A stretch of DNA of 60,408 nucleotides, from positions 1 through 60,408 of the IMG/VR virus record IMGVR_UViG_3300006198_000003; one strand, given 5' to 3'. A model generated the notes under the pieces. That model had not been told where the DNA came from, did not search any database, and saw nothing but the letters and a program-made list of their open reading frames with translations. This document shows, piece after piece, positions 1-60,408 of this stretch; the first letter of the stretch is position 1, and each line of letters starts with the position of its first letter. Both the position numbers and the translations under genes were made by a program. This DNA comes from a virus.

Positions 1-63
1 TTGGTGGAGATGAAGGATTTGTAATTCAATGCGAAGACTGCTACATGAATACAGCTTCGATTA
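1..63. repeat. Terminal overlap: identical to 60346-60408 (circular contig closure or terminal repeat)
   Basis: Direct comparison of both window ends, 63/63 identical. Confidence 0.95.
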
Positions 64-122
64 ATGGTACATATTCCGCAAACTCAACGGATGTCATAGA
101 ACTGTGGAACAGAAGGATATAA
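1..122 (+). CDS. 3' end of Lar-like restriction-alleviation family protein (continues from 59934 across the circular junction)
   Basis: Frame continues from 60408. Joined C-terminus KPCPFCGGKAKIMVV...QCEDCYMNTASINGTYSANSTDVIELWNRRI* has the CxxC...CxxC layout and ELWN tail typical of Lar family. Stop TAA 120-122. Confidence 0.6.
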   Translation, partial: GGDEGFVIQCEDCYMNTASINGTYSANSTDVIELWNRRI

Positions 123-123
123 T

Positions 124-157
124 TTGGTACAACTCCCCCTAAAATCTCCTGTACAAT
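124..157 (+). promoter_or_regulatory. Conserved promoter-like motif copy P1 (TTGGTACAAC, 22-nt spacer, TACAAT)
   Basis: TTGGTA 124-129, TACAAT 152-157; same architecture at eight other intergenic sites. Confidence 0.55.
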
Positions 158-199
158 AGAATTGGGAGATTTAGGGGGATTGTGGAAAGGTGGGAGAAT

Positions 200-478
200 A
201 TGAAAGCAACGGGAATTATTCGTAGAGTTGATGATTTGGGAAGAATTGTACTCCCCAAAGAGATAAGAAGAAAATTTGGAATCACAGATGGAATTCCGAT
301 GGAGATATTTACTAATTCTGATGGGATAGTTTTAAAGAAATACAACACGTCAGAAGAATTGTTAAGCGTAGTTTCTGTTTTGGAAGAAGCTGTTGACGAT
401 TCTGTTGATGCTTTGGAAAGAGAAAAAGTGTCTGAAATTCGTGAACATATCAAAGAGATAAGAAATGTCCTGAAATAG
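200..478 (+). CDS. AbrB/SpoVT-family DNA-binding protein
   Basis: MKATGIIRRVDDLGRIVLPKEIRRKFGI matches the swapped-hairpin AbrB N-terminal domain; RBS AAGGTGGGAGA upstream of the ATG at 200. Confidence 0.85.
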   Translation: MKATGIIRRVDDLGRIVLPKEIRRKFGITDGIPMEIFTNSDGIVLKKYNTSEELLSVVSVLEEAVDDSVDALEREKVSEIREHIKEIRNVLK

Positions 479-502
479 GGGGATTGTGGATGGAAAGGGA
501 GA

Positions 503-790
503 ATGAGACTGATTGATGCAGATGAATTGATTAAGATTTTAGAAGAATATGCTAATGACAAAGACAGTCAGGCAATATATGGGGAAGAAAGATTAAGACT
601 TATTTTGGGAGACTGCAAAATTGAAATAGAAAAATTTCCTACCGCCTATGACGTGGATAAGGTTGTGGAGCAGTTGGAGGAAAGGATTAAAAACTTTAAA
701 TCCTTAAATTCTGATGATGAAATTGTTGATGTAGCTGTAAAGGAAATACAGAGGGATATTGAAATTGTAAAATCCGGCGGCATTGAATGA
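503..790 (+). CDS. hypothetical protein
   Basis: 95-aa ORF, tightly spaced after the AbrB-like gene; no recognised motif. Confidence 0.5.
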   Translation: MRLIDADELIKILEEYANDKDSQAIYGEERLRLILGDCKIEIEKFPTAYDVDKVVEQLEERIKNFKSLNSDDEIVDVAVKEIQRDIEIVKSGGIE

Positions 791-838
791 AATCAGTGAT
801 TGTATGGGTGGTATGGTAAATAGAGCGAGGAAACGGAA

Positions 839-997
839 ATGAAAATGTTGCAAGATGGCGTTGACGTGTATTGCTTGCCAGATAATGCGTATTGCGCCGC
901 AGATGAAGATAAGAGAAGTCCGCTTGACATTGATGATTGTCCTAACGGTTGTGAAGTATGTGAGGGAGATTGTTATTATTATCATGAGGATTGGTGA
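839..997 (+). CDS. small Cys-rich hypothetical protein (52 aa)
   Basis: MKMLQDGVDVYCLPDNAYCAADED...CPNGCEVCEGDCYYYHEDW; weak RBS GAGGAA; fills an otherwise empty gap. Confidence 0.35.
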   Translation: MKMLQDGVDVYCLPDNAYCAADEDKRSPLDIDDCPNGCEVCEGDCYYYHEDW

Positions 998-1087
998 TTT
1001 ATAAGGACGGTAATTGAATGGATAAGCTAACTTCAAAGCAGAAAGCAAAGGAAGATTGAAACATGATAACAGAGGATAGGTGAGTAT

Positions 1088-1600
1088 ATGGCGAAAGGAA
1101 AATATGAATACTGGCTTACACAGGAGCAAACGATAAAAGAACTTAAAGCGAATGTTATGTGGGAATCGGTAGGAAATGAAAAGAATTTGGAAGACAACAT
1201 AGTTGAGAATATCGAAGAGATGTGCGAGGGATTGCATCTTCCTTTGATTGAAGCAATCGGTAGGCAAAAGATGATTAATACAGGGGAGTTTTTCGTAAAG
1301 CCAGATATTATGGTTAGGCATATTGACGGAACAATGACTGTATTTGAAGTAAAAAAAGATAATGCAAAATATCCGTCAACTGGAACGTCAAATCAGATGA
1401 ACGCAGTGGGACAGCTTTTGTTGTATAAAAATGTTCTTGAAAGTATTATCGGCGGATTAGTGAGAGCGGCATTGATAGATAACAAAATCCATTATAGGAC
1501 GTATTGTGCATTTATAGGGAATAGATTGCCAATAACTCTTATTGATTTTCAGAAAGATAGGGTTTTCGTTCCCTATAATGGTTGGGAAATTGCTGGTTAG
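1088..1600 (+). CDS. PD-(D/E)xK nuclease-like protein
   Basis: KPDIMV...TVFEVKKD (D...ExK) followed by GQLLLY (QxxxY), the motif order of RecB/Cas4-type nucleases. Confidence 0.55.
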   Translation: MAKGKYEYWLTQEQTIKELKANVMWESVGNEKNLEDNIVENIEEMCEGLHLPLIEAIGRQKMINTGEFFVKPDIMVRHIDGTMTVFEVKKDNAKYPSTGTSNQMNAVGQLLLYKNVLESIIGGLVRAALIDNKIHYRTYCAFIGNRLPITLIDFQKDRVFVPYNGWEIAG

Positions 1601-1611
1601 GTAGGTGTGAA

Positions 1612-2049
1612 ATGGCTAATGTTGGCAGACCTCCAAAGTATAAAAGCAAGGAGGAAATTCAAGAGAAAATTGAACAATATTTCCAAGATTGCAAAGGGGA
1701 AATATTGAAAGATGATGAAGGAAATACAGTTTTTAATAAATTTGGAAATCCTATCATTGTTGGAGAAAAACCCTTGACTGTGACTGGACTTGCGCTTGCT
1801 TTGGGGTTTGCCAGTAGACAAGCACTACTAAACTATCAAGGGAAGAAAGAATTTAATGACACTATAACGCGCGCGAAGAGCGTTGTTGAGAAATATGCAG
1901 AAGAAAGACTTTTTGACCGTGACGGTTCAAACGGAGCGCAGTTCAGCCTAAGGAATAATTTTAAAGGTTGGGATGCGGATAAAGAAGAAACAGTAACGGA
2001 GGGAATAACCATTGTCAACAATATCCCAAAACCAAATACTGCTGACTGA
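1612..2049 (+). CDS. terS: terminase small subunit
   Basis: MANVGRPPKYKSKEEIQEKIEQYF...LTVTGLALALGF HTH typical of TerS; immediately upstream of and overlapping terL. Confidence 0.85.
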   Translation: MANVGRPPKYKSKEEIQEKIEQYFQDCKGEILKDDEGNTVFNKFGNPIIVGEKPLTVTGLALALGFASRQALLNYQGKKEFNDTITRAKSVVEKYAEERLFDRDGSNGAQFSLRNNFKGWDADKEETVTEGITIVNNIPKPNTAD

Positions 2050-3283
2050 CATAATCGCCCCGTCTTTCTATTCCGTTCACTGGGACATAGCGGAGGGCAA
2101 GCATACATATTACGACCTTTACGGCGGAAGAGGTAGTACGAAATCATCTTTCATATCCGTTGAGATAGTTTTGGGCATGATGCAAGATCCGCTCGCAAAT
2201 GCCATTGTATTCCGTAAATATGGCGTGACGCTTAGAGAATCAGTATTTGAGCAAATAGAATGGGCGATTGATGCTTTGGGAGTATCGGGCTTGTGGGCAG
2301 GATATACAAACCCCATGAGATTTGTTTACAAGCCGACAGGACAAAAGATTATCTTTCGAGGACTGGATAAAGCAAAGAAAACAAAGTCTATCAAGGTATC
2401 ACATGGATATTTTAAATATCTTTGGTTTGAGGAATTAGACGAGTTTGCCGGAATGGAAGAAATCCGTACAGTACAACAATCTGTACTCCGTGGCGGCGAG
2501 AAATTCATTGTATTTAAGAGTTTCAATCCACCAATCACAAATGCGAACTGGGCAAATCAGTATGTGAATGAGCCGCGTAACAATGCATTAAGACATAAAT
2601 CAGATTATACGACAGTGCCACAGGATTGGTTAGGACAGCAATTTATTGATGATGCTGAACACCTGGAAGCCACGAACCCCAAAGCCTATCAGCATGAGTA
2701 TTTGGGTATTCCTGTCGGACTTGGAACGAATATTTTTGAATTTCTGGAAATTCGGGAGATTACGGATGAAGAAATCAGACGGATGGACAGGCTGTATGCA
2801 GGGGTAGACTGGGGATGGTACCCTGACCCATATGCTTTTATCATGGACTATTACAATCCAAAGGAAGAAAAGATATACCTAATTGATGAAAACCGCAGGC
2901 AGAAGACAGCAAATAAAGATACTGCAAAATGGATATTGGATAATCATGGAAAGGACTTGCATGCAATGCTGTATGGAACAATCTGTGATAGCGCAGAACC
3001 TAAATCTATAGCTGACTATAGGGATTTAGGCGTGTGGAATGCAAAAGAAGCATATAAGCCGCCTGGGAGCGTGGAATATGGAATGAAATGGTTGCAGAGC
3101 AGAACAATAGTTATTGACCCGAAAAGGACTCCCCACGCACTAAAGGAAATAACGGAATATGAGTACGAGAGGGATAATGACGGGAATGTAATGTCTGGTT
3201 ATCCTGACCATGATAATCATTTTATAGATGCATTGCGTTACAGCTTATCACCTGTATTTATGCGGAGAATGACACAGGCATAA
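2012..3283 (+). CDS. terL: terminase large subunit (PBSX/Terminase_3 type)
   Basis: Walker A YGGRGSTKSS and WFEELDE Walker B-like motif; nuclease C-terminal half; TTG start overlaps the terS end. Confidence 0.95.
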   Translation: MSTISQNQILLTDIIAPSFYSVHWDIAEGKHTYYDLYGGRGSTKSSFISVEIVLGMMQDPLANAIVFRKYGVTLRESVFEQIEWAIDALGVSGLWAGYTNPMRFVYKPTGQKIIFRGLDKAKKTKSIKVSHGYFKYLWFEELDEFAGMEEIRTVQQSVLRGGEKFIVFKSFNPPITNANWANQYVNEPRNNALRHKSDYTTVPQDWLGQQFIDDAEHLEATNPKAYQHEYLGIPVGLGTNIFEFLEIREITDEEIRRMDRLYAGVDWGWYPDPYAFIMDYYNPKEEKIYLIDENRRQKTANKDTAKWILDNHGKDLHAMLYGTICDSAEPKSIADYRDLGVWNAKEAYKPPGSVEYGMKWLQSRTIVIDPKRTPHALKEITEYEYERDNDGNVMSGYPDHDNHFIDALRYSLSPVFMRRMTQA

Positions 3284-3326
3284 ATTTACATGAAGAAATT
3301 AACTATGTGGTAGAAAGGGAAAGGAT

Positions 3327-3524
3327 ATGACCATTAGAGAGGGAGCCGTTTTATCTGCATATACAGGAATTTTAATGTGCAAAACGTTTTCGCCAGTGCA
3401 TGAGTACATAGAGGAAATCATAGGCAGACCAGTTTTGACACATGAAATTCCTATGCTTACTGATGAAATTAAAGAAAAAAGCAGAAAAGAATTTGAGGAA
3501 ATTATTAAAACTCAAACTTTATAA
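3327..3524 (+). CDS. hypothetical protein
   Basis: 65-aa ORF with RBS GAAAGGGAAAGGA. Confidence 0.45.
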   Translation: MTIREGAVLSAYTGILMCKTFSPVHEYIEEIIGRPVLTHEIPMLTDEIKEKSRKEFEEIIKTQTL

Positions 3525-3559
3525 AGCATCTGCCAATGCGGTAAGGAGAGGATAGGGAA

Positions 3560-3763
3560 ATGAATTGGATATATGCAGGCAACATTGAAAGACCAAAGCA
3601 AGATGAAGAAGTGCTTTGTGATTTAGGAAAGGATTTTAATTTCGCTGTAATGGTTTATGATAAGGGAATTTTCTATGACACCAATATTGGAGAATATTAC
3701 AATCTTGGAACTGATATAAAAAGATGGTGTCATATTGGAAAGCATTATGATGAGCAGTTTTGA
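3560..3763 (+). CDS. hypothetical protein (DUF551-like)
   Basis: RBS GGAGAGGA. The pattern W..a......P..DEEVLC is reminiscent of DUF551. Confidence 0.4.
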   Translation: MNWIYAGNIERPKQDEEVLCDLGKDFNFAVMVYDKGIFYDTNIGEYYNLGTDIKRWCHIGKHYDEQF

Positions 3764-3783
3764 CTATTGGGAGGATTGACAGA

Positions 3784-4221
3784 ATGAGCATTAGCGAACA
3801 GGTAAACAAATTGAGAGAAGCGGTAAAATCATACAGACCATATGTGCCGTATTATGTGATTGGGCTTTTACACAATGCCGCCGACACCATAGAATCCCTA
3901 TCTGCCAAACTGCAAGCGAAAGAGTATTGTGACGGATGCCCAGGAGCAGATATTATAGAAATTCCATGCACAGAAGAATGTAAAAGACGACATTTTAAAG
4001 CGGAAAATATGCAACGGCCAGCGGAGGATTGCGGCGGTGGGTGGATTGAATGTGATAAGGATAATTTGCCGGATAAAGAAGTCTTATGTTGCGACCAGTG
4101 CGGAGAAATGATTCTGGGTTATGTTTCCGAGGACAAAACAAGCGATACTGGATTCTGTGCAGAAAATGACAATGTTTATATGTATAACTGTGTTAAGTGG
4201 ATGGAGAGGCCGAAACCATGA
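3784..4221 (+). CDS. Cys-rich hypothetical protein
   Basis: RBS GGGAGGA before the ATG at 3784. C-terminal GGGWIECDKDNLPDKEVLCCDQCG is DUF551-like. Confidence 0.5.
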   Translation: MSISEQVNKLREAVKSYRPYVPYYVIGLLHNAADTIESLSAKLQAKEYCDGCPGADIIEIPCTEECKRRHFKAENMQRPAEDCGGGWIECDKDNLPDKEVLCCDQCGEMILGYVSEDKTSDTGFCAENDNVYMYNCVKWMERPKP

Positions 4222-4273
4222 TTTGGCAGGTGCAGGAGTTGGAAGAATATGAGAGGGGCGGTGAAAGAGAACT

Positions 4274-4320
4274 ATGAGAATAGTTGTTGATAAAATGCCA
4301 ACAAAAAGTTCTGAATGTTT
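4274..4320 (+). pseudogene. 5' fragment of a Cys-rich/DUF3850 gene split by the IS1380-family insertion
   Basis: ATGA-coupled start at 4274. The frame MRIVVDKMPTKSSEC is cut at the IS boundary and resumes exactly at 6065 once the IS and one TSD copy are removed. Confidence 0.75.
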
Positions 4321-6060
4321 ACCTTAATCCGTGAAACTCAAACTTGTTAAATGCCTGAAAAGTCTGCGATTATGCAGTTTTGAAGAGCCAAACCAGCACC
4401 TTAAAATTCACCCATTTGGTGCGGCAAAATGGCTTAATTTTCCCACTTTTGCATTATTTTCTGGTATAATAGGGACAGCAGAAATCATAACGCGGGGGGC
4501 GGACACCAATGAAAAATATTAAGATCGAATTCACCAATGAGCGTATTATCCCGGCTTCAGGACTGGCAGTCGTAGGTGCCATCCTGGGCAAGAGCGATTT
4601 CGTAAAACGCTGCAACCGTATGGATGTCACAAAGAACCGTTCACAGCACCAGATTAAAAATGGTGACATCCTCCTTACATATATCGGTCTGCTGACTATG
4701 GGTAAACCTGCTTACGAGTCCGTCCATGAGTTTGATGATGACCAGGAGTTTTATAAGTATGCCCTTGGCATCACCAGGAGCATCCCTTCCGAGGAGACAT
4801 TACGCCAGCGGATGGATGACATTGGTGCTTCCCTGCGCCCCCAGATCCTTTCCGAGAACATAGAGATGCTCAGGACAAACGGTATTGTCCCGGGGAAGCT
4901 TCCAAACGGCTATGTTCCTGTGGATATTGATGTCACGCCTTTTGACAATTCAAAAACGCAGAAACAGGGAGTCTCGCGAACTTATAAAGGCTGCGACGGG
5001 TATGCGCCCATCATGGCATATATAGGAACCGAAGGCTACCTCATCAACTGTGAGCTGCGCGAGGGGAAGCAGCACTGCCAGAAGCATACACCGGAATTTT
5101 TGCGTGAAACGATACGTTTATGCCGCGAGATCACAAATGAACCTCTCCTTGTACGCCTAGACTCCGGGAACGATGCCGCGGAAAACATCGGCATACTGAT
5201 TGAAGCCGGATGCTGTTTCATCATAAAGCGGAACCTCCGCAGGGAAAGCAGGGAGGAATGGCTTTCCATGGCGGAATCCTGCAGCAAGGATGTCCAGACC
5301 CCCCGGGACGGCAAGACTGTCTATATAGGAAGCGACTGGAAGCCCGTCACATATAAAACACAATCCGGGGAAGAGAAAACCATTACCATCCGGACAGGAT
5401 ATGAGATTATCAACCGTACAATAGACAAGTATGGACAGTTTCTATTTCCAAATGACATCGAAGCCAACACCTGGTGGACCAACCTGGGGATGAACGACCA
5501 TGAGATCATCAGCCTGTACCATGCACATGGAGAATGCGAGCAGTTCCACAGTGAAATAAAAACAGACATGGACCTGGAACGTCTGCCGTCCGGTAAATTT
5601 GACACAAATGAGCTGGTGCTGGAGCTTGCTATAATTGCATACAATATCCTGCGCATGATAGGGCAGGAGTCCATAGGCCGCCGGGGGACGGAAACCAGAC
5701 ACAAGGTAAGGCGCCGTCGGCTGCGCACCGTGATCGGGAACATGATCATGATGGCGGGCCATGTGACAGAGCATGCCCGCCAGCTGATCATAGGGCTGGG
5801 CCGGAGCAACGTGTGGCGCTATGCATTCCAGGGAATATATACTGCATTTGCGGATTTCTATGCATAAATAAGCCTTCATACAGAAAACTTCCTGCATATA
5901 GGGGGAGTAGTGCGCCCATTTATAGGAAGATGGATAAGATTTAGCAGTATATTTCCACATTTATGCAGATTGATTCAACATTATCAAGGTACACTTTTTA
6001 CTTTTTGCCAATCTGATTGTAGATTGGCATATAAAAACAATGAGTTTCACGGATTCAGGT
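4321..6060 (+). mobile_element. IS1380-family insertion sequence (1740 bp)
   Basis: Terminal inverted repeats 4321-4340 / 6041-6060 match 19/20. 4-bp direct repeat GTTT at 4317-4320 and 6061-6064. Single DDE transposase ORF. By eye, GC content is higher than in the flanks. Confidence 0.9.
4509..5867 (+). CDS. IS1380-family DDE transposase
   Basis: N-terminus MKNIKIEFTNERIIPASGLAVVG, VRLDSGNDAAEN, YHAHGECEQFHSEIKTDMDLERLPSGKF...AYNILRMIG. Confidence 0.9.
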   Translation: MKNIKIEFTNERIIPASGLAVVGAILGKSDFVKRCNRMDVTKNRSQHQIKNGDILLTYIGLLTMGKPAYESVHEFDDDQEFYKYALGITRSIPSEETLRQRMDDIGASLRPQILSENIEMLRTNGIVPGKLPNGYVPVDIDVTPFDNSKTQKQGVSRTYKGCDGYAPIMAYIGTEGYLINCELREGKQHCQKHTPEFLRETIRLCREITNEPLLVRLDSGNDAAENIGILIEAGCCFIIKRNLRRESREEWLSMAESCSKDVQTPRDGKTVYIGSDWKPVTYKTQSGEEKTITIRTGYEIINRTIDKYGQFLFPNDIEANTWWTNLGMNDHEIISLYHAHGECEQFHSEIKTDMDLERLPSGKFDTNELVLELAIIAYNILRMIGQESIGRRGTETRHKVRRRRLRTVIGNMIMMAGHVTEHARQLIIGLGRSNVWRYAFQGIYTAFADFYA

Positions 6061-6440
6061 GTTTATATAAAAAATATTACAATCAGAATATTGACGGATG
6101 GACGTGTGGATTTTTTGATATAGATTTGTGTTGTTTGGAGCGTGGAATGGCGTGCCCATACCTATGTGAATCAAAACAATGTAATAAAAGGAAATCTGGA
6201 ATAAAGCAGATTAAAAAGAAAATTCTTCCGCAGTATTTTAAAGAGGTGTGCGCCGAAAATAAACGGTTTGAACTGCGGAAAGATGAAGATGATGTGCAAG
6301 TCGGTGATGAACTTGTGCTTGAAGAATGGGATCCGGACAAAGGGTATACGGGCGAAGTTGCATTAAGACCAGTTACATACGTTCTACGGAATGTGCCAGA
6401 ATACGGACTAATGGACGGGTACTGCATTATTGGATTTTGA
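6061..6440 (+). pseudogene. 3' fragment of the split gene (DUF3850/ASCH-like domain)
   Basis: KKILPQYFKEVCAENKRFELRKDEDDVQVGDELVLEEWDPDKGYTGE matches the DUF3850 pattern. The upstream part of ORF 5910-6440 reads through the IS end. Confidence 0.75.
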
Positions 6441-6451
6441 GGGTGGCATAA

Positions 6452-7918
6452 ATGGGTTTAATCGCATGGTTTAAGGAGAAGATAAAGATGTTATTTAAAA
6501 CGGACGCTGAAAAGGCTTTCGGTGTGGAAACGTACTTGTCGCCGGAAATGGACGCTGCCATTAAGCTGTGGGGGCAGTTGGAGAGCGGCAAGCCGCCGTG
6601 GGTAAAGGACGATACCAGGACTATCCGATTTTCAAACACCGTTGCCCGGGAACTGGCTAAGCTGATTACACAGAACATTGACATTAAGGTGCAGTCAAAG
6701 TATGGAACCGGAGAAACCGCCAAGAGAATCCAGAAAGCCATTGATGATTATTTCTTGAAGAATGCCCAGCGAATTATGCAAGATGTGATTATGTTGGGCG
6801 GCTCTATGGCGAAATGGAACGGTAAAGGCATGGACTACATACCGCCGGATCGGTTTCTTGTGACTGAATTTGACAGTAATGGGGAAGTGACCGGGGCGAT
6901 ATTTTTCTCATACTACCAGAAAGAAAAGAAATTCTACACACGGGCAGAATGGCACAGGTTCGAGGACGGAGAACGCCGGGACAAAGCCGGGGAAATGGTA
7001 TCAGTCCGCAGGTATAGAGTGTCTAACAAAGCGTTTGTTTCTGATAACCAGGACGAAATCGGCAGACCGACAGACCTAAAAAACACAAAGTGGGCTGATA
7101 TTGTGCCGGAGTTTACAGCAGAAAACCTTGAAAAACCTTTGTTCGTGTACATAAAGAACCCATACAGCAACACCATAGACCCGGACAGCCCATTGGGGGT
7201 ATCGTGCTTTAGCGAGTGCGTAGAGGAACTGCGCTGGCTGGATATTGCAATGTCCACGCTGGGGGTGGAAACAGAGGATTCCGAGCCAAAAATGATAATC
7301 GGTCAATCTGCGATACAGTATGCAGAAGCGAACGGAATCGAACTTCCACGAATGGTGCTCAAGACTGGACTGGACGATATGACAGACAAGCCATTTGAGC
7401 AGTGGCAGCCAACGCTACAAGTTGCGAGCCGGACAGACGGAATAAATTTCCTTCTCTCTATTATTTCTTACAAGACCGGGTTTGACTCTGGATATTTCGT
7501 CTTTAACGGTCAGACTATTTCCGTTGCTACTGCTACCCAAGTAGAAGCCACGGAACGGCGCACCATTAATACCGTTGGGGATTACCGGGACATTCTATCA
7601 TGCCCTGACAGCAACGGAGACGGGCGTATAGGGGCGATTCATGACATAGCCTATATAATGGACGCTATGGCCGTTATCAACGGGGAATCGGCTCCTAGTG
7701 AGTTTGGGAACTATGAAATATATGCTGACTTTGCAGACCTCACAAGAAACGCCGAGGAAGACCGGTCAAGGGCATTGCTACTGACGGACAAGGGATTTTA
7801 TCCTAAGTGGTATTATTTGGTACATAACGAAGGGTTTACAGAAGAAGCGGCGCGGGCTATTGTGGCAGAAGCCAAGAGCGAGAATGAGCCGAAAGAGGGA
7901 TTGTTTGGGGAGGAGTAG
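6452..7918 (+). CDS. portal protein
   Basis: 488 aa, positioned between terL and the MuF-like gene; acidic C-terminus; SPP1 gp6-like size and synteny. Confidence 0.85.
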   Translation: MGLIAWFKEKIKMLFKTDAEKAFGVETYLSPEMDAAIKLWGQLESGKPPWVKDDTRTIRFSNTVARELAKLITQNIDIKVQSKYGTGETAKRIQKAIDDYFLKNAQRIMQDVIMLGGSMAKWNGKGMDYIPPDRFLVTEFDSNGEVTGAIFFSYYQKEKKFYTRAEWHRFEDGERRDKAGEMVSVRRYRVSNKAFVSDNQDEIGRPTDLKNTKWADIVPEFTAENLEKPLFVYIKNPYSNTIDPDSPLGVSCFSECVEELRWLDIAMSTLGVETEDSEPKMIIGQSAIQYAEANGIELPRMVLKTGLDDMTDKPFEQWQPTLQVASRTDGINFLLSIISYKTGFDSGYFVFNGQTISVATATQVEATERRTINTVGDYRDILSCPDSNGDGRIGAIHDIAYIMDAMAVINGESAPSEFGNYEIYADFADLTRNAEEDRSRALLLTDKGFYPKWYYLVHNEGFTEEAARAIVAEAKSENEPKEGLFGEE

Positions 7919-7921
7919 AAG

Positions 7922-8149
7922 ATGACATTACAAGAATTTGCTGATAAATTAGTGGAAGCATGGGGCGGCATTTCTGAAAGAATGGAAGAACTGGCAGAAG
8001 CATTACGAAAGGCATTTGATGAAGTCAATAGGAAAATAGAGGAACACAAGCGGCTGTTACGCAGACCGCCGAAATGGTACAGCAAGGCGAATAGTCCGGC
8101 TGTGATTATGAGCAGGAGAAAGCTGTATCATTGCCGGAACAACTGTTAG
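7922..8149 (+). CDS. hypothetical protein
   Basis: 75-aa ORF 4 nt after the portal stop. Confidence 0.45.
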   Translation: MTLQEFADKLVEAWGGISERMEELAEALRKAFDEVNRKIEEHKRLLRRPPKWYSKANSPAVIMSRRKLYHCRNNC

Positions 8150-8162
8150 AAAGCGTGATTTT

Positions 8163-8594
8163 ATGAGAATTAGACAGCACATAGGGAATGTTGATATACA
8201 TATCGACACAAGCAGGATAGACAATAATATTAGAGAAGCGCAGAAATTATTGAATTTGGCCATAGTCGGGGATTGTGAACAGTTTGTGCCATTCCAACAA
8301 GGAGCATTGAGGGGAAGCGCCGGGTTCCCGGATGGTGTTTATGGTGGAGTTATAGAGTACAATACACCATATGCTCATATGCTCTACGTAGGCCAGGTCT
8401 ATGGCCCAAATATCCCAATTAAGGATAGCGATGGAAATATTACTGGGTGGTATTCGCCTCCTAAAAAACATCCAACCGGGAAAGAGATTCAATATCATGC
8501 GCCGGGAACTGGAAAAGAATGGTTTGAAACTGGTAAGCAGAGATACGGCCAATCATGGATAGATTTAGTCAAGAGGACAGCAGGAAAGGAGTAG
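8163..8594 (+). CDS. minor capsid / HK97 gp10-like head-associated protein
   Basis: VPFQQGALRGSA...IEYNTPYAHMLYVG...GTGKEWFE resembles the minor-capsid family pattern. Confidence 0.5.
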   Translation: MRIRQHIGNVDIHIDTSRIDNNIREAQKLLNLAIVGDCEQFVPFQQGALRGSAGFPDGVYGGVIEYNTPYAHMLYVGQVYGPNIPIKDSDGNITGWYSPPKKHPTGKEIQYHAPGTGKEWFETGKQRYGQSWIDLVKRTAGKE

Positions 8595-8600
8595 GGGAAG

Positions 8601-8915
8601 ATGGCTTGGTATGCGGAGTTAAAGCGTAGAAAGTGGTATTGTATCAATGGTATTGATATGATACACGCTTACAAGAAAAAGCTGTATGATGATTGGTACA
8701 ACTCTCTGACAGACGAGCAGAAACAGCGATTAGAGGAATACAGAAAAGAAAAGGCGGAGAAAAACCGAAGGGAAGCACGAGAAGCCATGCAAAGATTGTT
8801 GATGATGACTGGATTAGTCGCAGAAAAGTATTATTCGGTGTGCGGAGAATCTTCCTTTCTTGCCGTTGAAAATTCTTTAGGGGGTTGCCGTGCTATCACC
8901 AGATTACTTCAATAA
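8601..8915 (+). CDS. hypothetical protein
   Basis: 104-aa ORF in the head module, coiled-coil/charged. Confidence 0.45.
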   Translation: MAWYAELKRRKWYCINGIDMIHAYKKKLYDDWYNSLTDEQKQRLEEYRKEKAEKNRREAREAMQRLLMMTGLVAEKYYSVCGESSFLAVENSLGGCRAITRLLQ

Positions 8916-10611
8916 CATAGATGACCGCCTACTTGAATTATACCGCCAGTTAGAGGACTTCATTCTCAAAGACATCACCCGCCGCCTACTCTCCGCCGGA
9001 GAAATGACCGCAACCGCCGACCGACTTATTTGGAAGTTGAAGCAGATGGGAGAGAGCCAAGCGGCGATTGAACAGAAATTACAAAAGCTAACAGGACTGA
9101 CAAGAAAAGAACTCCGCTCCCTCCTGCAAGATGCCGTTCTGACCTCATGGGAGGACGATAGAGCGACTTTAGGGCAGTTGGGTATAGAATTATCCAATCC
9201 GCTCAAAAATGCCGCTGTAATCCGTGTTATGGACGCAGAATATAAGAAAAGCCTTGGAGAACTGACGAACCTCACACGCACAACTATGAAGCAAAGTCAG
9301 ATTGACCTTATCAATATGCTTGACGAAGCTGATTTGAGGGTGGCGGCAGGAGTGCAAAGCTATTCAGCGGCGGTGTGTGATATTTTGGATAGGTATGCTG
9401 GACGGGGAATCTATGTGGACTATCCGAGCGGCGCAAGACGCACATTGGAATCGGCGGTTAGATTGTGCGTTGTCACATCAATGAATCAGACGGCGGCGCA
9501 AGTGACGAATCAGTACATAGTTGAGGGTGGAATTGAGTATGTCCTTGTATCGGCTCATTTAGGGGCGAGAGTGGCGCAGAAAGGACAGCCGCAAGAAGCG
9601 GACCATTCAGCATGGCAAGGGAGAGTCTATAAAATCCGAGGGACCACACCGGAATACCCTAATTTACTGGACCGGACCGGCTATGATGTGGACCCGAACA
9701 CTGGACAAGGGACCGTTAAAAATCCGCTGGGCCTGCACGGGTACAACTGCCGACACTCACATAAACCGTGGGACCCACGTTTGCGCAATCCATATGTTGA
9801 TGAAAATGGAAATCTGAAAATAGACAGTGAGGAGAACAGAAAACGCTACGAGCTTCAGCAGAAACAGCGTGCTATGGAACGGAGCCTGCGGGCATGGAAA
9901 CGAAAGTTGATTGAAAAGCAGGAGCAAATCAACAATCCCCGTGAAGATATGGACGTTTCCAAGCTGCAACAAGAATATGACCGCATGGCCTACCAACTGA
10001 CACAGAAAAATAAGGCGTACAACGATTTCTGCAAACAGAATGATTTGCAGCCGCAGTATGACCGCATAAAGGTAGCTGATTTCGGCAGGGAGCAGACAAA
10101 GCGGAGTAATGCAGGGGCAAAAAGGTATAAAAGTATTGAAAATTCTGCGGATTCTGATACAATAAAGGCAGGAGTTAAAAGTGGCGCCCTAACAAGCAAA
10201 AATGACCCTGATTTTAAGAAACGTGATTCATTTGCGGAAATGTATTATCGTGAAGTTCTTGGAAGAAAACGCGAGTATGAAATAAAAGCTGTGGCAAAGA
10301 ACAGCGGCTTTTCAGCAGAAGATATAGACAAAGTATTCTCCCACGTTTTTGAGAAGAAGCATCTATTTTCTGATGGAACAATACATAAGTTTTCCCCGGA
10401 CTATGATATGGCGCAGTCATGGATTCGATTGAGAGAGGGGAAACGTATTCAGGAGCATGACATCATTCTTTTGAATCATGAATTGATGGAAGCGAATATA
10501 ATGGGAAAAGGAACGGGCATTCCTTATGAAACAGCCCATGAAGAAGCGCAGAAACAGTATAATTATGCTGCAGCTCTTAAAAAATATCTGAAAGAAAATA
10601 ATTTGGAGTGA
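8890..10611 (+). CDS. MuF/SPP1 gp7-like head morphogenesis protein with C-terminal extension
   Basis: N-terminus MLSPDYFNNIDDRLLELYRQLEDFILKDITRRL (minor capsid protein 2 type) and GYNCRHSHKPW (MuF signature); about 190 extra C-terminal residues. Confidence 0.85.
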   Translation: MLSPDYFNNIDDRLLELYRQLEDFILKDITRRLLSAGEMTATADRLIWKLKQMGESQAAIEQKLQKLTGLTRKELRSLLQDAVLTSWEDDRATLGQLGIELSNPLKNAAVIRVMDAEYKKSLGELTNLTRTTMKQSQIDLINMLDEADLRVAAGVQSYSAAVCDILDRYAGRGIYVDYPSGARRTLESAVRLCVVTSMNQTAAQVTNQYIVEGGIEYVLVSAHLGARVAQKGQPQEADHSAWQGRVYKIRGTTPEYPNLLDRTGYDVDPNTGQGTVKNPLGLHGYNCRHSHKPWDPRLRNPYVDENGNLKIDSEENRKRYELQQKQRAMERSLRAWKRKLIEKQEQINNPREDMDVSKLQQEYDRMAYQLTQKNKAYNDFCKQNDLQPQYDRIKVADFGREQTKRSNAGAKRYKSIENSADSDTIKAGVKSGALTSKNDPDFKKRDSFAEMYYREVLGRKREYEIKAVAKNSGFSAEDIDKVFSHVFEKKHLFSDGTIHKFSPDYDMAQSWIRLREGKRIQEHDIILLNHELMEANIMGKGTGIPYETAHEEAQKQYNYAAALKKYLKENNLE

Positions 10612-10621
10612 GGTATCTTAA

Positions 10622-10840
10622 ATGCTTACTTATATTTTATCAGAAATAAACGGCGATGAATATATATATATTTATTATCCAGACGGAAATAAGGAAGCGC
10701 CTGGGAAGGTCGGATTGTCAAAGAACGGAGAAAAGCGGATAATTGAGGAATCGTCGGAGGATTTTGGAAGAAGATATGCGCAACACGCTTTGAATGGTAT
10801 TGATATGTCAAAAGAGATCGGAACTGTTGCATGGTATTAG
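10622..10840 (+). CDS. hypothetical small protein downstream of the MuF-like gene
   Basis: 72-aa ORF 10 nt after the MuF stop. Confidence 0.45.
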   Translation: MLTYILSEINGDEYIYIYYPDGNKEAPGKVGLSKNGEKRIIEESSEDFGRRYAQHALNGIDMSKEIGTVAWY

Positions 10841-11061
10841 GCTTTGGGCGCTGTTTGAAGATGATATTTATGAAAGTCAAAAGTAAATTAAAGATTGGCA
10901 ATAAAGTATTGCTCACCCTTGATGGAGATATTCTTGAAAAGAATGCAGATTTTGTTCTGATTGACGGGAAAAAGTATAAGTATGATGTTGCCTATGTTAT
11001 GCCGTCAACGATAGGAGTAGAAGTAGAAGATATACAATCTGATGAAGTAGAATTTGTTTAG
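10831..11061 (+). CDS. hypothetical protein
   Basis: 76-aa ORF overlapping the previous stop; followed by a terminator. Confidence 0.4.
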   Translation: MVLGFGRCLKMIFMKVKSKLKIGNKVLLTLDGDILEKNADFVLIDGKKYKYDVAYVMPSTIGVEVEDIQSDEVEFV

Positions 11062-11075
11062 TGTTGATGTAATAT

Positions 11076-11103
11076 GCCGCCGGTTAAATTCCGGCGGTTT
11101 TTC
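11076..11103 (+). terminator. rho-independent terminator
   Basis: GCCGCCGG-TTAAATT-CCGGCGG followed by TTTTT. Confidence 0.8.
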
Positions 11104-11113
11104 TTGAATTAAA

Positions 11114-11147
11114 ATGGTACATCTCCCTCACGCTGAAGCTGTATAAT
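11114..11147 (+). promoter_or_regulatory. Conserved promoter-like motif copy P2
   Basis: ATGGTA 11114-11119, 22-nt spacer, TG-TATAAT 11142-11147. Confidence 0.55.
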
Positions 11148-11170
11148 TGGGGCATGGAGGTAGGGAGGGT

Positions 11171-11581
11171 ATGGCAAAACATAAATATGTGATATACAAA
11201 ATATTTTATGATAGCCCAGACGGAGAATGTATAGCATATCTTGGAAGAACAAAGCAGCCGATAAATGCAAGACTCAATGGCCATTTCTTCCAGAAGCCCA
11301 TGCACAAACTGATAGACGTGCTGCAGGTGAGTCATATTGAGGTTGCGGAGTGCAAAACCGAGGCAGATATGTTCTTGTATGAAATCTATTACATAAATAG
11401 ATACAAGCCGATGCTCAATAGGGATGATAAATCCAAAGAGGATTTGACAATCAATCTCCCGGAACTGGATTTTCAGATACTCCACAACGAATCGCTTATG
11501 AATAAGTGGAGAGAAAAGATAAGCCGCAGAAACGAGTTTGCAAAGAATTATCAATCTGGGGATTGCCTTGTGTGGGATTGA
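11171..11581 (+). CDS. GIY-YIG nuclease domain protein (free-standing homing-endonuclease-like)
   Basis: KYVIYKI...CIAYLGRT...R...H...EADMFLYEIYYINRYKPMLN follows the GIY-YIG motif order; RBS GGGAGGG. Confidence 0.7.
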   Translation: MAKHKYVIYKIFYDSPDGECIAYLGRTKQPINARLNGHFFQKPMHKLIDVLQVSHIEVAECKTEADMFLYEIYYINRYKPMLNRDDKSKEDLTINLPELDFQILHNESLMNKWREKISRRNEFAKNYQSGDCLVWD

Positions 11582-11650
11582 ATTATCAACCTAGAATTGC
11601 TATAATGTGAAAAAATACATATCAGAGGGCGATGGATATGGGAAATAAAA

Positions 11651-11671
11651 GGGCAGAAATGCTCTTTTTTT
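11651..11671 (+). terminator. rho-independent terminator
   Basis: GGGCA-GAAA-TGCTC followed by TTTTTTT. Confidence 0.6.
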
Positions 11672-11684
11672 CTGCAAAAATGTA

Positions 11685-11713
11685 TTGACTTATACGCATA
11701 ATAGGCGCATAAT
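11685..11713 (+). promoter_or_regulatory. sigma-A type promoter of hicAB
   Basis: TTGACT 11685-11690, 17-nt spacer, CATAAT 11708-11713. Confidence 0.65.
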
Positions 11714-11736
11714 TGTATTTGCAAGGAGGGCACAGG

Positions 11737-11910
11737 ATGAAAACAAAAGACCTTATCAAACTATTAGAAAGCAATGGTTGGAAGTTCAAGCGGCACGGTG
11801 GAAACCATGATGTCTATGAAAAAGGCGGAAAGAGGGAAAGCATCGTAAGACACAGAGAAACAGATGAAGATTTAGCAAAAGCAATCATCAAGCGGAACGG
11901 GCTGAAATAA
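11737..11910 (+). CDS. hicA: HicA toxin (type II TA mRNA interferase)
   Basis: MKTKDLIKLLESNGWKFKRHGGNHDVYEK...IVRHRE...AIIKRNGL, the HicA dsRBD-like pattern. Confidence 0.9.
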   Translation: MKTKDLIKLLESNGWKFKRHGGNHDVYEKGGKRESIVRHRETDEDLAKAIIKRNGLK

Positions 11911-11963
11911 GCCTGGAATCCGCGGGATATAATAAATAAAGTCGTGTTAAGGAGGTTAACGGA

Positions 11964-12362
11964 ATGAAAAAAGCATATCCAGTTATTCTGTCACAAGGAG
12001 AAAAATTTATCGTGGCATATGTGCCGGATTTTGAAATCAATACACAAGGTACAGATGTTGCAGATGCAATCGAAATGGCAAGGGACGCAATAGGGGTTGT
12101 CGGCATTGATATGGAAGATGATGGAGAATCCTTACCAGAACCAACAGCAATTTCAGATGTAAAGGCTGATTCGACGGCGGATATTGTAACACTTGTTGAT
12201 GTGGACTTCGGAGAGTATCGCAGAAAGAACGATATGAGGGCGGTCAAGAAAAACTGCACAATACCGTCATGGTTGAATTTTGAAGCTGAAAAGGCGGGGG
12301 TGAATTTTTCTGCAATATTGACGGCGGCACTCAAAAGCGAGTTGAAAATTCAAAGCAGATAA
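11964..12362 (+). CDS. hicB: HicB antitoxin
   Basis: YPVILSQGEKFIVAYVPDFEINTQGTDVADAIEMARDAIG, the HicB N-domain pattern, directly downstream of hicA. Confidence 0.85.
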   Translation: MKKAYPVILSQGEKFIVAYVPDFEINTQGTDVADAIEMARDAIGVVGIDMEDDGESLPEPTAISDVKADSTADIVTLVDVDFGEYRRKNDMRAVKKNCTIPSWLNFEAEKAGVNFSAILTAALKSELKIQSR

Positions 12363-12380
12363 ATGTGAAGAAAAAGGAAA

Positions 12381-12410
12381 GGGCAGTAGAGAAAATCTAT
12401 TGCTCTTTTA
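12381..12410 (+). terminator. rho-independent terminator after hicB
   Basis: GGGCAGTAGA-GAAAA-TCTATTGCTC (two G-U pairs) followed by TTTTA. Confidence 0.7.
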
Positions 12411-12561
12411 TTCTGCCTAAGTATCATAGTCAGAGCGCACAGATTGACATAGGAGCGGCGAACGACAAGCAGGCGTCTTATCAGAGGATGCGGATTTTAA
12501 GGCAAAGCGTGATGTTGTTGTGAAATACAAAAAGAGCATGGAGCAGATTTCATGAGACAAA

Positions 12562-12587
12562 GGGGCGGCAGTGATGCCGCTCTTTTT
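12562..12587 (+). terminator. rho-independent terminator
   Basis: GCGGCA-GTGA-TGCCGC followed by TCTTTTT. Confidence 0.7.
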
Positions 12588-12597
12588 GCGCTTAACT

Positions 12598-12631
12598 TTG
12601 GTACAAATAATTTTTGAAGCTGTGGTATGAT
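12598..12631 (+). promoter_or_regulatory. Conserved promoter-like motif copy P3
   Basis: TTGGTA 12598-12603, 22-nt spacer, TGG-TATGAT 12626-12631. Confidence 0.55.
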
Positions 12632-12637
12632 GTAATC

Positions 12638-13240
12638 ACTCCGTACAAGATGAATGAACTTTCTGGATTGTTCTGTTTTACAGGATATGAAATTAGGGAA
12701 CGCGTCTTCGGAACCTGCACAGTCCTTGCAGACAGAAAATGGACATTGATCAGAATGCCGTTTGAAGTGGAGGGAACGCACGCCGCGTGATGGGCGGGTG
12801 TATGATTGTGAGTTTGGGAGCCAAAATAGCTTCGTGGGTTTTAACAATCAAAAATTAGAAGGAGGATACGGCCATGAAGAAGCGATGTTACAACCATGCT
12901 AACGTGATGGAAAATTTTGAAATCTGATCCGGCTGCGGCCCGTGGCGAATGAATCGCCAAACGTGGCATCATGTGAGATGAATCGCGGCTTTAAGAACAC
13001 GTTAAACTATGTAAGACCGCACTGCACAGCCCTTGCAGACATAAAATGGACAATCTACCTGAAGGAGACTTGAAGTCCTGCAATGCTATATAGTTTCCAA
13101 AAAACTTTATCTGTAATAGATGAGACTAGCCAGTGATTGCAGTAGTCTGGCAGTTACAGATAGTGCGCTGGAAGTGATGATCAGATTGTGAGCGTAGCGA
13201 AGCAATAATCAATCGAGGTAGTTTATAAGGCGCATATGGT
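12638..13240 (+). ncRNA. candidate large structured noncoding RNA (ROOL/GOLLD-like context; class unverified)
   Basis: No credible ORF; promoter motif upstream; runs into a tRNA-like element. Hand-verified nested helices at 13111-13159; 31-nt internal repeat at 12715 and 13022. Confidence 0.4.
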
Positions 13241-13316
13241 GGAAAGTTGTGTTATCTGGCGTGAAACTGCCGGGAGGCTAGCACCGGCGAGATAGGTTCG
13301 ATTCCTATACTTTCCA
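13241..13316 (+). ncRNA. tRNA-like element TL1 (10-nt anticodon-position loop)
   Basis: Acceptor GGAAAGT/ACTTTCC 7/7; T arm ATAGG-TTCGATT-CCTAT. Stem GCCGG/CCGGC closes the loop GAGGCTAGCA; weak 3-bp D stem. Confidence 0.55.
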
Positions 13317-13416
13317 TGCCTGGGAAGATACCACAAGAGAACTGGGTGTTGCAATCCGTCAAGAACGGTAAACGCAGGGGAGGTATCATTGGGGCGAGTG
13401 GTTATCGCTTCAAAAG

Positions 13417-13530
13417 CGGATAGTAGCTTAATGGTAGAGCCGGAGTAGGGGGCAATCCGAAACGAAAAGGAGTGCAAATATCCGTGGCTATAGTGTGCCT
13501 AATATGCAGGTTCGATTCCTGCCTATCCAT
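13417..13530 (+). ncRNA. tRNA-like element TL2 (114 nt, oversized anticodon/variable region)
   Basis: Acceptor CGGATAG/CTATCCA (C1-A72 mismatch), D arm GCTT-AATGGTA-GAGC, T arm GCAGG-TTCGATT-CCTGC; 72 nt lie between the D and T arms. Confidence 0.55.
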
Positions 13531-13587
13531 TTAACTCTGATAGGGGAGTTTTCTCTTGTCGGAAACCGCAAAAGGGAGGATATGAGA

Positions 13588-13869
13588 ATGGATAAAAATG
13601 ATTCACTTGGGATGTGCATAGCAAAAATAATTGGCTGTGTGATTTTAATATGCTTGATTGCATCATTCAGTCGTTCTTGCAGTAGAAGTGATAGGAGTAT
13701 GGTTTCTATCAAAGAGGGATATTGTTATGACTATGATACGCAAATAATTTATATCGAATCTTATACTGGAAGATATGGACTGGAAACAACATACACACCA
13801 TATTACAATTTTGACGGTGATTTATGCAAATATGATTTAGAATCGGGAAACTGGATTCCTATTGAGTGA
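13588..13869 (+). CDS. small membrane-anchored protein
   Basis: RBS GGGAGGA; MDKNDSLGMCIAKIIGCVILICLIASF is an N-terminal TM helix; Tyr-rich ectodomain. Confidence 0.6.
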   Translation: MDKNDSLGMCIAKIIGCVILICLIASFSRSCSRSDRSMVSIKEGYCYDYDTQIIYIESYTGRYGLETTYTPYYNFDGDLCKYDLESGNWIPIE

Positions 13870-13883
13870 TTTTAGCCTTTAAC

Positions 13884-13917
13884 TTGGTACAACAATCTCA
13901 CCAAACTGCGGTACAAT
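13884..13917 (+). promoter_or_regulatory. Conserved promoter-like motif copy P4
   Basis: TTGGTA 13884-13889, 22-nt spacer, TACAAT 13912-13917. Confidence 0.55.
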
Positions 13918-14069
13918 ATAAGCATAAAAGGCATTAGGAAATGGGCGCGACATAAGGTAAGACCGAAAAAGAAAGTAGGCACTGAATATAATCAAAGACA
14001 GGAACAAATGTGAAGCGTTTTCTGCGGTACTAATGCTTTTTATAAATGTAAATCGGGAGGGATATGGAA

Positions 14070-14495
14070 ATGAAGAAGAAAATTTCAGGTGCAATTTTGG
14101 TAGTGGTTTTATTGTTTTCTTTGACGAGTTGCGGAGAACAAGAGCAAGTTGATTTTCTGAATCAGCAGATTGCAGAGTTGCAAACTCAAAAATCATCTTT
14201 AGAGGTCGAAATTACAGACCTTGAAAATATGGTTGCGCAAAAGAAAGAGGAAAACGGAACAGCAAAATATATATTGACTTTAGAAATAAAACAGACTCAT
14301 TTTACTCTGAAAATATCTGAGCATTTGAAAGATGCTATGAATGCAATAGAGATTCAGATTCCAGTAGATAAAGAATATTATGATTCTGTGGAAGTCGGAC
14401 AAAATATTGCTGATGAATTCAGAATGGGAAGTCTTGTTTTTAAAGGAACATTTGGAAATTTCAAGGTTTCCGTAATTAAAAAAGAGATTCACTAA
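14070..14495 (+). CDS. lipoprotein with coiled-coil segment
   Basis: MKKKISGAILVVVLLFSLTSCGEQ is a signal peptide plus lipobox (LTSC); RBS GGGAGGG. Confidence 0.75.
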   Translation: MKKKISGAILVVVLLFSLTSCGEQEQVDFLNQQIAELQTQKSSLEVEITDLENMVAQKKEENGTAKYILTLEIKQTHFTLKISEHLKDAMNAIEIQIPVDKEYYDSVEVGQNIADEFRMGSLVFKGTFGNFKVSVIKKEIH

Positions 14496-14515
14496 TTTAA
14501 TATAGGAGAACAACC

Positions 14516-14683
14516 ATGACACAATACCAATGGGTACTCTGCCCCATCTGCGGAGGAAAAACCCGAACGAAAATCAGACCGGACACCGAGGCGAAAAACC
14601 TACCGATTTTGTGCCGGTTGTGCAAGAATGAGGTTGTAGTGGATATTGAAAAGGGAAAGGCGGTAAAGTCTGAAAATGCTTGA
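14516..14683 (+). CDS. cysteine-rich KTR domain protein (55 aa)
   Basis: MTQYQWVLCPICGGKTRTKIRPDTEAKNLPILCRLCKNEVVVDI matches the Clostridial Cys-rich KTR family pattern; RBS AGGAGAA. Confidence 0.7.
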   Translation: MTQYQWVLCPICGGKTRTKIRPDTEAKNLPILCRLCKNEVVVDIEKGKAVKSENA

Positions 14684-14915
14684 TATATGTTATGAGGAAT
14701 TGGACTATTTGAAAGAACATATAGACGAGGAAAAAGAGATACTCGGATATGACTTTCTTGATACATGGGATTTTGAAGATGAATATTCTCATAATCACAT
14801 TGAGGAAAACAGAAGCAAGTTTATACAGCTTGCCAATGAATATTTTAGAGAAAACAACTTGCCTTATGAAGCAAAAGAAACTTGTGAGAGGGCAAAGATA
14901 TTTGAAAAAAGATAG
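14676..14915 (+). CDS. hypothetical acidic protein
   Basis: 79-aa ORF overlapping the KTR gene stop. Confidence 0.45.
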   Translation: MLDICYEELDYLKEHIDEEKEILGYDFLDTWDFEDEYSHNHIEENRSKFIQLANEYFRENNLPYEAKETCERAKIFEKR

Positions 14916-14979
14916 AGCCAAGACGCATTGACGCAAGAGCCAGTAGATACGAGAAATCGTGTTTGCTGGCATTTTTATT

Positions 14980-15006
14980 TTGACATTATCTAATTTTTGA
15001 TAAATT
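14980..15006 (+). promoter_or_regulatory. sigma-A type promoter with extended -10 upstream of the tRNA-like cluster
   Basis: TTGACA 14980-14985, 15-nt spacer, TGaTAAATT 14998-15006. Confidence 0.5.
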
Positions 15007-15011
15007 TCCTA

Positions 15012-15030
15012 ACCCTCCTTTCAAGAGGGT
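15012..15030 (+). other. stand-alone anticodon-arm-like hairpin (loop CTTTCAA)
   Basis: ACCCTC/GAGGGT 6-bp stem and a 7-nt loop with U at position 2 and A at position 6; central triplet TTC. Confidence 0.5.
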
Positions 15031-15081
15031 GCATCCGTCAGTAATGGTGCTGTAAAGGCGGTTCGATTCCGCACTGGTGCA
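15031..15081 (+). ncRNA. tRNA-like element TL3 (51 nt, no anticodon arm)
   Basis: Acceptor GCATCCG/CTGGTGC (6/7 pairs), D-like hairpin CAG-TAATGGTG-CTG, T arm GGCGG-TTCGATT-CCGCA; nothing lies between the D and T arms. Confidence 0.45.
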
Positions 15082-15144
15082 TTTGGGGAGAAATCCCCAC
15101 ATTTCCCTATCAAGCGTCTGCCCCTTGTGGGTGGGCGCACTCCT

Positions 15145-15218
15145 GGGAGATTAAAGATAACTGGAAATCGCCTAGACTCCAAATCTACGGTACGAGGGTT
15201 CGATTCCTTCATCTCCTG
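15145..15218 (+). tRNA. tRNA-Trp (anticodon CCA), imperfect
   Basis: Acceptor GGGAGAT/ATCTCCT, anticodon arm CTAGA-CTCCAAA-TCTAC (C-C at 27-43), T arm GAGGG-TTCGATT-CCTTC, 3-bp D stem, one extra nt after the acceptor. Confidence 0.6.
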
Positions 15219-15237
15219 TTTGGCAGACGTGCCAAGT

Positions 15238-15354
15238 TCTTCATATCTGGTTCAAATCCAGTCGCCTTGATAGAAAAATCGTGATGCGCAGCGAAAGTAT
15301 CTTGAAAAGGTAGGGGCGTTGGCAGTAAGCGCGGTTCGATTCCGCTGTGAAGAA
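15238..15354 (+). ncRNA. tRNA-like element TL5 (117 nt, large internal insertion)
   Basis: Acceptor TCTTCAT/GTGAAGA 7/7 (one G-U), hairpin CTGG-TTCAAAT-CCAG at the D position, T arm CGCGG-TTCGATT-CCGCT; 69-nt middle with helix CGCCTT/GGGGCG. Confidence 0.5.
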
Positions 15355-15433
15355 TTACCCCGGCAGAGGTTCATCTGCCTAAATCCATACAGCGGACACG
15401 CTGTTAAAAACCATGTTAGGAGGATAACGAAAC

Positions 15434-16042
15434 ATGAAAAACATTGAACAGATTTTGAAAGAAGCAGGAATTGAGGTTACGGACGAGCAGAAAGCGGCGG
15501 TCAATGCTGCGGTGACGGAGAACTACAAGACCATTGCAGAGTTTGACAAGCAGGCTAAAAAGCTGACAGCAGCAGAAGCAGACCGGGACAATTACAAAGG
15601 GCAGCTTGACACAGCAAACGAAACCTTGGAGAAATTCAAGGACATTGACCCGGAGAAACAAGCAGAGGAAATCCAGAAGTATAAGCAGGCGGCGAAAGAA
15701 GCGCAGGACATGGCTACGAAGCAGATTCTGGAACGTGACCAGCGGGATTACCTCAAAGGCGAGTTTGACAAGCTGAAAATCGAATCGGGACGTGTCAGGG
15801 ATTCGCTCATGCGTGAAATCATGGGCGAGGACGGCTTGAAATGGAAGGACGGCGCATTTATGGGGCTGTCGGACTATCTGGCGAAGGAGAATGAAAAAGA
15901 CCACTTCTATCAGACCGAAGCTGAAAAAGCAGAAGCCGAAGCCAAAGAGAAAGCCGCCGGCAGTGCGCCGAAGTTTACGGACAAGTCCGAGCCGAAGCAG
16001 GCCCCGGCGAAAGATACCAGTCCGGCTCCTGTGATTTTCTAA
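15434..16042 (+). CDS. capsid scaffolding protein
   Basis: MKNIEQILKEAGIEVTDEQKAAVNAAVTENYKTIAEFDK, coiled-coil and charged, directly upstream of the major capsid gene. Confidence 0.85.
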   Translation: MKNIEQILKEAGIEVTDEQKAAVNAAVTENYKTIAEFDKQAKKLTAAEADRDNYKGQLDTANETLEKFKDIDPEKQAEEIQKYKQAAKEAQDMATKQILERDQRDYLKGEFDKLKIESGRVRDSLMREIMGEDGLKWKDGAFMGLSDYLAKENEKDHFYQTEAEKAEAEAKEKAAGSAPKFTDKSEPKQAPAKDTSPAPVIF

Positions 16043-16119
16043 ATCGAGTACCGGCTTACGTTTGAGTAATTTGCTGACCCACACACCTTTTAAAAATTAT
16101 GGGTAGAAAGGATTATTTT

Positions 16120-17082
16120 ATGGCTATTGATTCATTAAACATTACAAACCTTAAAGATTTATCCGGTACAGAAGAGGGTAAAATGCTTCTGGCGGAAGAA
16201 CAGAAAGGCATCATCGAAAATGTCGGAAGACGGACGATTTCAAGCCTTTTTAAGAACCAGAGACTCTCTGGCGATCCACAGGCAGGAACGCTTGTGGCGA
16301 AGAGATTTGCGTCCGCTAAAACAGAAGAATATGGCACGGCGAGAGCGGCAGGAAAAGGAAAGTCCATCAAGGGTATGCAGGTCCCTATCGACATTGACAT
16401 CGACAAGGAAATCATGGAAGAAGCAGAGGAAAAGGACATCCGCCTTGGAGGAATTCCGGGCCTGTTGTCTGATAGGAGAACAGCTATCACTCGTGCCATG
16501 GTTCGGGAACTGGACGAGAATTTCTTTCTTGTGGCTGTCGGAAAGCGCAAAGAGAGTGACGGCACTGTTGGAACGGTTGCCGGCGGTACAGAGGTCACGG
16601 TGTCCGGCGATACCATCAAAGACCGTGTAACGGCGGTAGTGATGAAGCTGCATACCACAAAGAATGAGTTCGTGGACGGCATCGAGAAAGAGGACATTCA
16701 TGTTGTCCTGTCCCCGGAAGCCTACGAGGAAATGCGGGACTACATCGACACAAAGGGAAACGCTAATGTCAAGACGGACGTTGCGGAGTTCGGACGGTAT
16801 CACGGCGCATGGATTTACTCCAATGTTCACCAGCCGGAGGGCGTTGAGATTATTGCTATGTGTACAGGAGCGATTGCGGAGCCGGTTATGGCAGACGAAT
16901 ACCAGGCAAAGCAGATTGAACTTTCCAATGCGTATGCAATCGGTATGTTCTTCCATTACGGTTGCAAGGTCGTTATGCCTGACCTGATTTTCTACAGCAA
17001 GAAACCGGGCGCGGCAAGTGCAAGCGAAACCGGAGAGGAATCTGGCGGCACGACAAGGGCAAAGAGTACGAAGCTGTCATAA
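16120..17082 (+). CDS. major capsid protein
   Basis: About 320 aa after the scaffold gene; RBS GAAAGGA before the ATG at 16120; size and synteny. Confidence 0.85.
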   Translation: MAIDSLNITNLKDLSGTEEGKMLLAEEQKGIIENVGRRTISSLFKNQRLSGDPQAGTLVAKRFASAKTEEYGTARAAGKGKSIKGMQVPIDIDIDKEIMEEAEEKDIRLGGIPGLLSDRRTAITRAMVRELDENFFLVAVGKRKESDGTVGTVAGGTEVTVSGDTIKDRVTAVVMKLHTTKNEFVDGIEKEDIHVVLSPEAYEEMRDYIDTKGNANVKTDVAEFGRYHGAWIYSNVHQPEGVEIIAMCTGAIAEPVMADEYQAKQIELSNAYAIGMFFHYGCKVVMPDLIFYSKKPGAASASETGEESGGTTRAKSTKLS

Positions 17083-17090
17083 TGAGCAAG

Positions 17091-17123
17091 CCGGCATGGG
17101 ATATGTAAAGTATTTCATGCCGG
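17091..17123 (+). other. stem-loop downstream of the major capsid gene
   Basis: CCGGCATG / CATGCCGG 8-bp stem, 17-nt loop, no T-run. Confidence 0.4.
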
Positions 17124-17144
17124 AAAACAGATTGGAGAAACATA

Positions 17145-17711
17145 ATGAAATTATTTTTTGATACAGAATTTACCGGACTGCACAAGAGAACTTCTCTTAT
17201 CAGTATCGGGATTGTTACGGAGAATGGTAAGCGGTTCTATGCGGAGTTTTCCACATACAAAGAAAACCAGTGTGACGATTGGATAAGGGAAAATGTTTTG
17301 AAGCACACCATTATTTCCGGAAATGATACCCTTGCCGCAAGGCTTGGAGAGGACAGCAACACAACGGTTGTTCTTGGCAGTAAAGCGGATATTCGGTATG
17401 AGTTGGGCGAGTGGCTGAAACAGTTCGACAGCGTTCAGTTCGTGTCCGATGTAAGCCATTATGACTTTATTCTGCTGATTGATATTTTCGGCACAGCGTT
17501 TGACTTGCCGGGGAATGTGTCGGCGGCTTGCCACGACATCAATCAGGACATTTCAAGACATTATGGAATTTCCGAAAGAGAAGCCTTTGATAAGAGCAGG
17601 GAGGACATTGTTTCCGAACTTTGCGGACAGCAGATTGAGGGAGAGAAACACAACGCCCTTTATGACGCAGAAGTTATCAAGGCTATCTATGCGGAAGTAT
17701 GCAAGGGGTAG
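17145..17711 (+). CDS. DEDDh 3'-5' exonuclease (DnaQ/Rv2179c-like)
   Basis: MKLFFDTEFTGL (Exo I DxE), HYDFILL, HNALYDAEV (Exo III HxxxD). Confidence 0.8.
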   Translation: MKLFFDTEFTGLHKRTSLISIGIVTENGKRFYAEFSTYKENQCDDWIRENVLKHTIISGNDTLAARLGEDSNTTVVLGSKADIRYELGEWLKQFDSVQFVSDVSHYDFILLIDIFGTAFDLPGNVSAACHDINQDISRHYGISEREAFDKSREDIVSELCGQQIEGEKHNALYDAEVIKAIYAEVCKG

Positions 17712-17714
17712 CCT

Positions 17715-18260
17715 ATGGGATATGTAACCTACGATTACTACAAAAGCATATACGGCGAGGATTCCATGCCGGAAACCGACTTTAACCGGCTGTCATGGGA
17801 GGCTTGCCGGAAAGTAGACACTCTCACGCTGAATAAGCTGAAATTTGCATTTCCCACCAATGAGGATGATGTTGAAGCTGTCCGGCGGTGTGTCTGCAAG
17901 CTGATTGAGATTGCCGGGCAGATTGAAGCGGCAAACAAACGGGTATCAGAGGGACAGGGGTACATAACGGACGAATCCGGCGCACTCCGGGGGAAAGTGG
18001 TGTCTTCCGTTTCCTCCGGCAGTGAATCCATATCGTACACGGCAAAGGCAGAGGGCGGCAGTACGCTGATAGACGCTGTTTTGTCGGACAAGGCGGCGCA
18101 GGAGCGGCTTTACCGTGATACCGTGAGGGAATATCTTTCACTTGTACCAGATTCCAACGGTGTAAACCTTTTGTATGCCGGAATCCCCTACCCACGCCGC
18201 AATGCCCCGATAAGCAGACCGCCGGAGGAAAGCGAGGATAAAGAAGATGGGACTGTTTAA
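17715..18260 (+). CDS. putative head-tail connector/adaptor protein
   Basis: Position after the capsid gene; N-terminus YVTYDYYKSIYGEDSMPETDFNRLSWEA resembles gp6-like connector families. Confidence 0.4.
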   Translation: MGYVTYDYYKSIYGEDSMPETDFNRLSWEACRKVDTLTLNKLKFAFPTNEDDVEAVRRCVCKLIEIAGQIEAANKRVSEGQGYITDESGALRGKVVSSVSSGSESISYTAKAEGGSTLIDAVLSDKAAQERLYRDTVREYLSLVPDSNGVNLLYAGIPYPRRNAPISRPPEESEDKEDGTV

Positions 18261-18459
18261 GAAAATGTGTTCGCATAATTATGTAGTGAAAGAACGGTCA
18301 AACGCTCTCCAACAGGACGAAATGGGCTATCCGTTGCGCCTGTGTATCTGTCAGTGTTCCAAATGTGGAAAATCGGAGCAGAAGTGGCTTGATACCAATG
18401 AAAGCGCACTTAATGAAATAAAGACTGGGAAATCATTCCTTGTAAAGTGGGATAGGTGA
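18247..18459 (+). CDS. small Cys-rich hypothetical protein
   Basis: 70-aa ORF with LCICQCSKCGKSEQKW. Confidence 0.4.
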   Translation: MGLFKKMCSHNYVVKERSNALQQDEMGYPLRLCICQCSKCGKSEQKWLDTNESALNEIKTGKSFLVKWDR

Positions 18460-18463
18460 CGCT

Positions 18464-18934
18464 ATGGGAATAGGCTATGTTGACAGCGTGGTTATTTACA
18501 ACCGCTATGTAAACGGACTGATGGAAACAGAAACATATTTCGGCACACGGTTTGACAATGTGCGAGTGGAGCTGACACAGGGGGCTAACCAAAAGGCAAG
18601 CGGCATGGAAAACGCCAGCGTATGCGTGGTGAAAATTCCGAATGTCAATCTGCCAAAACCGTATAAAGCGCCGGAAGTGTGGAACGACCTAACAACAGAG
18701 GATATGCTTGAAAGTTTCACGCTAGATACCGAGGGAAAGAATTTCTTCGTAATTGTGAAGAAATCGGAACTGGGCATTGACATTGATGTACCTGTTGGAC
18801 TGATAGACCAAGACGAAACCAAGTACCCCGGCGGATTTTTTGAGTATATCAAGACCAAGTATGGCTATGCGTTCAGCGTTGATACGGTGGACGTTTATAC
18901 CTTAATACCAAGATTTGAAATAGGAGGAAGATAG
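18464..18934 (+). CDS. putative head-tail joining structural protein
   Basis: 156-aa ORF in the connector region; function assigned by synteny only. Confidence 0.35.
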   Translation: MGIGYVDSVVIYNRYVNGLMETETYFGTRFDNVRVELTQGANQKASGMENASVCVVKIPNVNLPKPYKAPEVWNDLTTEDMLESFTLDTEGKNFFVIVKKSELGIDIDVPVGLIDQDETKYPGGFFEYIKTKYGYAFSVDTVDVYTLIPRFEIGGR

Positions 18935-19131
18935 TGTTTATCAGGGCTAAGAATATTTACAAATGCCGATTGTGTGGAATGCAATTTGAAGAAGAAAAAT
19001 GTGATGATATACGAAGTGAAAACATAAACACCAATTTGTTCTCCCCATATAATTGGCATAAGTGCGAAGACGGTCGTAATGGTCTTTCTGATTTGCTTGG
19101 TACATATGGCGGAGAAGTGATAAATGAGTAG
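18934..19131 (+). CDS. small zinc-ribbon protein, paralog A
   Basis: GTG start; IYKCRLCGMQFEEE...WHKCEDGRNGLSD; paralogous to 19176-19409. Confidence 0.5.
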   Translation: MFIRAKNIYKCRLCGMQFEEEKCDDIRSENINTNLFSPYNWHKCEDGRNGLSDLLGTYGGEVINE

Positions 19132-19132
19132 T

Positions 19133-19175
19133 ACGTTTATACGCTGATACCGAGGTTTGAGATTGGAGGAAGATA
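19133..19175 (+). repeat. fossil copy of the 3' end of gene 18464-18934
   Basis: 36/43 identical to 18891-18933. Both encode VYTLIPRFEIGGR*, and all differences within that shared stretch are synonymous. Confidence 0.85.
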
Positions 19176-19409
19176 ATGGCTGAATATGTAGCGGTTTATA
19201 AATGCCGGTTGTGTGGAGAGGTACAGACCGATTCTCTTATTTCGGAGGAAGAAGCAAAGAAATGCTTGCGAATGTTTGAGAGAGGAAAAATGCGATACCA
19301 ATCACGTTCTGGGAGAAATGATGTTTATAAATATAAAGGGCATTATTTCTGCAATGATGGCTCTTTAGGCGTTGCCGACTTCCAAGGATTTAGAAAGGTA
19401 AGGGAGTAG
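19176..19409 (+). CDS. small zinc-ribbon protein, paralog B
   Basis: VAVYKCRLCGEVQTDS...HYFCNDGSLGVAD. Confidence 0.55.
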   Translation: MAEYVAVYKCRLCGEVQTDSLISEEEAKKCLRMFERGKMRYQSRSGRNDVYKYKGHYFCNDGSLGVADFQGFRKVRE

Positions 19410-19412
19410 CCT

Positions 19413-19886
19413 ATGCCCGAAGAAATCAAAGAACGCCTTTCAAAAACGGAATATGACAAGGTCGGGGAAATGCTGCTTGAGCTGATTGCGGAGTGTCCGT
19501 ATATCCCGGCTGATCTGAAAGGAAAAACCGGAGGAATTCAGTATCAGTCAATGGGGACGGATAAGTGCATCGGAATCCTGACGCTTCCCGGCGCAAAATA
19601 CGTTAAAAAGTATGTGTCTGGCAGCTTTGTGGCGCAGGTTAGCTTTCAGATTGCGTATAAGAGTAGTCCTACAAACAATAAAGGGCGCATAGATGCACAG
19701 GCAGTTGTGGATAACATCATGGACTGGCTGGAAGATATTGAGAAATTACCGTCACTATCTGGCGGAAGAAAAATAACCAAAATCACCGCCTCAAGTAGCT
19801 TTGCAACCGTGGACGAGGTAAGCGGAGACAAGCAGACTGTTTTTGTGGCAAATGCAGAAATGCGGTATGAAAAGAAAGGAGCATAA
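19413..19886 (+). CDS. putative tail completion/neck protein
   Basis: 157-aa ORF immediately upstream of the major tail gene; synteny only. Confidence 0.35.
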   Translation: MPEEIKERLSKTEYDKVGEMLLELIAECPYIPADLKGKTGGIQYQSMGTDKCIGILTLPGAKYVKKYVSGSFVAQVSFQIAYKSSPTNNKGRIDAQAVVDNIMDWLEDIEKLPSLSGGRKITKITASSSFATVDEVSGDKQTVFVANAEMRYEKKGA

Positions 19887-19889
19887 AAA

Positions 19890-20435
19890 GTGGCAAACGA
19901 CAGAACAAACATGGTGTCCTTGTTGGACTTTGGGAAGTGGATGGATGGTGATGCATCGAACATACTCGAGCTTGGGGACGGATATACGGAATTGACCGAG
20001 GACTGGTCCCCGAATACGAACGAAACAACCTATGTAAACATGAAAACAGCAGCAACTACAGTTAATGGATATGCGCTTTCTATGACGCCGGAACGCGAGC
20101 ATCTATCCGATGAAGCGCAAGAGTACATAGACAGGGCATTTCGAAAATTTCCAACTGGGAAAAGTGCAGAAACAGACTATTACCGGTTTTACAAGACCGG
20201 AAAGTCTGGAGACGGGTTCCTGGCAATCAAAGTGCCTGTGGTTGCGATGCCGACCTCTACGGGCGGAACAGGTGGCGAAACGCTCACGTCCTCGATCCAG
20301 ATTAGCGGAAACGGCGATGCCGTTGACGGCATCATGAAGATTGAAGAAGGGAAATGGACATTTACCGAGACACCGGACGCAGAAGCAGCAGCGTATAAAA
20401 TACGCAAAAATGGCAGCGCAAGCCTTAGCGACTAG
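19890..20435 (+). CDS. major tail protein
   Basis: 181 aa, GTG start with RBS AAAGGAG; position upstream of chaperones and the tape measure. Confidence 0.6.
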   Translation: MANDRTNMVSLLDFGKWMDGDASNILELGDGYTELTEDWSPNTNETTYVNMKTAATTVNGYALSMTPEREHLSDEAQEYIDRAFRKFPTGKSAETDYYRFYKTGKSGDGFLAIKVPVVAMPTSTGGTGGETLTSSIQISGNGDAVDGIMKIEEGKWTFTETPDAEAAAYKIRKNGSASLSD

Positions 20436-20509
20436 GTATTAAGCAAGCACTTAATATGCAGGGGAGCATACCTTTCCATTGTTCCCCTGTTTTGGAAAGG
20501 ATATTAGGA

Positions 20510-20959
20510 ATGGATAGTTTAAGAGTAAATAGCGGCATAAAAAATATCGAGGTAAATGACAATGGGGATTATATCAGCATCCCGATCAGTGACGCTGGTT
20601 TTTATGAACGTTTCGGCGCTCTGATGAAGAATTTTGAAAGCAAGCAGGCAGAAATCGAACAGCGGGCAAAGGAGCTGTCAGAAAAACACAAAGACAAACA
20701 AAATGATGATGTGGATATGATCGTTGACAGCATTCAGCTTTACGCTGATTTATGCAGATACACCTGCACTGAACTGGACAGCCTTTTTGGAGAGGGATGC
20801 TGCCGCAAAGTGTTTGTAGGTATCCAGAATCCGGGAGTGGAACTGATTGCAGATTTCTTTGAGCAGATTACACCGCTTCTCAATCAGTATGCGCAGGAGA
20901 GAAATCAGAAGATAGATCTCATATACAGCCGCAATCGTAAAGGGGCAAGGAGCAAGTAA
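20510..20959 (+). CDS. putative tail assembly chaperone
   Basis: Acidic 149-aa protein between the major tail and Gp15-like genes. Confidence 0.45.
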   Translation: MDSLRVNSGIKNIEVNDNGDYISIPISDAGFYERFGALMKNFESKQAEIEQRAKELSEKHKDKQNDDVDMIVDSIQLYADLCRYTCTELDSLFGEGCCRKVFVGIQNPGVELIADFFEQITPLLNQYAQERNQKIDLIYSRNRKGARSK

Positions 20960-21603
20960 TGTTTAATGTTTTGCTGGATCCTCTTCCAACAGAATACAGA
21001 GGTTTTCCCATTGATTCAGATTTTCAGATTGGCATCCAGATTATGCAGGCCCTGGAGGATGGTGAACTTTCGCGGCAGGAGGGACAGGCGGTAGCTTTAT
21101 CCCTCCTGTTTCTTCAAGAAGATGCTCAAGGCAATCAGCTTCCCCTGCCGGATGCCGAAACTGCCCTGGAAGGACTTGTGTGGTTTTTGACGGACTGGAA
21201 CCATGATCATAATAGCAAGGTAGATAAGACGAGGATAACTGACTTCGACATTGATCAATGGCGTATATATTCTGCCTTTAAACAGCATTATGGAATCAAC
21301 CTGAATATAGATAAGCTGCACTTTTGGGAATTTATGGGACTGCTCACCACACTGCCAGAATGCGCCTATACACGCGTTATTGATATCCGGGCGAAGAAAA
21401 TCACGTCTAAAATGGGAACGGACGAGAAAAAGGCATATACGGAGCTTAAAAAGGTATATGCGCTGGACCAGCCGAATGAAGTAGAGTATACCGACAATCA
21501 GAAGGCGGCCATCGATGAGTTTGACCGGATGATGGAAGAACAAAAGAAAATCAGGGAAAGTAAGAAACTGGCGGCAAAAGCTTTTAAGGATATGGTGAGA
21601 TGA
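20959..21603 (+). CDS. bacteriophage Gp15-family protein (tail assembly)
   Basis: MFNVLLDPLPTEYRGFPIDSDFQIGIQIMQ matches the Gp15 family N-terminal pattern. Confidence 0.7.
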   Translation: MFNVLLDPLPTEYRGFPIDSDFQIGIQIMQALEDGELSRQEGQAVALSLLFLQEDAQGNQLPLPDAETALEGLVWFLTDWNHDHNSKVDKTRITDFDIDQWRIYSAFKQHYGINLNIDKLHFWEFMGLLTTLPECAYTRVIDIRAKKITSKMGTDEKKAYTELKKVYALDQPNEVEYTDNQKAAIDEFDRMMEEQKKIRESKKLAAKAFKDMVR

Positions 21604-22223
21604 TGTACAGGCAAACCAAAAACTATGAAAACCTTCAGAAGCGTGTATTTGACGGTGCAGGGGAATATGGCATACCGCAGATACAGCCTGCAACATATAA
21701 AAGTTGTGACTGGATCGGGTTCAATTATGCCAGAAGTGAAAAGAATAGGACGGATAAGGGAGTACATTTCTTCCTTGACGATTACCAATTTGGAGTAGTT
21801 TGGCAGTCTCCAGACAAGTACCTTGATATGTTCCGGCAATTCACTCATGTCATGTCCCCGGACTTCTCTACATACACTGACTTTCCGAAAGCCATACAGA
21901 TTTATAACCACTATCGCAAGCACTGGGTAGGCGCATACCTGCAAGAGAATGGTGTAGATGTGATCCCAACTATATCTTGGAGTACGCCGGATTCATTTGA
22001 ATGGTGCTTTGACGGGGAGCCTGCAGGCGGCGCGGTTGCGGTATCTTCCGTTGGAGCGACGAACAGCCGGGAAAAGAAAGTGCTGTTCCTTGCCGGATAT
22101 AATGCTATGATAGAGCGACTGCATCCAGAAACTATTCTCTTTTATGGGAAAGTGCCAGAGGAATGCCAGGGGAATATTGTGCAGATACAACCGTTTCATA
22201 AGCGGTTTGAGAAAGAAGTGTAA
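21600..22223 (+). CDS. DUF4417 domain protein
   Basis: GVHFFLDDYQFGVVWQSPDKY...MSPDFSTYTDFPKAIQIYNHYRKHWVGAYLQENGVDVIPTISW. Confidence 0.8.
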   Translation: MMYRQTKNYENLQKRVFDGAGEYGIPQIQPATYKSCDWIGFNYARSEKNRTDKGVHFFLDDYQFGVVWQSPDKYLDMFRQFTHVMSPDFSTYTDFPKAIQIYNHYRKHWVGAYLQENGVDVIPTISWSTPDSFEWCFDGEPAGGAVAVSSVGATNSREKKVLFLAGYNAMIERLHPETILFYGKVPEECQGNIVQIQPFHKRFEKEV

Positions 22224-22226
22224 GAT

Positions 22227-22622
22227 ATGGGTGGCAGAGGAGCAAGTTCTGGAATATCCAAAAGTGGTAAGAAATATGGGAGCGAATACGCAACAGTATA
22301 TCAATGTGAAAATATCAAATTTGTAAAGCCGAACGAAGGAAACACAACCGCTCCAATGGAAACGCAATCAAAGGATAGAATTTATGTTACTTTGGATTAT
22401 AAAGATGAGCCAAAATTTGTATCATATTATGACAATGAAGGTAAGCGCTATAAGCAGATTGATTTGGCAGGGCAGGCACATAAAATTGATGGCGTTCCGA
22501 CATTGCCGCATACTCATATGGGGTATAATCACAATGAAAATGGTGATAGGGTTTTGAGTGAGGAAGAAAAGAAGATTGTTGCTCGTATAAGGAAGGTGTG
22601 GTATAATAAATACAATAAGTAG
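22227..22622 (+). CDS. hypothetical protein
   Basis: 131 aa, N-terminus MGGRGASSGISKSGKKYG. Confidence 0.5.
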   Translation: MGGRGASSGISKSGKKYGSEYATVYQCENIKFVKPNEGNTTAPMETQSKDRIYVTLDYKDEPKFVSYYDNEGKRYKQIDLAGQAHKIDGVPTLPHTHMGYNHNENGDRVLSEEEKKIVARIRKVWYNKYNK

Positions 22623-22687
22623 TAGCTCATGAAGGAGAGCAATGCGAAAGCATACGGAACCCGGTGCAACTCTGGGCGCTTATTACA

Positions 22688-22719
22688 AGGCATGGCTTAT
22701 GGCTGTGCCTTTTTATTTT
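22688..22719 (+). terminator. rho-independent terminator
   Basis: AGGCATGGC / GCTGTGCCT 9-bp stem followed by TTTTATTTT. Confidence 0.7.
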
Positions 22720-22731
22720 GAGCAGATGAAA

Positions 22732-22755
22732 GGGCAGTAGAAATACTGCTCTTTT
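22732..22755 (+). terminator. second tandem terminator
   Basis: GGGCAGTA-GAA-TACTGCTC followed by TTTT. Confidence 0.65.
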
Positions 22756-22757
22756 AA

Positions 22758-22791
22758 TTTGGTACAACTGCTGTTTGAATCTGTGCTACCA
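22758..22791 (+). promoter_or_regulatory. Conserved promoter-like motif copy P5
   Basis: TTGGTA 22758-22763, 22-nt spacer, TGc-TACCAT 22786-22791. Confidence 0.5.
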
Positions 22792-22906
22792 TATTTACAT
22801 GGCAAGGATAGGGAGCGCACCTGAAAAGCAGTTTTGTTACCGTCCTACTGTTTCCTTGCCTATTCGATATGAGGACGGGCATTAGAGAAAGGATGGTAAA
22901 AAATAT

Positions 22907-23617
22907 ATGGATAACATCGAAAACAGCAAATTGCAGACACCTATTGAGATCGCATTGGGAATTGATGAGAACGGAATGACCACGGCCAGGGCTTTGTATG
23001 AATTTTTAGGACTTGCGCCAAGCCAGTTTTCCAGATGGGCAAAACAGAATATCGAAAACAATGAATTTTATGAAGAAAATAAGGACTGGGAGGGGTTCGA
23101 CATTGTGTCGAGCGGCAATAAATGCAAGGATTATAGGCTTACAACCGATTTTGCCAAGCATTTATCTATGGAAAGTCATTCTGTCAGAGGAAAAGAAGCA
23201 AGGCAATATTTTATTTTGGTAGAGGATAAAGCAAAAGAAGTTGCTATAAACCGCCAGCAGTTATCCCCTCAAATGCAGATGCTTATGGCAATGGTGGAGT
23301 CACAGGCAAGGCAGGAGCTGGAGCAGAAACGGCAGGCAGAACAGATAAATCAGCTGGCAGACGGAATGAAACAGCTTGAATCCAGGATGGCCACGCACAA
23401 CGAGGATTATTACACCATTGCCGGGTACGCAAGCCTCAGGGGTCTGAATGTGGATATTAACAGGGCAAATATGCTTGGCAGGAAAGCAAGTAATGTATCC
23501 AGGAAGTATGGGTATGAAATCGGAAAAGTACAGGATCCACGGTTTGGAACTGTGAATACATATCATGTGGACATACTGAAAAGTGTTTTTGATAGGAAAG
23601 AGAGTTATGGACAGTAG
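22907..23617 (+). CDS. AntA-domain antirepressor-like protein (paralog 1)
   Basis: TPIEIALGIDENGMTTARALYEFLGLAPSQFSRWAKQNIENNEFYEENKDW is the AntA pattern. C-terminus YYTIAGYASLRG...RFGTVNTY. Confidence 0.7.
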   Translation: MDNIENSKLQTPIEIALGIDENGMTTARALYEFLGLAPSQFSRWAKQNIENNEFYEENKDWEGFDIVSSGNKCKDYRLTTDFAKHLSMESHSVRGKEARQYFILVEDKAKEVAINRQQLSPQMQMLMAMVESQARQELEQKRQAEQINQLADGMKQLESRMATHNEDYYTIAGYASLRGLNVDINRANMLGRKASNVSRKYGYEIGKVQDPRFGTVNTYHVDILKSVFDRKESYGQ

Positions 23618-23720
23618 GTAAATTCTACTGTCTTTTTTATTTTGTGTATTGACATTCCCATAGCATCTTTTGTCAAAATATGGCTTGGTGTAAGTATTGG
23701 GAAAGGCAGAAAAATGTATC

Positions 23721-23749
23721 TTGCAATCAAAATCTGCATATGCTATAAT
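23721..23749 (+). promoter_or_regulatory. canonical sigma-A promoter of the candidate sRNA
   Basis: TTGCAA 23721-23726, 17-nt spacer, TATAAT 23744-23749. Confidence 0.65.
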
Positions 23750-23755
23750 GCCAAT

Positions 23756-23845
23756 AGGCAAAGAAACGTGGAGAAATCCATATAGGCAAAGAATGAAATC
23801 CCCGAACCGTAGTAGCGTACAGTCCGGGGATTCTTCTTTTCTTTT
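23756..23845 (+). ncRNA. candidate ~90-nt sRNA (putative type I antitoxin)
   Basis: Promoter plus terminator hairpin 23798-23831 with a T-run; no ORF; ATAGGCAAAGAA duplicated (23754, 23782); convergent with the small toxin ORF. Confidence 0.45.
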
Positions 23846-23868
23846 ATAGTGGCAAAGCACCCACTAGG

Positions 23869-23967
23869 CTATTTGCTGTCCTTGTCGTGCCTGTCTAGCC
23901 ATTTGCCGATGAGGTGGCAAACCACACCTGCCGCAACAGTCACAGGAAACGTGAAGAAAAGCTCCAT
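23869..23967 (-). CDS. 32-aa hydrophobic peptide, candidate type I toxin
   Basis: MELFFTFPVTVAAGVVCHLIGKWLDRHDKDSK: a TM helix plus a charged tail. Strong RBS GGAGGAGG 7 nt upstream. Confidence 0.55.
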   Translation of the reverse strand: MELFFTFPVTVAAGVVCHLIGKWLDRHDKDSK

Positions 23968-24196
23968 ATAAACACCTCCTCCCGTTGCCGGGTATCGGTT
24001 GGACAACGGAATCATTATATCACGCATTTCAGCATAATTCTACATTTTCCCTTTTGACTTTGTACAATGTATAGCTTTTCCTATCAGAATATAATATGGT
24101 GAAGGTATTAGGAAAGATGGTAAATGCATCTTCTCAATTATGTAGTTTTATGGTAGAATATGGAATATTATAAAATTTTAGGAGGATTTGGGGAAT

Positions 24197-24865
24197 ATGG
24201 GAAAGGAAAAACCGGCAACAAAAATTTGTAAACACTGCAAGACGGAGATTCCAGCAGGGGCAAAGGTGTGCCCGCAGTGCCGGAAGAAACAGGGCGGCGT
24301 ACTGAAATGGGTGATTATCGCTATTGTGGTAATTGGCATTATCGGAGCGGCGGCAGGCGGCGGTGATGATAAGCCTACAAAGGTAGGAGACAACACCTCC
24401 AGTAGCGCAGGCGGTAATTCCAATGAATCACAACAAAATAGCGTGGAATCTTCAAGCGAAGAGGAAAAGGAAACTGTTTTCCGAAAAGGTGAAATTGCAG
24501 AATTGAATGGTGTGCAGGTTACGTTGACCGATTACAAGGAAAGTACCGGAAGTGAGTACAATAAGCCGACTGATGGAAATGTGTTCTTGATGGCAGAATT
24601 TGAAATTGCAAATAATACAGAAAAGGAATTGGCTGTCAGCAGTGTAATGAGTTTTGATGCATATGCAGATGATTACGCACTGAACTTCTCATTTTCTGCA
24701 TTGATGGAAAAAGAGGGTAATCAGCTTGACGGAACTATTGCCGCCGGGAAAAAGCTGAAAGGATGGATTGGTTGGGAAGTTCCGGCGGACTATCAGAATG
24801 TGGAGATTCACTTTACTGATAATGTTTGGAGTAGCGACAAGTTTGTTTTTGTGATTGAGAAATAA
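24197..24865 (+). CDS. zinc-ribbon / TM / DUF4352 domain protein
   Basis: CKHCKTEIPAGAKVCPQCRKK, TM WVIIAIVVIGIIGAAAGG, C-terminus NVFLMAEFEIANNTEKEL...GWIGWEVP (DUF4352 pattern). Confidence 0.75.
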   Translation: MGKEKPATKICKHCKTEIPAGAKVCPQCRKKQGGVLKWVIIAIVVIGIIGAAAGGGDDKPTKVGDNTSSSAGGNSNESQQNSVESSSEEEKETVFRKGEIAELNGVQVTLTDYKESTGSEYNKPTDGNVFLMAEFEIANNTEKELAVSSVMSFDAYADDYALNFSFSALMEKEGNQLDGTIAAGKKLKGWIGWEVPADYQNVEIHFTDNVWSSDKFVFVIEK

Positions 24866-24890
24866 TTACAACTGAATATTGAGAGAAAAG

Positions 24891-24918
24891 GGCAGAGAAA
24901 AAAATTCTTTGCCTTTTT
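24891..24918 (+). terminator. rho-independent terminator
   Basis: GGCAGAGAA-AAAAA-TTCTTTGCC followed by TTTTT. Confidence 0.75.
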
Positions 24919-25000
24919 CTATTTTGGGTATTGACTATTGCTGTAGATTTTTCCGTTAGATTATGTTATGCTAGAAGAAATTGGGAAAGGGGATGGGAAT

Positions 25001-25552
25001 ATGAATATAACAGAGGCGTTGAAAGAAACAAAATCGCTTAATTTTGTGACAAAAACATATGTTAAGCAAATAGAACTTATATTATCAGATGGGGAAGATG
25101 TTATTTTTGCTTCTGAATTGAGCATGGTTAAAAATCCTGACGGTAATAGCATGAATAATCCTAAGATAGTCAAAGGAAACATACGAGGAGTTTTTGTTAT
25201 AACAAAAATGCGTATATTGTTTTATTGGTTAAATAATCTTATTCCGAATCACAAGGAAATGTCATTGGATAGTATAAAAGATATTGATGTCACATCTAAA
25301 TTGATGATTGCCTCTGTCAGGATTACAAGCTATTCAGAGACATGGATATTTAGTGTTCCGCAAGGAATGCAGAGCGTTATTGCTAAGAAAATAGGAGATG
25401 CGCGTAATATGCTATCTTCCACGGAGCAAAAACTCGCTCCTAGTTCTGATGTGTATGATGAAATAAGAAAGTTGAAAAGCCTTTTAGATGATGGAATCAT
25501 AGGGCAAGATGAATTTGAACAAAAGAAGCGGCAGCTTTTGGGTTTACAGTAG
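25001..25552 (+). CDS. bacterial PH (YokE-like) domain protein with C-terminal SHOCT domain
   Basis: C-terminus YDEIRKLKSLLDDGIIGQDEFEQKKRQLLG is the SHOCT pattern. The N-terminal part resembles bPH_2. Confidence 0.6.
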   Translation: MNITEALKETKSLNFVTKTYVKQIELILSDGEDVIFASELSMVKNPDGNSMNNPKIVKGNIRGVFVITKMRILFYWLNNLIPNHKEMSLDSIKDIDVTSKLMIASVRITSYSETWIFSVPQGMQSVIAKKIGDARNMLSSTEQKLAPSSDVYDEIRKLKSLLDDGIIGQDEFEQKKRQLLGLQ

Positions 25553-25558
25553 AAGTTG

Positions 25559-25587
25559 AGCGGTGGAGAGATTCACCGCTTTTTTTA
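25559..25587 (+). terminator. rho-independent terminator
   Basis: AGCGGTG / CACCGCT stem followed by TTTTTTTATTTT. Confidence 0.8.
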
Positions 25588-25596
25588 TTTTAGGTA

Positions 25597-25624
25597 TTGA
25601 CATTCTTGTACGTACTGTTATAAT
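25597..25624 (+). promoter_or_regulatory. canonical sigma-A promoter
   Basis: TTGACA 25597-25602, 16-nt spacer, TATAAT 25619-25624. Confidence 0.7.
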
Positions 25625-25658
25625 ATACTTGTACGGACAAGGAAGGAGGATTCGAAGA

Positions 25659-25829
25659 GTGTCACCAAGGCCAAAATCGGATAAGTCCAAACACCACCGT
25701 TTTGAATTGCGACTTGATGATGAAATGAACAATATGCTGGATGAGTGTTCAAAAAAACTCGAAACAAGCAAAACAGAAGTAATCAACAAAGGAATCAAAA
25801 TGGTAAAATCGAAACTGGACAAAAAATAA
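25659..25829 (+). CDS. ribbon-helix-helix (CopG/MobC-like) protein
   Basis: GTG start after RBS GGAAGGAGGA; HHRFELRLDDEMNNMLDECSKKLETSKTEVINKGIKMV. Confidence 0.55.
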   Translation: MSPRPKSDKSKHHRFELRLDDEMNNMLDECSKKLETSKTEVINKGIKMVKSKLDKK

Positions 25830-25946
25830 GACAGTCCGCACCGACCAAAGCACTGACTGTCTTACACTTCACACACACCAAAAGGAGTATGCTTTATTAT
25901 TGTATCTCTTTTTGGTGTGGTTGTCAAACACTGAAAGGAGATTTTT

Positions 25947-27329
25947 CACGGTAAACGCATGATTTGATATCTTTGCATCAGGGAGAAAATCTGCTATATT
26001 GTATTTAATGACTGACAATCTCCACACAATCGTGTACAATGATTTCCATAACTTCTTGAAAGGAAATCATGATTATGACAGAAATGGGAAATGAACTTTC
26101 ACTGGTCGGATGTATGAAGGAGGTTCCGGATCCAAGAGCCCCGTACAACCAGAGACACAAATTTCTTGATATTATCATCATTGCCGTCACCGCAATCCTC
26201 TGCGGAATGGATACCTGGAATGAGATTGAGGACTGGGCATACTCAAAAAAAGAATGGCTGGAAACATTTCTGGAACTTCCCGGCGGGATTCCCTCCCATG
26301 ATACGATCAACCGGGTATTCCAGATGATCGATCCGGATCAGTTTCATGATGCCTTTTTTCGGTGGACCAGTGCAGTTGCGGGGAAAATCGAAGGAATTAT
26401 TGCCATTGATGGGAAAACTATCCGCCGCAGTAAGGATGAAAGCAAAGGAAATCGTCCCTCCCATGTGGTGAGCGCATGGGCCTGCGATACATCCCTTGTT
26501 TTAGGGCAGTTACGGGTGGACGAAAAGACAAATGAGATCAAAGCGATTCCGGAGCTGTTGGAGATCCTGTGTCTGAAAGGGTGTGTGGTAACCATCGATG
26601 CCATGGGAACCCAGAAGGAGATTGCCGAAAAAATCATAGACAAAGAAGCGGACTATATCCTGCAGGTAAAAGGGAACCAGGAAACATTACTGGAAGATAT
26701 ATCCCTGTATTTTAAAGATGAGGTTTTCAATCGTCCCAAGAAGGAACTGGAAAAAGAAGGCCGGTACTGGAAAGAAAAGGACTTTGACCATGGGAGAATA
26801 GAAATCCGGGAATATTATGTGGAAAATGAAGTAGAATGGCTCAGGGAGAACCACCCCGGCTGGAAAGGTCTGAGTGGAATGGGAGCCTGTGTGGCAACTG
26901 TAACGGAAAACGGCAAGACAACGACAGCGTTATCATATTCGATATACAGCCAAGAAGAGATGAAAGCGGAAGAATATGGGAAGGGCAAAAGAGCCCACTG
27001 GGGAATCGAGAACAGCCTGCACTGGGTGCTGGACATTGGATTCCGAGAAGACGAGAGCCGGATACGAGCGGGGAATGCAGCAGAAAATGTAAATGTGCTG
27101 CGGCACATAGGAACAAATCTGCTGAAGCAGGAAAAAAGCTGTCGAATGGGAATAGCAAGCAAACGGAAAAAATGCGGCTATGACCAGAAATATCTATATA
27201 AAGTTCTAAGCGGGCTGAACACGGGTATGAAATAAAAGCTCATAGCGGCGCCACATTTATAAAAATGATTAGGTAGACATATCATGTAAGTGATATGTCT
27301 ACTTAAATAAAAAGCTTGCGTTTACCGTG
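25947..27329 (+). mobile_element. ISAs1-family insertion sequence (1383 bp)
   Basis: Terminal IR CACGGTAAACGCA (13/13, 17/20 when extended). Perfect 10-bp TSD GGAGATTTTT at 25937-25946 and 27330-27339. Confidence 0.9.
26069..27235 (+). CDS. ISAs1-family transposase
   Basis: VPDPRAPYNQRHKFLDIIIIAVTAILCGMDTWNEIEDW...GIPSHDTINRVF (H-repeat/ISAs1 N-domain) and a DDE region. Confidence 0.9.
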   Translation: MIMTEMGNELSLVGCMKEVPDPRAPYNQRHKFLDIIIIAVTAILCGMDTWNEIEDWAYSKKEWLETFLELPGGIPSHDTINRVFQMIDPDQFHDAFFRWTSAVAGKIEGIIAIDGKTIRRSKDESKGNRPSHVVSAWACDTSLVLGQLRVDEKTNEIKAIPELLEILCLKGCVVTIDAMGTQKEIAEKIIDKEADYILQVKGNQETLLEDISLYFKDEVFNRPKKELEKEGRYWKEKDFDHGRIEIREYYVENEVEWLRENHPGWKGLSGMGACVATVTENGKTTTALSYSIYSQEEMKAEEYGKGKRAHWGIENSLHWVLDIGFREDESRIRAGNAAENVNVLRHIGTNLLKQEKSCRMGIASKRKKCGYDQKYLYKVLSGLNTGMK

Positions 27330-27343
27330 GGAGATTTTTTATT

Positions 27344-27565
27344 ATGGAATCAATCAAGAAGTATGCGGAAAGATTTTTCGCCAAAACAAGGAAAAACAAA
27401 GAATATGGTTTGTCGTTTGATGAAATGGAACAGAGCATGAAAGAAGTGTTCGCCGCCCATGACGCTAACGGAGCGTTTAAAGTAGTCGCAACGCTTTTCG
27501 ATTTTGGCTATGCCAAAGGCTACCGGGCGGCACTGGCAGAGATGAAGAAATCCAGTAATGCGTAA
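27344..27565 (+). CDS. hypothetical protein
   Basis: 73-aa ORF; its RBS GGAGA lies inside the right TSD copy of the IS. Confidence 0.5.
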   Translation: MESIKKYAERFFAKTRKNKEYGLSFDEMEQSMKEVFAAHDANGAFKVVATLFDFGYAKGYRAALAEMKKSSNA

Positions 27566-27579
27566 ATATCGAAGTAAAG

Positions 27580-27613
27580 ATGGTACAACTGACAGAAGAA
27601 ATTATGATACCAT
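27580..27613 (+). promoter_or_regulatory. Conserved promoter-like motif copy P7
   Basis: ATGGTA 27580-27585, 22-nt spacer, TGa-TACCAT 27608-27613. Confidence 0.5.
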
Positions 27614-27790
27614 ATATTTGTAAAGGCGAAATGCCAGTTCATAGAGGGTGACGCATGATGGGGCGTGCTCCCATTACCCTCTGACACAGAAAGCGGCGGG
27701 GATAGTGATTGCAACACGACAAGCGGTAAGCCTTAACCGTTTCTCCGCTATTCTGATAAAAGGCGATTTTACGGAAAGGCAGGTAAAAAT

Positions 27791-28576
27791 ATGATTGAGA
27801 TTGCAAACGTAACAATGCAAACTCCCATCGAAATTGCTTTGGGTATTGATGAAAACGGGATGACAACCGCAAGAAAGTTGTTTGATTTTCTTGGAATGAG
27901 CTCGAACAATTATTCGAGATGGTTCAAAAGCAACATTGCAGACAACGATTTTGCAGAAGAAAATGTGGATTATTTTCTGTTCCTCACTAATGAGGATCAC
28001 AAAGGACATGCATCACAAGACGCAGCAATAACAGCTTCTTTTGCAAAAAAGCTTTCCATGCAACAGAAAAATGAGCGTGGGGAACAGGCACGGCAGTATT
28101 TTGTATCGGTAGAGGACAAAGCAAAAGACATGGTTCTTATGCTTAAACAGGCGGCTGACAATCCCATAAAGCTGTTGGAACTTCATTATAAGGCATTGAA
28201 AGAAGTGGACGGCAAAGTGGAAGTCCTCGCGGATGACTTGAATGAAGTCAAATGGGACTACGGAAAGCGGATTGAGCACCTGGAAAACAATATGACCCTT
28301 GACTATGGACAGCAGAGGGTACTGGAGGATGCAGTCAATAAGACAGTAACGGAAGTACTTGGAGGGAAGACCTCATGCGCCTACGAAGAAATCGGAAGAA
28401 AAGTGTTCGCGGAGTGCAACCGGGACTTGAAGCATTACTTCAACGTGAACGCGAGGGCAAATGTCCCGAGAAAGCGGTTTGATGAAGCTGTAGAATATGC
28501 GAACAACTGGAAACCTTGCACAAATACAGTAATCCGGATTCAGAACTATAATGCACAGCAGACATTGGATATGTAG
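27791..28576 (+). CDS. AntA + ORF6C domain antirepressor-like protein (paralog 2)
   Basis: N-terminus TPIEIALGIDENGMTTARKLFDFLGMSSNNYSRWFKSNI. C-terminus DYGQQRVLEDAVNKTV...FDEAVEYANNWKP (ORF6C pattern). Confidence 0.7.
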   Translation: MIEIANVTMQTPIEIALGIDENGMTTARKLFDFLGMSSNNYSRWFKSNIADNDFAEENVDYFLFLTNEDHKGHASQDAAITASFAKKLSMQQKNERGEQARQYFVSVEDKAKDMVLMLKQAADNPIKLLELHYKALKEVDGKVEVLADDLNEVKWDYGKRIEHLENNMTLDYGQQRVLEDAVNKTVTEVLGGKTSCAYEEIGRKVFAECNRDLKHYFNVNARANVPRKRFDEAVEYANNWKPCTNTVIRIQNYNAQQTLDM

Positions 28577-28617
28577 AGGGAATGGCACTCCAAACAGGGG
28601 GGCTTTTTCATTTTAAT

Positions 28618-28651
28618 TTGGTACAACTCCCCTCACCAATAATGGTACAAT
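28618..28651 (+). promoter_or_regulatory. Conserved promoter-like motif copy P8
   Basis: TTGGTA 28618-28623, 22-nt spacer, TGG-TACAAT 28646-28651. Confidence 0.55.
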
Positions 28652-28678
28652 GGAGAAAAGGATTGGAGGACACGGAAG

Positions 28679-28831
28679 ATGCAGACAATAACAGAAAAAG
28701 AAAATACGCTCCAAAGCATTGACAATACCTTGAAGCGTATAGAGGCTATTCTACTTGAGAGGAAGAAACCATTGCGGGATATACAAAATGCAGTTAAAAC
28801 CATAATTTCAGAAAGGAGTGAGGAACAATGA
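28679..28831 (+). CDS. small hypothetical protein (50 aa)
   Basis: RBS GGATTGGAGGA; ATGA-coupled to the next ORF. Confidence 0.4.
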   Translation: MQTITEKENTLQSIDNTLKRIEAILLERKKPLRDIQNAVKTIISERSEEQ

Positions 28832-29085
28832 GTAAAAAAGAGCAACGTGGGAAAAGTTTGGGCAAGCCATTTGTTTTGATTGGTGACGGAACGGAAACGC
28901 ACCTTATCACGAATGGTAAAGTGTATGAAGATGGAATACTTGAATTTGATCTTCACCATGAGGGTGCGGAATATCCGGAATTTACTTTTTTGGTTGATAC
29001 CCTGGAAGTTTGCGCAAGTTCCGGAACAGACATTATAGAAGAGATGCATGAGAAAATTAAGCGAGTTTTGTACCCGAATTTATGA
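28828..29085 (+). CDS. hypothetical protein
   Basis: 85-aa ORF, RBS AAAGGAGTGAGGA. Confidence 0.5.
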   Translation: MSKKEQRGKSLGKPFVLIGDGTETHLITNGKVYEDGILEFDLHHEGAEYPEFTFLVDTLEVCASSGTDIIEEMHEKIKRVLYPNL

Positions 29086-29087
29086 AA

Positions 29088-29110
29088 AGCAGCCCCTTAA
29101 TGGGGCCGCT
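29088..29110. terminator. bidirectional terminator hairpin between convergent genes
   Basis: AGCAGCCCC-TTAAT-GGGGCCGCT (one mismatch). Confidence 0.55.
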
Positions 29111-29112
29111 TA

Positions 29113-29310
29113 TTACCTTAGCTTGTATGCTAGCATGCCGCTTGCGTATGTCTTGTGGATATAGATGTGCCCGTTTTCCTTAAGCTCTTTTAAAGCAGAT
29201 TCAGCATCATCCAGTGAAATGTCATACTCTTTAAATTCTGTTTTTGAAAAAGAGCTTTTGCCCTCGGCGGTTTTCATAATACGCAAAACTTTTTCCGCTA
29301 ATTCAGTCAT
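29113..29310 (-). CDS. hypothetical protein (possible winged-helix)
   Basis: 65-aa minus-strand ORF with RBS AAGGGAGA and upstream TTGTAA-17-TATAAT on the minus strand. Confidence 0.5.
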   Translation of the reverse strand: MTELAEKVLRIMKTAEGKSSFSKTEFKEYDISLDDAESALKELKENGHIYIHKTYASGMLAYKLR

Positions 29311-29435
29311 AACGTTTCTCCCTTCTTCTGTACTCGGCGCGTCACCACCTGTACATAGATTATAAGGGAAACAAAACAGAATTACAACAAACCGGCTGGT
29401 AACAGGTTCCAGCCGCTAACCTGAAAAAGCTACGG

Positions 29436-29458
29436 GCAGAGAAAACATCTCTGCTTTT
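29436..29458 (+). terminator. terminator-like hairpin 18 nt upstream of the tape-measure start
   Basis: GCAGAGA-AAACA-TCTCTGC followed by TTTTG. Confidence 0.55.
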
Positions 29459-29475
29459 GTGGAGGTGTTTTTTTA

Positions 29476-32400
29476 ATGGCAGAATATGATGGTTCCATAC
29501 GGATAGGGACAGGAATTGAAACAAAAGAATTTAAAGCGGGGAGCAAGGAAATTGAAACCGAAGCCCGTCGCATGGCTAAATCTGTGTCTGACAGCTTGGG
29601 AGAAGGAGCCAAGATTGCTTTGCAGAAGCAGACAGATGCTTTTGTAAAGATGAATCAGCAGTATGCAGCTCAGGAGCAGAAAGTAAAAGATCTTGCGGCT
29701 AAACTGCATGATATGCAAAGGCAAAAAGTCGAGACCCCTATATTTAAAGAGACATCTAAGGAATTGGAATCAACAGAAAAGAAACTGGATAATCTTTATG
29801 GAACTTTACGCAGACTTGAACATGCGGGGAAAATTGACACTGCTCCTTACCAAAATGCCATTACGCAAATTGACATATACAAGGAAAAAATTTCTGACTT
29901 AAAAAGAGATTTGAAAGATCTTGAAAATTCTGGTGAAGCCTATGTCCCAGTAGATACAAGCAAAGTACAGAAGGAACTTACAGCGGCAGAACAAAAGCAA
30001 ATGCAGTTATATTCTGCTTTGCAAACTGCGGCTGATTCTCTTTCACAAAAGACAAGTGAAAGAGTTGAAAAAGAAGAAGCGGTAAGAGAGAAAATAGCTG
30101 CTGAAGCCGCTGAAGAAGAACGACTTGACCAAATAAGGGTAAATGCCGTAGCCACAAATGATCAGATTATCGCCAAAGTTGAGCGTCTAAAACAGCTTGA
30201 AAAAGAAATTGCAGATTTAAAGGCGGCAGGGACAACAGAAGGTTATGCTGACTATGACAATAGAATCATTGAGGCAGATCAGCTTAAACAGGATATACGA
30301 GATTACAGAGATAGTCTTTCGGAGGTTCCGGAGAAATTTTCACGGATGCGAGAGGCGGCAAAAAAAGCATTCAACGCTATCAGCACGGGACTTTCTACTA
30401 TTGGAAAAATAGGAAAAAAAGCATTTTCCGGCATATTTAGTATAGCAAAAAAAATGTTTTCGTCCATCACGAGTGGAACAAAAAAGAGCAATGGTCTTTT
30501 TTCCACATTTGCAAGTCGATTAAAAGGAATTGCGCTATCTCTTTTAATATTCAACTGGATATCAAAAGGATTTAACGCCATGATTTCCGGTATGAAAAAA
30601 GGATTTGAAAATCTGGCCGGATATTCCGACTCTTACGCTCAAAGCGTGCAGAATATGAAGAATGCAATGTCCACGTTTGGTAATCAATTCGCCGCGGCAT
30701 TTGCGCCTATTGTGCAGATGGTGATTCCATGGCTTACACAGTTGATCAATACCATCTCCAAGGCAATGACGTATGTGTCTCAGTTTTTTGCTGTACTGGG
30801 CGGGAAAAGCACGTTTACCAAGGCGAAGCAGGTGCAGGATGAATATAACAAATCCTTAGGTGGTACCGCAAAGGCGGCGGATAAAGCCCGGGGAGCACTG
30901 GCAAAGTTTGATGATCTGGACGTGCTGGAAAAGCAGGAAGATACTTCTGGAGGGGGAGGGGATTCTGACAATACTGGCGAGGATATGTTTGAAGAAGCAC
31001 CTATAGAAAGCCAGTTTGAGGAACTTGCTGAAAAGGCAAAAGAGGTACTGTCTCAACTCTTTGTTCCTTTGAAAGAAGCGTGGGAAAGCCAAGGTGAATT
31101 CGTTATGGAGTCTTGGAGATATGCCCTTGAAGAAATCGGATTGCTTGCAAAATCTGTAGGAAAGGATTTCCTTGAAGTATGGAACCAGCCAGAGACTATA
31201 TCTGTGCTTGAAAACATCCTTATCATTGCTGGAGATATAGGCCTTGTTGCCGGGAATCTGGCCGCACGATTTAGGGAAGCATGGGAAGCAAATGATGTCG
31301 GACTGAGTATACTGGAGAACATCCGCAATCTGTTTGGAATCATCATCGAGCATGTTCGGAACGCAGCAGATGCTACAGTGGAATGGAGCAAGAACCTTGA
31401 CTTCTCACCAATGCTAGAATCCATAAATGGGCTTTTGGAAGCATTGCAGCCACTGGCTGACAATATCGGGGCTGGGCTGGAATGGTTCTATACCAATGTG
31501 CTGCTCCCGATAGCTGGATGGACAATAGAGGATGCTGTTCCGGCATTTCTTGACATGCTTTCCGCGGCAATAGAAACGGCAAATGAAGTGATAGAAGCCC
31601 TTAAGCCGTTGGGTCAATGGCTGTGGGACGAATTCTTACAGCCGCTTGGAGAATGGGCTGGAGAAGCGATTATATCCGCAATGGAAACAATCACAGATTT
31701 GCTAAAAAAATTTGGAGATTGGATAGCGGAGCATCAGGAAGCAGTTCAGACTTTCGCCATCATTATTGGTTCTTTTGCTACAGCATGGACTGTTGCTACT
31801 TTGGCGGTTACAGCATGGAATATAGTTGCTGGAATAGCGACTGTGGCAACAACAGCATTTGGTGCAGCTGTGGCATTCCTGACGTCTCCTATTGGTATTG
31901 CAATAGTCGCAATAGGAGCGATTATCGCAATCGGAGTTCTCCTTTATAAAAACTGGGACACTATTAAGGAAAAAGCAAAAGAAGTATGGGATTTTGTAAA
32001 GAAGAAATTTGAAGAGTTTTCCACATGGCTGAAGGGAATATTTGAAAAGGATTGGACAGAGTCTTTTGGCGCCATTGGCGAAGTATTAAACGTATTTTTT
32101 GATACCATAGGCGAAGTATGGGATTCAATAAAAGATATTTTTGGCGGTATCATAGACTTTCTAACGGGCGTCTTTACGGGCGACTGGGAAAAGGCCTGGG
32201 ATGGCGTGACCAAAATCTTTGACGGAATTGCGGGAGTAATAGGCGGAATAGTGGATGGAATTATAGGTGTAATAAAAACTGTTATTGAAGCAATACAAGG
32301 TGCAATTCAAAAGATCAAGGAATTCTTCTCAGAAAGTTCCAAGGCCAGTGCGACGGGGCCGGTTGGAGGAGCGTTTAGTTCGATTTCTGGAATGAGTTCA

Positions 32401-32733
32401 AATTCCACAAATTCAGCCCGGTCTGTTTCCGGATATTCTATGGCAGATATTCCTCATCTTGCCACCGGATCAGTAATCCGCGGCGGCAATCCGTTTATGG
32501 CAATCCTGGGCGATCAGCCGCGCGGACAGGTTAATGTTGAAGCACCGCTGGACACTATCAAGCAGGCGGTGCGGGAAGAACTGTCTGGAATGAATTTTGG
32601 AAATGCCGGCGTTGGGCAGGCAAAAGTGGTATTAAACATTAATGGTGTGGATGTGGGAGAGGCAATGCTGGATGATTTGTTTTCTGTAATGCAACGGCGT
32701 GGATATGATGTGAGCGTACTGGGGGTAAGGTAA
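29476..32733 (+). CDS. tail tape measure protein
   Basis: 1085 aa, long coiled-coil N-terminal half, hydrophobic/Gly-Ala-rich segments (IVAGIATVATTAFGAAVAF), position in the tail module. Confidence 0.9.
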   Translation: MAEYDGSIRIGTGIETKEFKAGSKEIETEARRMAKSVSDSLGEGAKIALQKQTDAFVKMNQQYAAQEQKVKDLAAKLHDMQRQKVETPIFKETSKELESTEKKLDNLYGTLRRLEHAGKIDTAPYQNAITQIDIYKEKISDLKRDLKDLENSGEAYVPVDTSKVQKELTAAEQKQMQLYSALQTAADSLSQKTSERVEKEEAVREKIAAEAAEEERLDQIRVNAVATNDQIIAKVERLKQLEKEIADLKAAGTTEGYADYDNRIIEADQLKQDIRDYRDSLSEVPEKFSRMREAAKKAFNAISTGLSTIGKIGKKAFSGIFSIAKKMFSSITSGTKKSNGLFSTFASRLKGIALSLLIFNWISKGFNAMISGMKKGFENLAGYSDSYAQSVQNMKNAMSTFGNQFAAAFAPIVQMVIPWLTQLINTISKAMTYVSQFFAVLGGKSTFTKAKQVQDEYNKSLGGTAKAADKARGALAKFDDLDVLEKQEDTSGGGGDSDNTGEDMFEEAPIESQFEELAEKAKEVLSQLFVPLKEAWESQGEFVMESWRYALEEIGLLAKSVGKDFLEVWNQPETISVLENILIIAGDIGLVAGNLAARFREAWEANDVGLSILENIRNLFGIIIEHVRNAADATVEWSKNLDFSPMLESINGLLEALQPLADNIGAGLEWFYTNVLLPIAGWTIEDAVPAFLDMLSAAIETANEVIEALKPLGQWLWDEFLQPLGEWAGEAIISAMETITDLLKKFGDWIAEHQEAVQTFAIIIGSFATAWTVATLAVTAWNIVAGIATVATTAFGAAVAFLTSPIGIAIVAIGAIIAIGVLLYKNWDTIKEKAKEVWDFVKKKFEEFSTWLKGIFEKDWTESFGAIGEVLNVFFDTIGEVWDSIKDIFGGIIDFLTGVFTGDWEKAWDGVTKIFDGIAGVIGGIVDGIIGVIKTVIEAIQGAIQKIKEFFSESSKASATGPVGGAFSSISGMSSNSTNSARSVSGYSMADIPHLATGSVIRGGNPFMAILGDQPRGQVNVEAPLDTIKQAVREELSGMNFGNAGVGQAKVVLNINGVDVGEAMLDDLFSVMQRRGYDVSVLGVR

Positions 32734-33125
32734 TGAAGTTTGATAAAGGCATAATGATTGACGGAATATTTTTTGATATCCCCATGGTATCCCTGAAGCG
32801 TACTGGAGATTTTCTGCACAAATATGCGGAACGAAACGAAGCGGGTACTTTGATGGCGGAACTGATCGGGGTGTATTACAATTACACTCTTACAGTAGGA
32901 ACTAGTAGCGATTTCGGCGAAACAGACTATGAAGCGTTTTGGGACAAAATGACAGAACCCGTGGAGTTTCACGAAATATCAATACCTACAAAAGATGGAT
33001 ATTATACTTTTATGGGTTATATATCGAGTGTTTCAGACGAATATAAGAAAATTTTGGACAACGAAGCGGAATTTACAGGATTTACATGTAAGTTTACCGC
33101 GCAGTCTCCTGCGAGGACGCCATGA
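32733..33125 (+). CDS. putative distal tail component
   Basis: 130-aa ORF coupled to the TMP stop; synteny only. Confidence 0.3.
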   Translation: MKFDKGIMIDGIFFDIPMVSLKRTGDFLHKYAERNEAGTLMAELIGVYYNYTLTVGTSSDFGETDYEAFWDKMTEPVEFHEISIPTKDGYYTFMGYISSVSDEYKKILDNEAEFTGFTCKFTAQSPARTP

Positions 33126-34843
33126 GAACAGAATTCTACATTGATTATAATCTTTATGACATAACTGCATTAAATGACGCCCGGGAATCATCCAGCAGTA
33201 ATGCGCCATTTGCAAATATTAACCGGATAAAAGAAAACCTTTTGGCGCCGGACTATGGAACGCTGGAGCATAATTTCTTTGTGCTTGACGGGAGCCGGGA
33301 GGAATTCCCGGACAGTCCAGAGGATCTTGTATATTTCTCCGCAGGGCAGTCAGGACCGGACGGAACGTTTTCGGCAGAGCAGTCGATCACAATCCGTTTC
33401 ACGGAAAATCACACAAGCGTAGGTTTGACACTTGTATTTTTGGACTCTTATCCGATAGAGCTGGAAATATATTGGTATGACCTTGAGGGCAATTTGAAGA
33501 GCAGGAGGAAATTTTATCCGGATGCGCTGATGTACTTTTGCGAACATCAAGTGGAAGAGTACGGGCAAATCAAAATCATATTCCGAAAAGCGCTTCCCTG
33601 GCACAATGTGAAACTGCAGTACATTAAATATGGTACAAGCATCACCTGGAACAGTGATACAATTAAAACAGGTAAGCTGATTAATGATGTCGACCCGATC
33701 AGTGACCGGCTCACAACTGATACCCTCACATTTGAATTTATTGATGAGCACGACGAATTCAACCTTGGAAATCAAGGGGGAATGCATAAAACTTTTCAGC
33801 GGCGGCAAAATATGCTGGCCTATGAACGGGTGGGGGAGGAAACCGTACCGCTTGGAACATTTTTCCTGGAATCCAGCAGTATTACAAAGAATATCTGCAA
33901 AATGACAGCTATCGATTATAAAGGAATGCTGGCCAACGTGGATTTTATAGACGGGAGGATGTATAACGGGGAAAAAGCCGGCGGAATTATTACAGAGATT
34001 ATGGCTGCGGCAGGAATTGAAGCTTACACGGTTGACGAGGAGACGGCGAACACGCCGCTGTATGGTACATTGAAAATCCAGACCTGTCAGAAAGCATTGC
34101 GCGAAGTTTTATTTGCATGTGGAAGCATGATCAATACATCCAGACAGGATGGTATATCCATTTACAGCAGTAAAAAGATAGTTAGCGCCGGCATTGAGCG
34201 GGAAAGGAAATTCGAGACTACATTGGAGGCGGACCGGTATGTATCTGACGTGAGCGTAAAGTATCAGACATGGACTTTGGAGGATAAAATAAGTGAAATA
34301 ACTAAGGGGATATACCCTGCAGGCACTCATATGATACAACTTACGAGCCCAGCGGCCAGAATGACCACCAATGTGGGACGGATTATAAAGCAGATGCCGT
34401 ATTATGTGATTTTGGAAGTTCCGGCACAATCACGGTCAGAAGTTATTATTTCCGGGCAAAAATACATCGGAGAAGAGCTGGCGGCCTTATCAAGCATTGA
34501 GCGTATAAAAAGCGGAGAGCTTCGAAACTCAAAAACATTGTCCGGTACATTGCTTAATCTGGAAGCGGCGCAACGCATAGCTGATAAAATTCTTGATTAT
34601 TATCAGATGCAACAAATTATAAAAACAAAATATATTGCATCAAGCGAAAAAGCCGGGGATATGGTGGAAATCGAAAACCCTTCCAGGAAGCACGGAAATT
34701 TTGTTGCATCAATAGAATCCGTCACCACCGATCTGACTGGAGGCTTCATCAGCACCGCAAAATGCAGAGGATATTATAAGACATTAACAGATTATTATAT
34801 GACAGGTGAGATTTATACCGGAGAAGATATTGGAATTATATAG
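33122..34843 (+). CDS. putative tail/baseplate protein (Dit/Tal position)
   Basis: 573-aa ORF after the TMP; synteny. Confidence 0.5.
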   Translation: MRTEFYIDYNLYDITALNDARESSSSNAPFANINRIKENLLAPDYGTLEHNFFVLDGSREEFPDSPEDLVYFSAGQSGPDGTFSAEQSITIRFTENHTSVGLTLVFLDSYPIELEIYWYDLEGNLKSRRKFYPDALMYFCEHQVEEYGQIKIIFRKALPWHNVKLQYIKYGTSITWNSDTIKTGKLINDVDPISDRLTTDTLTFEFIDEHDEFNLGNQGGMHKTFQRRQNMLAYERVGEETVPLGTFFLESSSITKNICKMTAIDYKGMLANVDFIDGRMYNGEKAGGIITEIMAAAGIEAYTVDEETANTPLYGTLKIQTCQKALREVLFACGSMINTSRQDGISIYSSKKIVSAGIERERKFETTLEADRYVSDVSVKYQTWTLEDKISEITKGIYPAGTHMIQLTSPAARMTTNVGRIIKQMPYYVILEVPAQSRSEVIISGQKYIGEELAALSSIERIKSGELRNSKTLSGTLLNLEAAQRIADKILDYYQMQQIIKTKYIASSEKAGDMVEIENPSRKHGNFVASIESVTTDLTGGFISTAKCRGYYKTLTDYYMTGEIYTGEDIGII

Positions 34844-34852
34844 GGAGGAAAT

Positions 34853-37699
34853 ATGCAGTATCCTAAACAAACAGACAATTATGATGTAGACATATTTAAT
34901 GCCAACTTCCGGGAGCTGGCAGGGAGTGTAATCTCGCTGGATACGGAAAAATTCGATAAGACAGAGGCCCAGGGGCTTTTTAAGGATGTGGCTTTTAACA
35001 GGGGGAACGGTGTCATTACCTTTACTCTTTATGATGGCTCCGTCAAAACCATTGATACATTGCTGGAAAAGCTTGCGGTTAATTTTGATTTTGACCGGGA
35101 AACGCAGAGGCTTATTATAACCTTGGATGACGGGACAGAAAAGTATGTGGATTTGTCTGCTTTTATCACCCAGTATGAATTTCTTGATTCTGAAACCATT
35201 GCTTTTGTGCTGGGGGAAAATGGGAAAGTATCGGCAAAGATCAAGGAGGGCAGTATTGAAGAAAAACATTTGCGCCCAAATTATCTTGCTGACATAAAAA
35301 CAGAAGCGGCTAAAGCAGAAGCGGCCAGACAGGACGCACAGGAAAGCCAAAGAGAAACAGAAGAAGCTGAGGCTAATGCCGTTGCCAGCGCGGCGGCATC
35401 TGCAGAAAATGCAAACAGTGCACGGACAGCGGCAGAAGAGGCCTTGGAAGCCAAAACAAAGGCGCAAAAAGCCGCAGTAGATGCAGAAAGCTATGCTCAC
35501 GGAGGAACCGGCACCCGTGAGGGAGAGGATACGGACAACGCAGACTTTTACTATCAGCAGTCCAAAGCCCTGCACGATGTAATTCTGGCGGCCACGGAAG
35601 CCACGGAGGATAATGCCGGGCTGATGAGTGCTCATGATAAGTCCTGGCTGGACGGAAAATTCAGGCGGTATATATATGGATCGGATGCGGCTAGCGAAGA
35701 CAAAAAGGGGTATTACAAAATTGCATCCGTAGAGTCAGATTTGCTCAATCATTCCTATGCGATCCGTCTTTTGATCTGGAGCCCGAACCACGCGAACTTT
35801 CCGGTTGCTCCGGCAGAAGTGACAGTTTATTTTCAAACAGGGAGCCGCATCGTTAACAGTACAAAAGTATTTGCATACTGCGATTTAGCCACTACTTCTT
35901 CCCGGATTTTTAAGGATATCGTTGTAAAACATACTGTCAATGCCGCTGTTGGAAAGTGTGAAATTTATTTTGACAGAAATATTGATACTGCAACAATAAC
36001 AATTGATGTCATGGGTGAGATGGAACGGAATGTCACAACATCTGAAGAAAAATACCAGAAAGTATGGACGTTTTACGATAATTTTATCGCACCGGATCCC
36101 ATCGAAGAAGAGGGATATGTACTTAAGCCGCTCATTGAATGTATGAATGGGGCGACTGTGGGATCAGACACGACACCGATTTACATTGACAAGGGAATTC
36201 CAAAGCCCTGTGCGAGTCTACCCGCGGGAACGACAGACTATGATGATCTGGATAATAAACCGTTAATCAATGGAGTCGAATTATCCGGAAATAAACGACC
36301 CTATGATTTAGGAGTGTGTCCTATTACATCACAAAGAGATTTGGGACTTGGAACCCCGCAGACTGCTATCGGGTATGTAATTGTAAATGGTCAGATTTAT
36401 GGCCAGTCAGATGGAGCCATGTATGAACAGGCATACAGCGATAACTGGTTTCACCAAATTTATGGCGATTACCGAACCGGACAGATTGCTACGCGCGGGA
36501 GAAATAATGGCACCTGGGGGGCGTTTCGGAGACAGCTGGATGAGTTTAATTATTCCAATTTTATCAACAGCTACGACAATGCCATTCATGCAAGAAATGC
36601 CAATATTGGTGATAATAAATATATTAAAATAATAATTGATAGATCAAAAGCGGATATAAAGAGTAGTGGATTCTTTGGGGCTTTCACCGTCAGAATATAC
36701 GAAAATTATAGAGCAACCGATTACTTAATAAGCGGCTACAACTATTTAGCCGGATCAACTGCATGGTTAAATCCTTGTGCCTCTATTCTGGGAGGAACGC
36801 CATTTATTGAAAACGGATCCAGGGGCGTGAAATTCGGTTATGATTCGGATGAAGAAGTATACGTCATATTTGATATCGGGCAGTACGTAGGAGTAAGTGT
36901 TTTCGGATTTGTAGAAGGATATTATTCATTAACCAATGATATTAATATTAGAAAAATATTTCGAATAGAATTTGTGCCTGAAATAACAGGAACGATTGAA
37001 AAAATGGTTACTTGCTATTATCCTATCCATCACCACGAACAAAACATGTACATTGGAGGCGGACAAGCGTCTTTAAGGTATGAGAGTCTTGGGTTAATGA
37101 GCGTGCTTCCAGCTGGACCAAGCGCTATAAGGTATTATTTTAAGTCATTTACCGAAGCAGAAGGTGGCGGTGGAATGTTTATGCCATCTTCAAATGGAGG
37201 TGTCCACCTTGGAGCTTCGGATCATCGTTGGAGAGATATTTATTTAGCAACGGCACCAAATGTATCCTCAGACTCAAGAGAAAAAACTGATCAAAAACCT
37301 CTAGATGATGAGCTGACAGAAAAATTTGTTCTTGGATTAAAACCAAAGTCTTATAAAAGAATTGACGGAACCTCTGGACGAAGACATCACGGCTTAATTG
37401 CTCCGGAAGTTGAAGAGCTAATGAATACACTTGGCATATCATCTTTGGATTTTGCTGGTTTTGTAAAAAGCCCAATAACAGAACCGGAAGAATACGAAGA
37501 TCCAGAAACAGGACTAAAAAGCATCATAGAAGTTCCTGTAGAAGGAGAATATACTTATTCCCTCCGGTATGAGGAATTTATTCCAATGTTGATCAAAATG
37601 ATTCAGATACAGCATGACAAAATAAAAGCACTGGAAAACGAAAACCTGCGGATGTCAGAACGGGTGGCCAGGATTGAAGAATATCTGGAGCTTGTATGA
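34853..37699 (+). CDS. tail fibre/spike protein with C-terminal S74 intramolecular chaperone domain
   Basis: ATAPNVSSDSREKTDQKPL...GRRHHGLIAPEVEELM...YSLRYEEFIPMLIKMIQ matches the Peptidase_S74 autoprocessing domain. Ala/Glu-rich coiled stalk. Confidence 0.85.
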   Translation: MQYPKQTDNYDVDIFNANFRELAGSVISLDTEKFDKTEAQGLFKDVAFNRGNGVITFTLYDGSVKTIDTLLEKLAVNFDFDRETQRLIITLDDGTEKYVDLSAFITQYEFLDSETIAFVLGENGKVSAKIKEGSIEEKHLRPNYLADIKTEAAKAEAARQDAQESQRETEEAEANAVASAAASAENANSARTAAEEALEAKTKAQKAAVDAESYAHGGTGTREGEDTDNADFYYQQSKALHDVILAATEATEDNAGLMSAHDKSWLDGKFRRYIYGSDAASEDKKGYYKIASVESDLLNHSYAIRLLIWSPNHANFPVAPAEVTVYFQTGSRIVNSTKVFAYCDLATTSSRIFKDIVVKHTVNAAVGKCEIYFDRNIDTATITIDVMGEMERNVTTSEEKYQKVWTFYDNFIAPDPIEEEGYVLKPLIECMNGATVGSDTTPIYIDKGIPKPCASLPAGTTDYDDLDNKPLINGVELSGNKRPYDLGVCPITSQRDLGLGTPQTAIGYVIVNGQIYGQSDGAMYEQAYSDNWFHQIYGDYRTGQIATRGRNNGTWGAFRRQLDEFNYSNFINSYDNAIHARNANIGDNKYIKIIIDRSKADIKSSGFFGAFTVRIYENYRATDYLISGYNYLAGSTAWLNPCASILGGTPFIENGSRGVKFGYDSDEEVYVIFDIGQYVGVSVFGFVEGYYSLTNDINIRKIFRIEFVPEITGTIEKMVTCYYPIHHHEQNMYIGGGQASLRYESLGLMSVLPAGPSAIRYYFKSFTEAEGGGGMFMPSSNGGVHLGASDHRWRDIYLATAPNVSSDSREKTDQKPLDDELTEKFVLGLKPKSYKRIDGTSGRRHHGLIAPEVEELMNTLGISSLDFAGFVKSPITEPEEYEDPETGLKSIIEVPVEGEYTYSLRYEEFIPMLIKMIQIQHDKIKALENENLRMSERVARIEEYLELV

Positions 37700-37708
37700 G
37701 GATAAATC

Positions 37709-38254
37709 ATGAATCACGTATTTTTTAAACGTTATACACATGTAAGGCTCAAAAGATATACCCATGAGCAGATGTCTCTTACATACTGGTTTGTATTTGT
37801 CTATGACCGAGAGGAAAAGGACGTACTCAGGGTAAAGGAACTGAACGGGAAGTACCTGAACCGAGCAATCACGCCAGAGGAAAAGGAAGAATGGATGGCC
37901 GGGATAAAGGGGGCGCTGAATGTACTGGATTTACAACGGATCGAATGGAACACGCGGCTTATTGGGGAGTTTGAATTGCTAAAACTAACAGTAAAAACAA
38001 AAGGTTGGAAGTATGGAGATATCCCAAAAGTAAGCGACTTTATCAGAATACTTGATAATGTGCAAAAGATCAGGGACGCGTGGGCTTTGATGTCAGGTAC
38101 CCCCAATACACCAACGCTACCGCTCACGACATACCAAAAATGGAATGATATAGAAAAGATTATGCATGATATATCTTTTACATACGGACGATCAGTTGAG
38201 GATATCAGCTATTGCGGCGAGCTTTACGCCGGGGAAGGAATAGGTACGATCTAA
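37709..38254 (+). CDS. hypothetical tail-associated protein
   Basis: 181-aa ORF in the fibre region. Confidence 0.35.
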   Translation: MNHVFFKRYTHVRLKRYTHEQMSLTYWFVFVYDREEKDVLRVKELNGKYLNRAITPEEKEEWMAGIKGALNVLDLQRIEWNTRLIGEFELLKLTVKTKGWKYGDIPKVSDFIRILDNVQKIRDAWALMSGTPNTPTLPLTTYQKWNDIEKIMHDISFTYGRSVEDISYCGELYAGEGIGTI

Positions 38255-38550
38255 TGGCATTTATTAAGAAGGAATGGAAGGATCGGCTGGCGGAGTTTGC
38301 CGGAAGGCGCAGGCTGACCAATATCGACACCGGCGCGGAAATGACCGTAGATGTAGAACGGGATGAAGGCCTTGTTTCTCAGGTGGGAGACTCTTTTTCC
38401 GGGAAAAACATGAATGACCTGGAGGGCCGGATAGAAGCCGCGTTTACCGACTGCCCCACATCAACGATGATAAAAAAATTAGAAAGAGTGCAGACATTGC
38501 CATCAGATGCCGCAAGTCATGCAGATACTCTTTATATTATTATGCAGTGA
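38254..38550 (+). CDS. hypothetical tail-associated protein
   Basis: TAATG-coupled start at 38254; MAFIKKEWKDRLAEFAGRRRLTN. Confidence 0.35.
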   Translation: MAFIKKEWKDRLAEFAGRRRLTNIDTGAEMTVDVERDEGLVSQVGDSFSGKNMNDLEGRIEAAFTDCPTSTMIKKLERVQTLPSDAASHADTLYIIMQ

Positions 38551-38566
38551 TTGAAAGGAGAGGCAT

Positions 38567-40009
38567 ATGCCAATATATAGCGGGCAGAACAAAATAAAGC
38601 TAGCTGTCGGAGGCCAAAAAGTTAAAAAGGCATATCTGGGAAATCAGCTCGTGTATTCTGCCGGAAGTGTTGTGACATACAGGGTGGATACCGGAACTGT
38701 TTATCAAGAAGAAGTTGATGAAGGCGCATCATGCCTGTCCCCCAAGACATTTACACCATCAAAAAGCGGATGGACGTTTGTGGGATGGAGATCGGACGGG
38801 GCCGCAAGTGGAACAGTACTTACAAATAAGGTCATGGGGGATACCCCTGTTACATTATATGCGGTGTTTCGGCAAATCATAACCATTACATACTATAATG
38901 GAAATACTACAGCATCAAGCGCTTCAGGGAATCGTTACTATAATAATGGAGCGATATCTAATCCATCCTTTACCCTAATCCAGGTGGCTTTGTCTGGATG
39001 GACTGTCAGAGGGTGGAGCACTAACGGCACGGCTAACAGTGGAATTACATATAATAATGGCGTGGCTTTCACCCGGGACTCTAATGTGACCCTTTTTGGC
39101 ATGTACCAGCAAACCATTATATTGACTCTATACAATGGATCCAGCAGTGCTACAAACCAGAGCAGGACAAGATATTATTGTCCCGGAAGCGGCAGTACCG
39201 TAAATCCTGCATTTACTGTAACACCGGCTACCTTGAGCGGCTGGAGCTTTAACGGCTGGGCGGCTTCGTCTAACGCCACAGCGGCTATTGTTTACAGCAG
39301 TATATCAAACACGGTATTTTCCACCAACGCGACTTTGTACGGACGATACAGCCAAACCATCACGCTCTCTTACAATGGCAACGGTGCGTCAGGCGGCTCT
39401 ACAGCGGCCCAGACCGGCACCCGGTATTGGAACACCGGAAATTTAGCCAACCCTTCCTTCGCTCTTCGGACAAACGGCTTTACAAGAACAGGATATATAT
39501 GGACAAAGTGGGCCATGGGATCGGCTGGAGGAACGCAATACCCAAGTGGAGCCAAAGTTACTCTTGAAACAAATACTGTATTTTACGCACTTTGGGTGGG
39601 AACGCCCCATTATTTCGCACCATTAAGTAACGCCGAATGGAGTATAACCGACCAGTTTGGAGCTGACAATCATTTTAAGGTTGATACCGATAACGATAGA
39701 ATAATTGCCAGTGCTAAAGGAGTTGCCTGGACAGGGACATATGGGTATACGAACGTAAGTGCAACAATTCCCACGGGAGGATGCACTAAAGTGCGTCTTA
39801 CTGTAATGGGGCTGGGGGGAGCGCAGACTTACTATGTATATGGGATGGTAAATGATACCATTATATGCGAAACATCCCCCGCAAATCTTACATCTGTTGG
39901 ATCTGCTAATATCAATGGAAACTCTATAACTGTAACCTTGAGAATAGTGAATCCTGATAAAAACAATGCGAGTTCTGGGGCATTGACCGAAATATATTTT
40001 TACAACTAA
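38567..40009 (+). CDS. Listeria-Bacteroides repeat (Flg_new) protein, likely receptor-binding
   Basis: Four repeats of the type GWTFVGW...VTLYAVF / LSGWTVRGW...VTLFGMY / LSGWSFNGW...ATLYGRY / YIWTKW...TVFYALW. Confidence 0.7.
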   Translation: MPIYSGQNKIKLAVGGQKVKKAYLGNQLVYSAGSVVTYRVDTGTVYQEEVDEGASCLSPKTFTPSKSGWTFVGWRSDGAASGTVLTNKVMGDTPVTLYAVFRQIITITYYNGNTTASSASGNRYYNNGAISNPSFTLIQVALSGWTVRGWSTNGTANSGITYNNGVAFTRDSNVTLFGMYQQTIILTLYNGSSSATNQSRTRYYCPGSGSTVNPAFTVTPATLSGWSFNGWAASSNATAAIVYSSISNTVFSTNATLYGRYSQTITLSYNGNGASGGSTAAQTGTRYWNTGNLANPSFALRTNGFTRTGYIWTKWAMGSAGGTQYPSGAKVTLETNTVFYALWVGTPHYFAPLSNAEWSITDQFGADNHFKVDTDNDRIIASAKGVAWTGTYGYTNVSATIPTGGCTKVRLTVMGLGGAQTYYVYGMVNDTIICETSPANLTSVGSANINGNSITVTLRIVNPDKNNASSGALTEIYFYN

Positions 40010-40012
40010 AAA

Positions 40013-40046
40013 ATGGTACAACACAATAGAGAATATGAAGTAAAAT
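40013..40046 (+). promoter_or_regulatory. Conserved promoter-like motif copy P9 (upstream of the lysis cassette)
   Basis: ATGGTA 40013-40018, 22-nt spacer, TAAAAT 40041-40046. Confidence 0.5.
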
Positions 40047-40078
40047 ATAACAAATGAAGATTTGCAGGAGAAATGCTT

Positions 40079-40438
40079 ATGGAAGGAAATTACATAACAC
40101 GACAGGAGCATGATGAGTTCGCCCGACGGATAGAAGCCGAGGGGAAGCGGCGCGATGATGAAAACAAGCGCCAGAACAGCCGGATTGACACGCTGGAAGA
40201 AAACATCAAGGAAATCCATGGACTGACTGTGTCTGTGGAGCGCATGGCTGTGAATATGGAGAACATGCTTGTGGCAATTGAACGGCAGGGAAACCTGATT
40301 GAAAAGCAGAACAGCCGGATTGATGAAATTGAGAAGGAGCCGGCAAAAGACTATAAGCAGATAAAAATGGCAATTATCACGGCAATAATCGGCACCGTTG
40401 TAGGAATTGTGATTGGCGCTGTGGTTGCGCTTTTATAA
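40079..40438 (+). CDS. xhlA: XhlA-family lysis-associated protein
   Basis: ITRQEHDEFARRIEAEGKRRDDENKRQNSRIDTLEENIKEIHGL plus a C-terminal TM IITAIIGTVVGIVIGAVVALL. Confidence 0.85.
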   Translation: MEGNYITRQEHDEFARRIEAEGKRRDDENKRQNSRIDTLEENIKEIHGLTVSVERMAVNMENMLVAIERQGNLIEKQNSRIDEIEKEPAKDYKQIKMAIITAIIGTVVGIVIGAVVALL

Positions 40439-40452
40439 GAAAGGAGAATTAT

Positions 40453-40677
40453 ATGAAAAAGATTGACTGGGCAAGAAAGTTGACAAGCAGGAAGTTCTGG
40501 GCGGCTGTTGTTGGATTTGTGACGCCGCTTATGACTATGATGCAGGTGTCTGACAGCACCGCAGTGCAGGTGACGGCGCTTATCATGGCAGGAGGTACGC
40601 TGATTGCGTATATCATCGGTGAGGGCCTGACGGATGCGGCAAATACCGGATCGCAAGTACAGGAGGAAAAAAAATGA
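40453..40677 (+). CDS. holin
   Basis: 74 aa, two hydrophobic helices (FWAAVVGFVTPLM, ALIMAGGTLIAYIIG), charged C-terminus, between xhlA and the amidase. Confidence 0.8.
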   Translation: MKKIDWARKLTSRKFWAAVVGFVTPLMTMMQVSDSTAVQVTALIMAGGTLIAYIIGEGLTDAANTGSQVQEEKK

Positions 40678-41510
40678 ATAAGAAACTGATCGCCCTGGAT
40701 GCAGGGCATGGGATGGTGACTGCAGGCAAAAGGTGCCTGCAGAGCCTTGACCCAAATCAAACACGAGAATGGTGGCTTAATGATAGGATCATGGATCAAG
40801 TGCAGAGCCTGCTGGCGACATATGACTGCCAGGTGCTGCGGGTTGATGATACAACCGGGGCAAAGGACATCAGCCTTTCTGCACGGGTAAAGGCGGCAAA
40901 TTCTGCCAAAGCCAACATTTATATATCCATGCACCATAATGCCGGTTTAAACGGCAGATCCGGGGGCGGAACGGTGGTATATTACAGCTCTAATAAGCTG
41001 GAGCGGGCCGTGCAGGCTCAAAAATTGTACAACGCCATCATCCACCGGACAGGTCTTTCCGGCAACCGGAGCGAAAAGGTAGTCAAAAAGGGATTTTATG
41101 TGATCGCACACACAACCATGCCGGCGTTCCTGGTGGAAAACGGATTCATGGACAGTCCCACGGATGTGCCTGTTATTTTAAGTGACCAGCACGCGGCCAG
41201 AACCGCGGTAGCGGTGGTGGAATTTTTGGTCGATGCTCTGCAGCTCAAAAAGGTGCAGACGGTATCCGGATCACAGTCTCCTGCGGGGACAACGGTTGAG
41301 GGAAACACAGCGGACAGTGCATACTATCCTGCCTACACAGGCAAAAAAACTACGCTATCCGCCGCTATGACCAGCCTGCGGCTCAACAGTACCTATGCGT
41401 ACCGCAAAAAGATCGCGTCGGCCAATGGCATCCAGGGATATATGGGCACAGCGGCCCAAAATACGCTGATATATAATCTCCTGGTGGCAGGACGGCTGAA
41501 GAGGGCCTGA
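40674..41510 (+). CDS. N-acetylmuramoyl-L-alanine amidase endolysin (Amidase_3 type)
   Basis: IALDAGHG...ANIYISMHHNAG...VENGFMDSPTD is the Amidase_3 motif order; C-terminal putative wall-binding region. Confidence 0.9.
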   Translation: MNKKLIALDAGHGMVTAGKRCLQSLDPNQTREWWLNDRIMDQVQSLLATYDCQVLRVDDTTGAKDISLSARVKAANSAKANIYISMHHNAGLNGRSGGGTVVYYSSNKLERAVQAQKLYNAIIHRTGLSGNRSEKVVKKGFYVIAHTTMPAFLVENGFMDSPTDVPVILSDQHAARTAVAVVEFLVDALQLKKVQTVSGSQSPAGTTVEGNTADSAYYPAYTGKKTTLSAAMTSLRLNSTYAYRKKIASANGIQGYMGTAAQNTLIYNLLVAGRLKRA

Positions 41511-41546
41511 GCTGTGAGGCGGGACAGATTGCGACGTCGCAAAAAT

Positions 41547-41578
41547 GGCGGTAGGTTTTATCCTGCCGCCTGTTCTTT
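41547..41578. terminator. bidirectional terminator between the lysis cassette and the convergent operon
   Basis: GGCGGTAGG / CCTGCCGCC 9-bp stem followed by TGTTCTTT; overlaps the last codons of the minus-strand ORF. Confidence 0.65.
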
Positions 41579-41932
41579 AAGTAAATCAATCCATTTTTGA
41601 TTAGGGTTCATCCATTCCCCGGCATTAACATAAAATTCAAGGTGTAAGTCGGGATGTGCGTGTTTATCATATCTTACCTCGCCTTCAATTACGTCAAATG
41701 TATTGCAACCGTGCCATTCCCTTGTTTTGGTATTAAAATAATTTTCGTAGATAAGAATGTGCCTACCGTCAGAAATGGACATCTTTTCGGCTTGTTTGAG
41801 AGCCTTGTCAAATTCATCGAAAAGATAATAGTCAAGGTTCATATTATCTCTTACAAGGTACTCAAACAATGGCCTGTCTGTTTTGTTCTTCATTGGGTAT
41901 TTTGTCATATCCTTCTCACTTTCTCCCTGCAT
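41558..41932 (-). CDS. hypothetical protein (operon gene 3)
   Basis: 124-aa minus-strand ORF; no recognised motif. Confidence 0.5.
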   Translation of the reverse strand: MQGESEKDMTKYPMKNKTDRPLFEYLVRDNMNLDYYLFDEFDKALKQAEKMSISDGRHILIYENYFNTKTREWHGCNTFDVIEGEVRYDKHAHPDLHLEFYVNAGEWMNPNQKWIDLLKEQAAG

Positions 41933-41956
41933 TACCCGGCAGGGACGGGATGGGAT

Positions 41957-42178
41957 TTACATTAATCCTGTTTCTCTTGCCGCTTTGCAGATTCTGCGCA
42001 TTAGAAATCTTTTCATGTTTCCGGAAAGTTCATTGTCCCATTCAAACTCATGAATCATTCTCAAAGCATCATGTCTGTGGTCTAGCATTGTTTCACGGTC
42101 TCGCATATTGCAAAAACGCAATATCATTGTTCGTTCATTTTGTATTACTTTAAACAAATCCTTTAATTCGTTGTTCAT
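41957..42178 (-). CDS. hypothetical protein (operon gene 2)
   Basis: 73-aa minus-strand ORF with RBS GAAAGAAGGGAAG. Confidence 0.5.
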   Translation of the reverse strand: MNNELKDLFKVIQNERTMILRFCNMRDRETMLDHRHDALRMIHEFEWDNELSGNMKRFLMRRICKAARETGLM

Positions 42179-42226
42179 ATCTTCCCTTCTTTCTCCCGGC
42201 GCAACCCCGCCGGGTGGGTGGTGTGG

Positions 42227-42679
42227 TTAACGAGATTCCGCCTGCATGGCTCTTCGACATGCATTATCGTATTCCCTTTTTGTCATTCCAAGCTCTTTGC
42301 AAAGAGCACCTGTCCCCCTTTTTATGTTCTTATGACAAAACCTGTGGTGCATTACTTCCATATCAAAATCAATGCTGATAGAATTATCTTTTTCGCAATC
42401 TCCAATTTCATGATATTTTGACATTTCGTTCTTGCTCATTAATTTGTGTTCCACATAGTACAAATCGTGATTTTCGCTTAATGTATCATGATAAATCTTT
42501 CCACCGTCAAAATCTCCTATTAAGTAAAACCTACTGGAATTTTCTATTTCAAAAATATCTTTTGCTGTATCTGGTATAAAAAATCTTCTTACTGTCATAA
42601 TGGTTCCCTCCATATTTTTTATCATAGGAACAAGCGCCTCACCATCCCAGTGTAGATTCACGATACCCTTTGTTTTCAT
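42227..42679 (-). CDS. hypothetical protein (operon gene 1)
   Basis: Start chosen at MKTKGIVNLHW (42679). The longer ORF to 42784 has no RBS. Confidence 0.4.
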   Translation of the reverse strand: MKTKGIVNLHWDGEALVPMIKNMEGTIMTVRRFFIPDTAKDIFEIENSSRFYLIGDFDGGKIYHDTLSENHDLYYVEHKLMSKNEMSKYHEIGDCEKDNSISIDFDMEVMHHRFCHKNIKRGTGALCKELGMTKREYDNACRRAMQAESR

Positions 42680-42784
42680 CACCCCGCGCCATCCGCCCCT
42701 ACTTTCCTGCGGCTTTCGGAAAAGATGGTTACTTCCGTTCTCTCGTTGGCATCTCTTGTTCCTTTGATAAGTCCATATTAGCAT

Positions 42785-42832
42785 AGTTTAAATATGCTGT
42801 CAAGAATATTTTTAAAAAAGTTTAAATATGCT
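42785..42832. repeat. two perfect 14-bp direct repeats AGTTTAAATATGCT (candidate operator)
   Basis: 42785-42798 and 42819-42832 in the divergent promoter region. Confidence 0.7.
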
Positions 42833-42860
42833 TGAAATCTTTTCTTTGAAATGATATTAT
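42832..42860 (+). promoter_or_regulatory. sigma-A type promoter
   Basis: TTGAAA 42832-42837, 17-nt spacer, TATTAT 42855-42860. Confidence 0.55.
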
Positions 42861-42885
42861 AAATCCTGACAGGAGGTAAGGAAGT

Positions 42886-43086
42886 ATGGCTTTTGCAGAT
42901 AAAAAGGCGGCTTTTGCGTATATTAATGAGTATCAAAAAGAAAAGTATGATAGGATTACAGTTATGGCAAGCAGGGGAAAGAAAAAAGAGTATCAGACGG
43001 CGGCTAAAGAAGCTGGAATGTCTTTATCTGCTTTTGTCGAAATGTGCGTAGATGAAAAAATCTCCCACAACAATAGGCGGCAGTGA
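42886..43086 (+). CDS. putative ribbon-helix-helix/Arc-like protein
   Basis: 66 aa; YDRITVMASRGKKKEYQTAAKEAGMSLSAFVEMCV resembles RHH antitoxin/repressor folds. Confidence 0.45.
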   Translation: MAFADKKAAFAYINEYQKEKYDRITVMASRGKKKEYQTAAKEAGMSLSAFVEMCVDEKISHNNRRQ

Positions 43087-43094
43087 TTTTAAAA

Positions 43095-43114
43095 TTTGTC
43101 CAGAATTTTGTCCA
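43095..43114 (+). repeat. integrase arm-type site pair (TTTGTCCA x2)
   Basis: TTTGTCCA at 43095-43102 and 43107-43114; the same octamer pair recurs at 43305-43323. Confidence 0.6.
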
Positions 43115-43158
43115 TAATATCGCAAAATGGCTCATTTATCGCATTTATTGGCATTAAA

Positions 43159-43186
43159 CAATCAGGTTCGAATCCTGTCACCCCGA
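43159..43186 (+). other. attP core: 3' fragment of a tRNA gene
   Basis: CAGG-TTCGAAT-CCTG T-arm followed by acceptor strand CACCCCGA; no matching 5' half upstream. Confidence 0.65.
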
Positions 43187-43198
43187 TTGATGTATTAT

Positions 43199-43249
43199 AG
43201 CCGCAAATCCGGGAGTTGTTCAGTAAAATCAAGGGTTTGCGGCTTTTTC
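43199..43249 (+). terminator. terminator following the tRNA fragment
   Basis: AGCCGCAAA / TTTGCGGCT 9-bp stem followed by TTTTC. Confidence 0.55.
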
Positions 43250-43304
43250 TATGTCCGAATTTATAAGCTTAAATTATGCCCGATAAGTGCAATTTATAAT
43301 ATTT

Positions 43305-43323
43305 TTTGTCCAGATTTTGTCCA
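43305..43323 (+). repeat. integrase arm-type site pair (TTTGTCCA x2)
   Basis: TTTGTCCA at 43305-43312 and 43316-43323, next to the integrase stop. Confidence 0.6.
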
Positions 43324-43331
43324 AGCTTGCC

Positions 43332-44327
43332 CTAATTAAAGAGGGCGTTCCGCAGCTTGTCGGCAGCGTCCCTCTTAGCCTTTTCCTCTTTCTCCATCAT
43401 GGAGTGCCGGTATACGGATTTCATCACATGGTCCGTCTCCCAACCGCCCATTTTAAGGATATCCGCCTCCGGTATCCCCATGGCTGACATTTGGCTTGCA
43501 AAGTAATGCCGGAGCTTGTGGAGCGGAAAGCGCGGGATCCCTAGCCTTTCCTCGACTTTCTCTAGGTGCTTTGTTATGCTGCCAGGGTGTCCCTTGTACA
43601 CATACCCCTGCTCACGTATTTGTTCGGACAGTGCTTCAGGTATGATGATGCTCCGAGTACTTTCAGTGGTCTTTGTAGTTTTGACTACCCACTCTTTCTT
43701 TGCGTTTTGCACCATGGCCTTGCTGATATGTGCGATATCCCCGTCAATATCTTCCGGTTGCAGCGCGCATATCTCTGATCGGCGCATTCCATAGCAGGCC
43801 AGAGTAATCGGAACCTCAAACGGTGTGTCCTTTACTTCTGCCAGTATCCTCTTTACATCCTCCTGAGAGGGCGTGTAAGGCTCAGATTTGACCTTTTGAG
43901 GGAGTGTGGTACTGACTTTAAGGTTCGGGCAAAAAGTCCCCAGAACAGCCGTCAAAAAGCCGTGGTAGTTGCGCACGGTCTTTGGGGACTTGCCTTTTGA
44001 TATCTCATTGACCAGCTTGTTGATTTCTATTTGTGTGATATCAGATACCGGGAGTTTCCGGAACCATTCAGGGAAGCGGTTCACATTTTCGAAGTATTCT
44101 TTTATCGTCCTGGGGGACAGGACATTTCTTTTCATGTCCACATAGCTTTCGGCAGCACGCTGGAATGTCATCTGGGTATTTGCATTCCTTATCCGTTCTA
44201 ATTCCTTCGCCATGGCAGTTATGGCCTCTTTCTGCGTGGGCTTATAATCAAAAGTCACGGTATAAATCTGCCCCTTGTACATTTTTCTGACCCGGTAGCT
44301 GTCAGGCCCTCTCTTTTCAATCTTCAT
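43332..44327 (-). CDS. int: tyrosine site-specific integrase
   Basis: ACYGMRRSE...LHKLRHYFASQM...GGWETDHVMKSVYRH gives the R...HxxR...Y catalytic pattern. SAM-like N-terminal domain. Confidence 0.95.
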   Translation of the reverse strand: MKIEKRGPDSYRVRKMYKGQIYTVTFDYKPTQKEAITAMAKELERIRNANTQMTFQRAAESYVDMKRNVLSPRTIKEYFENVNRFPEWFRKLPVSDITQIEINKLVNEISKGKSPKTVRNYHGFLTAVLGTFCPNLKVSTTLPQKVKSEPYTPSQEDVKRILAEVKDTPFEVPITLACYGMRRSEICALQPEDIDGDIAHISKAMVQNAKKEWVVKTTKTTESTRSIIIPEALSEQIREQGYVYKGHPGSITKHLEKVEERLGIPRFPLHKLRHYFASQMSAMGIPEADILKMGGWETDHVMKSVYRHSMMEKEEKAKRDAADKLRNALFN

Positions 44328-44484
44328 AGTATCATCCTCCTTAAAAATTGGTATAAAAATAACAGCTAGCGAAAATTGCTTGCAAGCTGCCTCCGAAGAT
44401 GATACAATATTTTTGGGTTGTAGGTATCATCTTCAGATATCTATGTAAAGCCGTTCGGTGTTGGTAGCACCGGGCGGTTTTTCA

Positions 44485-44934
44485 TTATACATAATAAGGA
44501 TTCGGTTTCATCGCAAGTGTTATAAGGTCAATAATCCACCCAATACCAAATAATCCAAGCGTGAATATGTATAAAATGCCCATACCCACTTTTCCTTCAT
44601 AGAACTTATGTCCGCAAACCGTAAATAGACATAAAAAGAATGATAACCACTTGTTCTTAGGATTTCCATATATGATTGGTGACACGGTTGCATTTGCAGA
44701 AGCTGCAGCCGATGCGCTAGAGGAATTGTTTATAATAATGTTCCTGTCGCTTCCTGCTAAATCAGCCACCTGCTTTCCGCATTTAGGACATACAACACAA
44801 TCTTTGTCAATTGATTCCCCGCAGTGTTTACAAAATTTTTTGCCATCTTTCTTGATTGGTGTCCCGCAATTTGGGCAAGCTTGCGCTTTGTCTGAAATTT
44901 CCTTTCCGCATTCAGGACAACTAATAAGTGCCAT
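44485..44934 (-). CDS. zinc-ribbon + TM2 domain membrane protein
   Basis: CPECGKEI...CPNCG, CKHCG...CPKCG, then KNKWLSFFLCLFTVCGHKFYEGKVGMGILYIFTLGLFGIGWIIDLI (TM2 pattern). Confidence 0.85.
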   Translation of the reverse strand: MALISCPECGKEISDKAQACPNCGTPIKKDGKKFCKHCGESIDKDCVVCPKCGKQVADLAGSDRNIIINNSSSASAAASANATVSPIIYGNPKNKWLSFFLCLFTVCGHKFYEGKVGMGILYIFTLGLFGIGWIIDLITLAMKPNPYYV

Positions 44935-44986
44935 AATTTTCTTCCTCTTTTCTTTGTTTATTTATTAAATCGCCGTAACGGTTTAA

Positions 44987-45745
44987 TCATTCCTCAACTT
45001 TTCCAACTGCTTTCCCAATTAGACGTACATCTTCGTTTCCCGGAATATCGTCATACTTTTTATTTCTGGAAACAAGCCCGTACGCTCCATATTCTTTCAA
45101 GAAACATTCATTATTGATAGTAAATATGCCGACTTCTCCTGGATTTATATGCTCTGTCTTTTTGACATATAATTTTTCTCCATCAGAATAGTCAGGCTCC
45201 ATAGAATCACCGTTTACCCCTATAATGAAGTCTGCGTCTGCATCCGGGGCTTCAATGGTGTCTGTTGGAATATCATCAAATATAAATCCAGTTCCGGCGC
45301 AAGCGATTTTCCCGTAATAAGCCCACAGCCTTAATGGAACAATTTCCTCCGCAACTTCCATATCCATCTTCTTAATCTTTTCCAACTGATCTTTTTGCTC
45401 CCTCAACTTCTCCGCAATAGCATACTCCCTATCCAGTACCGTATCAACCACGACTGCCCCGTCCGGGGAATATTCTGCAATAAGCCTATATTTTTTTATG
45501 ATATTTTCAAATTCTTCTGGGCTTGCTTCATTTTCATATAGTTCTCTTGTTTCGTCTTGAAATAAGTAATTTGCATCACAATGAAGAATATCAAATAAAT
45601 CATATAAAAGAGTTGCTCTAGGAGAATTAACATCTGTTTCCCAGTTTCCTATTGCTCCTTTGCTTACATTTAGCATTTCAGCAAGTTGTGGCTGAGTGAT
45701 TCCAAGAGCTTCCCTTTTTTCTTTTAGTCTTGTTCCAAAACTCAT
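44987..45745 (-). CDS. CI-like repressor (XRE HTH + S24 LexA-type peptidase)
   Basis: FGTRLKEKREALGITQPQLAEMLNVSKGAIGNWE (HTH). GVNGDSMEPDYSDGEKLYVKK...LIGKAVG (Ser/Lys S24 domain). RBS AGGAGGTG. Confidence 0.9.
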   Translation of the reverse strand: MSFGTRLKEKREALGITQPQLAEMLNVSKGAIGNWETDVNSPRATLLYDLFDILHCDANYLFQDETRELYENEASPEEFENIIKKYRLIAEYSPDGAVVVDTVLDREYAIAEKLREQKDQLEKIKKMDMEVAEEIVPLRLWAYYGKIACAGTGFIFDDIPTDTIEAPDADADFIIGVNGDSMEPDYSDGEKLYVKKTEHINPGEVGIFTINNECFLKEYGAYGLVSRNKKYDDIPGNEDVRLIGKAVGKVEE

Positions 45746-45767
45746 TTTACACCTCCTCTGTATAAGA

Positions 45768-45796
45768 ATAATACTATAAAAATCTGAGAACGTCAA
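45768..45796 (-). promoter_or_regulatory. repressor promoter (minus strand)
   Basis: Reverse complement reads TTGACG (45791-45796), 17-nt spacer, TATTAT (45768-45773). A CTGAGAA half-site lies inside the spacer. Confidence 0.6.
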
Positions 45797-45883
45797 TATA
45801 AAAAAACAAAAAAACTGAGAAAAGTTGTTGACTTCTCAGAAATACTATGATATATTAAATGCAAATCTCAGAGTAACTGAGAA
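45784..45883. promoter_or_regulatory. operator half-sites CTGAGAA/TTCTCAG of the CI-Cro switch
   Basis: CTGAGAA at 45784, 45815 and 45877; TTCTCAG at 45833; TCTCAGA at 45866. Inverted pairs at 45815-45839 and 45866-45883. Confidence 0.65.
45828..45856 (+). promoter_or_regulatory. early rightward promoter
   Basis: TTGACT 45828-45833, 17-nt spacer, TATATT 45851-45856. Confidence 0.65.
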
Positions 45884-45902
45884 ACGAAAGGAGGAAACCA
45901 TA

Positions 45903-46136
45903 TTGACTATAGCAGAAGCGAATGAACCAATTGCAACTGGTATTAAAGTTATGATAGCGAAAACAGGGCTTAAAAACCTTCATGTGGCTAAAAAGGCTGG
46001 GTTCACTCCGCAGGAATTAAGCGATATGTTTAATGGTCGCAGATTGATAAAGGCTTGCGACATCCCTAAATTCGCTCATGTTCTGGGAGTTAAAACAGAT
46101 GATATTTATGCCGCAGGCAGAAAGGAGGAAAGTTGA
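45903..46136 (+). CDS. Cro-like XRE-family HTH protein
   Basis: TTG start 7 nt after AGGAGGA; GIKVMIAKTGLKNLHVAKKAGFTPQELSDMFNGRR HTH; divergent from the repressor. Confidence 0.7.
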   Translation: MTIAEANEPIATGIKVMIAKTGLKNLHVAKKAGFTPQELSDMFNGRRLIKACDIPKFAHVLGVKTDDIYAAGRKEES

Positions 46137-46178
46137 GTTGAAAATAGGCGGTGAAGTAGGAGGGGGGGGTGAGGGAAA

Positions 46179-46331
46179 GTGAAACCAGATGAAGTTCTGA
46201 CTAAGGCTGACGAACACAACATTGCAAAAGACATAGTAAATGTACTTCTGCAAAAGAAGTGTTCATACAGCCAAGCCAAAAGAATTTTGAAAGATGCTAA
46301 AAAGGAAATGGCAGAAACACCTATTGAATAG
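46179..46331 (+). CDS. small hypothetical protein (50 aa)
   Basis: GTG start after a G-rich RBS containing a G8 tract. Confidence 0.3.
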   Translation: MKPDEVLTKADEHNIAKDIVNVLLQKKCSYSQAKRILKDAKKEMAETPIE

Positions 46332-46542
46332 TAAAGGTAAAGTGCTTCATTTTATTTCTGTCCATTTCGGCTTCACCATATTCTTTCAATGCGGCGGCAA
46401 CCGCTTTGATATGGCAGAATGAGGTTTCTGGCAGTATATTTGAACAGTTTGGACATACAATGTTTTCTTTTTGAAGCATGTACTTAAATTGTACATTGAA
46501 CTGTTCTTGGCAACGTTGGCAAGTGAAATTAAATGTAAACAT
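46321..46542 (-). CDS. small zinc-finger protein
   Basis: FTCQRCQEQF...VCPNCSN; 73 aa on the minus strand. Confidence 0.5.
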   Translation of the reverse strand: MFTFNFTCQRCQEQFNVQFKYMLQKENIVCPNCSNILPETSFCHIKAVAAALKEYGEAEMDRNKMKHFTFTIQ

Positions 46543-46682
46543 AGCATATCTCCTTTCTTTAGTACTCGGCTCTGGCAGGAGCCTGTAAAGAGATTATACC
46601 ATGCAGAAAGGGGAATTGGAAGGACATCAAGAAAATGTGGCAGTGTAGAAAGGAGGTGAGGAAGGTGGAAGGAAAAGAAAAA

Positions 46683-46937
46683 ATGATAGAGATTTACAAC
46701 GTTATGGCAGATATGACGCTGGAAGCACTTAAATTTTTGAATGAATCCAAAGAGAAAAAAAAGAACTATTGCGTGTTTCCAGATGAAGATGTGCTGGAAA
46801 TGGTTCGCACGACACAATCTCTGTATGAAACTATAAATCATGCTAACCAGCCAGTAATCCCTACCGCATCATGGCGCGATGTCTCGGACGATCTGAAAAA
46901 TGATTGCAAGTATACCGACCGTCCAGACGCTATGTGA
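46683..46937 (+). CDS. hypothetical protein
   Basis: ATG at 46683 after AAGGTGGAAGGAAAAG. Confidence 0.45.
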   Translation: MIEIYNVMADMTLEALKFLNESKEKKKNYCVFPDEDVLEMVRTTQSLYETINHANQPVIPTASWRDVSDDLKNDCKYTDRPDAM

Positions 46938-47202
46938 AAATTTGCTTGACATTATCCCAGTCCGTTTCAATAAGGCGCCCATTGTAATTATCGGCGACTT
47001 CTATGACAAGCAATGTATCGTTCCCATCAAGATACTGGGAGATACGGTCATTTATCTGTTTTGAAGTCATGTTCGACTTAATCAGATAAGAAGACTTCCA
47101 TGCTGAATACCATGTGACAGAACATTCTTTTATAGTTTTTATTACACTTTCATAATTCTGCCCTTGAGCATTAAGGTCATAGGTAATTAAGTAAGCAGAC
47201 AC
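46930..47202 (-). CDS. hypothetical small alpha/beta protein
   Basis: GTG start after RBS AAAGGAGA; VSAYLITYDLNAQGQNYESVIKTIKE. The longer 134-aa ORF has no RBS. Confidence 0.45.
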   Translation of the reverse strand: MSAYLITYDLNAQGQNYESVIKTIKECSVTWYSAWKSSYLIKSNMTSKQINDRISQYLDGNDTLLVIEVADNYNGRLIETDWDNVKQIFT

Positions 47203-47402
47203 AGCGTTTTCTCCTTTCTTCTGTATTCCAGATGGCAGTCTGGTACTTACAGTATAGGAGATAAGCACACAAAAAGCAATAAAAAGCCCCGCCAGTGCAC
47301 CACCACCGACAGGGCAACGTAACCAATAAACCACACTTACTGGCTACAGGATAGATTATACCAGATTCTTCCTGTACCGGCAAGAGAACAGGAGGAAAAT
47401 TT

Positions 47403-47564
47403 ATGGATGAAATCATTTTGCGGTCTGGGAAGAAAGACCGGGAGCCGATGACGGACGCGCGGCTCCACATGCTGCTGAACTATGCAGTTGAAATTATCGC
47501 AGAGATTTTGGGCTTTGCATTGGCATTTGTGATTGTGCTGTGCATGGCCGGGGTTTTGAGGTAG
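47403..47564 (+). CDS. small membrane protein (53 aa)
   Basis: Strong RBS AGGAGGA; C-terminal TM ILGFALAFVIVLCMAGVL. Confidence 0.55.
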   Translation: MDEIILRSGKKDREPMTDARLHMLLNYAVEIIAEILGFALAFVIVLCMAGVLR

Positions 47565-47585
47565 GGAGAGAAAAAGTAGCTGATC

Positions 47586-47780
47586 ATGGCGGATAAATAC
47601 GAAATAAGAAAATCAAGCAAAACTGAACCTAGTATTTTAAGCACTGTGGCACGTTCTGATACATGGGAATGGGCGAAAAAGATTGCGGACGCTTTAAACA
47701 TCTGTGAGGATTCAAAATTCTCTGTTTTTGTTGGAGAAAAAGAAATAGTTTCTCTTGAAGATGCTATGAGAATCAAATAA
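47586..47780 (+). CDS. hypothetical protein
   Basis: 64-aa ORF in the early operon. Confidence 0.5.
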   Translation: MADKYEIRKSSKTEPSILSTVARSDTWEWAKKIADALNICEDSKFSVFVGEKEIVSLEDAMRIK

Positions 47781-47807
47781 TACGCACCAATGTTAGAGGG
47801 GGGAGAA

Positions 47808-48050
47808 ATGGAAGATGTAATAAGAACGCTTTATCCTGATGACTGGTCATACAAAAATAATTATATCGTATCATGCACAAATGGAGATTTTCCGTATGAA
47901 AAAAAGCATGATGCCGTTACAGCATTTTGCATGCTGTTGAAAAATCATGGAATAATTATTGACCCAAATGAGATCGAAACAGCCATTGAGTTGTGCGGGA
48001 ACTATGTAATAAGGCATGAAGTGCATCCAATGGGAATTTACAAGCTGTGA
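47808..48050 (+). CDS. hypothetical protein
   Basis: ATG at 47808 after GGGGGGAGAA. Confidence 0.5.
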   Translation: MEDVIRTLYPDDWSYKNNYIVSCTNGDFPYEKKHDAVTAFCMLLKNHGIIIDPNEIETAIELCGNYVIRHEVHPMGIYKL

Positions 48051-48068
48051 TGACGGGAGGTGATACGG

Positions 48069-48344
48069 ATGCCGAGAGTGGCATTGAGTCCAGAACAACG
48101 GAAGAGGCACAAGATCAAGGACTTGACAGAATGGATTAACGGGCGGATGCGCAGCAAGGGCCTGGCGCAGGCGGACATAGCAAAGGCTCTGAATATTTCT
48201 CAGGAGGCAGTTTCTATCCGCCTGAATCCAAAGACCTATGAAAGGAACATACGGGCGGATCCCTTCAGGTACGGGGACTTGCTAATAATCTTTAAATTAT
48301 TGGAAGCCACACCGGAAGAGAAGGAACGACTGCTAACACTGTAA
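48069..48344 (+). CDS. HTH DNA-binding protein
   Basis: RMRSKGLAQADIAKALNISQEAVSIRLN helix-turn-helix. Confidence 0.55.
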   Translation: MPRVALSPEQRKRHKIKDLTEWINGRMRSKGLAQADIAKALNISQEAVSIRLNPKTYERNIRADPFRYGDLLIIFKLLEATPEEKERLLTL

Positions 48345-48361
48345 GAGAGGAGAAAAACGGG

Positions 48362-48499
48362 ATGAATTTGGATGTTGTGACAATCCAGGACTGCATTGAT
48401 ATGTATGATCTGAAAGAATATAGCACTACGCTCAATGACGGAAAAGTCATTGGATTTAAGGCAGAAAAAATCCCTACGGCTGACCGCGAACCAGCATAG
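48362..48499 (+). CDS. small hypothetical protein (45 aa)
   Basis: RBS GAGAGGAGAAAAACGGG; compact spacing. Confidence 0.35.
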   Translation: MNLDVVTIQDCIDMYDLKEYSTTLNDGKVIGFKAEKIPTADREPA

Positions 48500-48560
48500 G
48501 GATTGGGCACGGAACGAATATTTATGCATCTATTATAAGGGATGCTGAAAGGACAGTCAA

Positions 48561-48737
48561 GTGGATTTTGTTTATTGCAGTTGTGATCAGTGTGCATACA
48601 ACCGGGACAGGATGTGCGGAAAGGAGTTTATATCCATATCATGGACAACCACCAATGAATTCCGGCGCGGGGAAAGGGTGAGCTATCCGGTGTGCGCAGA
48701 CTATAAGGAGATTGACGAAGATGATGGCGCAGATTGA
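48561..48737 (+). CDS. small Cys-rich protein (DUF1540-like)
   Basis: VDFVYCSCDQCAYNRDRMCGKEFISI...YPVCADYKE. Confidence 0.35.
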   Translation: MDFVYCSCDQCAYNRDRMCGKEFISISWTTTNEFRRGERVSYPVCADYKEIDEDDGAD

Positions 48738-48876
48738 AGTGGAAAATTCCATGGTAGTTGATTGGTGGTGGGACGAGCAGGAATACCGGGTACCCAGCCG
48801 GGCCCGGATGAAGAGGGAAAGACAGGCTTATGAAGCGGCGGAAAGAGAGGACAGGGAAGTTGAAGACAGGAGATAA
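48721..48876 (+). CDS. small hypothetical protein (51 aa)
   Basis: MMAQIEVENSMVVDWWWDEQEY...; overlaps neighbours. Confidence 0.3.
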   Translation: MMAQIEVENSMVVDWWWDEQEYRVPSRARMKRERQAYEAAEREDREVEDRR

Positions 48877-49120
48877 GGTGACATGGGACAGCCAGTCCGG
48901 CGGGACATGGACAGAAAAGACTGGGACGGTCATCAGGGAAGTCCCATCTGGAGAGTCGGCAAAACAGTATGTGCCAGATGGGATAAAGAAATCCCACGTC
49001 AAATTTGACAATGTGAGCAAGAATGATAGGGTGCTTGTGGCCGTTCCAGCAGGCAAGGATGGGAAGATTACCCATTACTACTGTCCGAGGAAAAGCGTGC
49101 TGACTGTAAAGAAGGATTAG
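48830..49120 (+). CDS. hypothetical protein (Tudor/SH3-like, DUF2945-like)
   Basis: KTGDKVTWDSQSGGTWTEKTGTVIREV. The start is uncertain (alternative GTG at 48878). Confidence 0.45.
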   Translation: MKRRKERTGKLKTGDKVTWDSQSGGTWTEKTGTVIREVPSGESAKQYVPDGIKKSHVKFDNVSKNDRVLVAVPAGKDGKITHYYCPRKSVLTVKKD

Positions 49121-49126
49121 GAAATT

Positions 49127-49288
49127 ATGAACACATTATATGAAATCACAGGAGATTACCTCCGCTTGTTGGAAACATCTGTCAGAGTTAGTGTTTTTGC
49201 TGATTTTGTAAATGGTAGCAAATACAGCATTGACCGGGAGGACTGCGGACGGTTCTTAGGGTTTGAGGTGGTGGAACATGAAGAATGA
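49127..49288 (+). CDS. short protein with siphovirus Gp157-like N-terminus
   Basis: MNTLYEITGDYLRLLE resembles the Gp157 family start, but the ORF is only 53 aa. Confidence 0.35.
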   Translation: MNTLYEITGDYLRLLETSVRVSVFADFVNGSKYSIDREDCGRFLGFEVVEHEE

Positions 49289-49685
49289 ATTAAATAGCCT
49301 TGCGGATTCCATAGCAAAGTGGTTGATAGAGGAGGGCTTCACTGTCCAGAGGTACAACGCATACACCACAAACAGTATATATCTCAAACTGGATTATGGT
49401 GTATGCAACTCCATAAGAATAAGCGACCACCCGGGAAAAAAGTATCTGAAATATCGGTACAATATCGGCTCATTTGTAAAAGAATATCGCAAGGAAAAGG
49501 ATAAGTTTGACAGATTTTATTATCGGGCAGATAAATCTAAAAACATGATTAAAAAGATTATAGAGGACAGAGAAGCAAAGAAATCAAGGTATGGCGAGGA
49601 TGGATATAGTAGGCTCATGCAGAAAAGCAAAAGTGAGAACGCTGGCACTCTCGGATTTTGGAGCAAAGCTGTCCTGCTGAATTAG
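49278..49685 (+). CDS. hypothetical basic protein
   Basis: 135-aa ORF; MKNELNSLADSIAKWLIEEGF. Confidence 0.5.
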   Translation: MKNELNSLADSIAKWLIEEGFTVQRYNAYTTNSIYLKLDYGVCNSIRISDHPGKKYLKYRYNIGSFVKEYRKEKDKFDRFYYRADKSKNMIKKIIEDREAKKSRYGEDGYSRLMQKSKSENAGTLGFWSKAVLLN

Positions 49686-49695
49686 GAGATTGGAT

Positions 49696-49863
49696 ATGGA
49701 AACTTTACCATTAGACTGTGACTGTGGATGCACAGAAACAGAGGAATGAAATATTGAAAAAGAAGATATTGCAGGAACATATACCCCGGTTGAATGGAGT
49801 TTGTATTGTAAGGGATGCGGGCGGTATTCAGGACATTTCGCCTATGGGCATTGGAAATATTAG
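49696..49863 (+). pseudogene. small Cys-rich ORF interrupted by one in-frame TGA (49747-49749)
   Basis: METLPLDCDCGCTETEE-TGA-NIEKEDIAGTYTPVEWSLYCKGCGRYSGHFAYGHWKY*; RBS AGGAGA. Confidence 0.4.
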
Positions 49864-49885
49864 GAGATTGGAGGATTAGGGAAAT

Positions 49886-50917
49886 ATGGAAGAAGTGACA
49901 GCGGTAATCACGCAGGAGAGCGCGAAGATATCATGCAACTTTGAGCAGGTGGAGAAAGCGCTGCATGACAGGCTCTCAGAGTACGAGGGAGCAGTATTTA
50001 CGGAAGACAGCACGACGATAGCAAAGAAACATGTTGCAAGCCTGAGGGCGCAGAAGAAGACCTTCCAGGACAATCTTCGGGACGAGAAGAAGAGGTATAT
50101 GCAGCCCTGGGACGAGTTTGAAGCGCAGGCGAAGCGTCTGATAGCCATGTATGATGAGCCTATCAACCTCATCAATGGCCAGGTGCAGGCATTCGAGGAA
50201 AACCGCATTGCAAAGAAGAGGGAGCTTATATCCCAGATATATGAAGAACTGGTTCCAGAAGACTTGTCAGAATACATCCCTTTGAAGCGCATCTATAACC
50301 AGAAGTGGGAGAATGCCACCACGAAAGAGAAAGACATCCGGAACGAGATATCCAGTGCAGCGGAGAAAGTCCAGAAGGACATTGCCACAATCAGTGCCAT
50401 GGAGTCGGCATCAGAATCAAATGCTTTGCTGATATATCGCACGAACCTTGACCTTACAGAAGCCGTATCGCATATAAACGCTTATGAAAGGCAGAAGCAG
50501 GAAATCCTTGCCAGGGAACAGGAACGCATCCGCCGGGAGGAAGAGGAGCGCGTCCGCCAGGAAGAGCGGGAGAGGATGCTGGCGGAGCAGCGGGCCAGGG
50601 AAGAAAAGGAGGCGGCCATCCGCCAGGCAGAGATGGAGAAACAGGAAGCCTTGCGGCGGGCGGAAGAGGAAAAAGCGGAAGCCCTGCGGCAGGCGGAACT
50701 GGCGCGCCAGGAAGAAGCCAGGAGGGCAGAGGAGGAAAAGGCGGCAGCTGTAGAGCGGGCGAAGGAAGAAGCGGCACAGGAAGTGATAAACAGCCTGATC
50801 CCGGACGATGGGGATGAAACGGAGCTGTACGAGTACAGGATATCGCTTTCCGCAGATGCCAAGGAGAAGCTGGAAATGTACATGGACAGCGTAGGAATCG
50901 AATGGGAGATGATGTGA
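49886..50917 (+). CDS. DUF1351 domain protein
   Basis: N-terminal pattern ISCNFEQVEKALHDRLSEYEG...DSTTIAKKHVASLRAQKK; E/R/A-rich coiled coil; upstream of ERF as usual for this family. Confidence 0.7.
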   Translation: MEEVTAVITQESAKISCNFEQVEKALHDRLSEYEGAVFTEDSTTIAKKHVASLRAQKKTFQDNLRDEKKRYMQPWDEFEAQAKRLIAMYDEPINLINGQVQAFEENRIAKKRELISQIYEELVPEDLSEYIPLKRIYNQKWENATTKEKDIRNEISSAAEKVQKDIATISAMESASESNALLIYRTNLDLTEAVSHINAYERQKQEILAREQERIRREEEERVRQEERERMLAEQRAREEKEAAIRQAEMEKQEALRRAEEEKAEALRQAELARQEEARRAEEEKAAAVERAKEEAAQEVINSLIPDDGDETELYEYRISLSADAKEKLEMYMDSVGIEWEMM

Positions 50918-50937
50918 TGGGAGAATCTGGGAGAAAT

Positions 50938-51570
50938 ATGATTTATTCCGCAATCTGCGGAATCATGGAAGATATCGGAGTAGTTGGGAAGAACGACACG
51001 AATAAGCAACAAGGATTCAAATACCGCGGAATCGATTCGGTTATGAATGCCCTGAATCCTGCAATGATAAAGCATAAGATATTCTGTGTCCCGGAAGTCC
51101 TTGAACAGACCAGGGAGGAAAGGACGACTGCGAAAGGCGCCACCCTAATCTATTCTGTCTGCAAGATGCGATATAGGTTCTATGCCACTGACGGCTCCAG
51201 TGTCGATGCCGTGGTGGTCGGAGAGGGCATGGACAGCGGGGACAAGGCCACCAACAAGGCCATGTCCGTGGCGTTCAAGTATGCTTGTTTCCAGACTTTT
51301 TGTATACCTACAGAAGACTTGATGGATGACCCTGACGCTGATTCCCATGAAAACACTAAAAAGGTGGACAAAGGGACTTCGCAGCCAAATATTGATGATG
51401 AACGCAATAGACTGCTGGAAGAACTAAAAGGAGAGCTTGTCAGGACAGGATATGGATGGGGGGCCGTGACAAAGACCTATAAAGTTGACAGTATTGACAA
51501 TTTGACAAAGCTGCAGATTAAGGACTGCATCGCCAAAATGAAGAAGCAGCCAGATAAGGCGGCATCCTGA
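50938..51570 (+). CDS. ERF-family single-strand annealing protein
   Basis: IGVVGKNDTNKQQGFKYRGIDSVMNALNPAM...DSGDKATNKAMSVAFKYACFQTFCIPT. Confidence 0.85.
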   Translation: MIYSAICGIMEDIGVVGKNDTNKQQGFKYRGIDSVMNALNPAMIKHKIFCVPEVLEQTREERTTAKGATLIYSVCKMRYRFYATDGSSVDAVVVGEGMDSGDKATNKAMSVAFKYACFQTFCIPTEDLMDDPDADSHENTKKVDKGTSQPNIDDERNRLLEELKGELVRTGYGWGAVTKTYKVDSIDNLTKLQIKDCIAKMKKQPDKAAS

Positions 51571-52148
51571 TGAAATTCACGGCGAAAATCAAGGACATAG
51601 GCCGAACCCTGGCTGGCAGCCTGACAATAATCTTAGAAAGCCAGCAGATGGACGTAGCGGCGGCGACAGAGCTGTATCAGGCGGACGGCCTGGATGTGGA
51701 GATTAGGAAGAAACGAAAGAAGCGCAGCCTTGACGCGAATGCCTATTACTGGAAGCTTGCGTCAGAGGTGGCGGACGAGCTCCATGTGAGCAAGCCCTAT
51801 ATCCATAACTATCTATTGCGAAAATATGGCCAGATAGAGGTCATAGACGGCCAGGGCGTGTATATGGTTCTTCCAGACACTGAATCGGCGCAGAAGTCCA
51901 TAGACGAAGAGCAGACATACCATTTAAAGCCCACATCACAGGTAAAGGAGGGGAAGGGCGGCATCATGTATCGGACGTATATGATGCTGAAAGGCTCCAG
52001 CAAGTATGACACGAAGGAGATGTCGCACCTCATAGACGGTCTTGTCAGTGAGTGCAAAGAGATGGGGATAGAGACGCTTCCACCTGAGGAATTGGAAAGG
52101 ATGATGTCAGAGTATGAAAAAAGGTATAAAAAGCGTACTGACGGATGA
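51570..52148 (+). CDS. NinB/Orf-like recombination mediator
   Basis: RSLDANAYYWKLASEVA parallels lambda NinB RSLDQNRKLWACLGDVS. Confidence 0.55.
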   Translation: MKFTAKIKDIGRTLAGSLTIILESQQMDVAAATELYQADGLDVEIRKKRKKRSLDANAYYWKLASEVADELHVSKPYIHNYLLRKYGQIEVIDGQGVYMVLPDTESAQKSIDEEQTYHLKPTSQVKEGKGGIMYRTYMMLKGSSKYDTKEMSHLIDGLVSECKEMGIETLPPEELERMMSEYEKRYKKRTDG

Positions 52149-52413
52149 TTTGGAACATTGCTATATCACCGGAAGCAGCAACGTGGCAATTCACCATGTC
52201 TTTCCGGGAGCGGGGCGGAGAAGCCTTTGCGAGAAATACGGATTCATTGTTCCACTGGAACCGGCGCTGCACAATATGTCCGATGCATCCGTACATAGCA
52301 ATCCGAATACCGGACTTGACCTGCGGTTGAAGCAGGAGTGCCAAAAGTATTTTGAGGGGCATTGCGGTTCCAGGGGAAAGTTCATAGAGGTATTTGGGAA
52401 GTCGTATGTTTAA
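52114..52413 (+). CDS. hypothetical protein (possible HNH-like)
   Basis: CYITGSSNVAIHHVFPGAGRR...VPLEPALHN. Confidence 0.35.
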   Translation: MKKGIKSVLTDDLEHCYITGSSNVAIHHVFPGAGRRSLCEKYGFIVPLEPALHNMSDASVHSNPNTGLDLRLKQECQKYFEGHCGSRGKFIEVFGKSYV

Positions 52414-52415
52414 AT

Positions 52416-52448
52416 TTGGTAACTGTTAACTTTCATGCAAGTTACAAT
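52416..52448 (+). promoter_or_regulatory. Conserved promoter-like motif copy P10 (variant, 21-nt spacer)
   Basis: TTGGTA 52416-52421, TACAAT 52443-52448. Confidence 0.4.
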
Positions 52449-52500
52449 TCATCACAGCCTAAGGCGGCGGGGCAATTCGCCGCCGGAAAGGAGGTTCCAT

Positions 52501-52869
52501 GTGGAATACTTGCTGATAATACCAGGCCGGCTTTCCAGCCTGAACAAATACATAGAAGACGAGCGTGCGAACATGTATAAAGGCGCGGCATTGAAGCGGA
52601 GGAACGAGAAATCCATCGCCATAGCGATAAAGCAGTGCCTTAAGGGTGTTAAGATTGAAAGGCCTGTGGAAATGCATTATCTATGGGTTGTCCCAGACAG
52701 GCGTACGGACAGGGACAATATAGCGTTCGCGAAGAAATTCGTGCAGGATGCGCTTGTGAATGCTGGAGTGCTGAAAAATGACGGATGGAATGAAGTTGTC
52801 GGATTTTTCGACAGGTTCCAGGTGGATAAAAGTAATCCACATATAGAGGTAAGAATCAGAGAGGTATAG
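52501..52869 (+). CDS. rusA: RusA-family Holliday junction resolvase
   Basis: GTG start after AAAGGAGG; GRLSSLNKYI...DRDNIAFAKKFVQDALVNAGVLKNDGW. Confidence 0.85.
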   Translation: MEYLLIIPGRLSSLNKYIEDERANMYKGAALKRRNEKSIAIAIKQCLKGVKIERPVEMHYLWVVPDRRTDRDNIAFAKKFVQDALVNAGVLKNDGWNEVVGFFDRFQVDKSNPHIEVRIREV

Positions 52870-52871
52870 GT

Positions 52872-53756
52872 ATGGCACGTCCCAGACAGGACGGATTGCT
52901 CTATTTCTCATTCGACACGGATTTCTTCTATGCGGATCAGAGGATAAAGAGGCTGCATTCCAGATATGGAAGCGATGGCATGCTGTTTTATATCTATCTG
53001 CTGACGGAAATCTATCGGAACGGATATTACATAAAGTGGGATGGAGAGAGCGTGGAGAATGCCATGGATGACCTCCATCTCAAGGAAGGGCTCATAGAAC
53101 AGGTGATGACATTCTTGGTTAGCCGGTCACTGCTTTGCAAAAGCACACTTGCTAATTCGGACACTATCATTACCTCGCCGGGGATACAGAAACGGTATCA
53201 GGAAGCTGTTAAAAGCCGGAAAAGAGACGTGTATGTTGATGCGGAAATCTGGCTTTTGGATGAAAAGGACACAGCTGCCTATATTAAAGTCGCCAATAAT
53301 CAGAATAAATCCTGCGGAAATAAGAGTAAATCCTGCGGAAATAAGAGTAAATCCTGCGGAAATGACATAAAGGAAAGTAAAGGAAAGGAAAGGAAAGAAA
53401 ATAAAAGGAAAGAAAAGGACATACCGCGCGCGGAGCAGTTTGAGGATTTCTGGGCGGCATATCCGAATAAGCAAAGAAGATACCAGGCAGAAAAGGCATA
53501 CTGCGATCTGATACTGTCCGGAACGATATCCGAGCCTGAGCTGGTCGCGTCAGCTGTAAACTATGCGGAATATGTCAGGGAATCCGGCGATAAGATGTAT
53601 CTTCCAAACAACTTTCTGGAAAAATGTATCTTTTCTGACTATCTGGAAGCGAAGCCTGAAAGCGGGCCGCCGAAAGTAGTGGGGCCGGAGCTGGAAGAAG
53701 AGCTGATAGACGATGAAGAGTGGTGGAAGTATGGGCCGAATGCCTGGGAGGGATAG
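52872..53756 (+). CDS. replication initiation protein (DUF4373/Lin1244 N-domain, DnaD-like)
   Basis: LLYFSFDTDFFYADQRIKRLHSRYGSDGMLFYIYLLTEIYRNGYY; contains an internal iteron-like repeat. Confidence 0.75.
   Translation: MARPRQDGLLYFSFDTDFFYADQRIKRLHSRYGSDGMLFYIYLLTEIYRNGYYIKWDGESVENAMDDLHLKEGLIEQVMTFLVSRSLLCKSTLANSDTIITSPGIQKRYQEAVKSRKRDVYVDAEIWLLDEKDTAAYIKVANNQNKSCGNKSKSCGNKSKSCGNDIKESKGKERKENKRKEKDIPRAEQFEDFWAAYPNKQRRYQAEKAYCDLILSGTISEPELVASAVNYAEYVRESGDKMYLPNNFLEKCIFSDYLEAKPESGPPKVVGPELEEELIDDEEWWKYGPNAWEG
53306..53363 (+). repeat. 2.8 tandem copies of a 21-bp unit TAAATCCTGCGGAAATAAGAG (candidate origin iterons)
   Basis: Units at 53306, 53327 and 53348 (first two identical, third 16 nt), followed by a purine-rich tract 53369-53418. 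Confidence 0.85.
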
Positions 53757-53759
53757 GAG

Positions 53760-55577
53760 ATGTATGAGTTTAAGCCAGATGATGCCTGGAATTTTGCAAG
53801 ACATGTACACGCGCAGGCACAGGAGCGGAACGGGGAGTTGTTTTTCCGGGTCTGCCCATACTGCAATCCGAGACCTACACGGGACAACTTGAACTCGTTT
53901 TCAATCAACATGAAGACCGGCCAGTTCAAATGCCTGCGGTCATCCTGCGGAGTGACCGGAAATATGCTGACGCTTTCAAAAGACTTTGATTTCTCCCTTG
54001 GAAATGAGGTCGACGAGTATTACCGCCCTCGGAGGCAGTTCAGGAAACTAAAGTCGCCAGACAAGCCAATCGAGCCTAAGCCAGAAGCGATACGGTATCT
54101 GGCTGGCCGGGGGATATCCGAGGATGTCATAAAAAAGTACCAGATCACTGTCCAGACAGAGCATCCGGAGATACTTGTCTTCCCATTCCTGGACGATTCC
54201 GGGAAGATGCAGTTCGTGAAGTATCGGAAGACGGATTTTGACCGGGAGAAAGATAAAAACAAGGAGTGGTGCGAAGCAAACTGCAAGCCTATCCTGTTCG
54301 GGATGGCGCAGTGCGAGGGCTTCGACCAGCTGGTAGTCACGGAAGGCCAGATAGACAGCCTGTCAGTGGCGACTGCTGGAATCGGAAATGCCGTATCGGT
54401 CCCGACCGGGGCAAAGGGATTCACATGGGTGCCGTATTGCTGGGACTGGATAAACAGGTTCCGGGAGGTCGTAGTCTTCGGAGACCATGAAAAGGGCAAG
54501 ATTACATTGCTTGACGAACTGTCGTCCCGCCTTAAATGCACCGTGAAGCATGTTCGGGAAGAGGATTACAAGGACTGCAAGGACGCAAACGAGATATTGC
54601 AGAGATATGGGAAAGGACAGCTCCGCTCTTGCGTCGATAACGCCGTGGCCGCACCAATACATAAAGTGATTGACTTGGCGGACGTGGAGCGGGTCGACAT
54701 TTTCAAGCTGCCGAAGCTGCGGACGGGAATCAAGCAGCTTGACAGGCTACTATACGGGGGTCTTCCGTTCGGGGGCGTGACGCTGATATCCGGAAAGCCG
54801 GGAGAAGGTAAGAGCACCTTGGCCAGCCAGATCCTGATAAATGCGATGCATCAACAGCATAAATGCTTTGCATACAGCGGCGAACTTTCGAACTACCAGT
54901 TCCAGTCATGCATCGACTTCCAGGTGGCCGGGAGGGGGCATGTGATAGAGTATCAGAATTCCTGGGGGGACACGAATTACAATGTGTCGGACGCAAACAG
55001 GCAGCTTATAGCAGATTGGTACAAGGGGAGATGCTTCTTGTATGACAACCGGATGATTGATGGGGAGGAACAGGAGAGCCTGCTGGAAATCGCAGAAAAC
55101 GTGATTCGGCAATATGGGGCAAGGGTAATCCTGTTGGACAACCTGATGACGGCTTTGGATTTGGATTCCGGCAAGGCGTTCGACAAGTACGACAAGCAGA
55201 GCCTTTTCGTGAAGAAGCTGGCGAGGCTGGCGCTCCGGTATAACGCGCTGGTTCTTTTGGTGGCGCATAAGCGGAAGAACAACTTTTCGGCAAATGAGAA
55301 CGATGAGGTGAGCGGGAGCGGAGACATATCGAACCTTGCGACAGTCACGATATCTTACGAGAAGAACAGGGAAATCGGGGAGGGCCAAAGAGTCCTGAAA
55401 GTGTCCAAGAACAGATTGTTCGGAAAGACGAACACAAATGGGTTCGTCCTTGATTTTGACGAAAAGACACGGAGGATATACGGGCAGGGGGACAACTTGG
55501 ATTTCGACTACGGATGGTGCAATAGTAGTGAGGGATTTATCCAGATTGATATGGATGCAGATTTTCCGTTCCAGTGA
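53760..55577 (+). CDS. bifunctional primase-helicase (zinc finger + Toprim + DnaB/gp4-like)
   Basis: CPYCNP...FKCLRSSCG zinc finger, VVTEGQIDSLS Toprim, LISGKPGEGKSTLA Walker A, VILLDNL Walker B. Confidence 0.9.
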   Translation: MYEFKPDDAWNFARHVHAQAQERNGELFFRVCPYCNPRPTRDNLNSFSINMKTGQFKCLRSSCGVTGNMLTLSKDFDFSLGNEVDEYYRPRRQFRKLKSPDKPIEPKPEAIRYLAGRGISEDVIKKYQITVQTEHPEILVFPFLDDSGKMQFVKYRKTDFDREKDKNKEWCEANCKPILFGMAQCEGFDQLVVTEGQIDSLSVATAGIGNAVSVPTGAKGFTWVPYCWDWINRFREVVVFGDHEKGKITLLDELSSRLKCTVKHVREEDYKDCKDANEILQRYGKGQLRSCVDNAVAAPIHKVIDLADVERVDIFKLPKLRTGIKQLDRLLYGGLPFGGVTLISGKPGEGKSTLASQILINAMHQQHKCFAYSGELSNYQFQSCIDFQVAGRGHVIEYQNSWGDTNYNVSDANRQLIADWYKGRCFLYDNRMIDGEEQESLLEIAENVIRQYGARVILLDNLMTALDLDSGKAFDKYDKQSLFVKKLARLALRYNALVLLVAHKRKNNFSANENDEVSGSGDISNLATVTISYEKNREIGEGQRVLKVSKNRLFGKTNTNGFVLDFDEKTRRIYGQGDNLDFDYGWCNSSEGFIQIDMDADFPFQ

Positions 55578-55587
55578 GGAGTGATGT

Positions 55588-55782
55588 ATGAAAATAAAAG
55601 ATGACGTGATTTTATTCCTCAGACGGAAACAAAGGCAGCTTATGGAAAGATATGCAATGCTTGAAAATATCCAAGTGGAGCATCCGGAACTGTATTCCTT
55701 GTGCCAAAGAGAAATGGATAGGGTGGATCGGAATGCGGAACTTATCCGTAGGAAGATATGCGAACTGGAAGAATCAGGGTAG
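55588..55782 (+). CDS. hypothetical protein
   Basis: 64-aa ORF. Confidence 0.45.
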   Translation: MKIKDDVILFLRRKQRQLMERYAMLENIQVEHPELYSLCQREMDRVDRNAELIRRKICELEESG

Positions 55783-55791
55783 GAGATTATC

Positions 55792-56244
55792 ATGCGGGAA
55801 AAAATAGAGGGGATCCAGACAGTTCAAGGAACCTTGTGGAGCATGTACAAGGAATTCTTGACGGAAAAGGACAAAGAGTCGTATCGGAAACAGGCTTTGA
55901 AATTGGAATACGACTATGAGGGTGATTTGAAGTGGTTCTGCCGTAACCTGAACAGTGCATGGGAACCGGTGATAGATTTAATGGAACAGCGCTTGAAAAA
56001 TGGGGATTCCATCGAGCAGATGCATGTATGCATTATGGATATCCAGAATTCTGCCTGGTCAGTATACAGGGCATTCATGAAAAACCATCAGATGCCTGAA
56101 TATACGAAAGAATCTGCCGCGATTGTAGAAAAGTACAAAAACGATAAAGACATGATGCTGTTCGCACAGACTCTTATCCTGTCATGGGTACCGGTAATAA
56201 ATGGGATGGCGGCAGATTTCAGGAATGGTGGTGATGAAACATGA
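55792..56244 (+). CDS. hypothetical protein with internal two-fold repeat
   Basis: WSMYKEFL...SAWEPVIDLM versus AWSVYRAFM...LSWVPVINGM. Confidence 0.5.
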   Translation: MREKIEGIQTVQGTLWSMYKEFLTEKDKESYRKQALKLEYDYEGDLKWFCRNLNSAWEPVIDLMEQRLKNGDSIEQMHVCIMDIQNSAWSVYRAFMKNHQMPEYTKESAAIVEKYKNDKDMMLFAQTLILSWVPVINGMAADFRNGGDET

Positions 56245-56522
56245 TAATGGATATTGGAGAGATTCGGCGGCAGTATAAATATGCGAAGGACAGAAAGAAA
56301 TGCATTGCTATTCTGGCAGATTTGAATGACTGCAGCACGGGCGAGATTCTCGAAATTGTACATACCAAAATGGATGATCATGAAGAACGGCCCAAACCTG
56401 CAGGATGGCATCCAACACTAGAGCAGAAAGCGCTCATGGATAGATTGGACGCTATGATAAAGCCGCTGGAGGACGAGTACAGACGGACAGCTGCAGAACT
56501 GATGAGGATTAGCGAGGAATAA
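56241..56522 (+). CDS. hypothetical protein
   Basis: 93-aa ORF, ATGA-coupled. Confidence 0.5.
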   Translation: MIMDIGEIRRQYKYAKDRKKCIAILADLNDCSTGEILEIVHTKMDDHEERPKPAGWHPTLEQKALMDRLDAMIKPLEDEYRRTAAELMRISEE

Positions 56523-56579
56523 TAAAATTTCAGAAAGGAGCCGGAACCTTCCCGGGAATAAGGCGCGCCGGGTTCCTTG

Positions 56580-57956
56580 ATGGAAATGGATATTTTTGAA
56601 AGTAGTTCAGGACAATTAAGCTTTTTAGAGCCAGATTTTATAAAGGATTCAGAATGCTCTGTCCTTACACCAGTAACATTTGGAAAACCAGATGTCCCTG
56701 TTTATGGAACAGGAAAGCGTATCGGACCGAGGATTGCCGGACGAACAGGGAGCGGCCACTTTGATGGCATCTATCTGGACAGGCTTTTGCCGTTGGAAGA
56801 ATATGACCTGATTATTGTCCTGTTTTCCGGCGGTAAGGACAGCACAGCATGTTATTACAAGCTTCTGGAGCTTGGTGTTCCGAAAGAGAAAATAGAACTT
56901 TGGCATCATGATATAGACGGAGGGCATCCATCCCGGCGCATGGACTGGCGCTGCACCCAGAACTACGTAAAGAGCTTCGCAGATGTGGAGGAAGTGACTC
57001 TGCGAATATCGTATCGGGTGAACGGATTTTTCGGGGAGCTATACCGTATTGGTGCATCAGAGCCTATCGAATGGATTGATCCTGATACCGGAGAAGTAAT
57101 ACAGTGCAGGCTTTCTCAGAATTATCTGAAATGCCGAGAGCTGAAGGAGAAATGCACGGAAGATATGGAGGAAGCCCTGAAACAGTACGGGTACCGGATG
57201 AAATTCCCGGCAAAGAGTGGTGACCTGAGCCGCCGGTGGTGCAGCGCATACCTTAAGATTGCGGTGGCGGATTCCGTCATCAGCAACCTTGACCGGCTGG
57301 AACAGCTGGGTGAGCTTGGCGGGAAGCGGTTGAAATTTCCAGCAAAGGGAGGGACGCATCAGGGGCGCTGGTGCAGCGGGAGCCTGAAAGCAGCGGTCCA
57401 AGACAGTGTGACATCAAACCTTGATAAGACAAAAGAGAATGTGAAGGTATTGGTGGTATCCGGTGAACGCCGTGGAGAAAGCGCAGGACGGGCAATGTAC
57501 AACGAAATGGAAATCCACCGGACGAACGCGGAGAAGAAAGCCCACCGGATTGTGCATCAATGGCGGCCAGTAATTGACTATTCGGAAAAGGACGTCTGGG
57601 AAGTTTTAAAGCGGCATCATGCCAATCCGCACCCCTGCTACCGCGCCGGATGGAACCGTTGCTCCTGCGCACAGTGCATATTCTCCACACCCAAGCTTTT
57701 TGCAGGTATCAGGGAACTGTATCCGGAAGAATATGCAGCACTGAAACAGGATGAGATAATCCTTGGATTTACACTGGACAATAAGTGTGATTTAGATACC
57801 TTTGTCGGGGATACCAAATCATGTGTTTACCATGGGGATGCAAGGGCGATACATAGCCTGATTACCGGAGAGTTTACGCCGGATGACGTGTATGTGAAAG
57901 GGGAATGGAAATATCCTGCGGGAGCGTTCCATGGAGCGGAAGGAGGGCCCTGCTGA
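56580..57956 (+). CDS. PAPS-reductase-like PP-loop ATP pyrophosphatase family protein
   Basis: PP-loop VLFSGGKDST; duplicated KFPAK.G...RWCS..LK..V.DSV.SNLD module. Confidence 0.75.
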   Translation: MEMDIFESSSGQLSFLEPDFIKDSECSVLTPVTFGKPDVPVYGTGKRIGPRIAGRTGSGHFDGIYLDRLLPLEEYDLIIVLFSGGKDSTACYYKLLELGVPKEKIELWHHDIDGGHPSRRMDWRCTQNYVKSFADVEEVTLRISYRVNGFFGELYRIGASEPIEWIDPDTGEVIQCRLSQNYLKCRELKEKCTEDMEEALKQYGYRMKFPAKSGDLSRRWCSAYLKIAVADSVISNLDRLEQLGELGGKRLKFPAKGGTHQGRWCSGSLKAAVQDSVTSNLDKTKENVKVLVVSGERRGESAGRAMYNEMEIHRTNAEKKAHRIVHQWRPVIDYSEKDVWEVLKRHHANPHPCYRAGWNRCSCAQCIFSTPKLFAGIRELYPEEYAALKQDEIILGFTLDNKCDLDTFVGDTKSCVYHGDARAIHSLITGEFTPDDVYVKGEWKYPAGAFHGAEGGPC

Positions 57957-58477
57957 TGAGGATACCATTGCCGTGCAGATTTGGCGGGAGTGCTGACTGC
58001 GAAGGGATGACCCTTCCGCTTAGCGGGGTGTCCTGGTTCAAGTGGTCATGGGGGATGGAATATACCTATTTCTTTTCCATTGGTGATAAATGGCATGGCA
58101 CAAGGTTCTATTCGACACTTGATACAGCGCAGCCTTTTGGAATCGACATACCGGATCCCTTATTGATTGATAAACCTATTAAGGAACATGGATTCCCTCT
58201 AAAAGGAACCGGCTATGCTTGGGGAGTGAACTATTTAGACGGCAAGACATACATCGATTTTGTCATGACAAGCAGCTATCAGGCACACATAAGAGTTCAG
58301 TGTGATGAAAAGTGGGAATATGTTCCAAACGGGGACATCATCTTCCCGCCTAGCTGGGACACGGAAGAGAAGAGAGGAGGGGCTGTACTGAAAGGATATA
58401 GAACCGGCCTGAATAAAGAGAGGGCGGAAAAGGGACAAGAAGGAAAGCAGATGTCTATATTTGATTTTATGGAATAA
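57956..58477 (+). CDS. hypothetical protein
   Basis: ATG overlaps the upstream TGA (TGATG); 173 aa. Confidence 0.5.
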   Translation: MRIPLPCRFGGSADCEGMTLPLSGVSWFKWSWGMEYTYFFSIGDKWHGTRFYSTLDTAQPFGIDIPDPLLIDKPIKEHGFPLKGTGYAWGVNYLDGKTYIDFVMTSSYQAHIRVQCDEKWEYVPNGDIIFPPSWDTEEKRGGAVLKGYRTGLNKERAEKGQEGKQMSIFDFME

Positions 58478-58498
58478 CGGAAAGGATGGATAAGGGAA

Positions 58499-58666
58499 AT
58501 GATGAGCAATAATATTAGCTGGCTTATGACAACACCGCCTGGTGATTGCAATTTTATAAGTGCATTGAAAAGAGCTACTGATGAAGAAATCCAAGCAACA
58601 ATCTCCAATCTTGACGGAAAGAGCGGAGTCAAGACCAAGTTAAAGGCGCTGGAAGCAGAATTGTGA
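58499..58666 (+). CDS. small hypothetical protein (55 aa)
   Basis: RBS AAAGGATGGATAAGGGA. Confidence 0.35.
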   Translation: MMSNNISWLMTTPPGDCNFISALKRATDEEIQATISNLDGKSGVKTKLKALEAEL

Positions 58667-58688
58667 AGAAGAGCAAGGCGGTGATACC

Positions 58689-59141
58689 ATGTGCAGAAAA
58701 TGCCACACCTGCCTATGCCGGACATGCTTGAATGTATGCAAATGCGAGGGTTGCACAGGGAAGAAAGAATCCTGCGAAAGATACAGCGGTTTCAGGCAGC
58801 TTAGTATTTTCGATACGCCCCAGGAGCCGCAGTACCATTCAGTCCCCCGGCACTCATGGCAGCATTACGGAATCAGAAAAGAGCGGTACAGGCAATTAAC
58901 AGAGTACGTACAGTCCGGCAGATATGCCTCTGTGGTGCGCCAGGCGGCTCATACAGCCAATGAAACCATTGCAGAGTACATTTTACTGTCTGTCACTCAA
59001 AACAAGTCTTATGACGCTCTTAGAGTGAAATGGGAGCTGAAAGAAATGGAGCGGATTCCGTACTGCCGGACGGATTTTTATGGGATCAGGAGATATTTTT
59101 TTAGTATTTTTAACAAAAAAATGAAGGAGATAGGGAAATGA
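58689..59141 (+). CDS. Cys-rich protein with possible C-terminal HTH (candidate late regulator)
   Basis: N-terminus MCRKCHTCLCRTCLNVCKCEGC. C-terminus IAEYILLSVTQNKSYDALRV...CRTDFYGIRRYFF is reminiscent of ArpU/sigma region-4-like activators. Confidence 0.35.
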   Translation: MCRKCHTCLCRTCLNVCKCEGCTGKKESCERYSGFRQLSIFDTPQEPQYHSVPRHSWQHYGIRKERYRQLTEYVQSGRYASVVRQAAHTANETIAEYILLSVTQNKSYDALRVKWELKEMERIPYCRTDFYGIRRYFFSIFNKKMKEIGK

Positions 59142-59893
59142 AAACATTTGAACAGAAAATTGCAGAAACGGTAAATGAGAAGTTGAATGATGGTACTGTG
59201 GAGAAATTGGTTGAGCAGTACATAAAAAAAGGCGTGTCAGAAGCACTGAACGACGTGTTTTCTTGGAGCGGAGATGGTAAGAAACTAATTGAGAAAAAGC
59301 TGAATGAAGCCATTGTTCCGGTCATTGAGCGACATGATTTCAACCAGTATCTCACAAAATTAGATGCTGTCTTGACGGAGATTGTTAATAATACAATTCT
59401 TGCAGATAACAAGAAGATTTTGGAAAATTTTAAAGAGTTGATGAAAGAGCCAGAAACCAAAGAAGTTAATCTGTCGGATATATTTAAACGTTATTGTGAG
59501 CATGTTGCGTCAAATGTTGATACGGACGAATTGGAAGCCTGCTGTGATGATGGTGAGCCGTATTACGAGCATGTGACCGCCAACATGGAAGTAGAGCATG
59601 AGGACAAAGGGTGGTTTAAGTCAAGTTTTGATGACTGCATTGTAAAATTTACTTGCGAAGAGGATGAGAAATTAAATTGCCGGATTAAACTTTACAAAGG
59701 CACAGACGAGAAAAATTGGAATTTCATAGGATACGGGGATTCTATTGACATTAATTCCTTGCGGAATCTAAGCGACTTTGAAGTATTCCTTATGACGTTA
59801 AAGCGTGGATTTGTGGATATTGTCATGGACAAAGAAACGGATTGCGATGATTATATTGAGCCGGAAGAGAAGCCAGAATGGTCGCTTGGATAA
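59138..59893 (+). CDS. hypothetical acidic protein
   Basis: 251-aa ORF, ATGA-coupled. Confidence 0.55.
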   Translation: MKTFEQKIAETVNEKLNDGTVEKLVEQYIKKGVSEALNDVFSWSGDGKKLIEKKLNEAIVPVIERHDFNQYLTKLDAVLTEIVNNTILADNKKILENFKELMKEPETKEVNLSDIFKRYCEHVASNVDTDELEACCDDGEPYYEHVTANMEVEHEDKGWFKSSFDDCIVKFTCEEDEKLNCRIKLYKGTDEKNWNFIGYGDSIDINSLRNLSDFEVFLMTLKRGFVDIVMDKETDCDDYIEPEEKPEWSLG

Positions 59894-59933
59894 ATTACAG
59901 TTTGTTTGATAAGGAGTTAAGGAGGATAGGGAA

Positions 59934-60408
59934 GTGAGTTTTAGAGTAGAGGGGATAAATGGAATATGTCATCACGCATATGACAAACCTGCAGTTATAT
60001 GCTTTAGGGATGTTACTGATGATGCCCATGTGTCTTATTGGTATGAATGGCAAGGAATAAGCCAAAGCATTTCTATGGAACAATTTTTTGTGGAAGTAGG
60101 GAAATACGGATTGAGCGCGGAGAAGCTTTCGGTCAGAGCATTTGAAGATGAAAGCGGAATCATTATAGACTATGGATTGCGGCATCAGTTTTGGATTCCG
60201 AAAATTGTTATTGATAACAATGATTGGGATTTAGAGTATCTTCGAACATCAATCTGGGACAGACTTGACAACCAAGATATAGGGCTGAAACCATGCCCGT
60301 TCTGCGGCGGAAAAGCGAAGATTATGGTGGTGCAAGAATTAAGACTTGGTGGAGATGAAGGATTTGTAATTCAATGCGAAGACTGCTACATGAATACAGC
60401 TTCGATTA
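59934..60408 (+). CDS. Lar-like restriction-alleviation family protein, 5' part (continues at position 64 of the window)
   Basis: GTG start 7 nt after AAGGAGGA; the ORF runs off the window end and is completed by 64-122. Confidence 0.6.
   Translation, partial: MSFRVEGINGICHHAYDKPAVICFRDVTDDAHVSYWYEWQGISQSISMEQFFVEVGKYGLSAEKLSVRAFEDESGIIIDYGLRHQFWIPKIVIDNNDWDLEYLRTSIWDRLDNQDIGLKPCPFCGGKAKIMVVQELRLGGDEGFVIQCEDCYMNTASI
60346..60408. repeat. Terminal overlap copy (identical to 1-63)
   Basis: 63/63 identity with the window start. Confidence 0.95.

Follow-up and report, generated by a model that had tools for sequence, protein, structure and literature searches.

The late promoters of bacteriophage Mu (Plys, PI, PP and Pmom) are activated by the protein C and its middle promoter by Mor; these promoters have a −10 hexamer and no typical −35, a small activator has its site overlapping the −35 position, and the enzyme is the host σ70 holoenzyme (PMC2582627). 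The motif described here is like the Mor/C promoters in that TAnAAT stands at a fixed distance from a box spanning −39 to −31 and there is no −35. It differs in that the site of Mu C, which is bound by a dimer, is an imperfect dyad of 16 bp with its centre at −43.5, whereas the element here is an asymmetric 9 bp that with an upstream TTAA covers −46 to −31. In addition, P0002, our candidate for the protein that reads the box, does not match the Mor/C family in Pfam, and the hosts here are Gram-positive Lachnospiraceae.

The Ltr superfamily (RinA, ArpU, LtrA, LtrB and LtrC) consists of activators of the packaging, morphogenesis and lysis genes of Gram-positive siphoviruses, and P0002 is, like them, small, basic (pI 9.3) and encoded at the junction of early and late genes (PMC3753634). 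However, the Ltr proteins bind direct repeats of 7 nt that lie ahead of one terS promoter, whereas here a single box stands at the −35 position of 3-13 putative promoters, and P0002 has no sequence, profile or fold similarity to them. In the middle promoters of phage T4, of which there are many per genome, a MotA box centred near −30 and about 12 nt from the −10 is combined with a σ70 −10 hexamer, and σ is appropriated by MotA and AsiA. Here too, a phage-specific asymmetric box replaces the −35 and the host σ is proposed to serve the −10, but 18 nt separate the end of this box from the −10, homologues of MotA and AsiA were not detected, and the phage is temperate. Ordinary Gram-positive extended −10 σA promoters share the TRTGn-TAnAAT downstream half but lack a conserved box of 9 bp at −39 to −31. 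A late-promoter type with a GGTACAA box would be a variation on a familiar phage strategy. Lachnospiraceae are dominant gut commensals; to our knowledge the regulation of their prophages is essentially unknown, and we know of no late-gene switch described for their phages.

Nine sites of one geometry in the phage genome

The window, by which we mean the whole stretch of 60,408 nucleotides analysed, is the complete circular genome of a temperate phage of mouse-gut Lachnospiraceae. Nine sites in it, all on the + strand and in one fixed geometry (Table 1), give the consensus TTTAAnWT-GGTACAA(M), 18 nt, and TAnAAT with TRTGn before the hexamer. The pattern TGGTACA-N20-TAnnnT matched nine times against 0.11 expected from 100 dinucleotide shuffles, and not once on the − strand. 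A PWM derived from 50 non-redundant sites of 11 genomes returned exactly nine sites in the window, at 28.6-40.2 bits, with the interval from 12 to 28 bits empty. Pattern and PWM together confirmed eight of the sites on which an earlier note had based its claim of a fixed-geometry + strand motif, as well as its 22-nt spacer after TTGGTA, which equals 27 nt from the T of TGGTAC to the first base of the −10 and is exact in these eight. The ninth site of that list, 52416, had to be discarded (PWM below 12 bits, no CAA, different spacing), and the true ninth, at 33631 inside 33122-34843, had been missed. Smaller corrections concern the coordinates 22758/22786, each one base too low, and the occurrence of GGTACAAT in the −10 region, which had been assigned to P4 and P8; P4 (13885) stands but the second case is P7 (28619), and the two GGTACAA copies at these sites are 24 bp apart rather than 28.

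Table 1. Motif sites and the candidate reader gene in the window
Feature	Position	Strand	T of TGGTAC	PWM (bits)	Details
P1, before AbrB/MazE-like gene 200-478 and packaging genes (terL 2012-3283)	117..157	+	125	36.5	Box 125-133; −10 hexamer 152-157
Putative promoter before GIY-YIG gene (ATG 11171)	11107..11147	+	11115	28.6	Terminator 11076-11098 adjoins; GIY-YIG from Pfam match
Putative promoter before ORF-free stretch	12591..12631	+	12599	33.8	Terminator hairpin ~12562-12587 precedes; stretch is a candidate ncRNA with tRNA-like elements
Putative promoter before 14064-14495 and head-gene region	13877..13917	+	13885	37.2	−10 region GGTACAAT
Putative promoter before AntA-domain gene 22907-23617	22752..22792	+	22760	40.2	Two terminators upstream (22687-22711, about 22731-22757); AntA from Pfam match
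Putative promoter before AntA/ORF6C gene 27791-28576	27573..27613	+	27581	32.7	Gene by Pfam
Putative promoter before small ORFs and tape-measure gene 29476-32733	28611..28651	+	28619	39.7	−10 region GGTACAAT
Internal site in tail gene 33122-34843	33623..33663	+	33631	30.1	
Putative promoter before lysis cassette (40079-40438, 40453-40677, 40674-41510)	40006..40046	+	40014	31.2	
P0002, candidate box reader	58689..59141	+			150 aa, pI 9.3, small basic protein

Eight of the nine sites are intergenic, non-coding sequence being roughly 9-15% of the genome (p below 1e-5), and sites lie 20-180 nt 5' of RBS-preceded starts. The exception is the site at 33631 within a tail gene, downstream of which there is an in-frame Shine-Dalgarno sequence and ATG at 33782. 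In three diverged homologues the codons of its box and −10 are synonymously invariant, whereas of the remaining codons with a conserved amino acid about two thirds vary, and nucleotide conservation at this site therefore exceeds the needs of the protein. Among the eight intergenic sites, four (11115, 12599, 22760 and 28619) have a clear terminator directly on their upstream side; to that extent the sites do follow terminators, as had been proposed, though "most" was an overstatement.

The box occupies −39 to −31, or about −46 to −31 with its upstream TTAA part, and is asymmetric, strictly oriented and present in a single copy per site. The downstream half, TRTGn-TAnAAT (about −17 to −7), resembles an extended −10 of the Gram-positive type read by host σA. 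TRTGn ahead of TAnAAT is what we take to be the −16 region of Gram-positive σA promoters, and column counts over 60 non-redundant sites (T at −17 in 35/60, R at −16 in 49/60, T at −15 in 35/60 and G at −14 in 35/60) agree with the σA extended −10, that is, TRTGn directly before TAnnnT. No TTGACA-like hexamer at 16-18 nt spacing was found at the motif sites. Canonical TTGACA-16/17-TATAAT promoters are present elsewhere in the window, as the earlier note had said, for example at 25597(+), 25927(−), 45828(+) and 48560(−). The consensus sequences of σ54, ECF, SigI and sporulation σ factors differ from the motif in spacing and sequence; these factors were rejected, no host regulon having been found. 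We also discarded the idea that the C-rich spacer is an anti-Shine-Dalgarno element, a significant hairpin being present at P1 only (z −3.35). A full-text literature search for the box sequence returned unrelated primers only, and a near-identity search against deposited phages matched one terminase fragment and nothing else.

That the nine sites function as promoters, that they fire and when they fire is our inference. Extended −10 promoters can function without an activator, which is a point against a dedicated reader, and many of the sites have a good TRTGn-TAnAAT able to work without a −35. The sites might then be constitutive σA promoters lacking any dedicated regulator, the box being an architectural or UP-like element, or a sequence from module boundaries that recombination has spread; they do lie at junctions of mosaic modules and accessory islands. 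We nevertheless regard this as quite improbable, since an A/T-rich UP element would need far less constraint than nine invariant bases kept at one distance from the −10, the sites occur only in the late region while the early/lysogeny arc uses TTGACA-type promoters, and lysis and virion genes that are always on would be harmful in a prophage. With the box at −39 to −31, recognition of a −35 is most likely replaced by a phage factor.

The motif is conserved in related phages and restricted to prophage

Ten related phage genomes carry 3-13 sites each, almost all on the gene strand and without exception in the late region; these genomes were retrieved via P0002 itself and also have the structural module in common, so that co-inheritance could mimic a functional link. 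Each of G001-G005 has 7-13 sites; together these number 46, every one on the gene strand, with one match in the control. G010-G014 still have 3-9 sites each though their P0002 homologues are only 39-62% identical. Across 59 related loci, 100% of sites scoring at least 20 bits are on the gene strand. The stretch that holds the sites is bounded by the P0002 gene on one side and the lysis module on the other; the lysogeny/early arc has none.

Within three host chromosomes (4-5 Mb), the motif clusters in prophage only, with 6, 8 and 11 sites against a background of 1-2, and a scan of 300 other Lachnospiraceae genomes gave background level only. Recurrent host matches to the pattern were rejected, as they fall in IS3-type transposase and SecDF coding sequence. 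The earlier suggestion of a phage-specific programme needing an activator or alternative specificity factor on the TGGTACAAC box is backed by this comparative evidence, namely that the motif is kept in ten related genomes and absent from host chromosomes outside prophage.

The same data bear on whether the factor reading the box could belong to the host, as an alternative σ or a Lachnospiraceae transcription factor, with P0002 having some other role at the early/late junction. The box is nearly invariant among phages whose P0002 proteins are as little as 39% identical, with no covariation between protein and DNA; moreover, P0002-family members occur without the motif, and the fold model of P0002 gives no hint of DNA binding. 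Were there a host regulon, however, one would expect to see its sites in the host genome, and neither the 4-5 Mb chromosomes outside their prophage nor the 300 further genomes have them above background. We therefore give a host factor little credence.

When viral contigs were instead retrieved by the motif first, the yield was for the most part chance single matches. Among the strong matches, G316 encodes a homologue of P0002; G315, a degraded provirus, encodes none and has a single P1-like site; the remainder are fragments too short to judge.

P0002 as candidate reader of the box

Of the gene families in the pan-genome of the 11 phages, the universal ones are eight structural families and P0002, which is thus the only non-structural family found in 11/11 genomes. 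The P0002 gene follows the replication genes; across the circular junction, P1 and the packaging genes come about 1.3 kb further on. Of 33 loci whose flanks were long enough, about 28 have their first site downstream of the P0002-family gene at a distance of no more than about 1.4 kb, and in G013 and G014 the first site abuts or overlaps the end of that gene. On this distribution and linkage P0002 probably reads the box, and the earlier nomination of 58689-59141 as a candidate regulator finds support by association. The other protein nominated, the AbrB/MazE-like product of 200-478, was rejected, having a homologue in 0/10 other motif-bearing genomes; P0001 (57905-58477) and P0003 (59138-59893) were rejected too, neither being conserved in motif-bearing relatives.

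The P0002 N-terminus is Cys-rich and variable among relatives, while the C-terminal domain (residues ~51-150) is conserved and five-helix, with an AF2 model at pLDDT 96.7; the family comprises about 120 clusters at 50% identity and is widespread among prophages of Lachnospiraceae. No relative of P0002 was found in Pfam, NCBIfam or the PDB. In Pfam, 0/81 family members matched RinA, ArpU, Sigma70_r4, DUF1492 or LtrC; NCBIfam gave no match, in a search that scored the RinA positive control at 5e-61 and finds TIGR01636, ArpU and sigma70-ECF; hhalign of P0002 against RinA returned 0.15% probability; and Foldseek against the PDB gave no match (lowest E 3.6 with the full model, 4.7 with the C-domain). 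The ArpU/RinA-like region-4 HTH once ascribed to the 58689-59141 protein is not borne out by profile or fold similarity.

Instead of a DNA-bound activator of the σA holoenzyme, P0002 or another phage protein might be a minimal σ-like subunit that sits on the core enzyme in place of σA or of σA region 4. The box is exactly at the −35 place, reading TACAAC with an 18-nt spacer, its AAC end recalls ECF-type −35 elements, and an asymmetric single-copy box fits a monomeric reader. This is nonetheless unlikely, as the conserved domain of P0002 is only ~95 residues and unlike σ regions 2 or 4 in sequence or fold, and the −10 half bears the TRTGn signature of σA regions 2 and 3. A phage-encoded σ70-family factor with regions 2 and 4 was also rejected: a six-frame search of the window found no σ70 or ArpU family gene, TIGR02937 matching no more than an HTH fragment (12 bits, 48156-48224) of a gene not conserved in relatives.

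Some family members stand apart from the motif. G036 encodes one with ~50% C-domain identity and an identical RTDFYGIRR and has no motif in 81 kb, and around the second family copy in G006 the motif is absent over 46 kb. A de novo search near the distant P0002 genes (the second copy in G006, and those in G036, G259 and G308) found no alternative fixed-geometry motif. G095 was rejected as a further counter-example, having sites upstream of terL and of its own P0002 homologue.

Reading together the σA-like −10 half and the box, we favor, with some reserve, the explanation that these are phage-specific late promoters combining host σA with a phage factor, most likely P0002. Our wider proposal is more tentative and has somewhat less than an even chance of being right: the P0002 family may be an unrecognised class of late transcription factor, a five-helix reader that redirects σA polymerase to 8-13 late promoters. 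If P0002 does read the box it would correspond, in Gram-positive bacteria, to Mu C or T4 MotA but with a new fold, and thereby add a fold to the factors that re-aim bacterial RNA polymerase.

Proposed transcription of the late region

In the mechanism we propose, host RNA polymerase with σA would read the TRTGn-TAnAAT half while P0002 would bind the box at the −35 place, by class II-type activation or by appropriation of σ region 4. Terminator-ended accessory islands appear to break up the late region, and transcription would therefore be restarted at each block by a new promoter copy, the blocks being packaging, accessory genes, ncRNA, head region, tape measure and tail, and lysis. Per-block promoter copies could allow a mosaic phage to go on expressing its late genes despite such islands. 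Were this so, prophage induction and late transcription could be read directly from metatranscriptomes, and the promoter/activator pair would make a compact orthogonal tool for hard-to-engineer Clostridia.

Strand specificity taken alone would fit an RNA-level or replication-related signal equally well, and a regulator gene directly upstream of the first site recalls λ Q and PR'. The motif could in that case be a loading site for a Q-like antiterminator, or an RNA processing, DNA replication or packaging signal, not a promoter. We consider this very improbable, given the −10 hexamer at a fixed distance and the position of sites after terminators and before RBS-led genes; antitermination would make re-initiation after each terminator needless, and there is no sign of regular spacing along the genome.

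Under the promoter reading, several blocks keep their putative promoter across relatives. Near-identical counterparts of the one before the ORF-free stretch occur in G001, G003, G004, G005, G006 and G008, and the one before the head-gene region is kept in G003, G004, G005, G006, G008, G010 and G011. The tape-measure gene is preceded by a homologous promoter in G001, G002, G003, G005, G006 and G008, and the equivalent pre-lysis position has sites in G001-G004.

The putative promoter motif

A search of the window for TGGTACA-N20-TAnnnT returned nine matches, all on the + strand, against 0.11 expected. The exact 9-mer TGGTACAAC occurs seven times on that strand, in six cases with a −10 hexamer at the identical distance. 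On a weight matrix built from 50 non-redundant sites in 11 genomes, the nine score 28.6–40.2 bits. The earlier note had also listed nine sites; eight of them match the pattern, but the one at 52416 is excluded because nothing in the window beyond our nine exceeds 12 bits. The site it had overlooked, 33631 (sites are named by the T of TGGTAC), lies within a tail gene (33122–34843). Eight window sites lie in plausible non-coding DNA, 20–180 nt 5' of genes led by a ribosome-binding site, and four have a clear terminator directly upstream.

Sixty non-redundant sites from 11 genomes, when aligned, show the box TTTAAnWT-GGTACAA(A/C) between about −46 and −31, followed after a variable spacer by T−17 R−16 T−15 G−14 n and then TAnAAT. 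This downstream part is a TRTGn extended −10, as is typical of Gram-positive sigma-A promoters. The upstream half does not look like TTGACA, whichever of the allowed spacings is taken, and among the sixty sites the box is without symmetry and strict in its orientation.

At site 33631 the codons that form the box and the −10 show no synonymous change among three diverged homologues, whereas roughly two in three of the remaining codons with a conserved amino acid do differ, which suggests that selection acts on the DNA itself. An in-frame Shine–Dalgarno sequence and ATG lie downstream at 33782, and a separately transcribed 353-aa C-terminal isoform of the tail protein is possible.

Conservation and restriction to the phage

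The near relatives of the window are mouse-gut Lachnospiraceae prophages (Acetatifactor, Eubacterium sp. 14-2, a Hungatella MAG and the complete chromosome CP143549.1); among deposited phages none similar was found except for one terminase fragment match. Five related complete genomes, retrieved through the protein P0002 discussed below, carry 7–13 sites each, 46 on the gene strand and none on the other, and a reversed control pattern gave one. Sites are still present, 3–9 per genome, in five remoter genomes whose P0002 homologues have 39–62% identity. In all genomes the sites fall between the P0002 gene and the lysis module, with none in the lysogeny or early arc, and individual candidate promoters after the minor head protein gene and before an ORF-free stretch, the tape measure and lysis are recognisable from one genome to another. 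Across 59 related loci, all sites of at least 20 bits are on the gene strand. The main exception to this single-strand rule is in one genome, G011 (L230–L232), which has back-to-back divergent motif pairs at reoriented coordinates 27316/27446 and 30625/30654, each pair with one A/T-rich upstream region common to both motifs.

In three host genomes of 4–5 Mb the motif clusters in the prophage only (6, 8 and 11 sites, versus 1–2 elsewhere, which is the control level), and a stringent pattern occurs at background level in a further 300 genomes of the Lachnospiraceae. Together these results make a host regulon unlikely. Recurrent host matches, considered as host sites, were set aside, being located in transposase and SecDF coding sequence. 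We consider the sites a real, conserved class of probable promoters private to the phage.

The candidate regulator P0002

As readers of the box, the earlier note had proposed the protein encoded at 58689–59141 (+), here P0002, and an AbrB-like protein. All-against-all clustering of the ORFs of 11 genomes favours the former: nine families are universal, eight of them structural (portal, two minor head proteins, adaptor, tail completion and others), and P0002 is the sole non-structural one. The AbrB-like protein is not conserved among the compared genomes. The neighbours of the P0002 gene, also considered as candidates, are likewise not conserved.

In about 28 of the 33 loci with enough flank, the first same-strand site lies at most about 1.4 kb downstream of the P0002-family gene, an association that is not independent of descent, the comparison genomes having been chosen through P0002 and having the structural module in common. 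In two genomes (G013 and G014) this site abuts or overlaps the end of the gene; in G095 and locus L206 a site lies upstream of the P0002-family gene itself, in L206 about 35 nt from the open frame. In G095 contig 12 (L219, L245; about 21.8–25.4 kb) the gene order is altered, with the P0002 homologue downstream of terL and preceded by its own motif site, some 250 nt 5' of the aligned match; this site has GATAAT, not TAnnnT, as its −10. Some P0002-family genes occur without the motif: it is absent from 81 kb in G036 and, for a second P0002 copy in G006, from 46 kb. Retrieval by motif first gave mostly chance matches, with one informative positive (G316); G315, a degraded provirus, has a single site without P0002. 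The box is nearly constant despite wide divergence of the protein.

P0002 has 150 aa and a pI of 9.3. Many relatives lack its Cys-rich N-terminus or carry another sequence there; the C-terminal domain, some 95 residues long, is conserved. In G003 (L144:2405-3574:-) and G004 (L145:13044-14195:+) this domain ends much longer open frames of about 385 aa, which have no Pfam match and are either candidate fusions or upstream extensions of the ORF. No sequence relatives of the family were found in Pfam, NCBIfam or the PDB, in searches where a RinA positive control gave the expected result, and hhalign of P0002 against RinA gave 0.15%. Confident AlphaFold models (pLDDT 88 at full length; pLDDT 96.7 and pTM 0.88 for the five-helix C-domain) had no Foldseek match in the PDB (best E 3.6 at full length, 4.7 for the C-domain) and offered no fold support for DNA binding; against a viral library, matches were limited to uncharacterised gut siphovirus proteins. 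Six-frame searches of the window found no gene of the sigma-70 or ArpU family.

It is plausible that P0002, a member of an unstudied protein family, regulates the sites. We propose that host sigma-A holoenzyme would use the extended −10 while an early-operon phage factor, most likely P0002, would bind the box in place of a −35 element and provide the missing upstream contact. Accessory islands closed by terminators split the late region, so that every late block would be re-primed by its own promoter copy. The closest analogues are the C-dependent late promoters of Mu, with the MotA-dependent middle promoters of T4 close as well. The Mu promoters have a −10, lack a −35 and carry an activator site overlapping the −35 (PMC2582627). 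P0002 is similar in size, and in the place of its gene, to the Ltr (RinA/ArpU/LtrA-C) late activators found in siphoviruses of Gram-positive hosts (PMC3753634), but all sequence and fold tests of membership were negative and the promoter architecture differs. The principle of phage-private late promoters with their own regulator is already familiar; in the literature searched, this box, its host group and the P0002 family are all without prior description.

Genome layout and individual sites

The window is an entire IMG/VR virus record. An exact 63-bp terminal repeat (1–63 = 60346–60408) indicates a complete, circularly closed genome of 60,408 bp, and a Lar-like ORF starting at 59934 crosses the circular junction.

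Gene modules of the window
Feature	Position	Direction or order
Terminase large subunit	2012–3283	
Portal	6452–7918	
Head, connector and tail genes		in gene order after portal
Tape measure	29476–32733	
Lysis genes	40073–41510	
Integrase (lysogeny module)	43332–44327	leftward
CI-like repressor (lysogeny module)	44987–45796	leftward
Early genes (Erf, NinB-like, RusA, replication initiator, primase-helicase)		rightward

The interval that separates terL from the portal gene contains a 452-aa ORF (4509–5867, +). The late-type motif is absent from the DNA between this ORF and the portal gene, so portal expression would need read-through from P1, the first site of the window. P1 itself is within a 22-bp imperfect palindrome (129–182) in which the spacer of the promoter is paired to the initial ~20 transcribed bases, flanking the −10 on both sides. 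As RNA it has a predicted energy of −28.3 kcal/mol (z −3.35); it is kept in most P1 homologues, is absent in G004, and may serve as an operator or take shape in read-through transcripts only.

Downstream of the candidate promoter at 12599 is an ORF-free stretch, 12632–13530. Rfam tRNA scores are 38.6 bits for 13417–13530 (114 nt) and 32.8 bits for 15146–15217, and ARAGORN made no tRNA call for either. A promoter of the 12599 type also stands ahead of ORF-poor DNA in four relatives (G001, G003, G004 and G005).

What the first reader, a model, noticed from the sequence alone, without database searches (positions are those of the whole stretch)
12598..13240. About 600 nt of promoter-driven, ORF-free sequence: candidate large structured phage ncRNA abutting tRNA-like elements
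Genes in this genome are packed almost end to end, yet 12411-13587 has no credible ORF. The largest + strand ORF with an RBS is 17 aa. The stretch begins right after two terminators (12381-12410, 12562-12587) and one copy of the conserved promoter motif (TTGGTA 12598-12603, TATGAT 12626-12631). It should therefore be transcribed as its own unit, and it runs straight into a tRNA-like element at 13241. I checked these helices by hand: CTGTAA/TTACAG (13111-13116 with 13154-13159) enclosing AGACTA/TAGTCT (13123-13128 with 13143-13148), and GGCGA/TCGCC (12944-12948 with 12954-12958). Internal repeats include a 31-nt motif that occurs twice and AGGGAACGC at 12695 and 12771. The very large ornate RNAs ROOL and GOLLD are known from Firmicutes prophages and typically sit next to tRNA genes. 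Size and context fit ROOL best. I cannot score a covariance model, so this may equally be an undescribed RNA class.
Basis: partly seen in the sequence, partly recalled or inferred. Interest (0 to 1): 0.8.

Follow-up and report, generated by a model that had tools for sequence, protein, structure and literature searches.

The report
New phage RNA heading tRNA arrays
The last ~220 bases of this gene-free stretch encode a previously uncatalogued folded RNA, found in about 90 gut-phage sequences and always at the head of a phage tRNA cluster; it is not the known giant RNA "ROOL", and the first ~380 bases are only a variable leader.

Summary
The stretch is ORF-poor, follows a real recurring phage promoter motif and abuts a tRNA-like element. 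It is not ROOL, GOLLD, raiA, OLE or HEARO: Rfam 15 gives no hit even at E<=10, while the same ROOL model scores 339 and 322 bits in two related loci.

Only 13022-13240 (~219 nt) is conserved. It belongs to an RNA family absent from Rfam, recovered in about 90 viral, metagenomic and genome loci. That includes one cultured phage, Blautia phage Montmirail, where it is annotated as a 33-aa ORF.

Five to seven sequence types keep the same helices through many compensatory changes. On 11 sequences, 95% of cells pair against 21-43% in slid controls. Two invariant loops are 7-nt complementary.

The family lies on the tRNA strand. An ARAGORN tRNA starts 150-293 nt after the loop-1 motif in 60 of 71 loci, and none lies upstream in any of 90. 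In two loci a true ROOL sits further down the same array.

The 5' part (12638-13021) is lineage-specific, has indels in close relatives, and holds a 17-aa sORF with a strong RBS.

My best reading is a structured leader RNA of phage tRNA/late operons, released by RNase P. Its function is unproven.

The parts
12592..12631 (+). Phage promoter motif (TTAACTTTGGTACAA, 19 nt, TATGAT). The predicted transcription start is near 12638.
   Evidence: Six + strand copies in the window share this architecture. It is conserved in relatives L015 and L086. Promoter activity is inferred.
12638..13021 (+). Lineage-specific 5' leader. It holds copy 1 of the 5'-hairpin module (12715-12745) and a 17-aa sORF.
   Evidence: No homologs outside near-identical relatives. 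L015 lacks about 12647-12731. No covariance-model hit, MFE z = +0.18, no Pfam hits.
12875..12928 (+). 17-aa sORF (MKKRCYNHANVMENFEI) with an AGGAGG RBS 8 nt upstream. It may or may not be translated.
   Evidence: It is identical in L063 and L086 and has one synonymous change in L015. That is too little variation to test for coding.
13022..13038 (+). 5' hairpin (CUGCA / 7-nt loop / UGCAG), followed by the spacer ACAUAAAAUGGACAAU.
   Evidence: The stem changes to CUAUG/CAUAG with the same loop in L032 and L093; 4 of 5 pairs show double changes on A3. The AGACAKAAAATGGACA module recurs at -40 or -151 from the loop-1 motif in several types.
13055..13060 (+). P0 5' strand (CUACCU), pairing with 13216-13221.
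   Evidence: 98.5% of cells paired on A3, with 2 covarying pairs. It holds in type D. It crosses P4, making a pseudoknot.
13064..13098 (+). P1 hairpin (GGAGACU / AGUUUCC) with the invariant 19-nt loop L1, UGAAGUCCUGCAAUGCUAUA.
   Evidence: 97.7% paired and 5 of 7 pairs with double changes on 25 sequences. Seven different stem sequences occur across types.
13099..13108 (+). Invariant A-rich linker AAAAAACUUU.
   Evidence: Invariant columns in alignments A2, A4 and A5.
13109..13161 (+). P2 hairpin. P2a is 13109-16 with 13154-61. An internal loop (AGAUGAGACUA) follows. P2b is 13129/30-33 with 13147-50/51. The invariant loop L2 is UGAUUGCAGUAGU.
   Evidence: P2a is 99% paired with 6 of 8 pairs showing double changes. 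P2b is 100% paired with 2 of 4.
13078..13084 (+). L1 segment CUGCAAU, complementary to the L2 segment AUUGCAG (13136-13142). This is a candidate kissing interaction, within one molecule or between molecules.
   Evidence: Seven of 7 positions are complementary and invariant in 25 sequences. Type D has CUGCAAA with L2 unchanged, which leaves 6 bp and no compensation. There is therefore no covariation proof.
13163..13169 (+). P4 5' strand (GUGCGCU), pairing with 13229-13235. It is followed by the invariant GGAAGU (13170-13175).
   Evidence: 96.1% paired with 2 covarying pairs on A3. Type D has GCACUC/GAGUGC at the same place. MFE folds of most types, taken one at a time, recover it.
13184..13214 (+). 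P3 hairpin (GAUUG ... CAAUC in the window; UGAC ... GUCG in other types). This part is variable.
   Evidence: 88.6% paired with 1 covarying pair. Present in the single-sequence MFE folds of several types.
13216..13240 (+). P0 3' strand (AGGUAG), the conserved UUUAUAAGG, the P4 3' strand, and 5 nt up to the tRNA-like element.
   Evidence: GGURGUUUAYAAGG is conserved in all non-A types.
13241..13316 (+). tRNA-like element 1. It has an acceptor stem, a weak D arm, a canonical T arm and a 10-nt 'anticodon' loop. It is the presumed RNase P entry site that sets the 3' end of the RNA.
   Evidence: Rfam tRNA 33.0 bits, not called by ARAGORN. It is 100% conserved in L063 and L086, with one G-U-compatible change in L015. 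RNase P cleavage is inferred.
13417..13530 (+). tRNA-like element 2, with a 61-nt insert in place of the anticodon arm.
   Evidence: Rfam tRNA 38.6 bits. It is absent from relatives L063 and L086.

Best explanation
Window 13022-13240 encodes a + strand structured RNA of about 219 nt. It belongs to a family that is not in Rfam 15.

The fold has these parts:
- a 5' hairpin;
- two conserved hairpins, P1 and P2, whose invariant loops carry a mutually complementary 7-mer;
- a variable hairpin, P3;
- two long-range closing helices, P0 and P4, which cross to form a pseudoknot.

In the window the RNA is transcribed from the phage promoter at 12592-12631, behind a variable 380-nt leader. The same transcript carries the tRNA-like elements that follow.

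Across phages the family is always the first element of an untranslated tRNA or tRNA-like array, which sometimes also holds ROOL. In several lineages it sits just upstream of the terminase genes, at the presumed start of the late operon.

Inferred mechanism:
- RNase P cleavage at the 5' end of the adjacent tRNA(-like) releases the RNA with a defined 3' end just after P4.
- The folded leader acts on its own transcript. My preferred guess is that it secures elongation or processing of a long untranslated, Rho-sensitive array, in the manner of put or EAR processive antitermination.

Shown: the sequence family, the helices, the strand, and the position at the head of the array. Inferred: transcription, RNase P processing, and the cis-acting role.
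For: - No known family matches. Rfam 15 gives only tRNA hits in 12300-13700 at E<=10.
- Homologs: Blautia phage Montmirail at 87% identity over 13069-13176, and about 90 loci from pattern scans.
- Model R1 gives one window hit, 13052-13173, at 138 bits and E 1.6e-26. Every other window hit scores <=13 bits. It gives one copy per locus elsewhere.
- Covariation: RNAalifold finds 13 of 22 pairs with double changes. On 25 sequences P1, P2a and P2b are 97.7-100% paired; 15 pairs carry double changes, reached by 2 of 500 shuffles, against 1-4 in slid controls.
- On 11 non-A sequences the whole model is 95.2% paired, against 21-43% when slid, with 21 pairs carrying double changes.
- Type D adds further independent compensations in P1, P2a, P2b, P4 and P0.
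- Single-sequence MFE folds of most types converge on the same layout.
- Strand: 39 G-U cells against about 3 A-C cells in P1 and P2. That fits an RNA on the + strand, which is the tRNA strand.
- Position: an ARAGORN tRNA starts 150-293 nt after the loop-1 motif in 60 of 71 loci. No tRNA lies within 3 kb upstream in any of 90 loci, and 17 loci have at least 2 tRNAs downstream.
- ROOL lies downstream in the same array in L093 and L118.
- Types A and D lie just before terS/terL.
- No reading frame stays open across types.
Against: - There are no expression data, so transcript ends are inferred.
- The MFE z-score of 13022-13240 is +0.25.
- The loop-loop pairing has no covariation, and type D carries one uncompensated change.
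- No conserved terminator/antiterminator alternative lies between the element and the tRNA, so there is no riboswitch-like expression platform.
- In type D a terminator-like hairpin lies 7 nt upstream of P0, not downstream of it. That sits awkwardly with an antitermination leader.
- Seven loci keep only the 5' half of the element, upstream of an ORF.
- The type A 3' domain does not fit P0/P4 as drawn.
- All homologs were collected with patterns that fix the loop sequences. The apparent invariance of the loops is therefore partly by construction.
Confidence: 0.5

Rival explanations
1. It is a trans-acting, stable structured RNA, possibly an RNA-only or ribonucleoprotein particle. It would merely use the neighbouring tRNA for 3'-end maturation, as ROOL and GOLLD appear to. 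Its function, such as anti-defence or host manipulation, would be unrelated to expression of the array.
For: The fold is complex and pseudoknotted, with invariant loops. It shares the niche of ROOL, which forms homo-oligomers (PMC12286853). L1 and L2 are self-complementary, which would allow head-to-tail assembly. No conserved protein-coding neighbour is evident in the 11 loci inspected.
Against: It is always the first element of the array and never lies between tRNAs, which a free-standing RNA gene does not require. Truncated copies are tolerated. There are no data on expression or stability.
Confidence: 0.3
2. It is a ROOL or GOLLD RNA, or a divergent member of one of them, spanning about 600 nt.
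For: The context fits: a prophage, tRNA-like neighbours, and an ORF-poor stretch of about 600 nt.
Against: No ROOL or GOLLD hit at E<=10, while the ROOL model scores 339 and 322 bits in L093 and L118. There ROOL and this element are separate, non-overlapping RNAs. Only ~219 nt are conserved. [quoted passage not shown]
Confidence: 0.01
3. It has no RNA function of its own. It would be a decaying remnant of a tRNA array, or a selfish DNA cassette or recombination module that travels with tRNA genes between phages.
For: The window carries only non-canonical tRNA-likes, while relatives have canonical tRNAs. Relatives show indels and module swapping. Truncated copies exist. The 108-nt core is 87-89% identical between phages whose flanks do not align. 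The core is bounded by the near-repeat CTTGAAGT / CTGGAAGT.
Against: Compensatory changes in at least 5 helices, with frequent G-U pairs, point to selection on a + strand RNA fold. The element does not resemble tRNA: Rfam tRNA does not hit it. The loops are invariant across about 90 loci.
Confidence: 0.1
4. The 5' part (12638-13021) works through translation of the 17-aa sORF, either as a leader-peptide type of control or as a micropeptide. It would not be a structured RNA.
For: The RBS is strong (AGGAGG, 8-nt spacer). The peptide is identical in three relatives, with one synonymous change.
Against: There is too little divergence to test for coding. It has no homologs outside near-identical phages, and no Pfam family applies at this length. 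It says nothing about 13022-13240.
Confidence: 0.15

Closest known systems
ROOL RNA (RF03087) and GOLLD RNA
   Same: All are structured non-coding RNAs of phages and prophages of Firmicutes, lying next to tRNA genes (PMC5737381). In L093 and L118 the new element and a true ROOL sit in one tRNA array.
   Different: There is no sequence or structure match. The new element is ~219 nt against ~581 nt for ROOL, and GOLLD is longer still (PMC5737381). It has one junction plus a pseudoknot, against six junctions and three pseudoknots. It always comes first in the array, whereas ROOL sits between tRNAs.
Cis-acting processive antitermination RNAs: HK022 put and Bacillus EAR (from my own knowledge of these systems)
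   Same: Each is a promoter-distal leader RNA with two conserved stem-loops or a pseudoknot at the head of a long operon, with no dedicated protein encoded nearby.
   Different: No Rfam match to any family at E<=10. Antitermination is untested. In type D a terminator-like hairpin lies upstream rather than downstream. put is about 70 nt, and this element is about 170-220 nt.
RNAs matured by RNase P at an adjacent tRNA(-like): the stable RNAs of the phage T4 tRNA cluster and eukaryotic MALAT1-mascRNA (from my own knowledge)
   Same: A non-coding RNA lies directly 5' of a tRNA or a non-canonical tRNA-like structure. P4 ends 5 nt before the tRNA-like element in the window.
   Different: Processing has not been shown here, and there is no sequence relationship.
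phi29 pRNA
   Same: A phage RNA with two loops that are complementary to each other and could support ring formation.
   Different: No Rfam match. The phage type and genome position differ. Complementarity is 7 nt here, against 4 nt in pRNA (from my own knowledge).
Unnamed 'csRNA' candidates from IMG/VR (Fremin et al. 2023, PMC10690425)
   Same: That catalogue lists 10,006 candidates. Among them are short, highly expressed ones from Caudovirales infecting Blautia and Lachnospiraceae in the human gut.
   Different: The highlighted ones are 64-86 nt, shorter than this element.

Membership tests
ROOL (RF03087) | Reaches the Rfam covariance-model gathering score of 99.1 bits | tested here: not met
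   No hit in the window at gathering and none in 12300-13700 at E<=10. Positive control: 339.2 and 322 bits in L093 and L118.
ROOL (RF03087) | [quoted passage not shown] | tested here: not met
   The conserved unit is ~219 nt, with P0-P4 and one pseudoknot.
ROOL / GOLLD | Located near tRNA genes, often in prophages | tested here: met
   tRNA-like element at 13241; a tRNA lies downstream in 60 of 71 loci; the window is a temperate phage.
GOLLD, raiA, OLE, HEARO | Match to the Rfam covariance model | tested here: not met
   No hits at E<=10.
tRNA (RF00005), for the abutting elements | Covariance-model score of at least 29 bits | tested here: met
   13241-13316 scores 33.0 bits and 13417-13530 scores 38.6 bits.
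tRNA (RF00005), for the abutting elements | Canonical 5-bp anticodon stem with a 7-nt loop, callable by a tRNA gene finder | tested here: not met
   One has a 10-nt loop and the other a 61-nt insert. ARAGORN finds no tRNA in the window.
Self-cleaving ribozymes (hammerhead, twister, pistol, hatchet and others) | Match to the Rfam covariance model | tested here: not met
   No hit at E<=10. The Hammerhead_II model does fire elsewhere, in L024.
Processive antitermination RNAs (put, EAR) | Cis-acting suppression of downstream terminators | not testable with these tools
   Only the position at the head of operons is shown.
New family (this element) | P1 with loop UGAAGUCCUGCAAWGCUAUA, the A-rich linker, P2 with loop UGAUUGCAGUADU, then GGAAGU | tested here: met
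   R1 hit at 13052-13173, 138.4 bits, E 1.6e-26.
New family (this element) | Same strand as, and 5' of, the first tRNA(-like) of an array | tested here: met
   The window has tRNA-likes at 13241 and 13417 downstream and none upstream.

The most novel reading that the evidence does not exclude
The element is an RNA-only processive antiterminator, analogous to put, used by phages of Gram-positive gut bacteria. It would carry RNA polymerase through long untranslated tRNA/ROOL arrays and into the late genes.

Alternatively, its two self-complementary loops drive assembly into closed homo-oligomers, as seen for ROOL and GOLLD.
Probability: 0.15. Interest if true: 0.8.

Novelty: new variant of a known kind. 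Interest (0 to 1): 0.58.

Why it matters
Phage tRNA clusters are a known niche for enigmatic ornate RNAs such as ROOL and GOLLD, whose biology is unsolved. This element is a third, smaller RNA class in that niche. It has a fixed position at the head of the array and it co-occurs with ROOL.

It therefore offers a tractable handle on how such untranslated arrays are transcribed and processed, and on what they do. It is about 200 nt long and is present in an inducible prophage of a cultured mouse-gut strain (Montmirail in Blautia coccoides).

The case also shows that PHANOTATE-style annotation hides this RNA as a 33-aa 'hypothetical protein'.

Tried and rejected
- Rfam at gathering and at E<=10 gave only tRNA.
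- Single-sequence thermodynamics was uninformative: z = +0.28, +0.25 and +0.18.
- A covariance-model search for a second or degenerate copy in 12598-13021 found none.
- Reading loop 1 as a sigma-70 promoter (TTGAAG ... TATAAA) fails because the spacer is only 11 nt, as the sequence shows directly.
- A hammerhead-like GAUGAG in the P2 internal loop was rejected: its positions vary between types and no Rfam hit appears.
- A boxA-like CGCUCU is present only in types A and D.
- One viral-contig scan was wasted on a mis-specified pattern.
- A scan that left the 7 kissing bases of loop 1 free found only CUGCAAU and CUGCAAA, so the loop-loop pairing got no covariation test.
- The genome-contig scan found a single true hit, an Acetatifactor MAG.
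- The supplementary tables of the csRNA catalogue were not available.
- My column-based P0 and P3 do not fit type A.

Full report
**1. The observation**

Window 12411-13587 has only short ORFs on either strand, and none matches Pfam.

The promoter motif is real. TTTGGTACAA, then 19 nt, then a TACAAT-like hexamer occurs six times on the + strand at intergenic positions. There are 9 matches at up to 3 mismatches, against 2.1 expected. The copy at 12592-12631 follows two hairpins with T runs.

The interval ends at a tRNA-like element, 13241-13316, which scores 33.0 bits on Rfam tRNA. A second tRNA-like lies at 13417-13530 and scores 38.6 bits. Both have aberrant anticodon regions, and ARAGORN calls neither.

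**2. It is not a known family**

Rfam 15 holds 4227 families. It gives nothing but tRNA in 12300-13700, even at E<=10.

The ROOL model is able to detect ROOL in this material. It scores 339 and 322 bits over its full length in two related loci.

**3. What is conserved**

BLAST against 50,697 phage records finds one hit. Blautia phage Montmirail is 87% identical over 13069-13176. That stretch lies there between a regulator gene and tRNA-Asn, and is annotated as a 33-aa hypothetical ORF.

Exact-pattern scans of viral, metagenome and genome collections gave about 90 loci. Some are duplicates between collections. They fall into five to seven sequence types:
- the window type (the window, L015, L063 from an Acetatifactor MAG, and L086);
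- type A (Montmirail-like);
- type B;
- type C, the commonest, with sub-variants L026, L032 and L069;
- type D.

Outside near-identical relatives, similarity to the window is confined to 13022-13176. A further conserved stretch, GGURGUUUAYAAGGCG, runs up to 13235.

The 5' 380 nt (12638-13021) has no homologs elsewhere. Relative L015 lacks about 12647-12731 of it. This part gives no covariance-model hit.

**4. Structure**

RNAalifold on 25 distinct sequences predicts two hairpins, and 13 of 22 pairs keep pairing through changes on both sides.

Counting on my own model gives:

| Helix | Cells paired | Pairs with double changes |
|---|---|---|
| P1 | 97.7% | 5 of 7 |
| P2a | 99% | 6 of 8 |
| P2b | 100% | 2 of 4 |

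Across the whole model 15 pairs carry double changes. Two of 500 shuffles reach that number, and slid controls give 1-4.

On the 11 non-A sequences the full model has a 5' hairpin, P0, P1, P2a, P2b, P3 and P4. It is 95.2% paired, against 21-43% when the 3' partners are slid, and 21 pairs carry double changes.

P0 (13055-60 with 13216-21) and P4 (13163-69 with 13229-35) cross each other, which makes a pseudoknot. Type D was found later. It adds independent compensations in P1, P2a, P2b, P4 (GCACUC/GAGUGC) and P0.

MFE folds of most types, taken one at a time, give the same P1/P2/P3/P4 layout. G-U pairs are frequent in P1 and P2 (39 cells) and A-C cells are rare (about 3). The fold is therefore on the + strand, the strand of the tRNAs. 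No reading frame stays open across types.

The two hairpin loops are invariant. They hold a complementary 7-mer, CUGCAAU at 13078-84 and AUUGCAG at 13136-42. This is suggestive of a kissing interaction but unproven. Type D has CUGCAAA with the partner loop unchanged. My scans also fixed parts of these loops.

- CTGTAA/TTACAG is right, being part of P2a;
- AGACTA/TAGTCT is displaced by the covarying GCCAG/CUGGC;
- GGCGA/TCGCC is broken in L015.

**5. Context**

An ARAGORN tRNA starts 150-293 nt after the loop-1 motif, on the same strand, in 60 of 71 loci. Most are Gln; others are Asn, Tyr, His, Pro-like, Arg, Glu and odd ones. The remaining loci, as far as inspected, carry non-canonical tRNA-likes (the window; type D).

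No tRNA lies within 3 kb upstream in any of 90 loci, and 17 loci have two to four tRNAs downstream. The element therefore always heads the array.

In L093 the order is element, three tRNAs, ROOL, tRNA. In L118 it is element, a tRNA split by an HNH ORF, tRNA, ROOL, tRNA. ROOL was found in 2 of the 33 related loci scanned.

In types A and D the array, or a single tRNA-like, is followed by terS/terL. Protein neighbours are otherwise not conserved in the loci inspected. Seven loci keep only the 5' half of the element, fused to other sequence upstream of an ORF.

In the window the unit sits in a 'moron' island of accessory genes, between the minor capsid and scaffold genes. The island also holds a GIY-YIG nuclease gene and HicAB.

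**6. Interpretation**

These points are shown: a new covariation-supported RNA family; its strand; its ~219-nt extent in the window (13022-13240); and its fixed place at the 5' head of phage tRNA arrays.

These points are inferred:
- transcription from the promoter at 12592-12631 through a variable leader;
- 3' maturation by RNase P at 13240/13241 (P4 ends 5 nt before the tRNA-like);
- a cis-acting role for the array or late operon. My preferred guess is protection of a long untranslated transcript from termination, as put and EAR RNAs do.

The main rival is a trans-acting stable RNA or particle that only borrows the tRNA for processing, as is presumed for ROOL and GOLLD.

Against the antitermination guess:
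- there is no conserved expression platform;
- in type D a terminator-like hairpin lies upstream of the element;
- truncated copies are tolerated.

**7. Novelty**

The element is not in Rfam 15, and it is not annotated as an RNA in the only GenBank phage that carries it.

A bulk catalogue of 10,006 unnamed candidates from IMG/VR exists. It mentions highly expressed short candidates in Blautia and Lachnospiraceae phages (PMC10690425).

I rate the element a new variant of a known kind, namely phage structured RNAs linked to tRNA genes. Interest is moderate to high.

Noticed in passing
window 14939-15434: This is a second ORF-free stretch, just before the scaffold gene. It holds a strong terminator-like hairpin (14939-14970) and four T-arm motifs (GGTTCGAWTCC at 15060, 15197, 15249 and 15333). 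Only 15146-15217 scores as tRNA (32.8 bits). Relative L086 has canonical tRNA-Pro and tRNA-Gln in place of 15143-15355. The window phage seems to carry only non-canonical tRNA-likes.
   Followed up: partly
L093 1226-1786 (-) and L118 5183-5765 (-): Full-length ROOL RNAs (339 and 322 bits) lie in the same tRNA arrays as the new element, downstream of it.
   Followed up: partly
L118, between the element and ROOL (about +200 to +800 from loop 1): A tRNA-like 5' half and 3' half are separated by an ORF for an HNH-type endonuclease. It looks like an intron-containing or interrupted tRNA gene. No Rfam group I intron hit appeared at gathering.
   Followed up: no
window 12715-12757 versus 13022-13054 plus 13178-13188: Copy 1 of the 31-nt module is followed directly by TGATCAGAATG. 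Copy 2 is followed by the 125-nt core and then TGATCAGATTG. Copy 1 therefore looks like a core-less version of the element. The core itself is bounded by the near-repeat CTTGAAGT / CTGGAAGT. Copy 1 is absent from L015.
   Followed up: partly
window 43165-43175, next to the integrase gene 43332-44324 (-): An isolated T-arm motif (GGTTCGAATCC) sits beside a tyrosine integrase gene and an S24 repressor gene. It may be an attP core derived from a tRNA 3' end.
   Followed up: no
window 4509-5864: A DDE transposase (an IS element) is inserted among the packaging and head genes of the phage.
   Followed up: no
window 11147-12362: A GIY-YIG nuclease gene and a HicA/HicB toxin-antitoxin pair lie directly upstream of the RNA unit, inside the head-gene module.
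   Followed up: no
L024 5638-5703 (+): A type II hammerhead ribozyme (59.8 bits) occurs in a type C phage contig, about 5 kb from the element and on the other strand.
   Followed up: no
L121-L123, L129, L130, L132, L133: These loci hold truncated copies of the element. P0, P1, the linker and the 5' part of P2 are kept, and the rest is replaced by unrelated sequence. An ORF starting MGRPLKIKSPEEMERLWQEYKQ follows.
   Followed up: no
L003/L019 and L124-L128, just after the element: A recurrent non-canonical tRNA-like follows the element: acceptor stem, T arm, and a 5-bp stem with a 5-nt loop in place of the anticodon arm. ARAGORN calls it 'tRNA-Pro, anticodon at position 29' in type A loci and misses it in type D.
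   Followed up: partly

Follow-up and report, generated by a model that had tools for sequence, protein, structure and literature searches.

What can tRNA-shaped RNAs contribute to a phage genome if they are unable to read a codon? The question was raised by two elements, TL1 and TL2, for which an initial annotation had reported intact acceptor and T arms combined with aberrant anticodon regions. Both lie in the 60,408-nt stretch of viral DNA that was analyzed here at its full length (the window), which represents a temperate siphovirus-type phage or prophage whose host group is Lachnospiraceae. They belong to an RNA island of about 1 kb (approximately positions 12594-13581) inside the head-gene module: genes for a minor head protein (8890-10608) and a HicB-like protein (11964-12359) precede the island, and those for a scaffolding protein (15434-16039) and an RNase H-like protein (17145-17708) follow it. 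Apart from a 17-codon micro-ORF, no credible open reading frame was found in 12590-13581. At the head of the island we read from the sequence the terminator of the preceding unit (12562-12588, + strand) and a promoter-like element, AACTTTGGTACAA...GGTATGAT (12594-12631, + strand). The same arrangement of terminator and promoter-like element stands ahead of the homologous islands in three related loci (L162, L173, and L175), and the promoter-like motif is repeated in the window at 13881-13917. The next ORF starts at 13582, roughly 50 nt past the 3' end of TL2, and no terminator was found in the intervening stretch. The integrase gene is located far downstream (43335-44327), where, together with a tRNA 3' fragment, it marks the interval 43150-44327, and TL1 and TL2 were accordingly rejected as the phage attachment site. 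The sources of related sequences were gut viromes together with Acetatifactor, Lachnospiraceae, Faecalimonas, and Eubacteriales MAGs; highly expressed structured RNA candidates have been described in Blautia phages (PMC10690425), and these may overlap with the island.

The resemblance of TL1 and TL2 to tRNA is genuine and goes beyond chance expectation. A scan for a perfect T arm accompanied by an acceptor stem with at least 6 of 7 pairs returned three sites in the window, which share the + strand and lie within 2 kb, compared with a mean of 0.36 sites in dinucleotide shuffles, only one of 200 of which reached three. These sites are exactly TL1, TL2, and a third element, TL3 (15146-15217, + strand), a degenerate Trp(CCA)-like tRNA that scores 32.8 bits with the Rfam tRNA model, shares 82% identity with the tRNA-Trp of Bacillus phage G, and is seen by ARAGORN at a relaxed threshold only. 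TL3 had been absent from the initial annotation. At its default settings, ARAGORN called neither a tRNA nor a tmRNA anywhere in the window, rejecting both TL1 and TL2; with the Rfam tRNA model, both exceed the gathering score of 29 bits (TL1, 33.0 bits; TL2, 38.6 bits).

TL1 (13241-13316, + strand) is a 76-nt tRNA-like RNA with a 7-bp acceptor stem, GGAAAGT/ACTTTCC, in which 7 of 7 positions pair, a canonical T arm, ATAGG-TTCGATT-CCTAT (both read from the sequence), and a D arm with GG in its loop. Where an anticodon arm would be expected, a GCCGG/CCGGC stem encloses GAGGCTAGCA; relaxed ARAGORN draws four pairs and a G.A mismatch around an 8-nt loop, and the Rfam model places one surplus loop nucleotide. 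The loop, GAGGCUAGCA, thus comprises 8-10 nt and has no U33, and the CUA within it is preceded on its 5' side by G instead of U. TL2 (13417-13530, + strand) is longer, at 114 nt. Its acceptor in the window copy is CGGATAG/CTATCCA with a C1.A72 mismatch, its D arm (GCTT-AATGGTA-GAGC) and T arm (GCAGG-TTCGATT-CCTGC) are canonical, and the Rfam model accommodates a 61-nt insertion between them. The sequence agrees with what the initial annotation had given for the acceptors, the T arms, the TL2 D arm and mismatch, and the TL1 stem and loop; its statement that the anticodon loops are not of 7 nt also holds, in that default ARAGORN, relaxed ARAGORN, and the Rfam model draw no 7-nt loop. The 72 nt that it had counted between the D and T arms of TL2 are actually 65 nt (13441-13505). 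Within this interval are a conserved insert, CCGAAACGAAAAGGAG, a hairpin formed by GGAG/CUCC whose loop is YGCAAAU, and a variable hairpin with a GGC/GCC stem. Two folds can be drawn for the insert, either (i) a 5-bp stem enclosing 34 nt, or (ii) a 27-nt insertion followed by the GGAG/CUCC hairpin, and they are indistinguishable because the nucleotides involved do not vary. An inner helix proposed by minimum free energy prediction, GCA.UCC/GGA.UGC, was discarded because the L162 and L153 variants disrupt it.

Both elements keep the body of a canonical tRNA (7 bp in the acceptor, a UUCRANY loop on a T stem of 5 bp, and G18G19 in the D arm), down to U8, A14, the UUCGAUU T loop, the G53-C61 pair, and the 12-bp acceptor/T stack. 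Neither has the canonical anticodon arm (a 5-bp stem whose loop has 7 nt, including U33 and a purine as nucleotide 37), and they probably do not decode. It is very unlikely, in our estimation, that they are working tRNAs of unusual specificity, with TL1 acting as an amber or quadruplet (UAGC) suppressor and TL2 as a class-II-like tRNA(CAA) carrying an insertion. Such a role could draw on the 4-base "anticodon" gcta with which relaxed ARAGORN calls TL1, although only below the default threshold; on the yeast mitochondrial tRNA-Thr, which decodes with an 8-nt anticodon loop (PMC7609411); on the 4-bp GGAG/CUCC hairpin with its 7-nt loop, which occupies the anticodon-arm position in 8 of the 10 TL2 variants; and on the irregular tRNAs known near toxin-antitoxin genes (PMC5389517), given the HicB-like gene just upstream of the island. 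For both candidate anticodons, however, position 33 is G, not U. The TL1 stem is closed by the G.A mismatch, the TL2 hairpin stands behind a 27-nt insertion at the D/anticodon junction and is broken or weakened by A13480 in the window copy, and many sibling tRNA-likes of these islands have no anticodon-like loop whatever. Nor does the phage appear to need a suppressor: TAG is an ordinary stop that terminates 17 of the 67 long + strand reading frames, no genes requiring TAG read-through or a +1 shift at TAGC were found, and where read-through seems to occur, the frames belong to neighboring genes, each with a start codon of its own. The suppressor role entertained in the initial annotation is not supported, since TAG usage is normal and the CUA of TL1 follows a G.

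Several more specific identities were also tried and rejected. The initial annotation had pointed to C1.A72 of TL2 as a hallmark of bacterial initiator tRNA, but this mismatch occurs in only 2 of 10 variants (the window and L021), the other 8 having U1-A72; in addition, none of the candidate loops contains CAU, and the stem is GGAG/CUCC rather than a run of three G-C pairs. When ARAGORN was run with its intron option, "introns" of 3 nt in TL1 and 24 nt in TL2 (as tRNA-Cys) appeared at lowered thresholds only, with no standard loop in the flanks; bacterial tRNA introns are group I introns, which are far larger than either. The sole indication of a tmRNA was a "permuted" ARAGORN call at the 80% threshold, for which no tag could be identified; TL2 has G3-C70 in place of the G3.U70 of tmRNA, and a candidate GUG start is lost in L153. 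A hammerhead-like core in TL2 offers CGAAAC without its CUGANGA counterpart and has no Rfam match, and a dnaX frameshift element at 11 bits (E=1.4 in a 73-nt search) was taken as chance.

Homologs show that the elements are maintained. TL1 occurs in five contexts with differing flanks (the window, L021, L173/L185, L175, and L225, an Acetatifactor MAG), among which there are only two substitutions, both changing a G-C to a G.U pair in the anticodon-position stem, and its conservation ends at the boundaries of the element. A search for canonical relatives through the D-arm sequence of TL1 returned the same four loci only. With variation almost nil, the TL1 structure appears to be supported mainly by this invariance. 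TL2 is more informative, being represented by 10 distinct sequence variants from viromes and metagenomes. When these were aligned to the cloverleaf, 97.9% of cells were paired, and both partners had changed in four pairs, two of the acceptor (4-69 and 5-68) and two of the T stem (50-64 and 51-63); none of 500 shuffles equaled this. The four double changes all come from a single divergent lineage (L153/L163/L221); in the L153 lineage, 8 of 8 stem substitutions fall into these four pair-preserving double changes. The insert is nearly invariant across the variants, as CCGAAACGAAAAGGAG(U/C)GCAAAU(C/A)UCCG.

These patterns bear on the possibility that TL1 and TL2 are decaying tRNA pseudogenes, the functionless leftovers of a phage tRNA island. 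Degenerate pieces do exist in the window, namely TL3, which is weak, and the T-arm fragments clustered around it (T-loop matches at 15060, 15249, and 15333), and one TL2 copy (L205) carries the decay-like changes G10A and C56U. Against this, TL1 is nearly identical in five contexts despite their differing flanks, the stems of TL2 are otherwise altered by compensatory pairs only while its insert is retained across 10 variants, and every nucleotide involved in tertiary contacts is present in both elements. We therefore disfavor decay as extremely improbable, in keeping with the view of the initial annotation that the aberrant regions do not look like random decay, which its proposed check, conservation of the odd loops in relatives, bears out.

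What lies immediately 5' of TL1 is itself a structured RNA. This upstream RNA (13061-13237, + strand; about 180 nt) was recovered at approximately 45 related loci by pattern scans, and RNAalifold, applied to ten distinct versions, predicted 33 pairs, 19 of which have compensatory changes. The predicted structure consists of four helices, P1-P4, and is pseudoknotted, with two invariant loops, CUGCAAU and AUUGCAG, that are mutually complementary. Used on its own, the pattern GTGATTGCAGTANTC gave mostly chance matches and one new member (L072). The nearest cultured relative is found in Blautia phage Montmirail, an unannotated stretch of which is 87% identical to window positions 13069-13176 and is adjoined by a normal tRNA-Asn. 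No Rfam family matched the upstream RNA at E<=10. GOLLD and ROOL (RF01998 and RF03087) remained without a match when the window was searched at E<=5 or E<=10 and seven related loci at E<=1, and motif strings of the upstream RNA do not occur in the stored portions of the GOLLD and ROOL alignments, which is a weak test. We rejected an identity with GOLLD or ROOL, as well as with RNase P RNA, including its mini form, because of the absence of an Rfam match and the different pairing topology. An RNase P-type P4 between GAAAGUCC-type and GGCUUA-type regions is not present: the GAAGUCCUGC segment of the upstream RNA lies in a hairpin loop, and its partner, if any, is AUUGCAG and not the 3' region. 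Thus canonical tRNA, initiator tRNA, suppressor tRNA, tmRNA, GOLLD/ROOL, and RNase P RNA each fail at least one defining feature at this locus.

The closing helix P4 ends at about 13234, and TL1 begins 6 nt later, at 13241. Among relatives, the slot 3' of the upstream RNA is filled in various ways: by a canonical tRNA (Gln, Asn, Glu, Tyr, or Ile), by other aberrant tRNA-likes (L002/L145, which have a 6-nt loop; L003/L027; and L015/L020, which are 87-89 nt long and have two hairpins replacing the anticodon arm), or by a terminator (L144, L226, and L223), and in two loci it is empty (L010 and L018). A tRNA-like 3' neighbor is therefore not obligatory. A slot that is kept while its occupant varies is as expected if the end of the upstream RNA can be set by any tRNA-shaped structure or by a terminator.

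Between TL1 and TL2 lies a structured linker RNA of 100 nt (13317-13416, + strand) that differs from its L175 counterpart by three compensatory pairs (GAUAC/GUAUC changed to GAUGC/GCAUC, and two U-A pairs changed to C-G). A hairpin-plus-tail motif, CTGCACAGCCCTTGCAGACATAAAATGGACA (13022-13052, + strand, with a second copy at 12715-12745), recurs as a module boundary and leader, and in relatives it abuts the 5' end of TL1 (L175), of TL2 (L205/L214/L218), or of another tRNA-like (L173). Because the upstream RNA, TL1, the linker, and TL2 are contiguous and every one of them is conserved or covarying, they could be imagined as unexcised structural domains of one large multi-domain RNA, on the model of the GOLLD RNAs that carry tRNAs in a linker region, with the tRNA bodies and GCAA-type loops mediating folding or multimer assembly. 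GCAA-containing loops do occur where the anticodon loop belongs, both in TL2 and in the unrelated L154/L160 family. The modules, however, are reshuffled independently of one another: TL1 occurs without the upstream RNA (L175 and L173), TL2 without either the upstream RNA or TL1 (L162 and L163), and the upstream RNA with an ordinary tRNA or a terminator. Together with the failure of GOLLD and ROOL to match even at E<=10, this reshuffling makes a single large RNA unlikely in our judgment.

We instead propose, with moderate confidence, that TL1 and TL2 are conserved non-decoding tRNA-like modules of a promoter-driven RNA island, where they would act both as RNase P/RNase Z punctuation and as a stable chassis for a conserved insert. 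The island would be transcribed from its own promoter as a single long precursor that runs from a variable 5' part through the upstream pseudoknotted RNA, TL1, the linker, and TL2 to the mRNA of a small gene. The CCA-adding enzyme, like RNase P and RNase Z, recognizes the 12-bp stack, the elbow, and features of the T loop in its substrates. The bodies of TL1 and TL2 keep the corresponding recognition features, including the acceptor/T-arm stack, the elbow formed by G18G19 and the T loop, the lack of an encoded CCA, and U74; we therefore propose that RNase P cuts at their 5' ends and RNase Z at their 3' ends. Such cuts would define the 3' end of the upstream RNA, liberate the linker RNA, and form the 5' end of the downstream mRNA, and the excised TL1 and TL2 would be stable, tRNA-sized molecules with another module in place of the anticodon arm.

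The ends of the island tRNAs fit such processing. CCA is encoded by none of the 23 canonical tRNAs and none of the 31 tRNA-like variants of the islands, and nucleotide 74 is U in 21 of the former and 24 of the latter (45 of 54 together). The RNase Z of Bacillus subtilis acts on the CCA-less type of substrate found in Firmicutes, a type that the U74/no-CCA pattern of the islands fits. Judged from shape, punctuation, a role that the initial annotation had suggested, is also consistent with the position of TL1 6 nt past P4 and with the nature of the slot occupants. Were the cuts to occur, Firmicutes phages would be using tRNA punctuation to mature non-coding RNAs, which would explain why such RNAs adjoin tRNAs.

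Elsewhere, tRNA-like folds that are cut by RNase P and RNase Z set the ends of neighboring RNAs, as in MALAT1 mascRNA and in mitochondrial "tRNA punctuation". Such mascRNA-type punctuation and the t-elements of plant mitochondria appear to be the nearest functional analogues of TL1 and TL2, which likewise are tRNA-like folds that abut the end of a functional RNA without a decoding-competent anticodon loop. The t-elements are non-decoding tRNA-like folds beside other RNAs, whose 5' and 3' ends are set by RNase P and RNase Z cleavage (PMC1920247). In contrast to t-elements and mascRNA, which are organellar or nuclear, TL1 and TL2 reside in a phage of Firmicutes, belong to several conserved families, and are predicted to be cut; moreover, the conserved insert of TL2 suggests a role beyond being cut, which is a further difference from both.

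Pure punctuation leaves unexplained why the insert of TL2 is more conserved than its stems, and for this reason the insert probably has a function of its own in trans, for example as a binding site for a protein, the ribosome, or another RNA. It is purine-rich and contains Shine-Dalgarno-like AGGGGG and AAGGAG motifs as well as the GCAA-containing loop. On the reading that we favor, this sequence-conserved module would be what replaces the anticodon arm of the excised TL2. In the engineered "tRNA scaffold" used to express recombinant RNA, a cargo RNA takes the place of the anticodon arm, and the tRNA body provides processing and stability; the scaffold is a laboratory design, and TL2, if its insert acts in trans, would be its natural counterpart.

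A different account of the same features is that the elements are decoys or sponges, either (i) with bodies that titrate host factors targeting tRNA ends or elbows, such as acceptor-end-modifying toxins or tRNA nucleases, or (ii) with GGAG/AAGGAG inserts that bind the 16S anti-Shine-Dalgarno or a GGA-binding regulator. The intact acceptor stem and elbow combined with a disabled anticodon would suit a decoy, as would an insert conserved in sequence rather than structure, the GGAG-type motifs repeated in several sibling tRNA-likes (a recurrence noted by inspection), and the HicB-like antitoxin gene nearby; the case is nevertheless wholly circumstantial, and as the principal explanation we consider it quite improbable.

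The siblings point to a broader, more tentative possibility. Our inventory of the islands includes at least 10 families of ARAGORN-negative tRNA-likes alongside ordinary tRNAs, and at the TL2 position of L175 there is a variant with the same acceptor stem and another D arm and insert. It is conceivable that these "tRNA-chassis" RNAs form an undescribed class in gut Lachnospiraceae phages, with at least 10 families in which the anticodon arm has been swapped for functional modules. They might be co-expressed and co-processed with the upstream pseudoknotted RNA and act in trans on the host translation or tRNA machinery in late infection, for example as sponges for ribosomes or regulators or as decoys for tRNA-directed defenses. 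If so, a testable function would be at hand for phage tRNA islands of the GOLLD/ROOL style. To our knowledge, the function of tRNA islands that contain large RNAs such as GOLLD and ROOL has gone unexplained for more than 15 years. The present locus provides a compact example, open to comparison over many genomes, in which a covarying RNA abuts a tRNA slot and non-decoding tRNA bodies are under selection.

In genomic context, the nearest analogues are GOLLD and ROOL with their tRNA islands, the RNAC and RNAD of phage T4, and the irregular tRNA polycistrons. GOLLD and ROOL are large, ornate RNAs of phages and prophages, usually located beside tRNAs; in GOLLD the 5' part varies and the 3' part is conserved, with tRNAs sometimes embedded in a linker (PMC12286853; PMC5737381). 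The likeness of our upstream RNA to these is one of context only, namely its phage or prophage location next to tRNAs, whereas the conserved RNA here is much shorter, at about 180 nt, and its neighbors include tRNA-likes unable to decode. RNAC and RNAD are small stable RNAs transcribed from the tRNA gene region of T4 (PMC3014915), whose host phylum differs; here, too, the likeness is in genomic context. Irregular tRNA polycistrons, allo-tRNAs, and the tRNA-Other of Bacillus cereus are non-standard tRNA-shaped clusters, some of them perhaps regulatory, that are often found near toxin-antitoxin genes (PMC5389517). The irregular and allo-tRNAs keep a 7-nt anticodon loop and have acceptor/T-stem lengths of 8/4 or 9/3; TL1 and TL2 show the reverse, keeping the standard 7/5 branch and deviating in the anticodon region. 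Because tRNA finders either miss elements of the TL1/TL2 type or label them as tRNAs, errors can enter the tRNA counts and anticodon inventories of phages.

A pseudoknotted RNA of about 180 nt lies upstream of the tRNA-like element TL1, at window positions 13061-13237, and was found in about 45 phage and prophage loci. Covariation was detected in 19 of its 33 pairs, and two invariant loops are complementary to one another. An Rfam search with this RNA returned no match; it looks like a previously undescribed RNA family, usually with a tRNA on its 3' side.

Further features of the RNA island were noted, several of them by comparison with other loci (L-numbers). Two copies of a hairpin-plus-tail motif, CTGCACAGYCCTTGCAGACAKAAAATGGACA, are found at 12715-12745 and 13022-13052; in other loci, this motif is followed immediately by a tRNA-like element (TL1, TL2 or a different one), and it may be a leader or a recombination junction. 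TL1 and TL2 are separated by a structured segment of 100 nt (13317-13416), with three compensatory pairs in the comparison with L175. Within TL2, the insert between the D and T arms (13444-13479) is weakly similar (11 bits, E=1.4) to the dnaX frameshift element's unpaired portion, a likeness that we attribute to chance. At the start of the island, a micro-ORF of 17 codons (MKKRCYNHANVMENFEI; 12874-12927) is preceded 7 nt upstream by AGGAGG, and comparison with L173 showed a conserved N-terminus and a variable remainder; the ORF could encode a leader peptide or have arisen by chance. A promoter-like repeat, AACTT(T)GGTACAA-N16-17-GGTAYNAT, is present at both 12594-12631 and 13881-13917, is kept in L162, L173 and L175 as well, and may be a phage-specific promoter or a regulator site.

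A second cluster of tRNA-derived pieces occupies positions 15000-15350 and includes the Trp(CCA)-like TL3 (15146-15217), as well as fragments of T arms (15060, 15249 and 15333). The leader hairpin, located at approximately 15110-15145, is found in L175 as well, where it lies 5' of a 90-nt Tyr(GTA)-like tRNA. The leader of the scaffolding-protein gene (15350-15433) contains two hairpins, both of which covary with those of the corresponding leader in L163 (2430-2515), and may be a cis-regulatory 5' UTR.

Unusual tRNAs were also seen in other loci. Long tRNAs with an atypical D region and an extended variable arm occur in L006, L012 and L175 (90-nt 'tRNA-Tyr(gta)'). One of them is Sec-like by Rfam (30 bits), and the group may represent non-canonical cloverleaf tRNAs. 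Unrelated phages, jumbo phages among them, carry tRNA bodies of other kinds with inserts of 50-75 nt (L154 and L160; L156, L158 and L159; L151; L152; L155), some of which encode the 3' CCA. In L154 and L160, a CGCAA loop replaces the anticodon loop, and the stems covary.

Elsewhere in the window, a tRNA 3' fragment, consisting of the T arm and acceptor strand (43150-43185), adjoins the tyrosine integrase gene (43335-44327) and is the probable attachment site. Positions 4509-5864, among the phage genes, encode a DDE transposase (Pfam DDE_Tnp_1_4), and this region is probably an insertion sequence.
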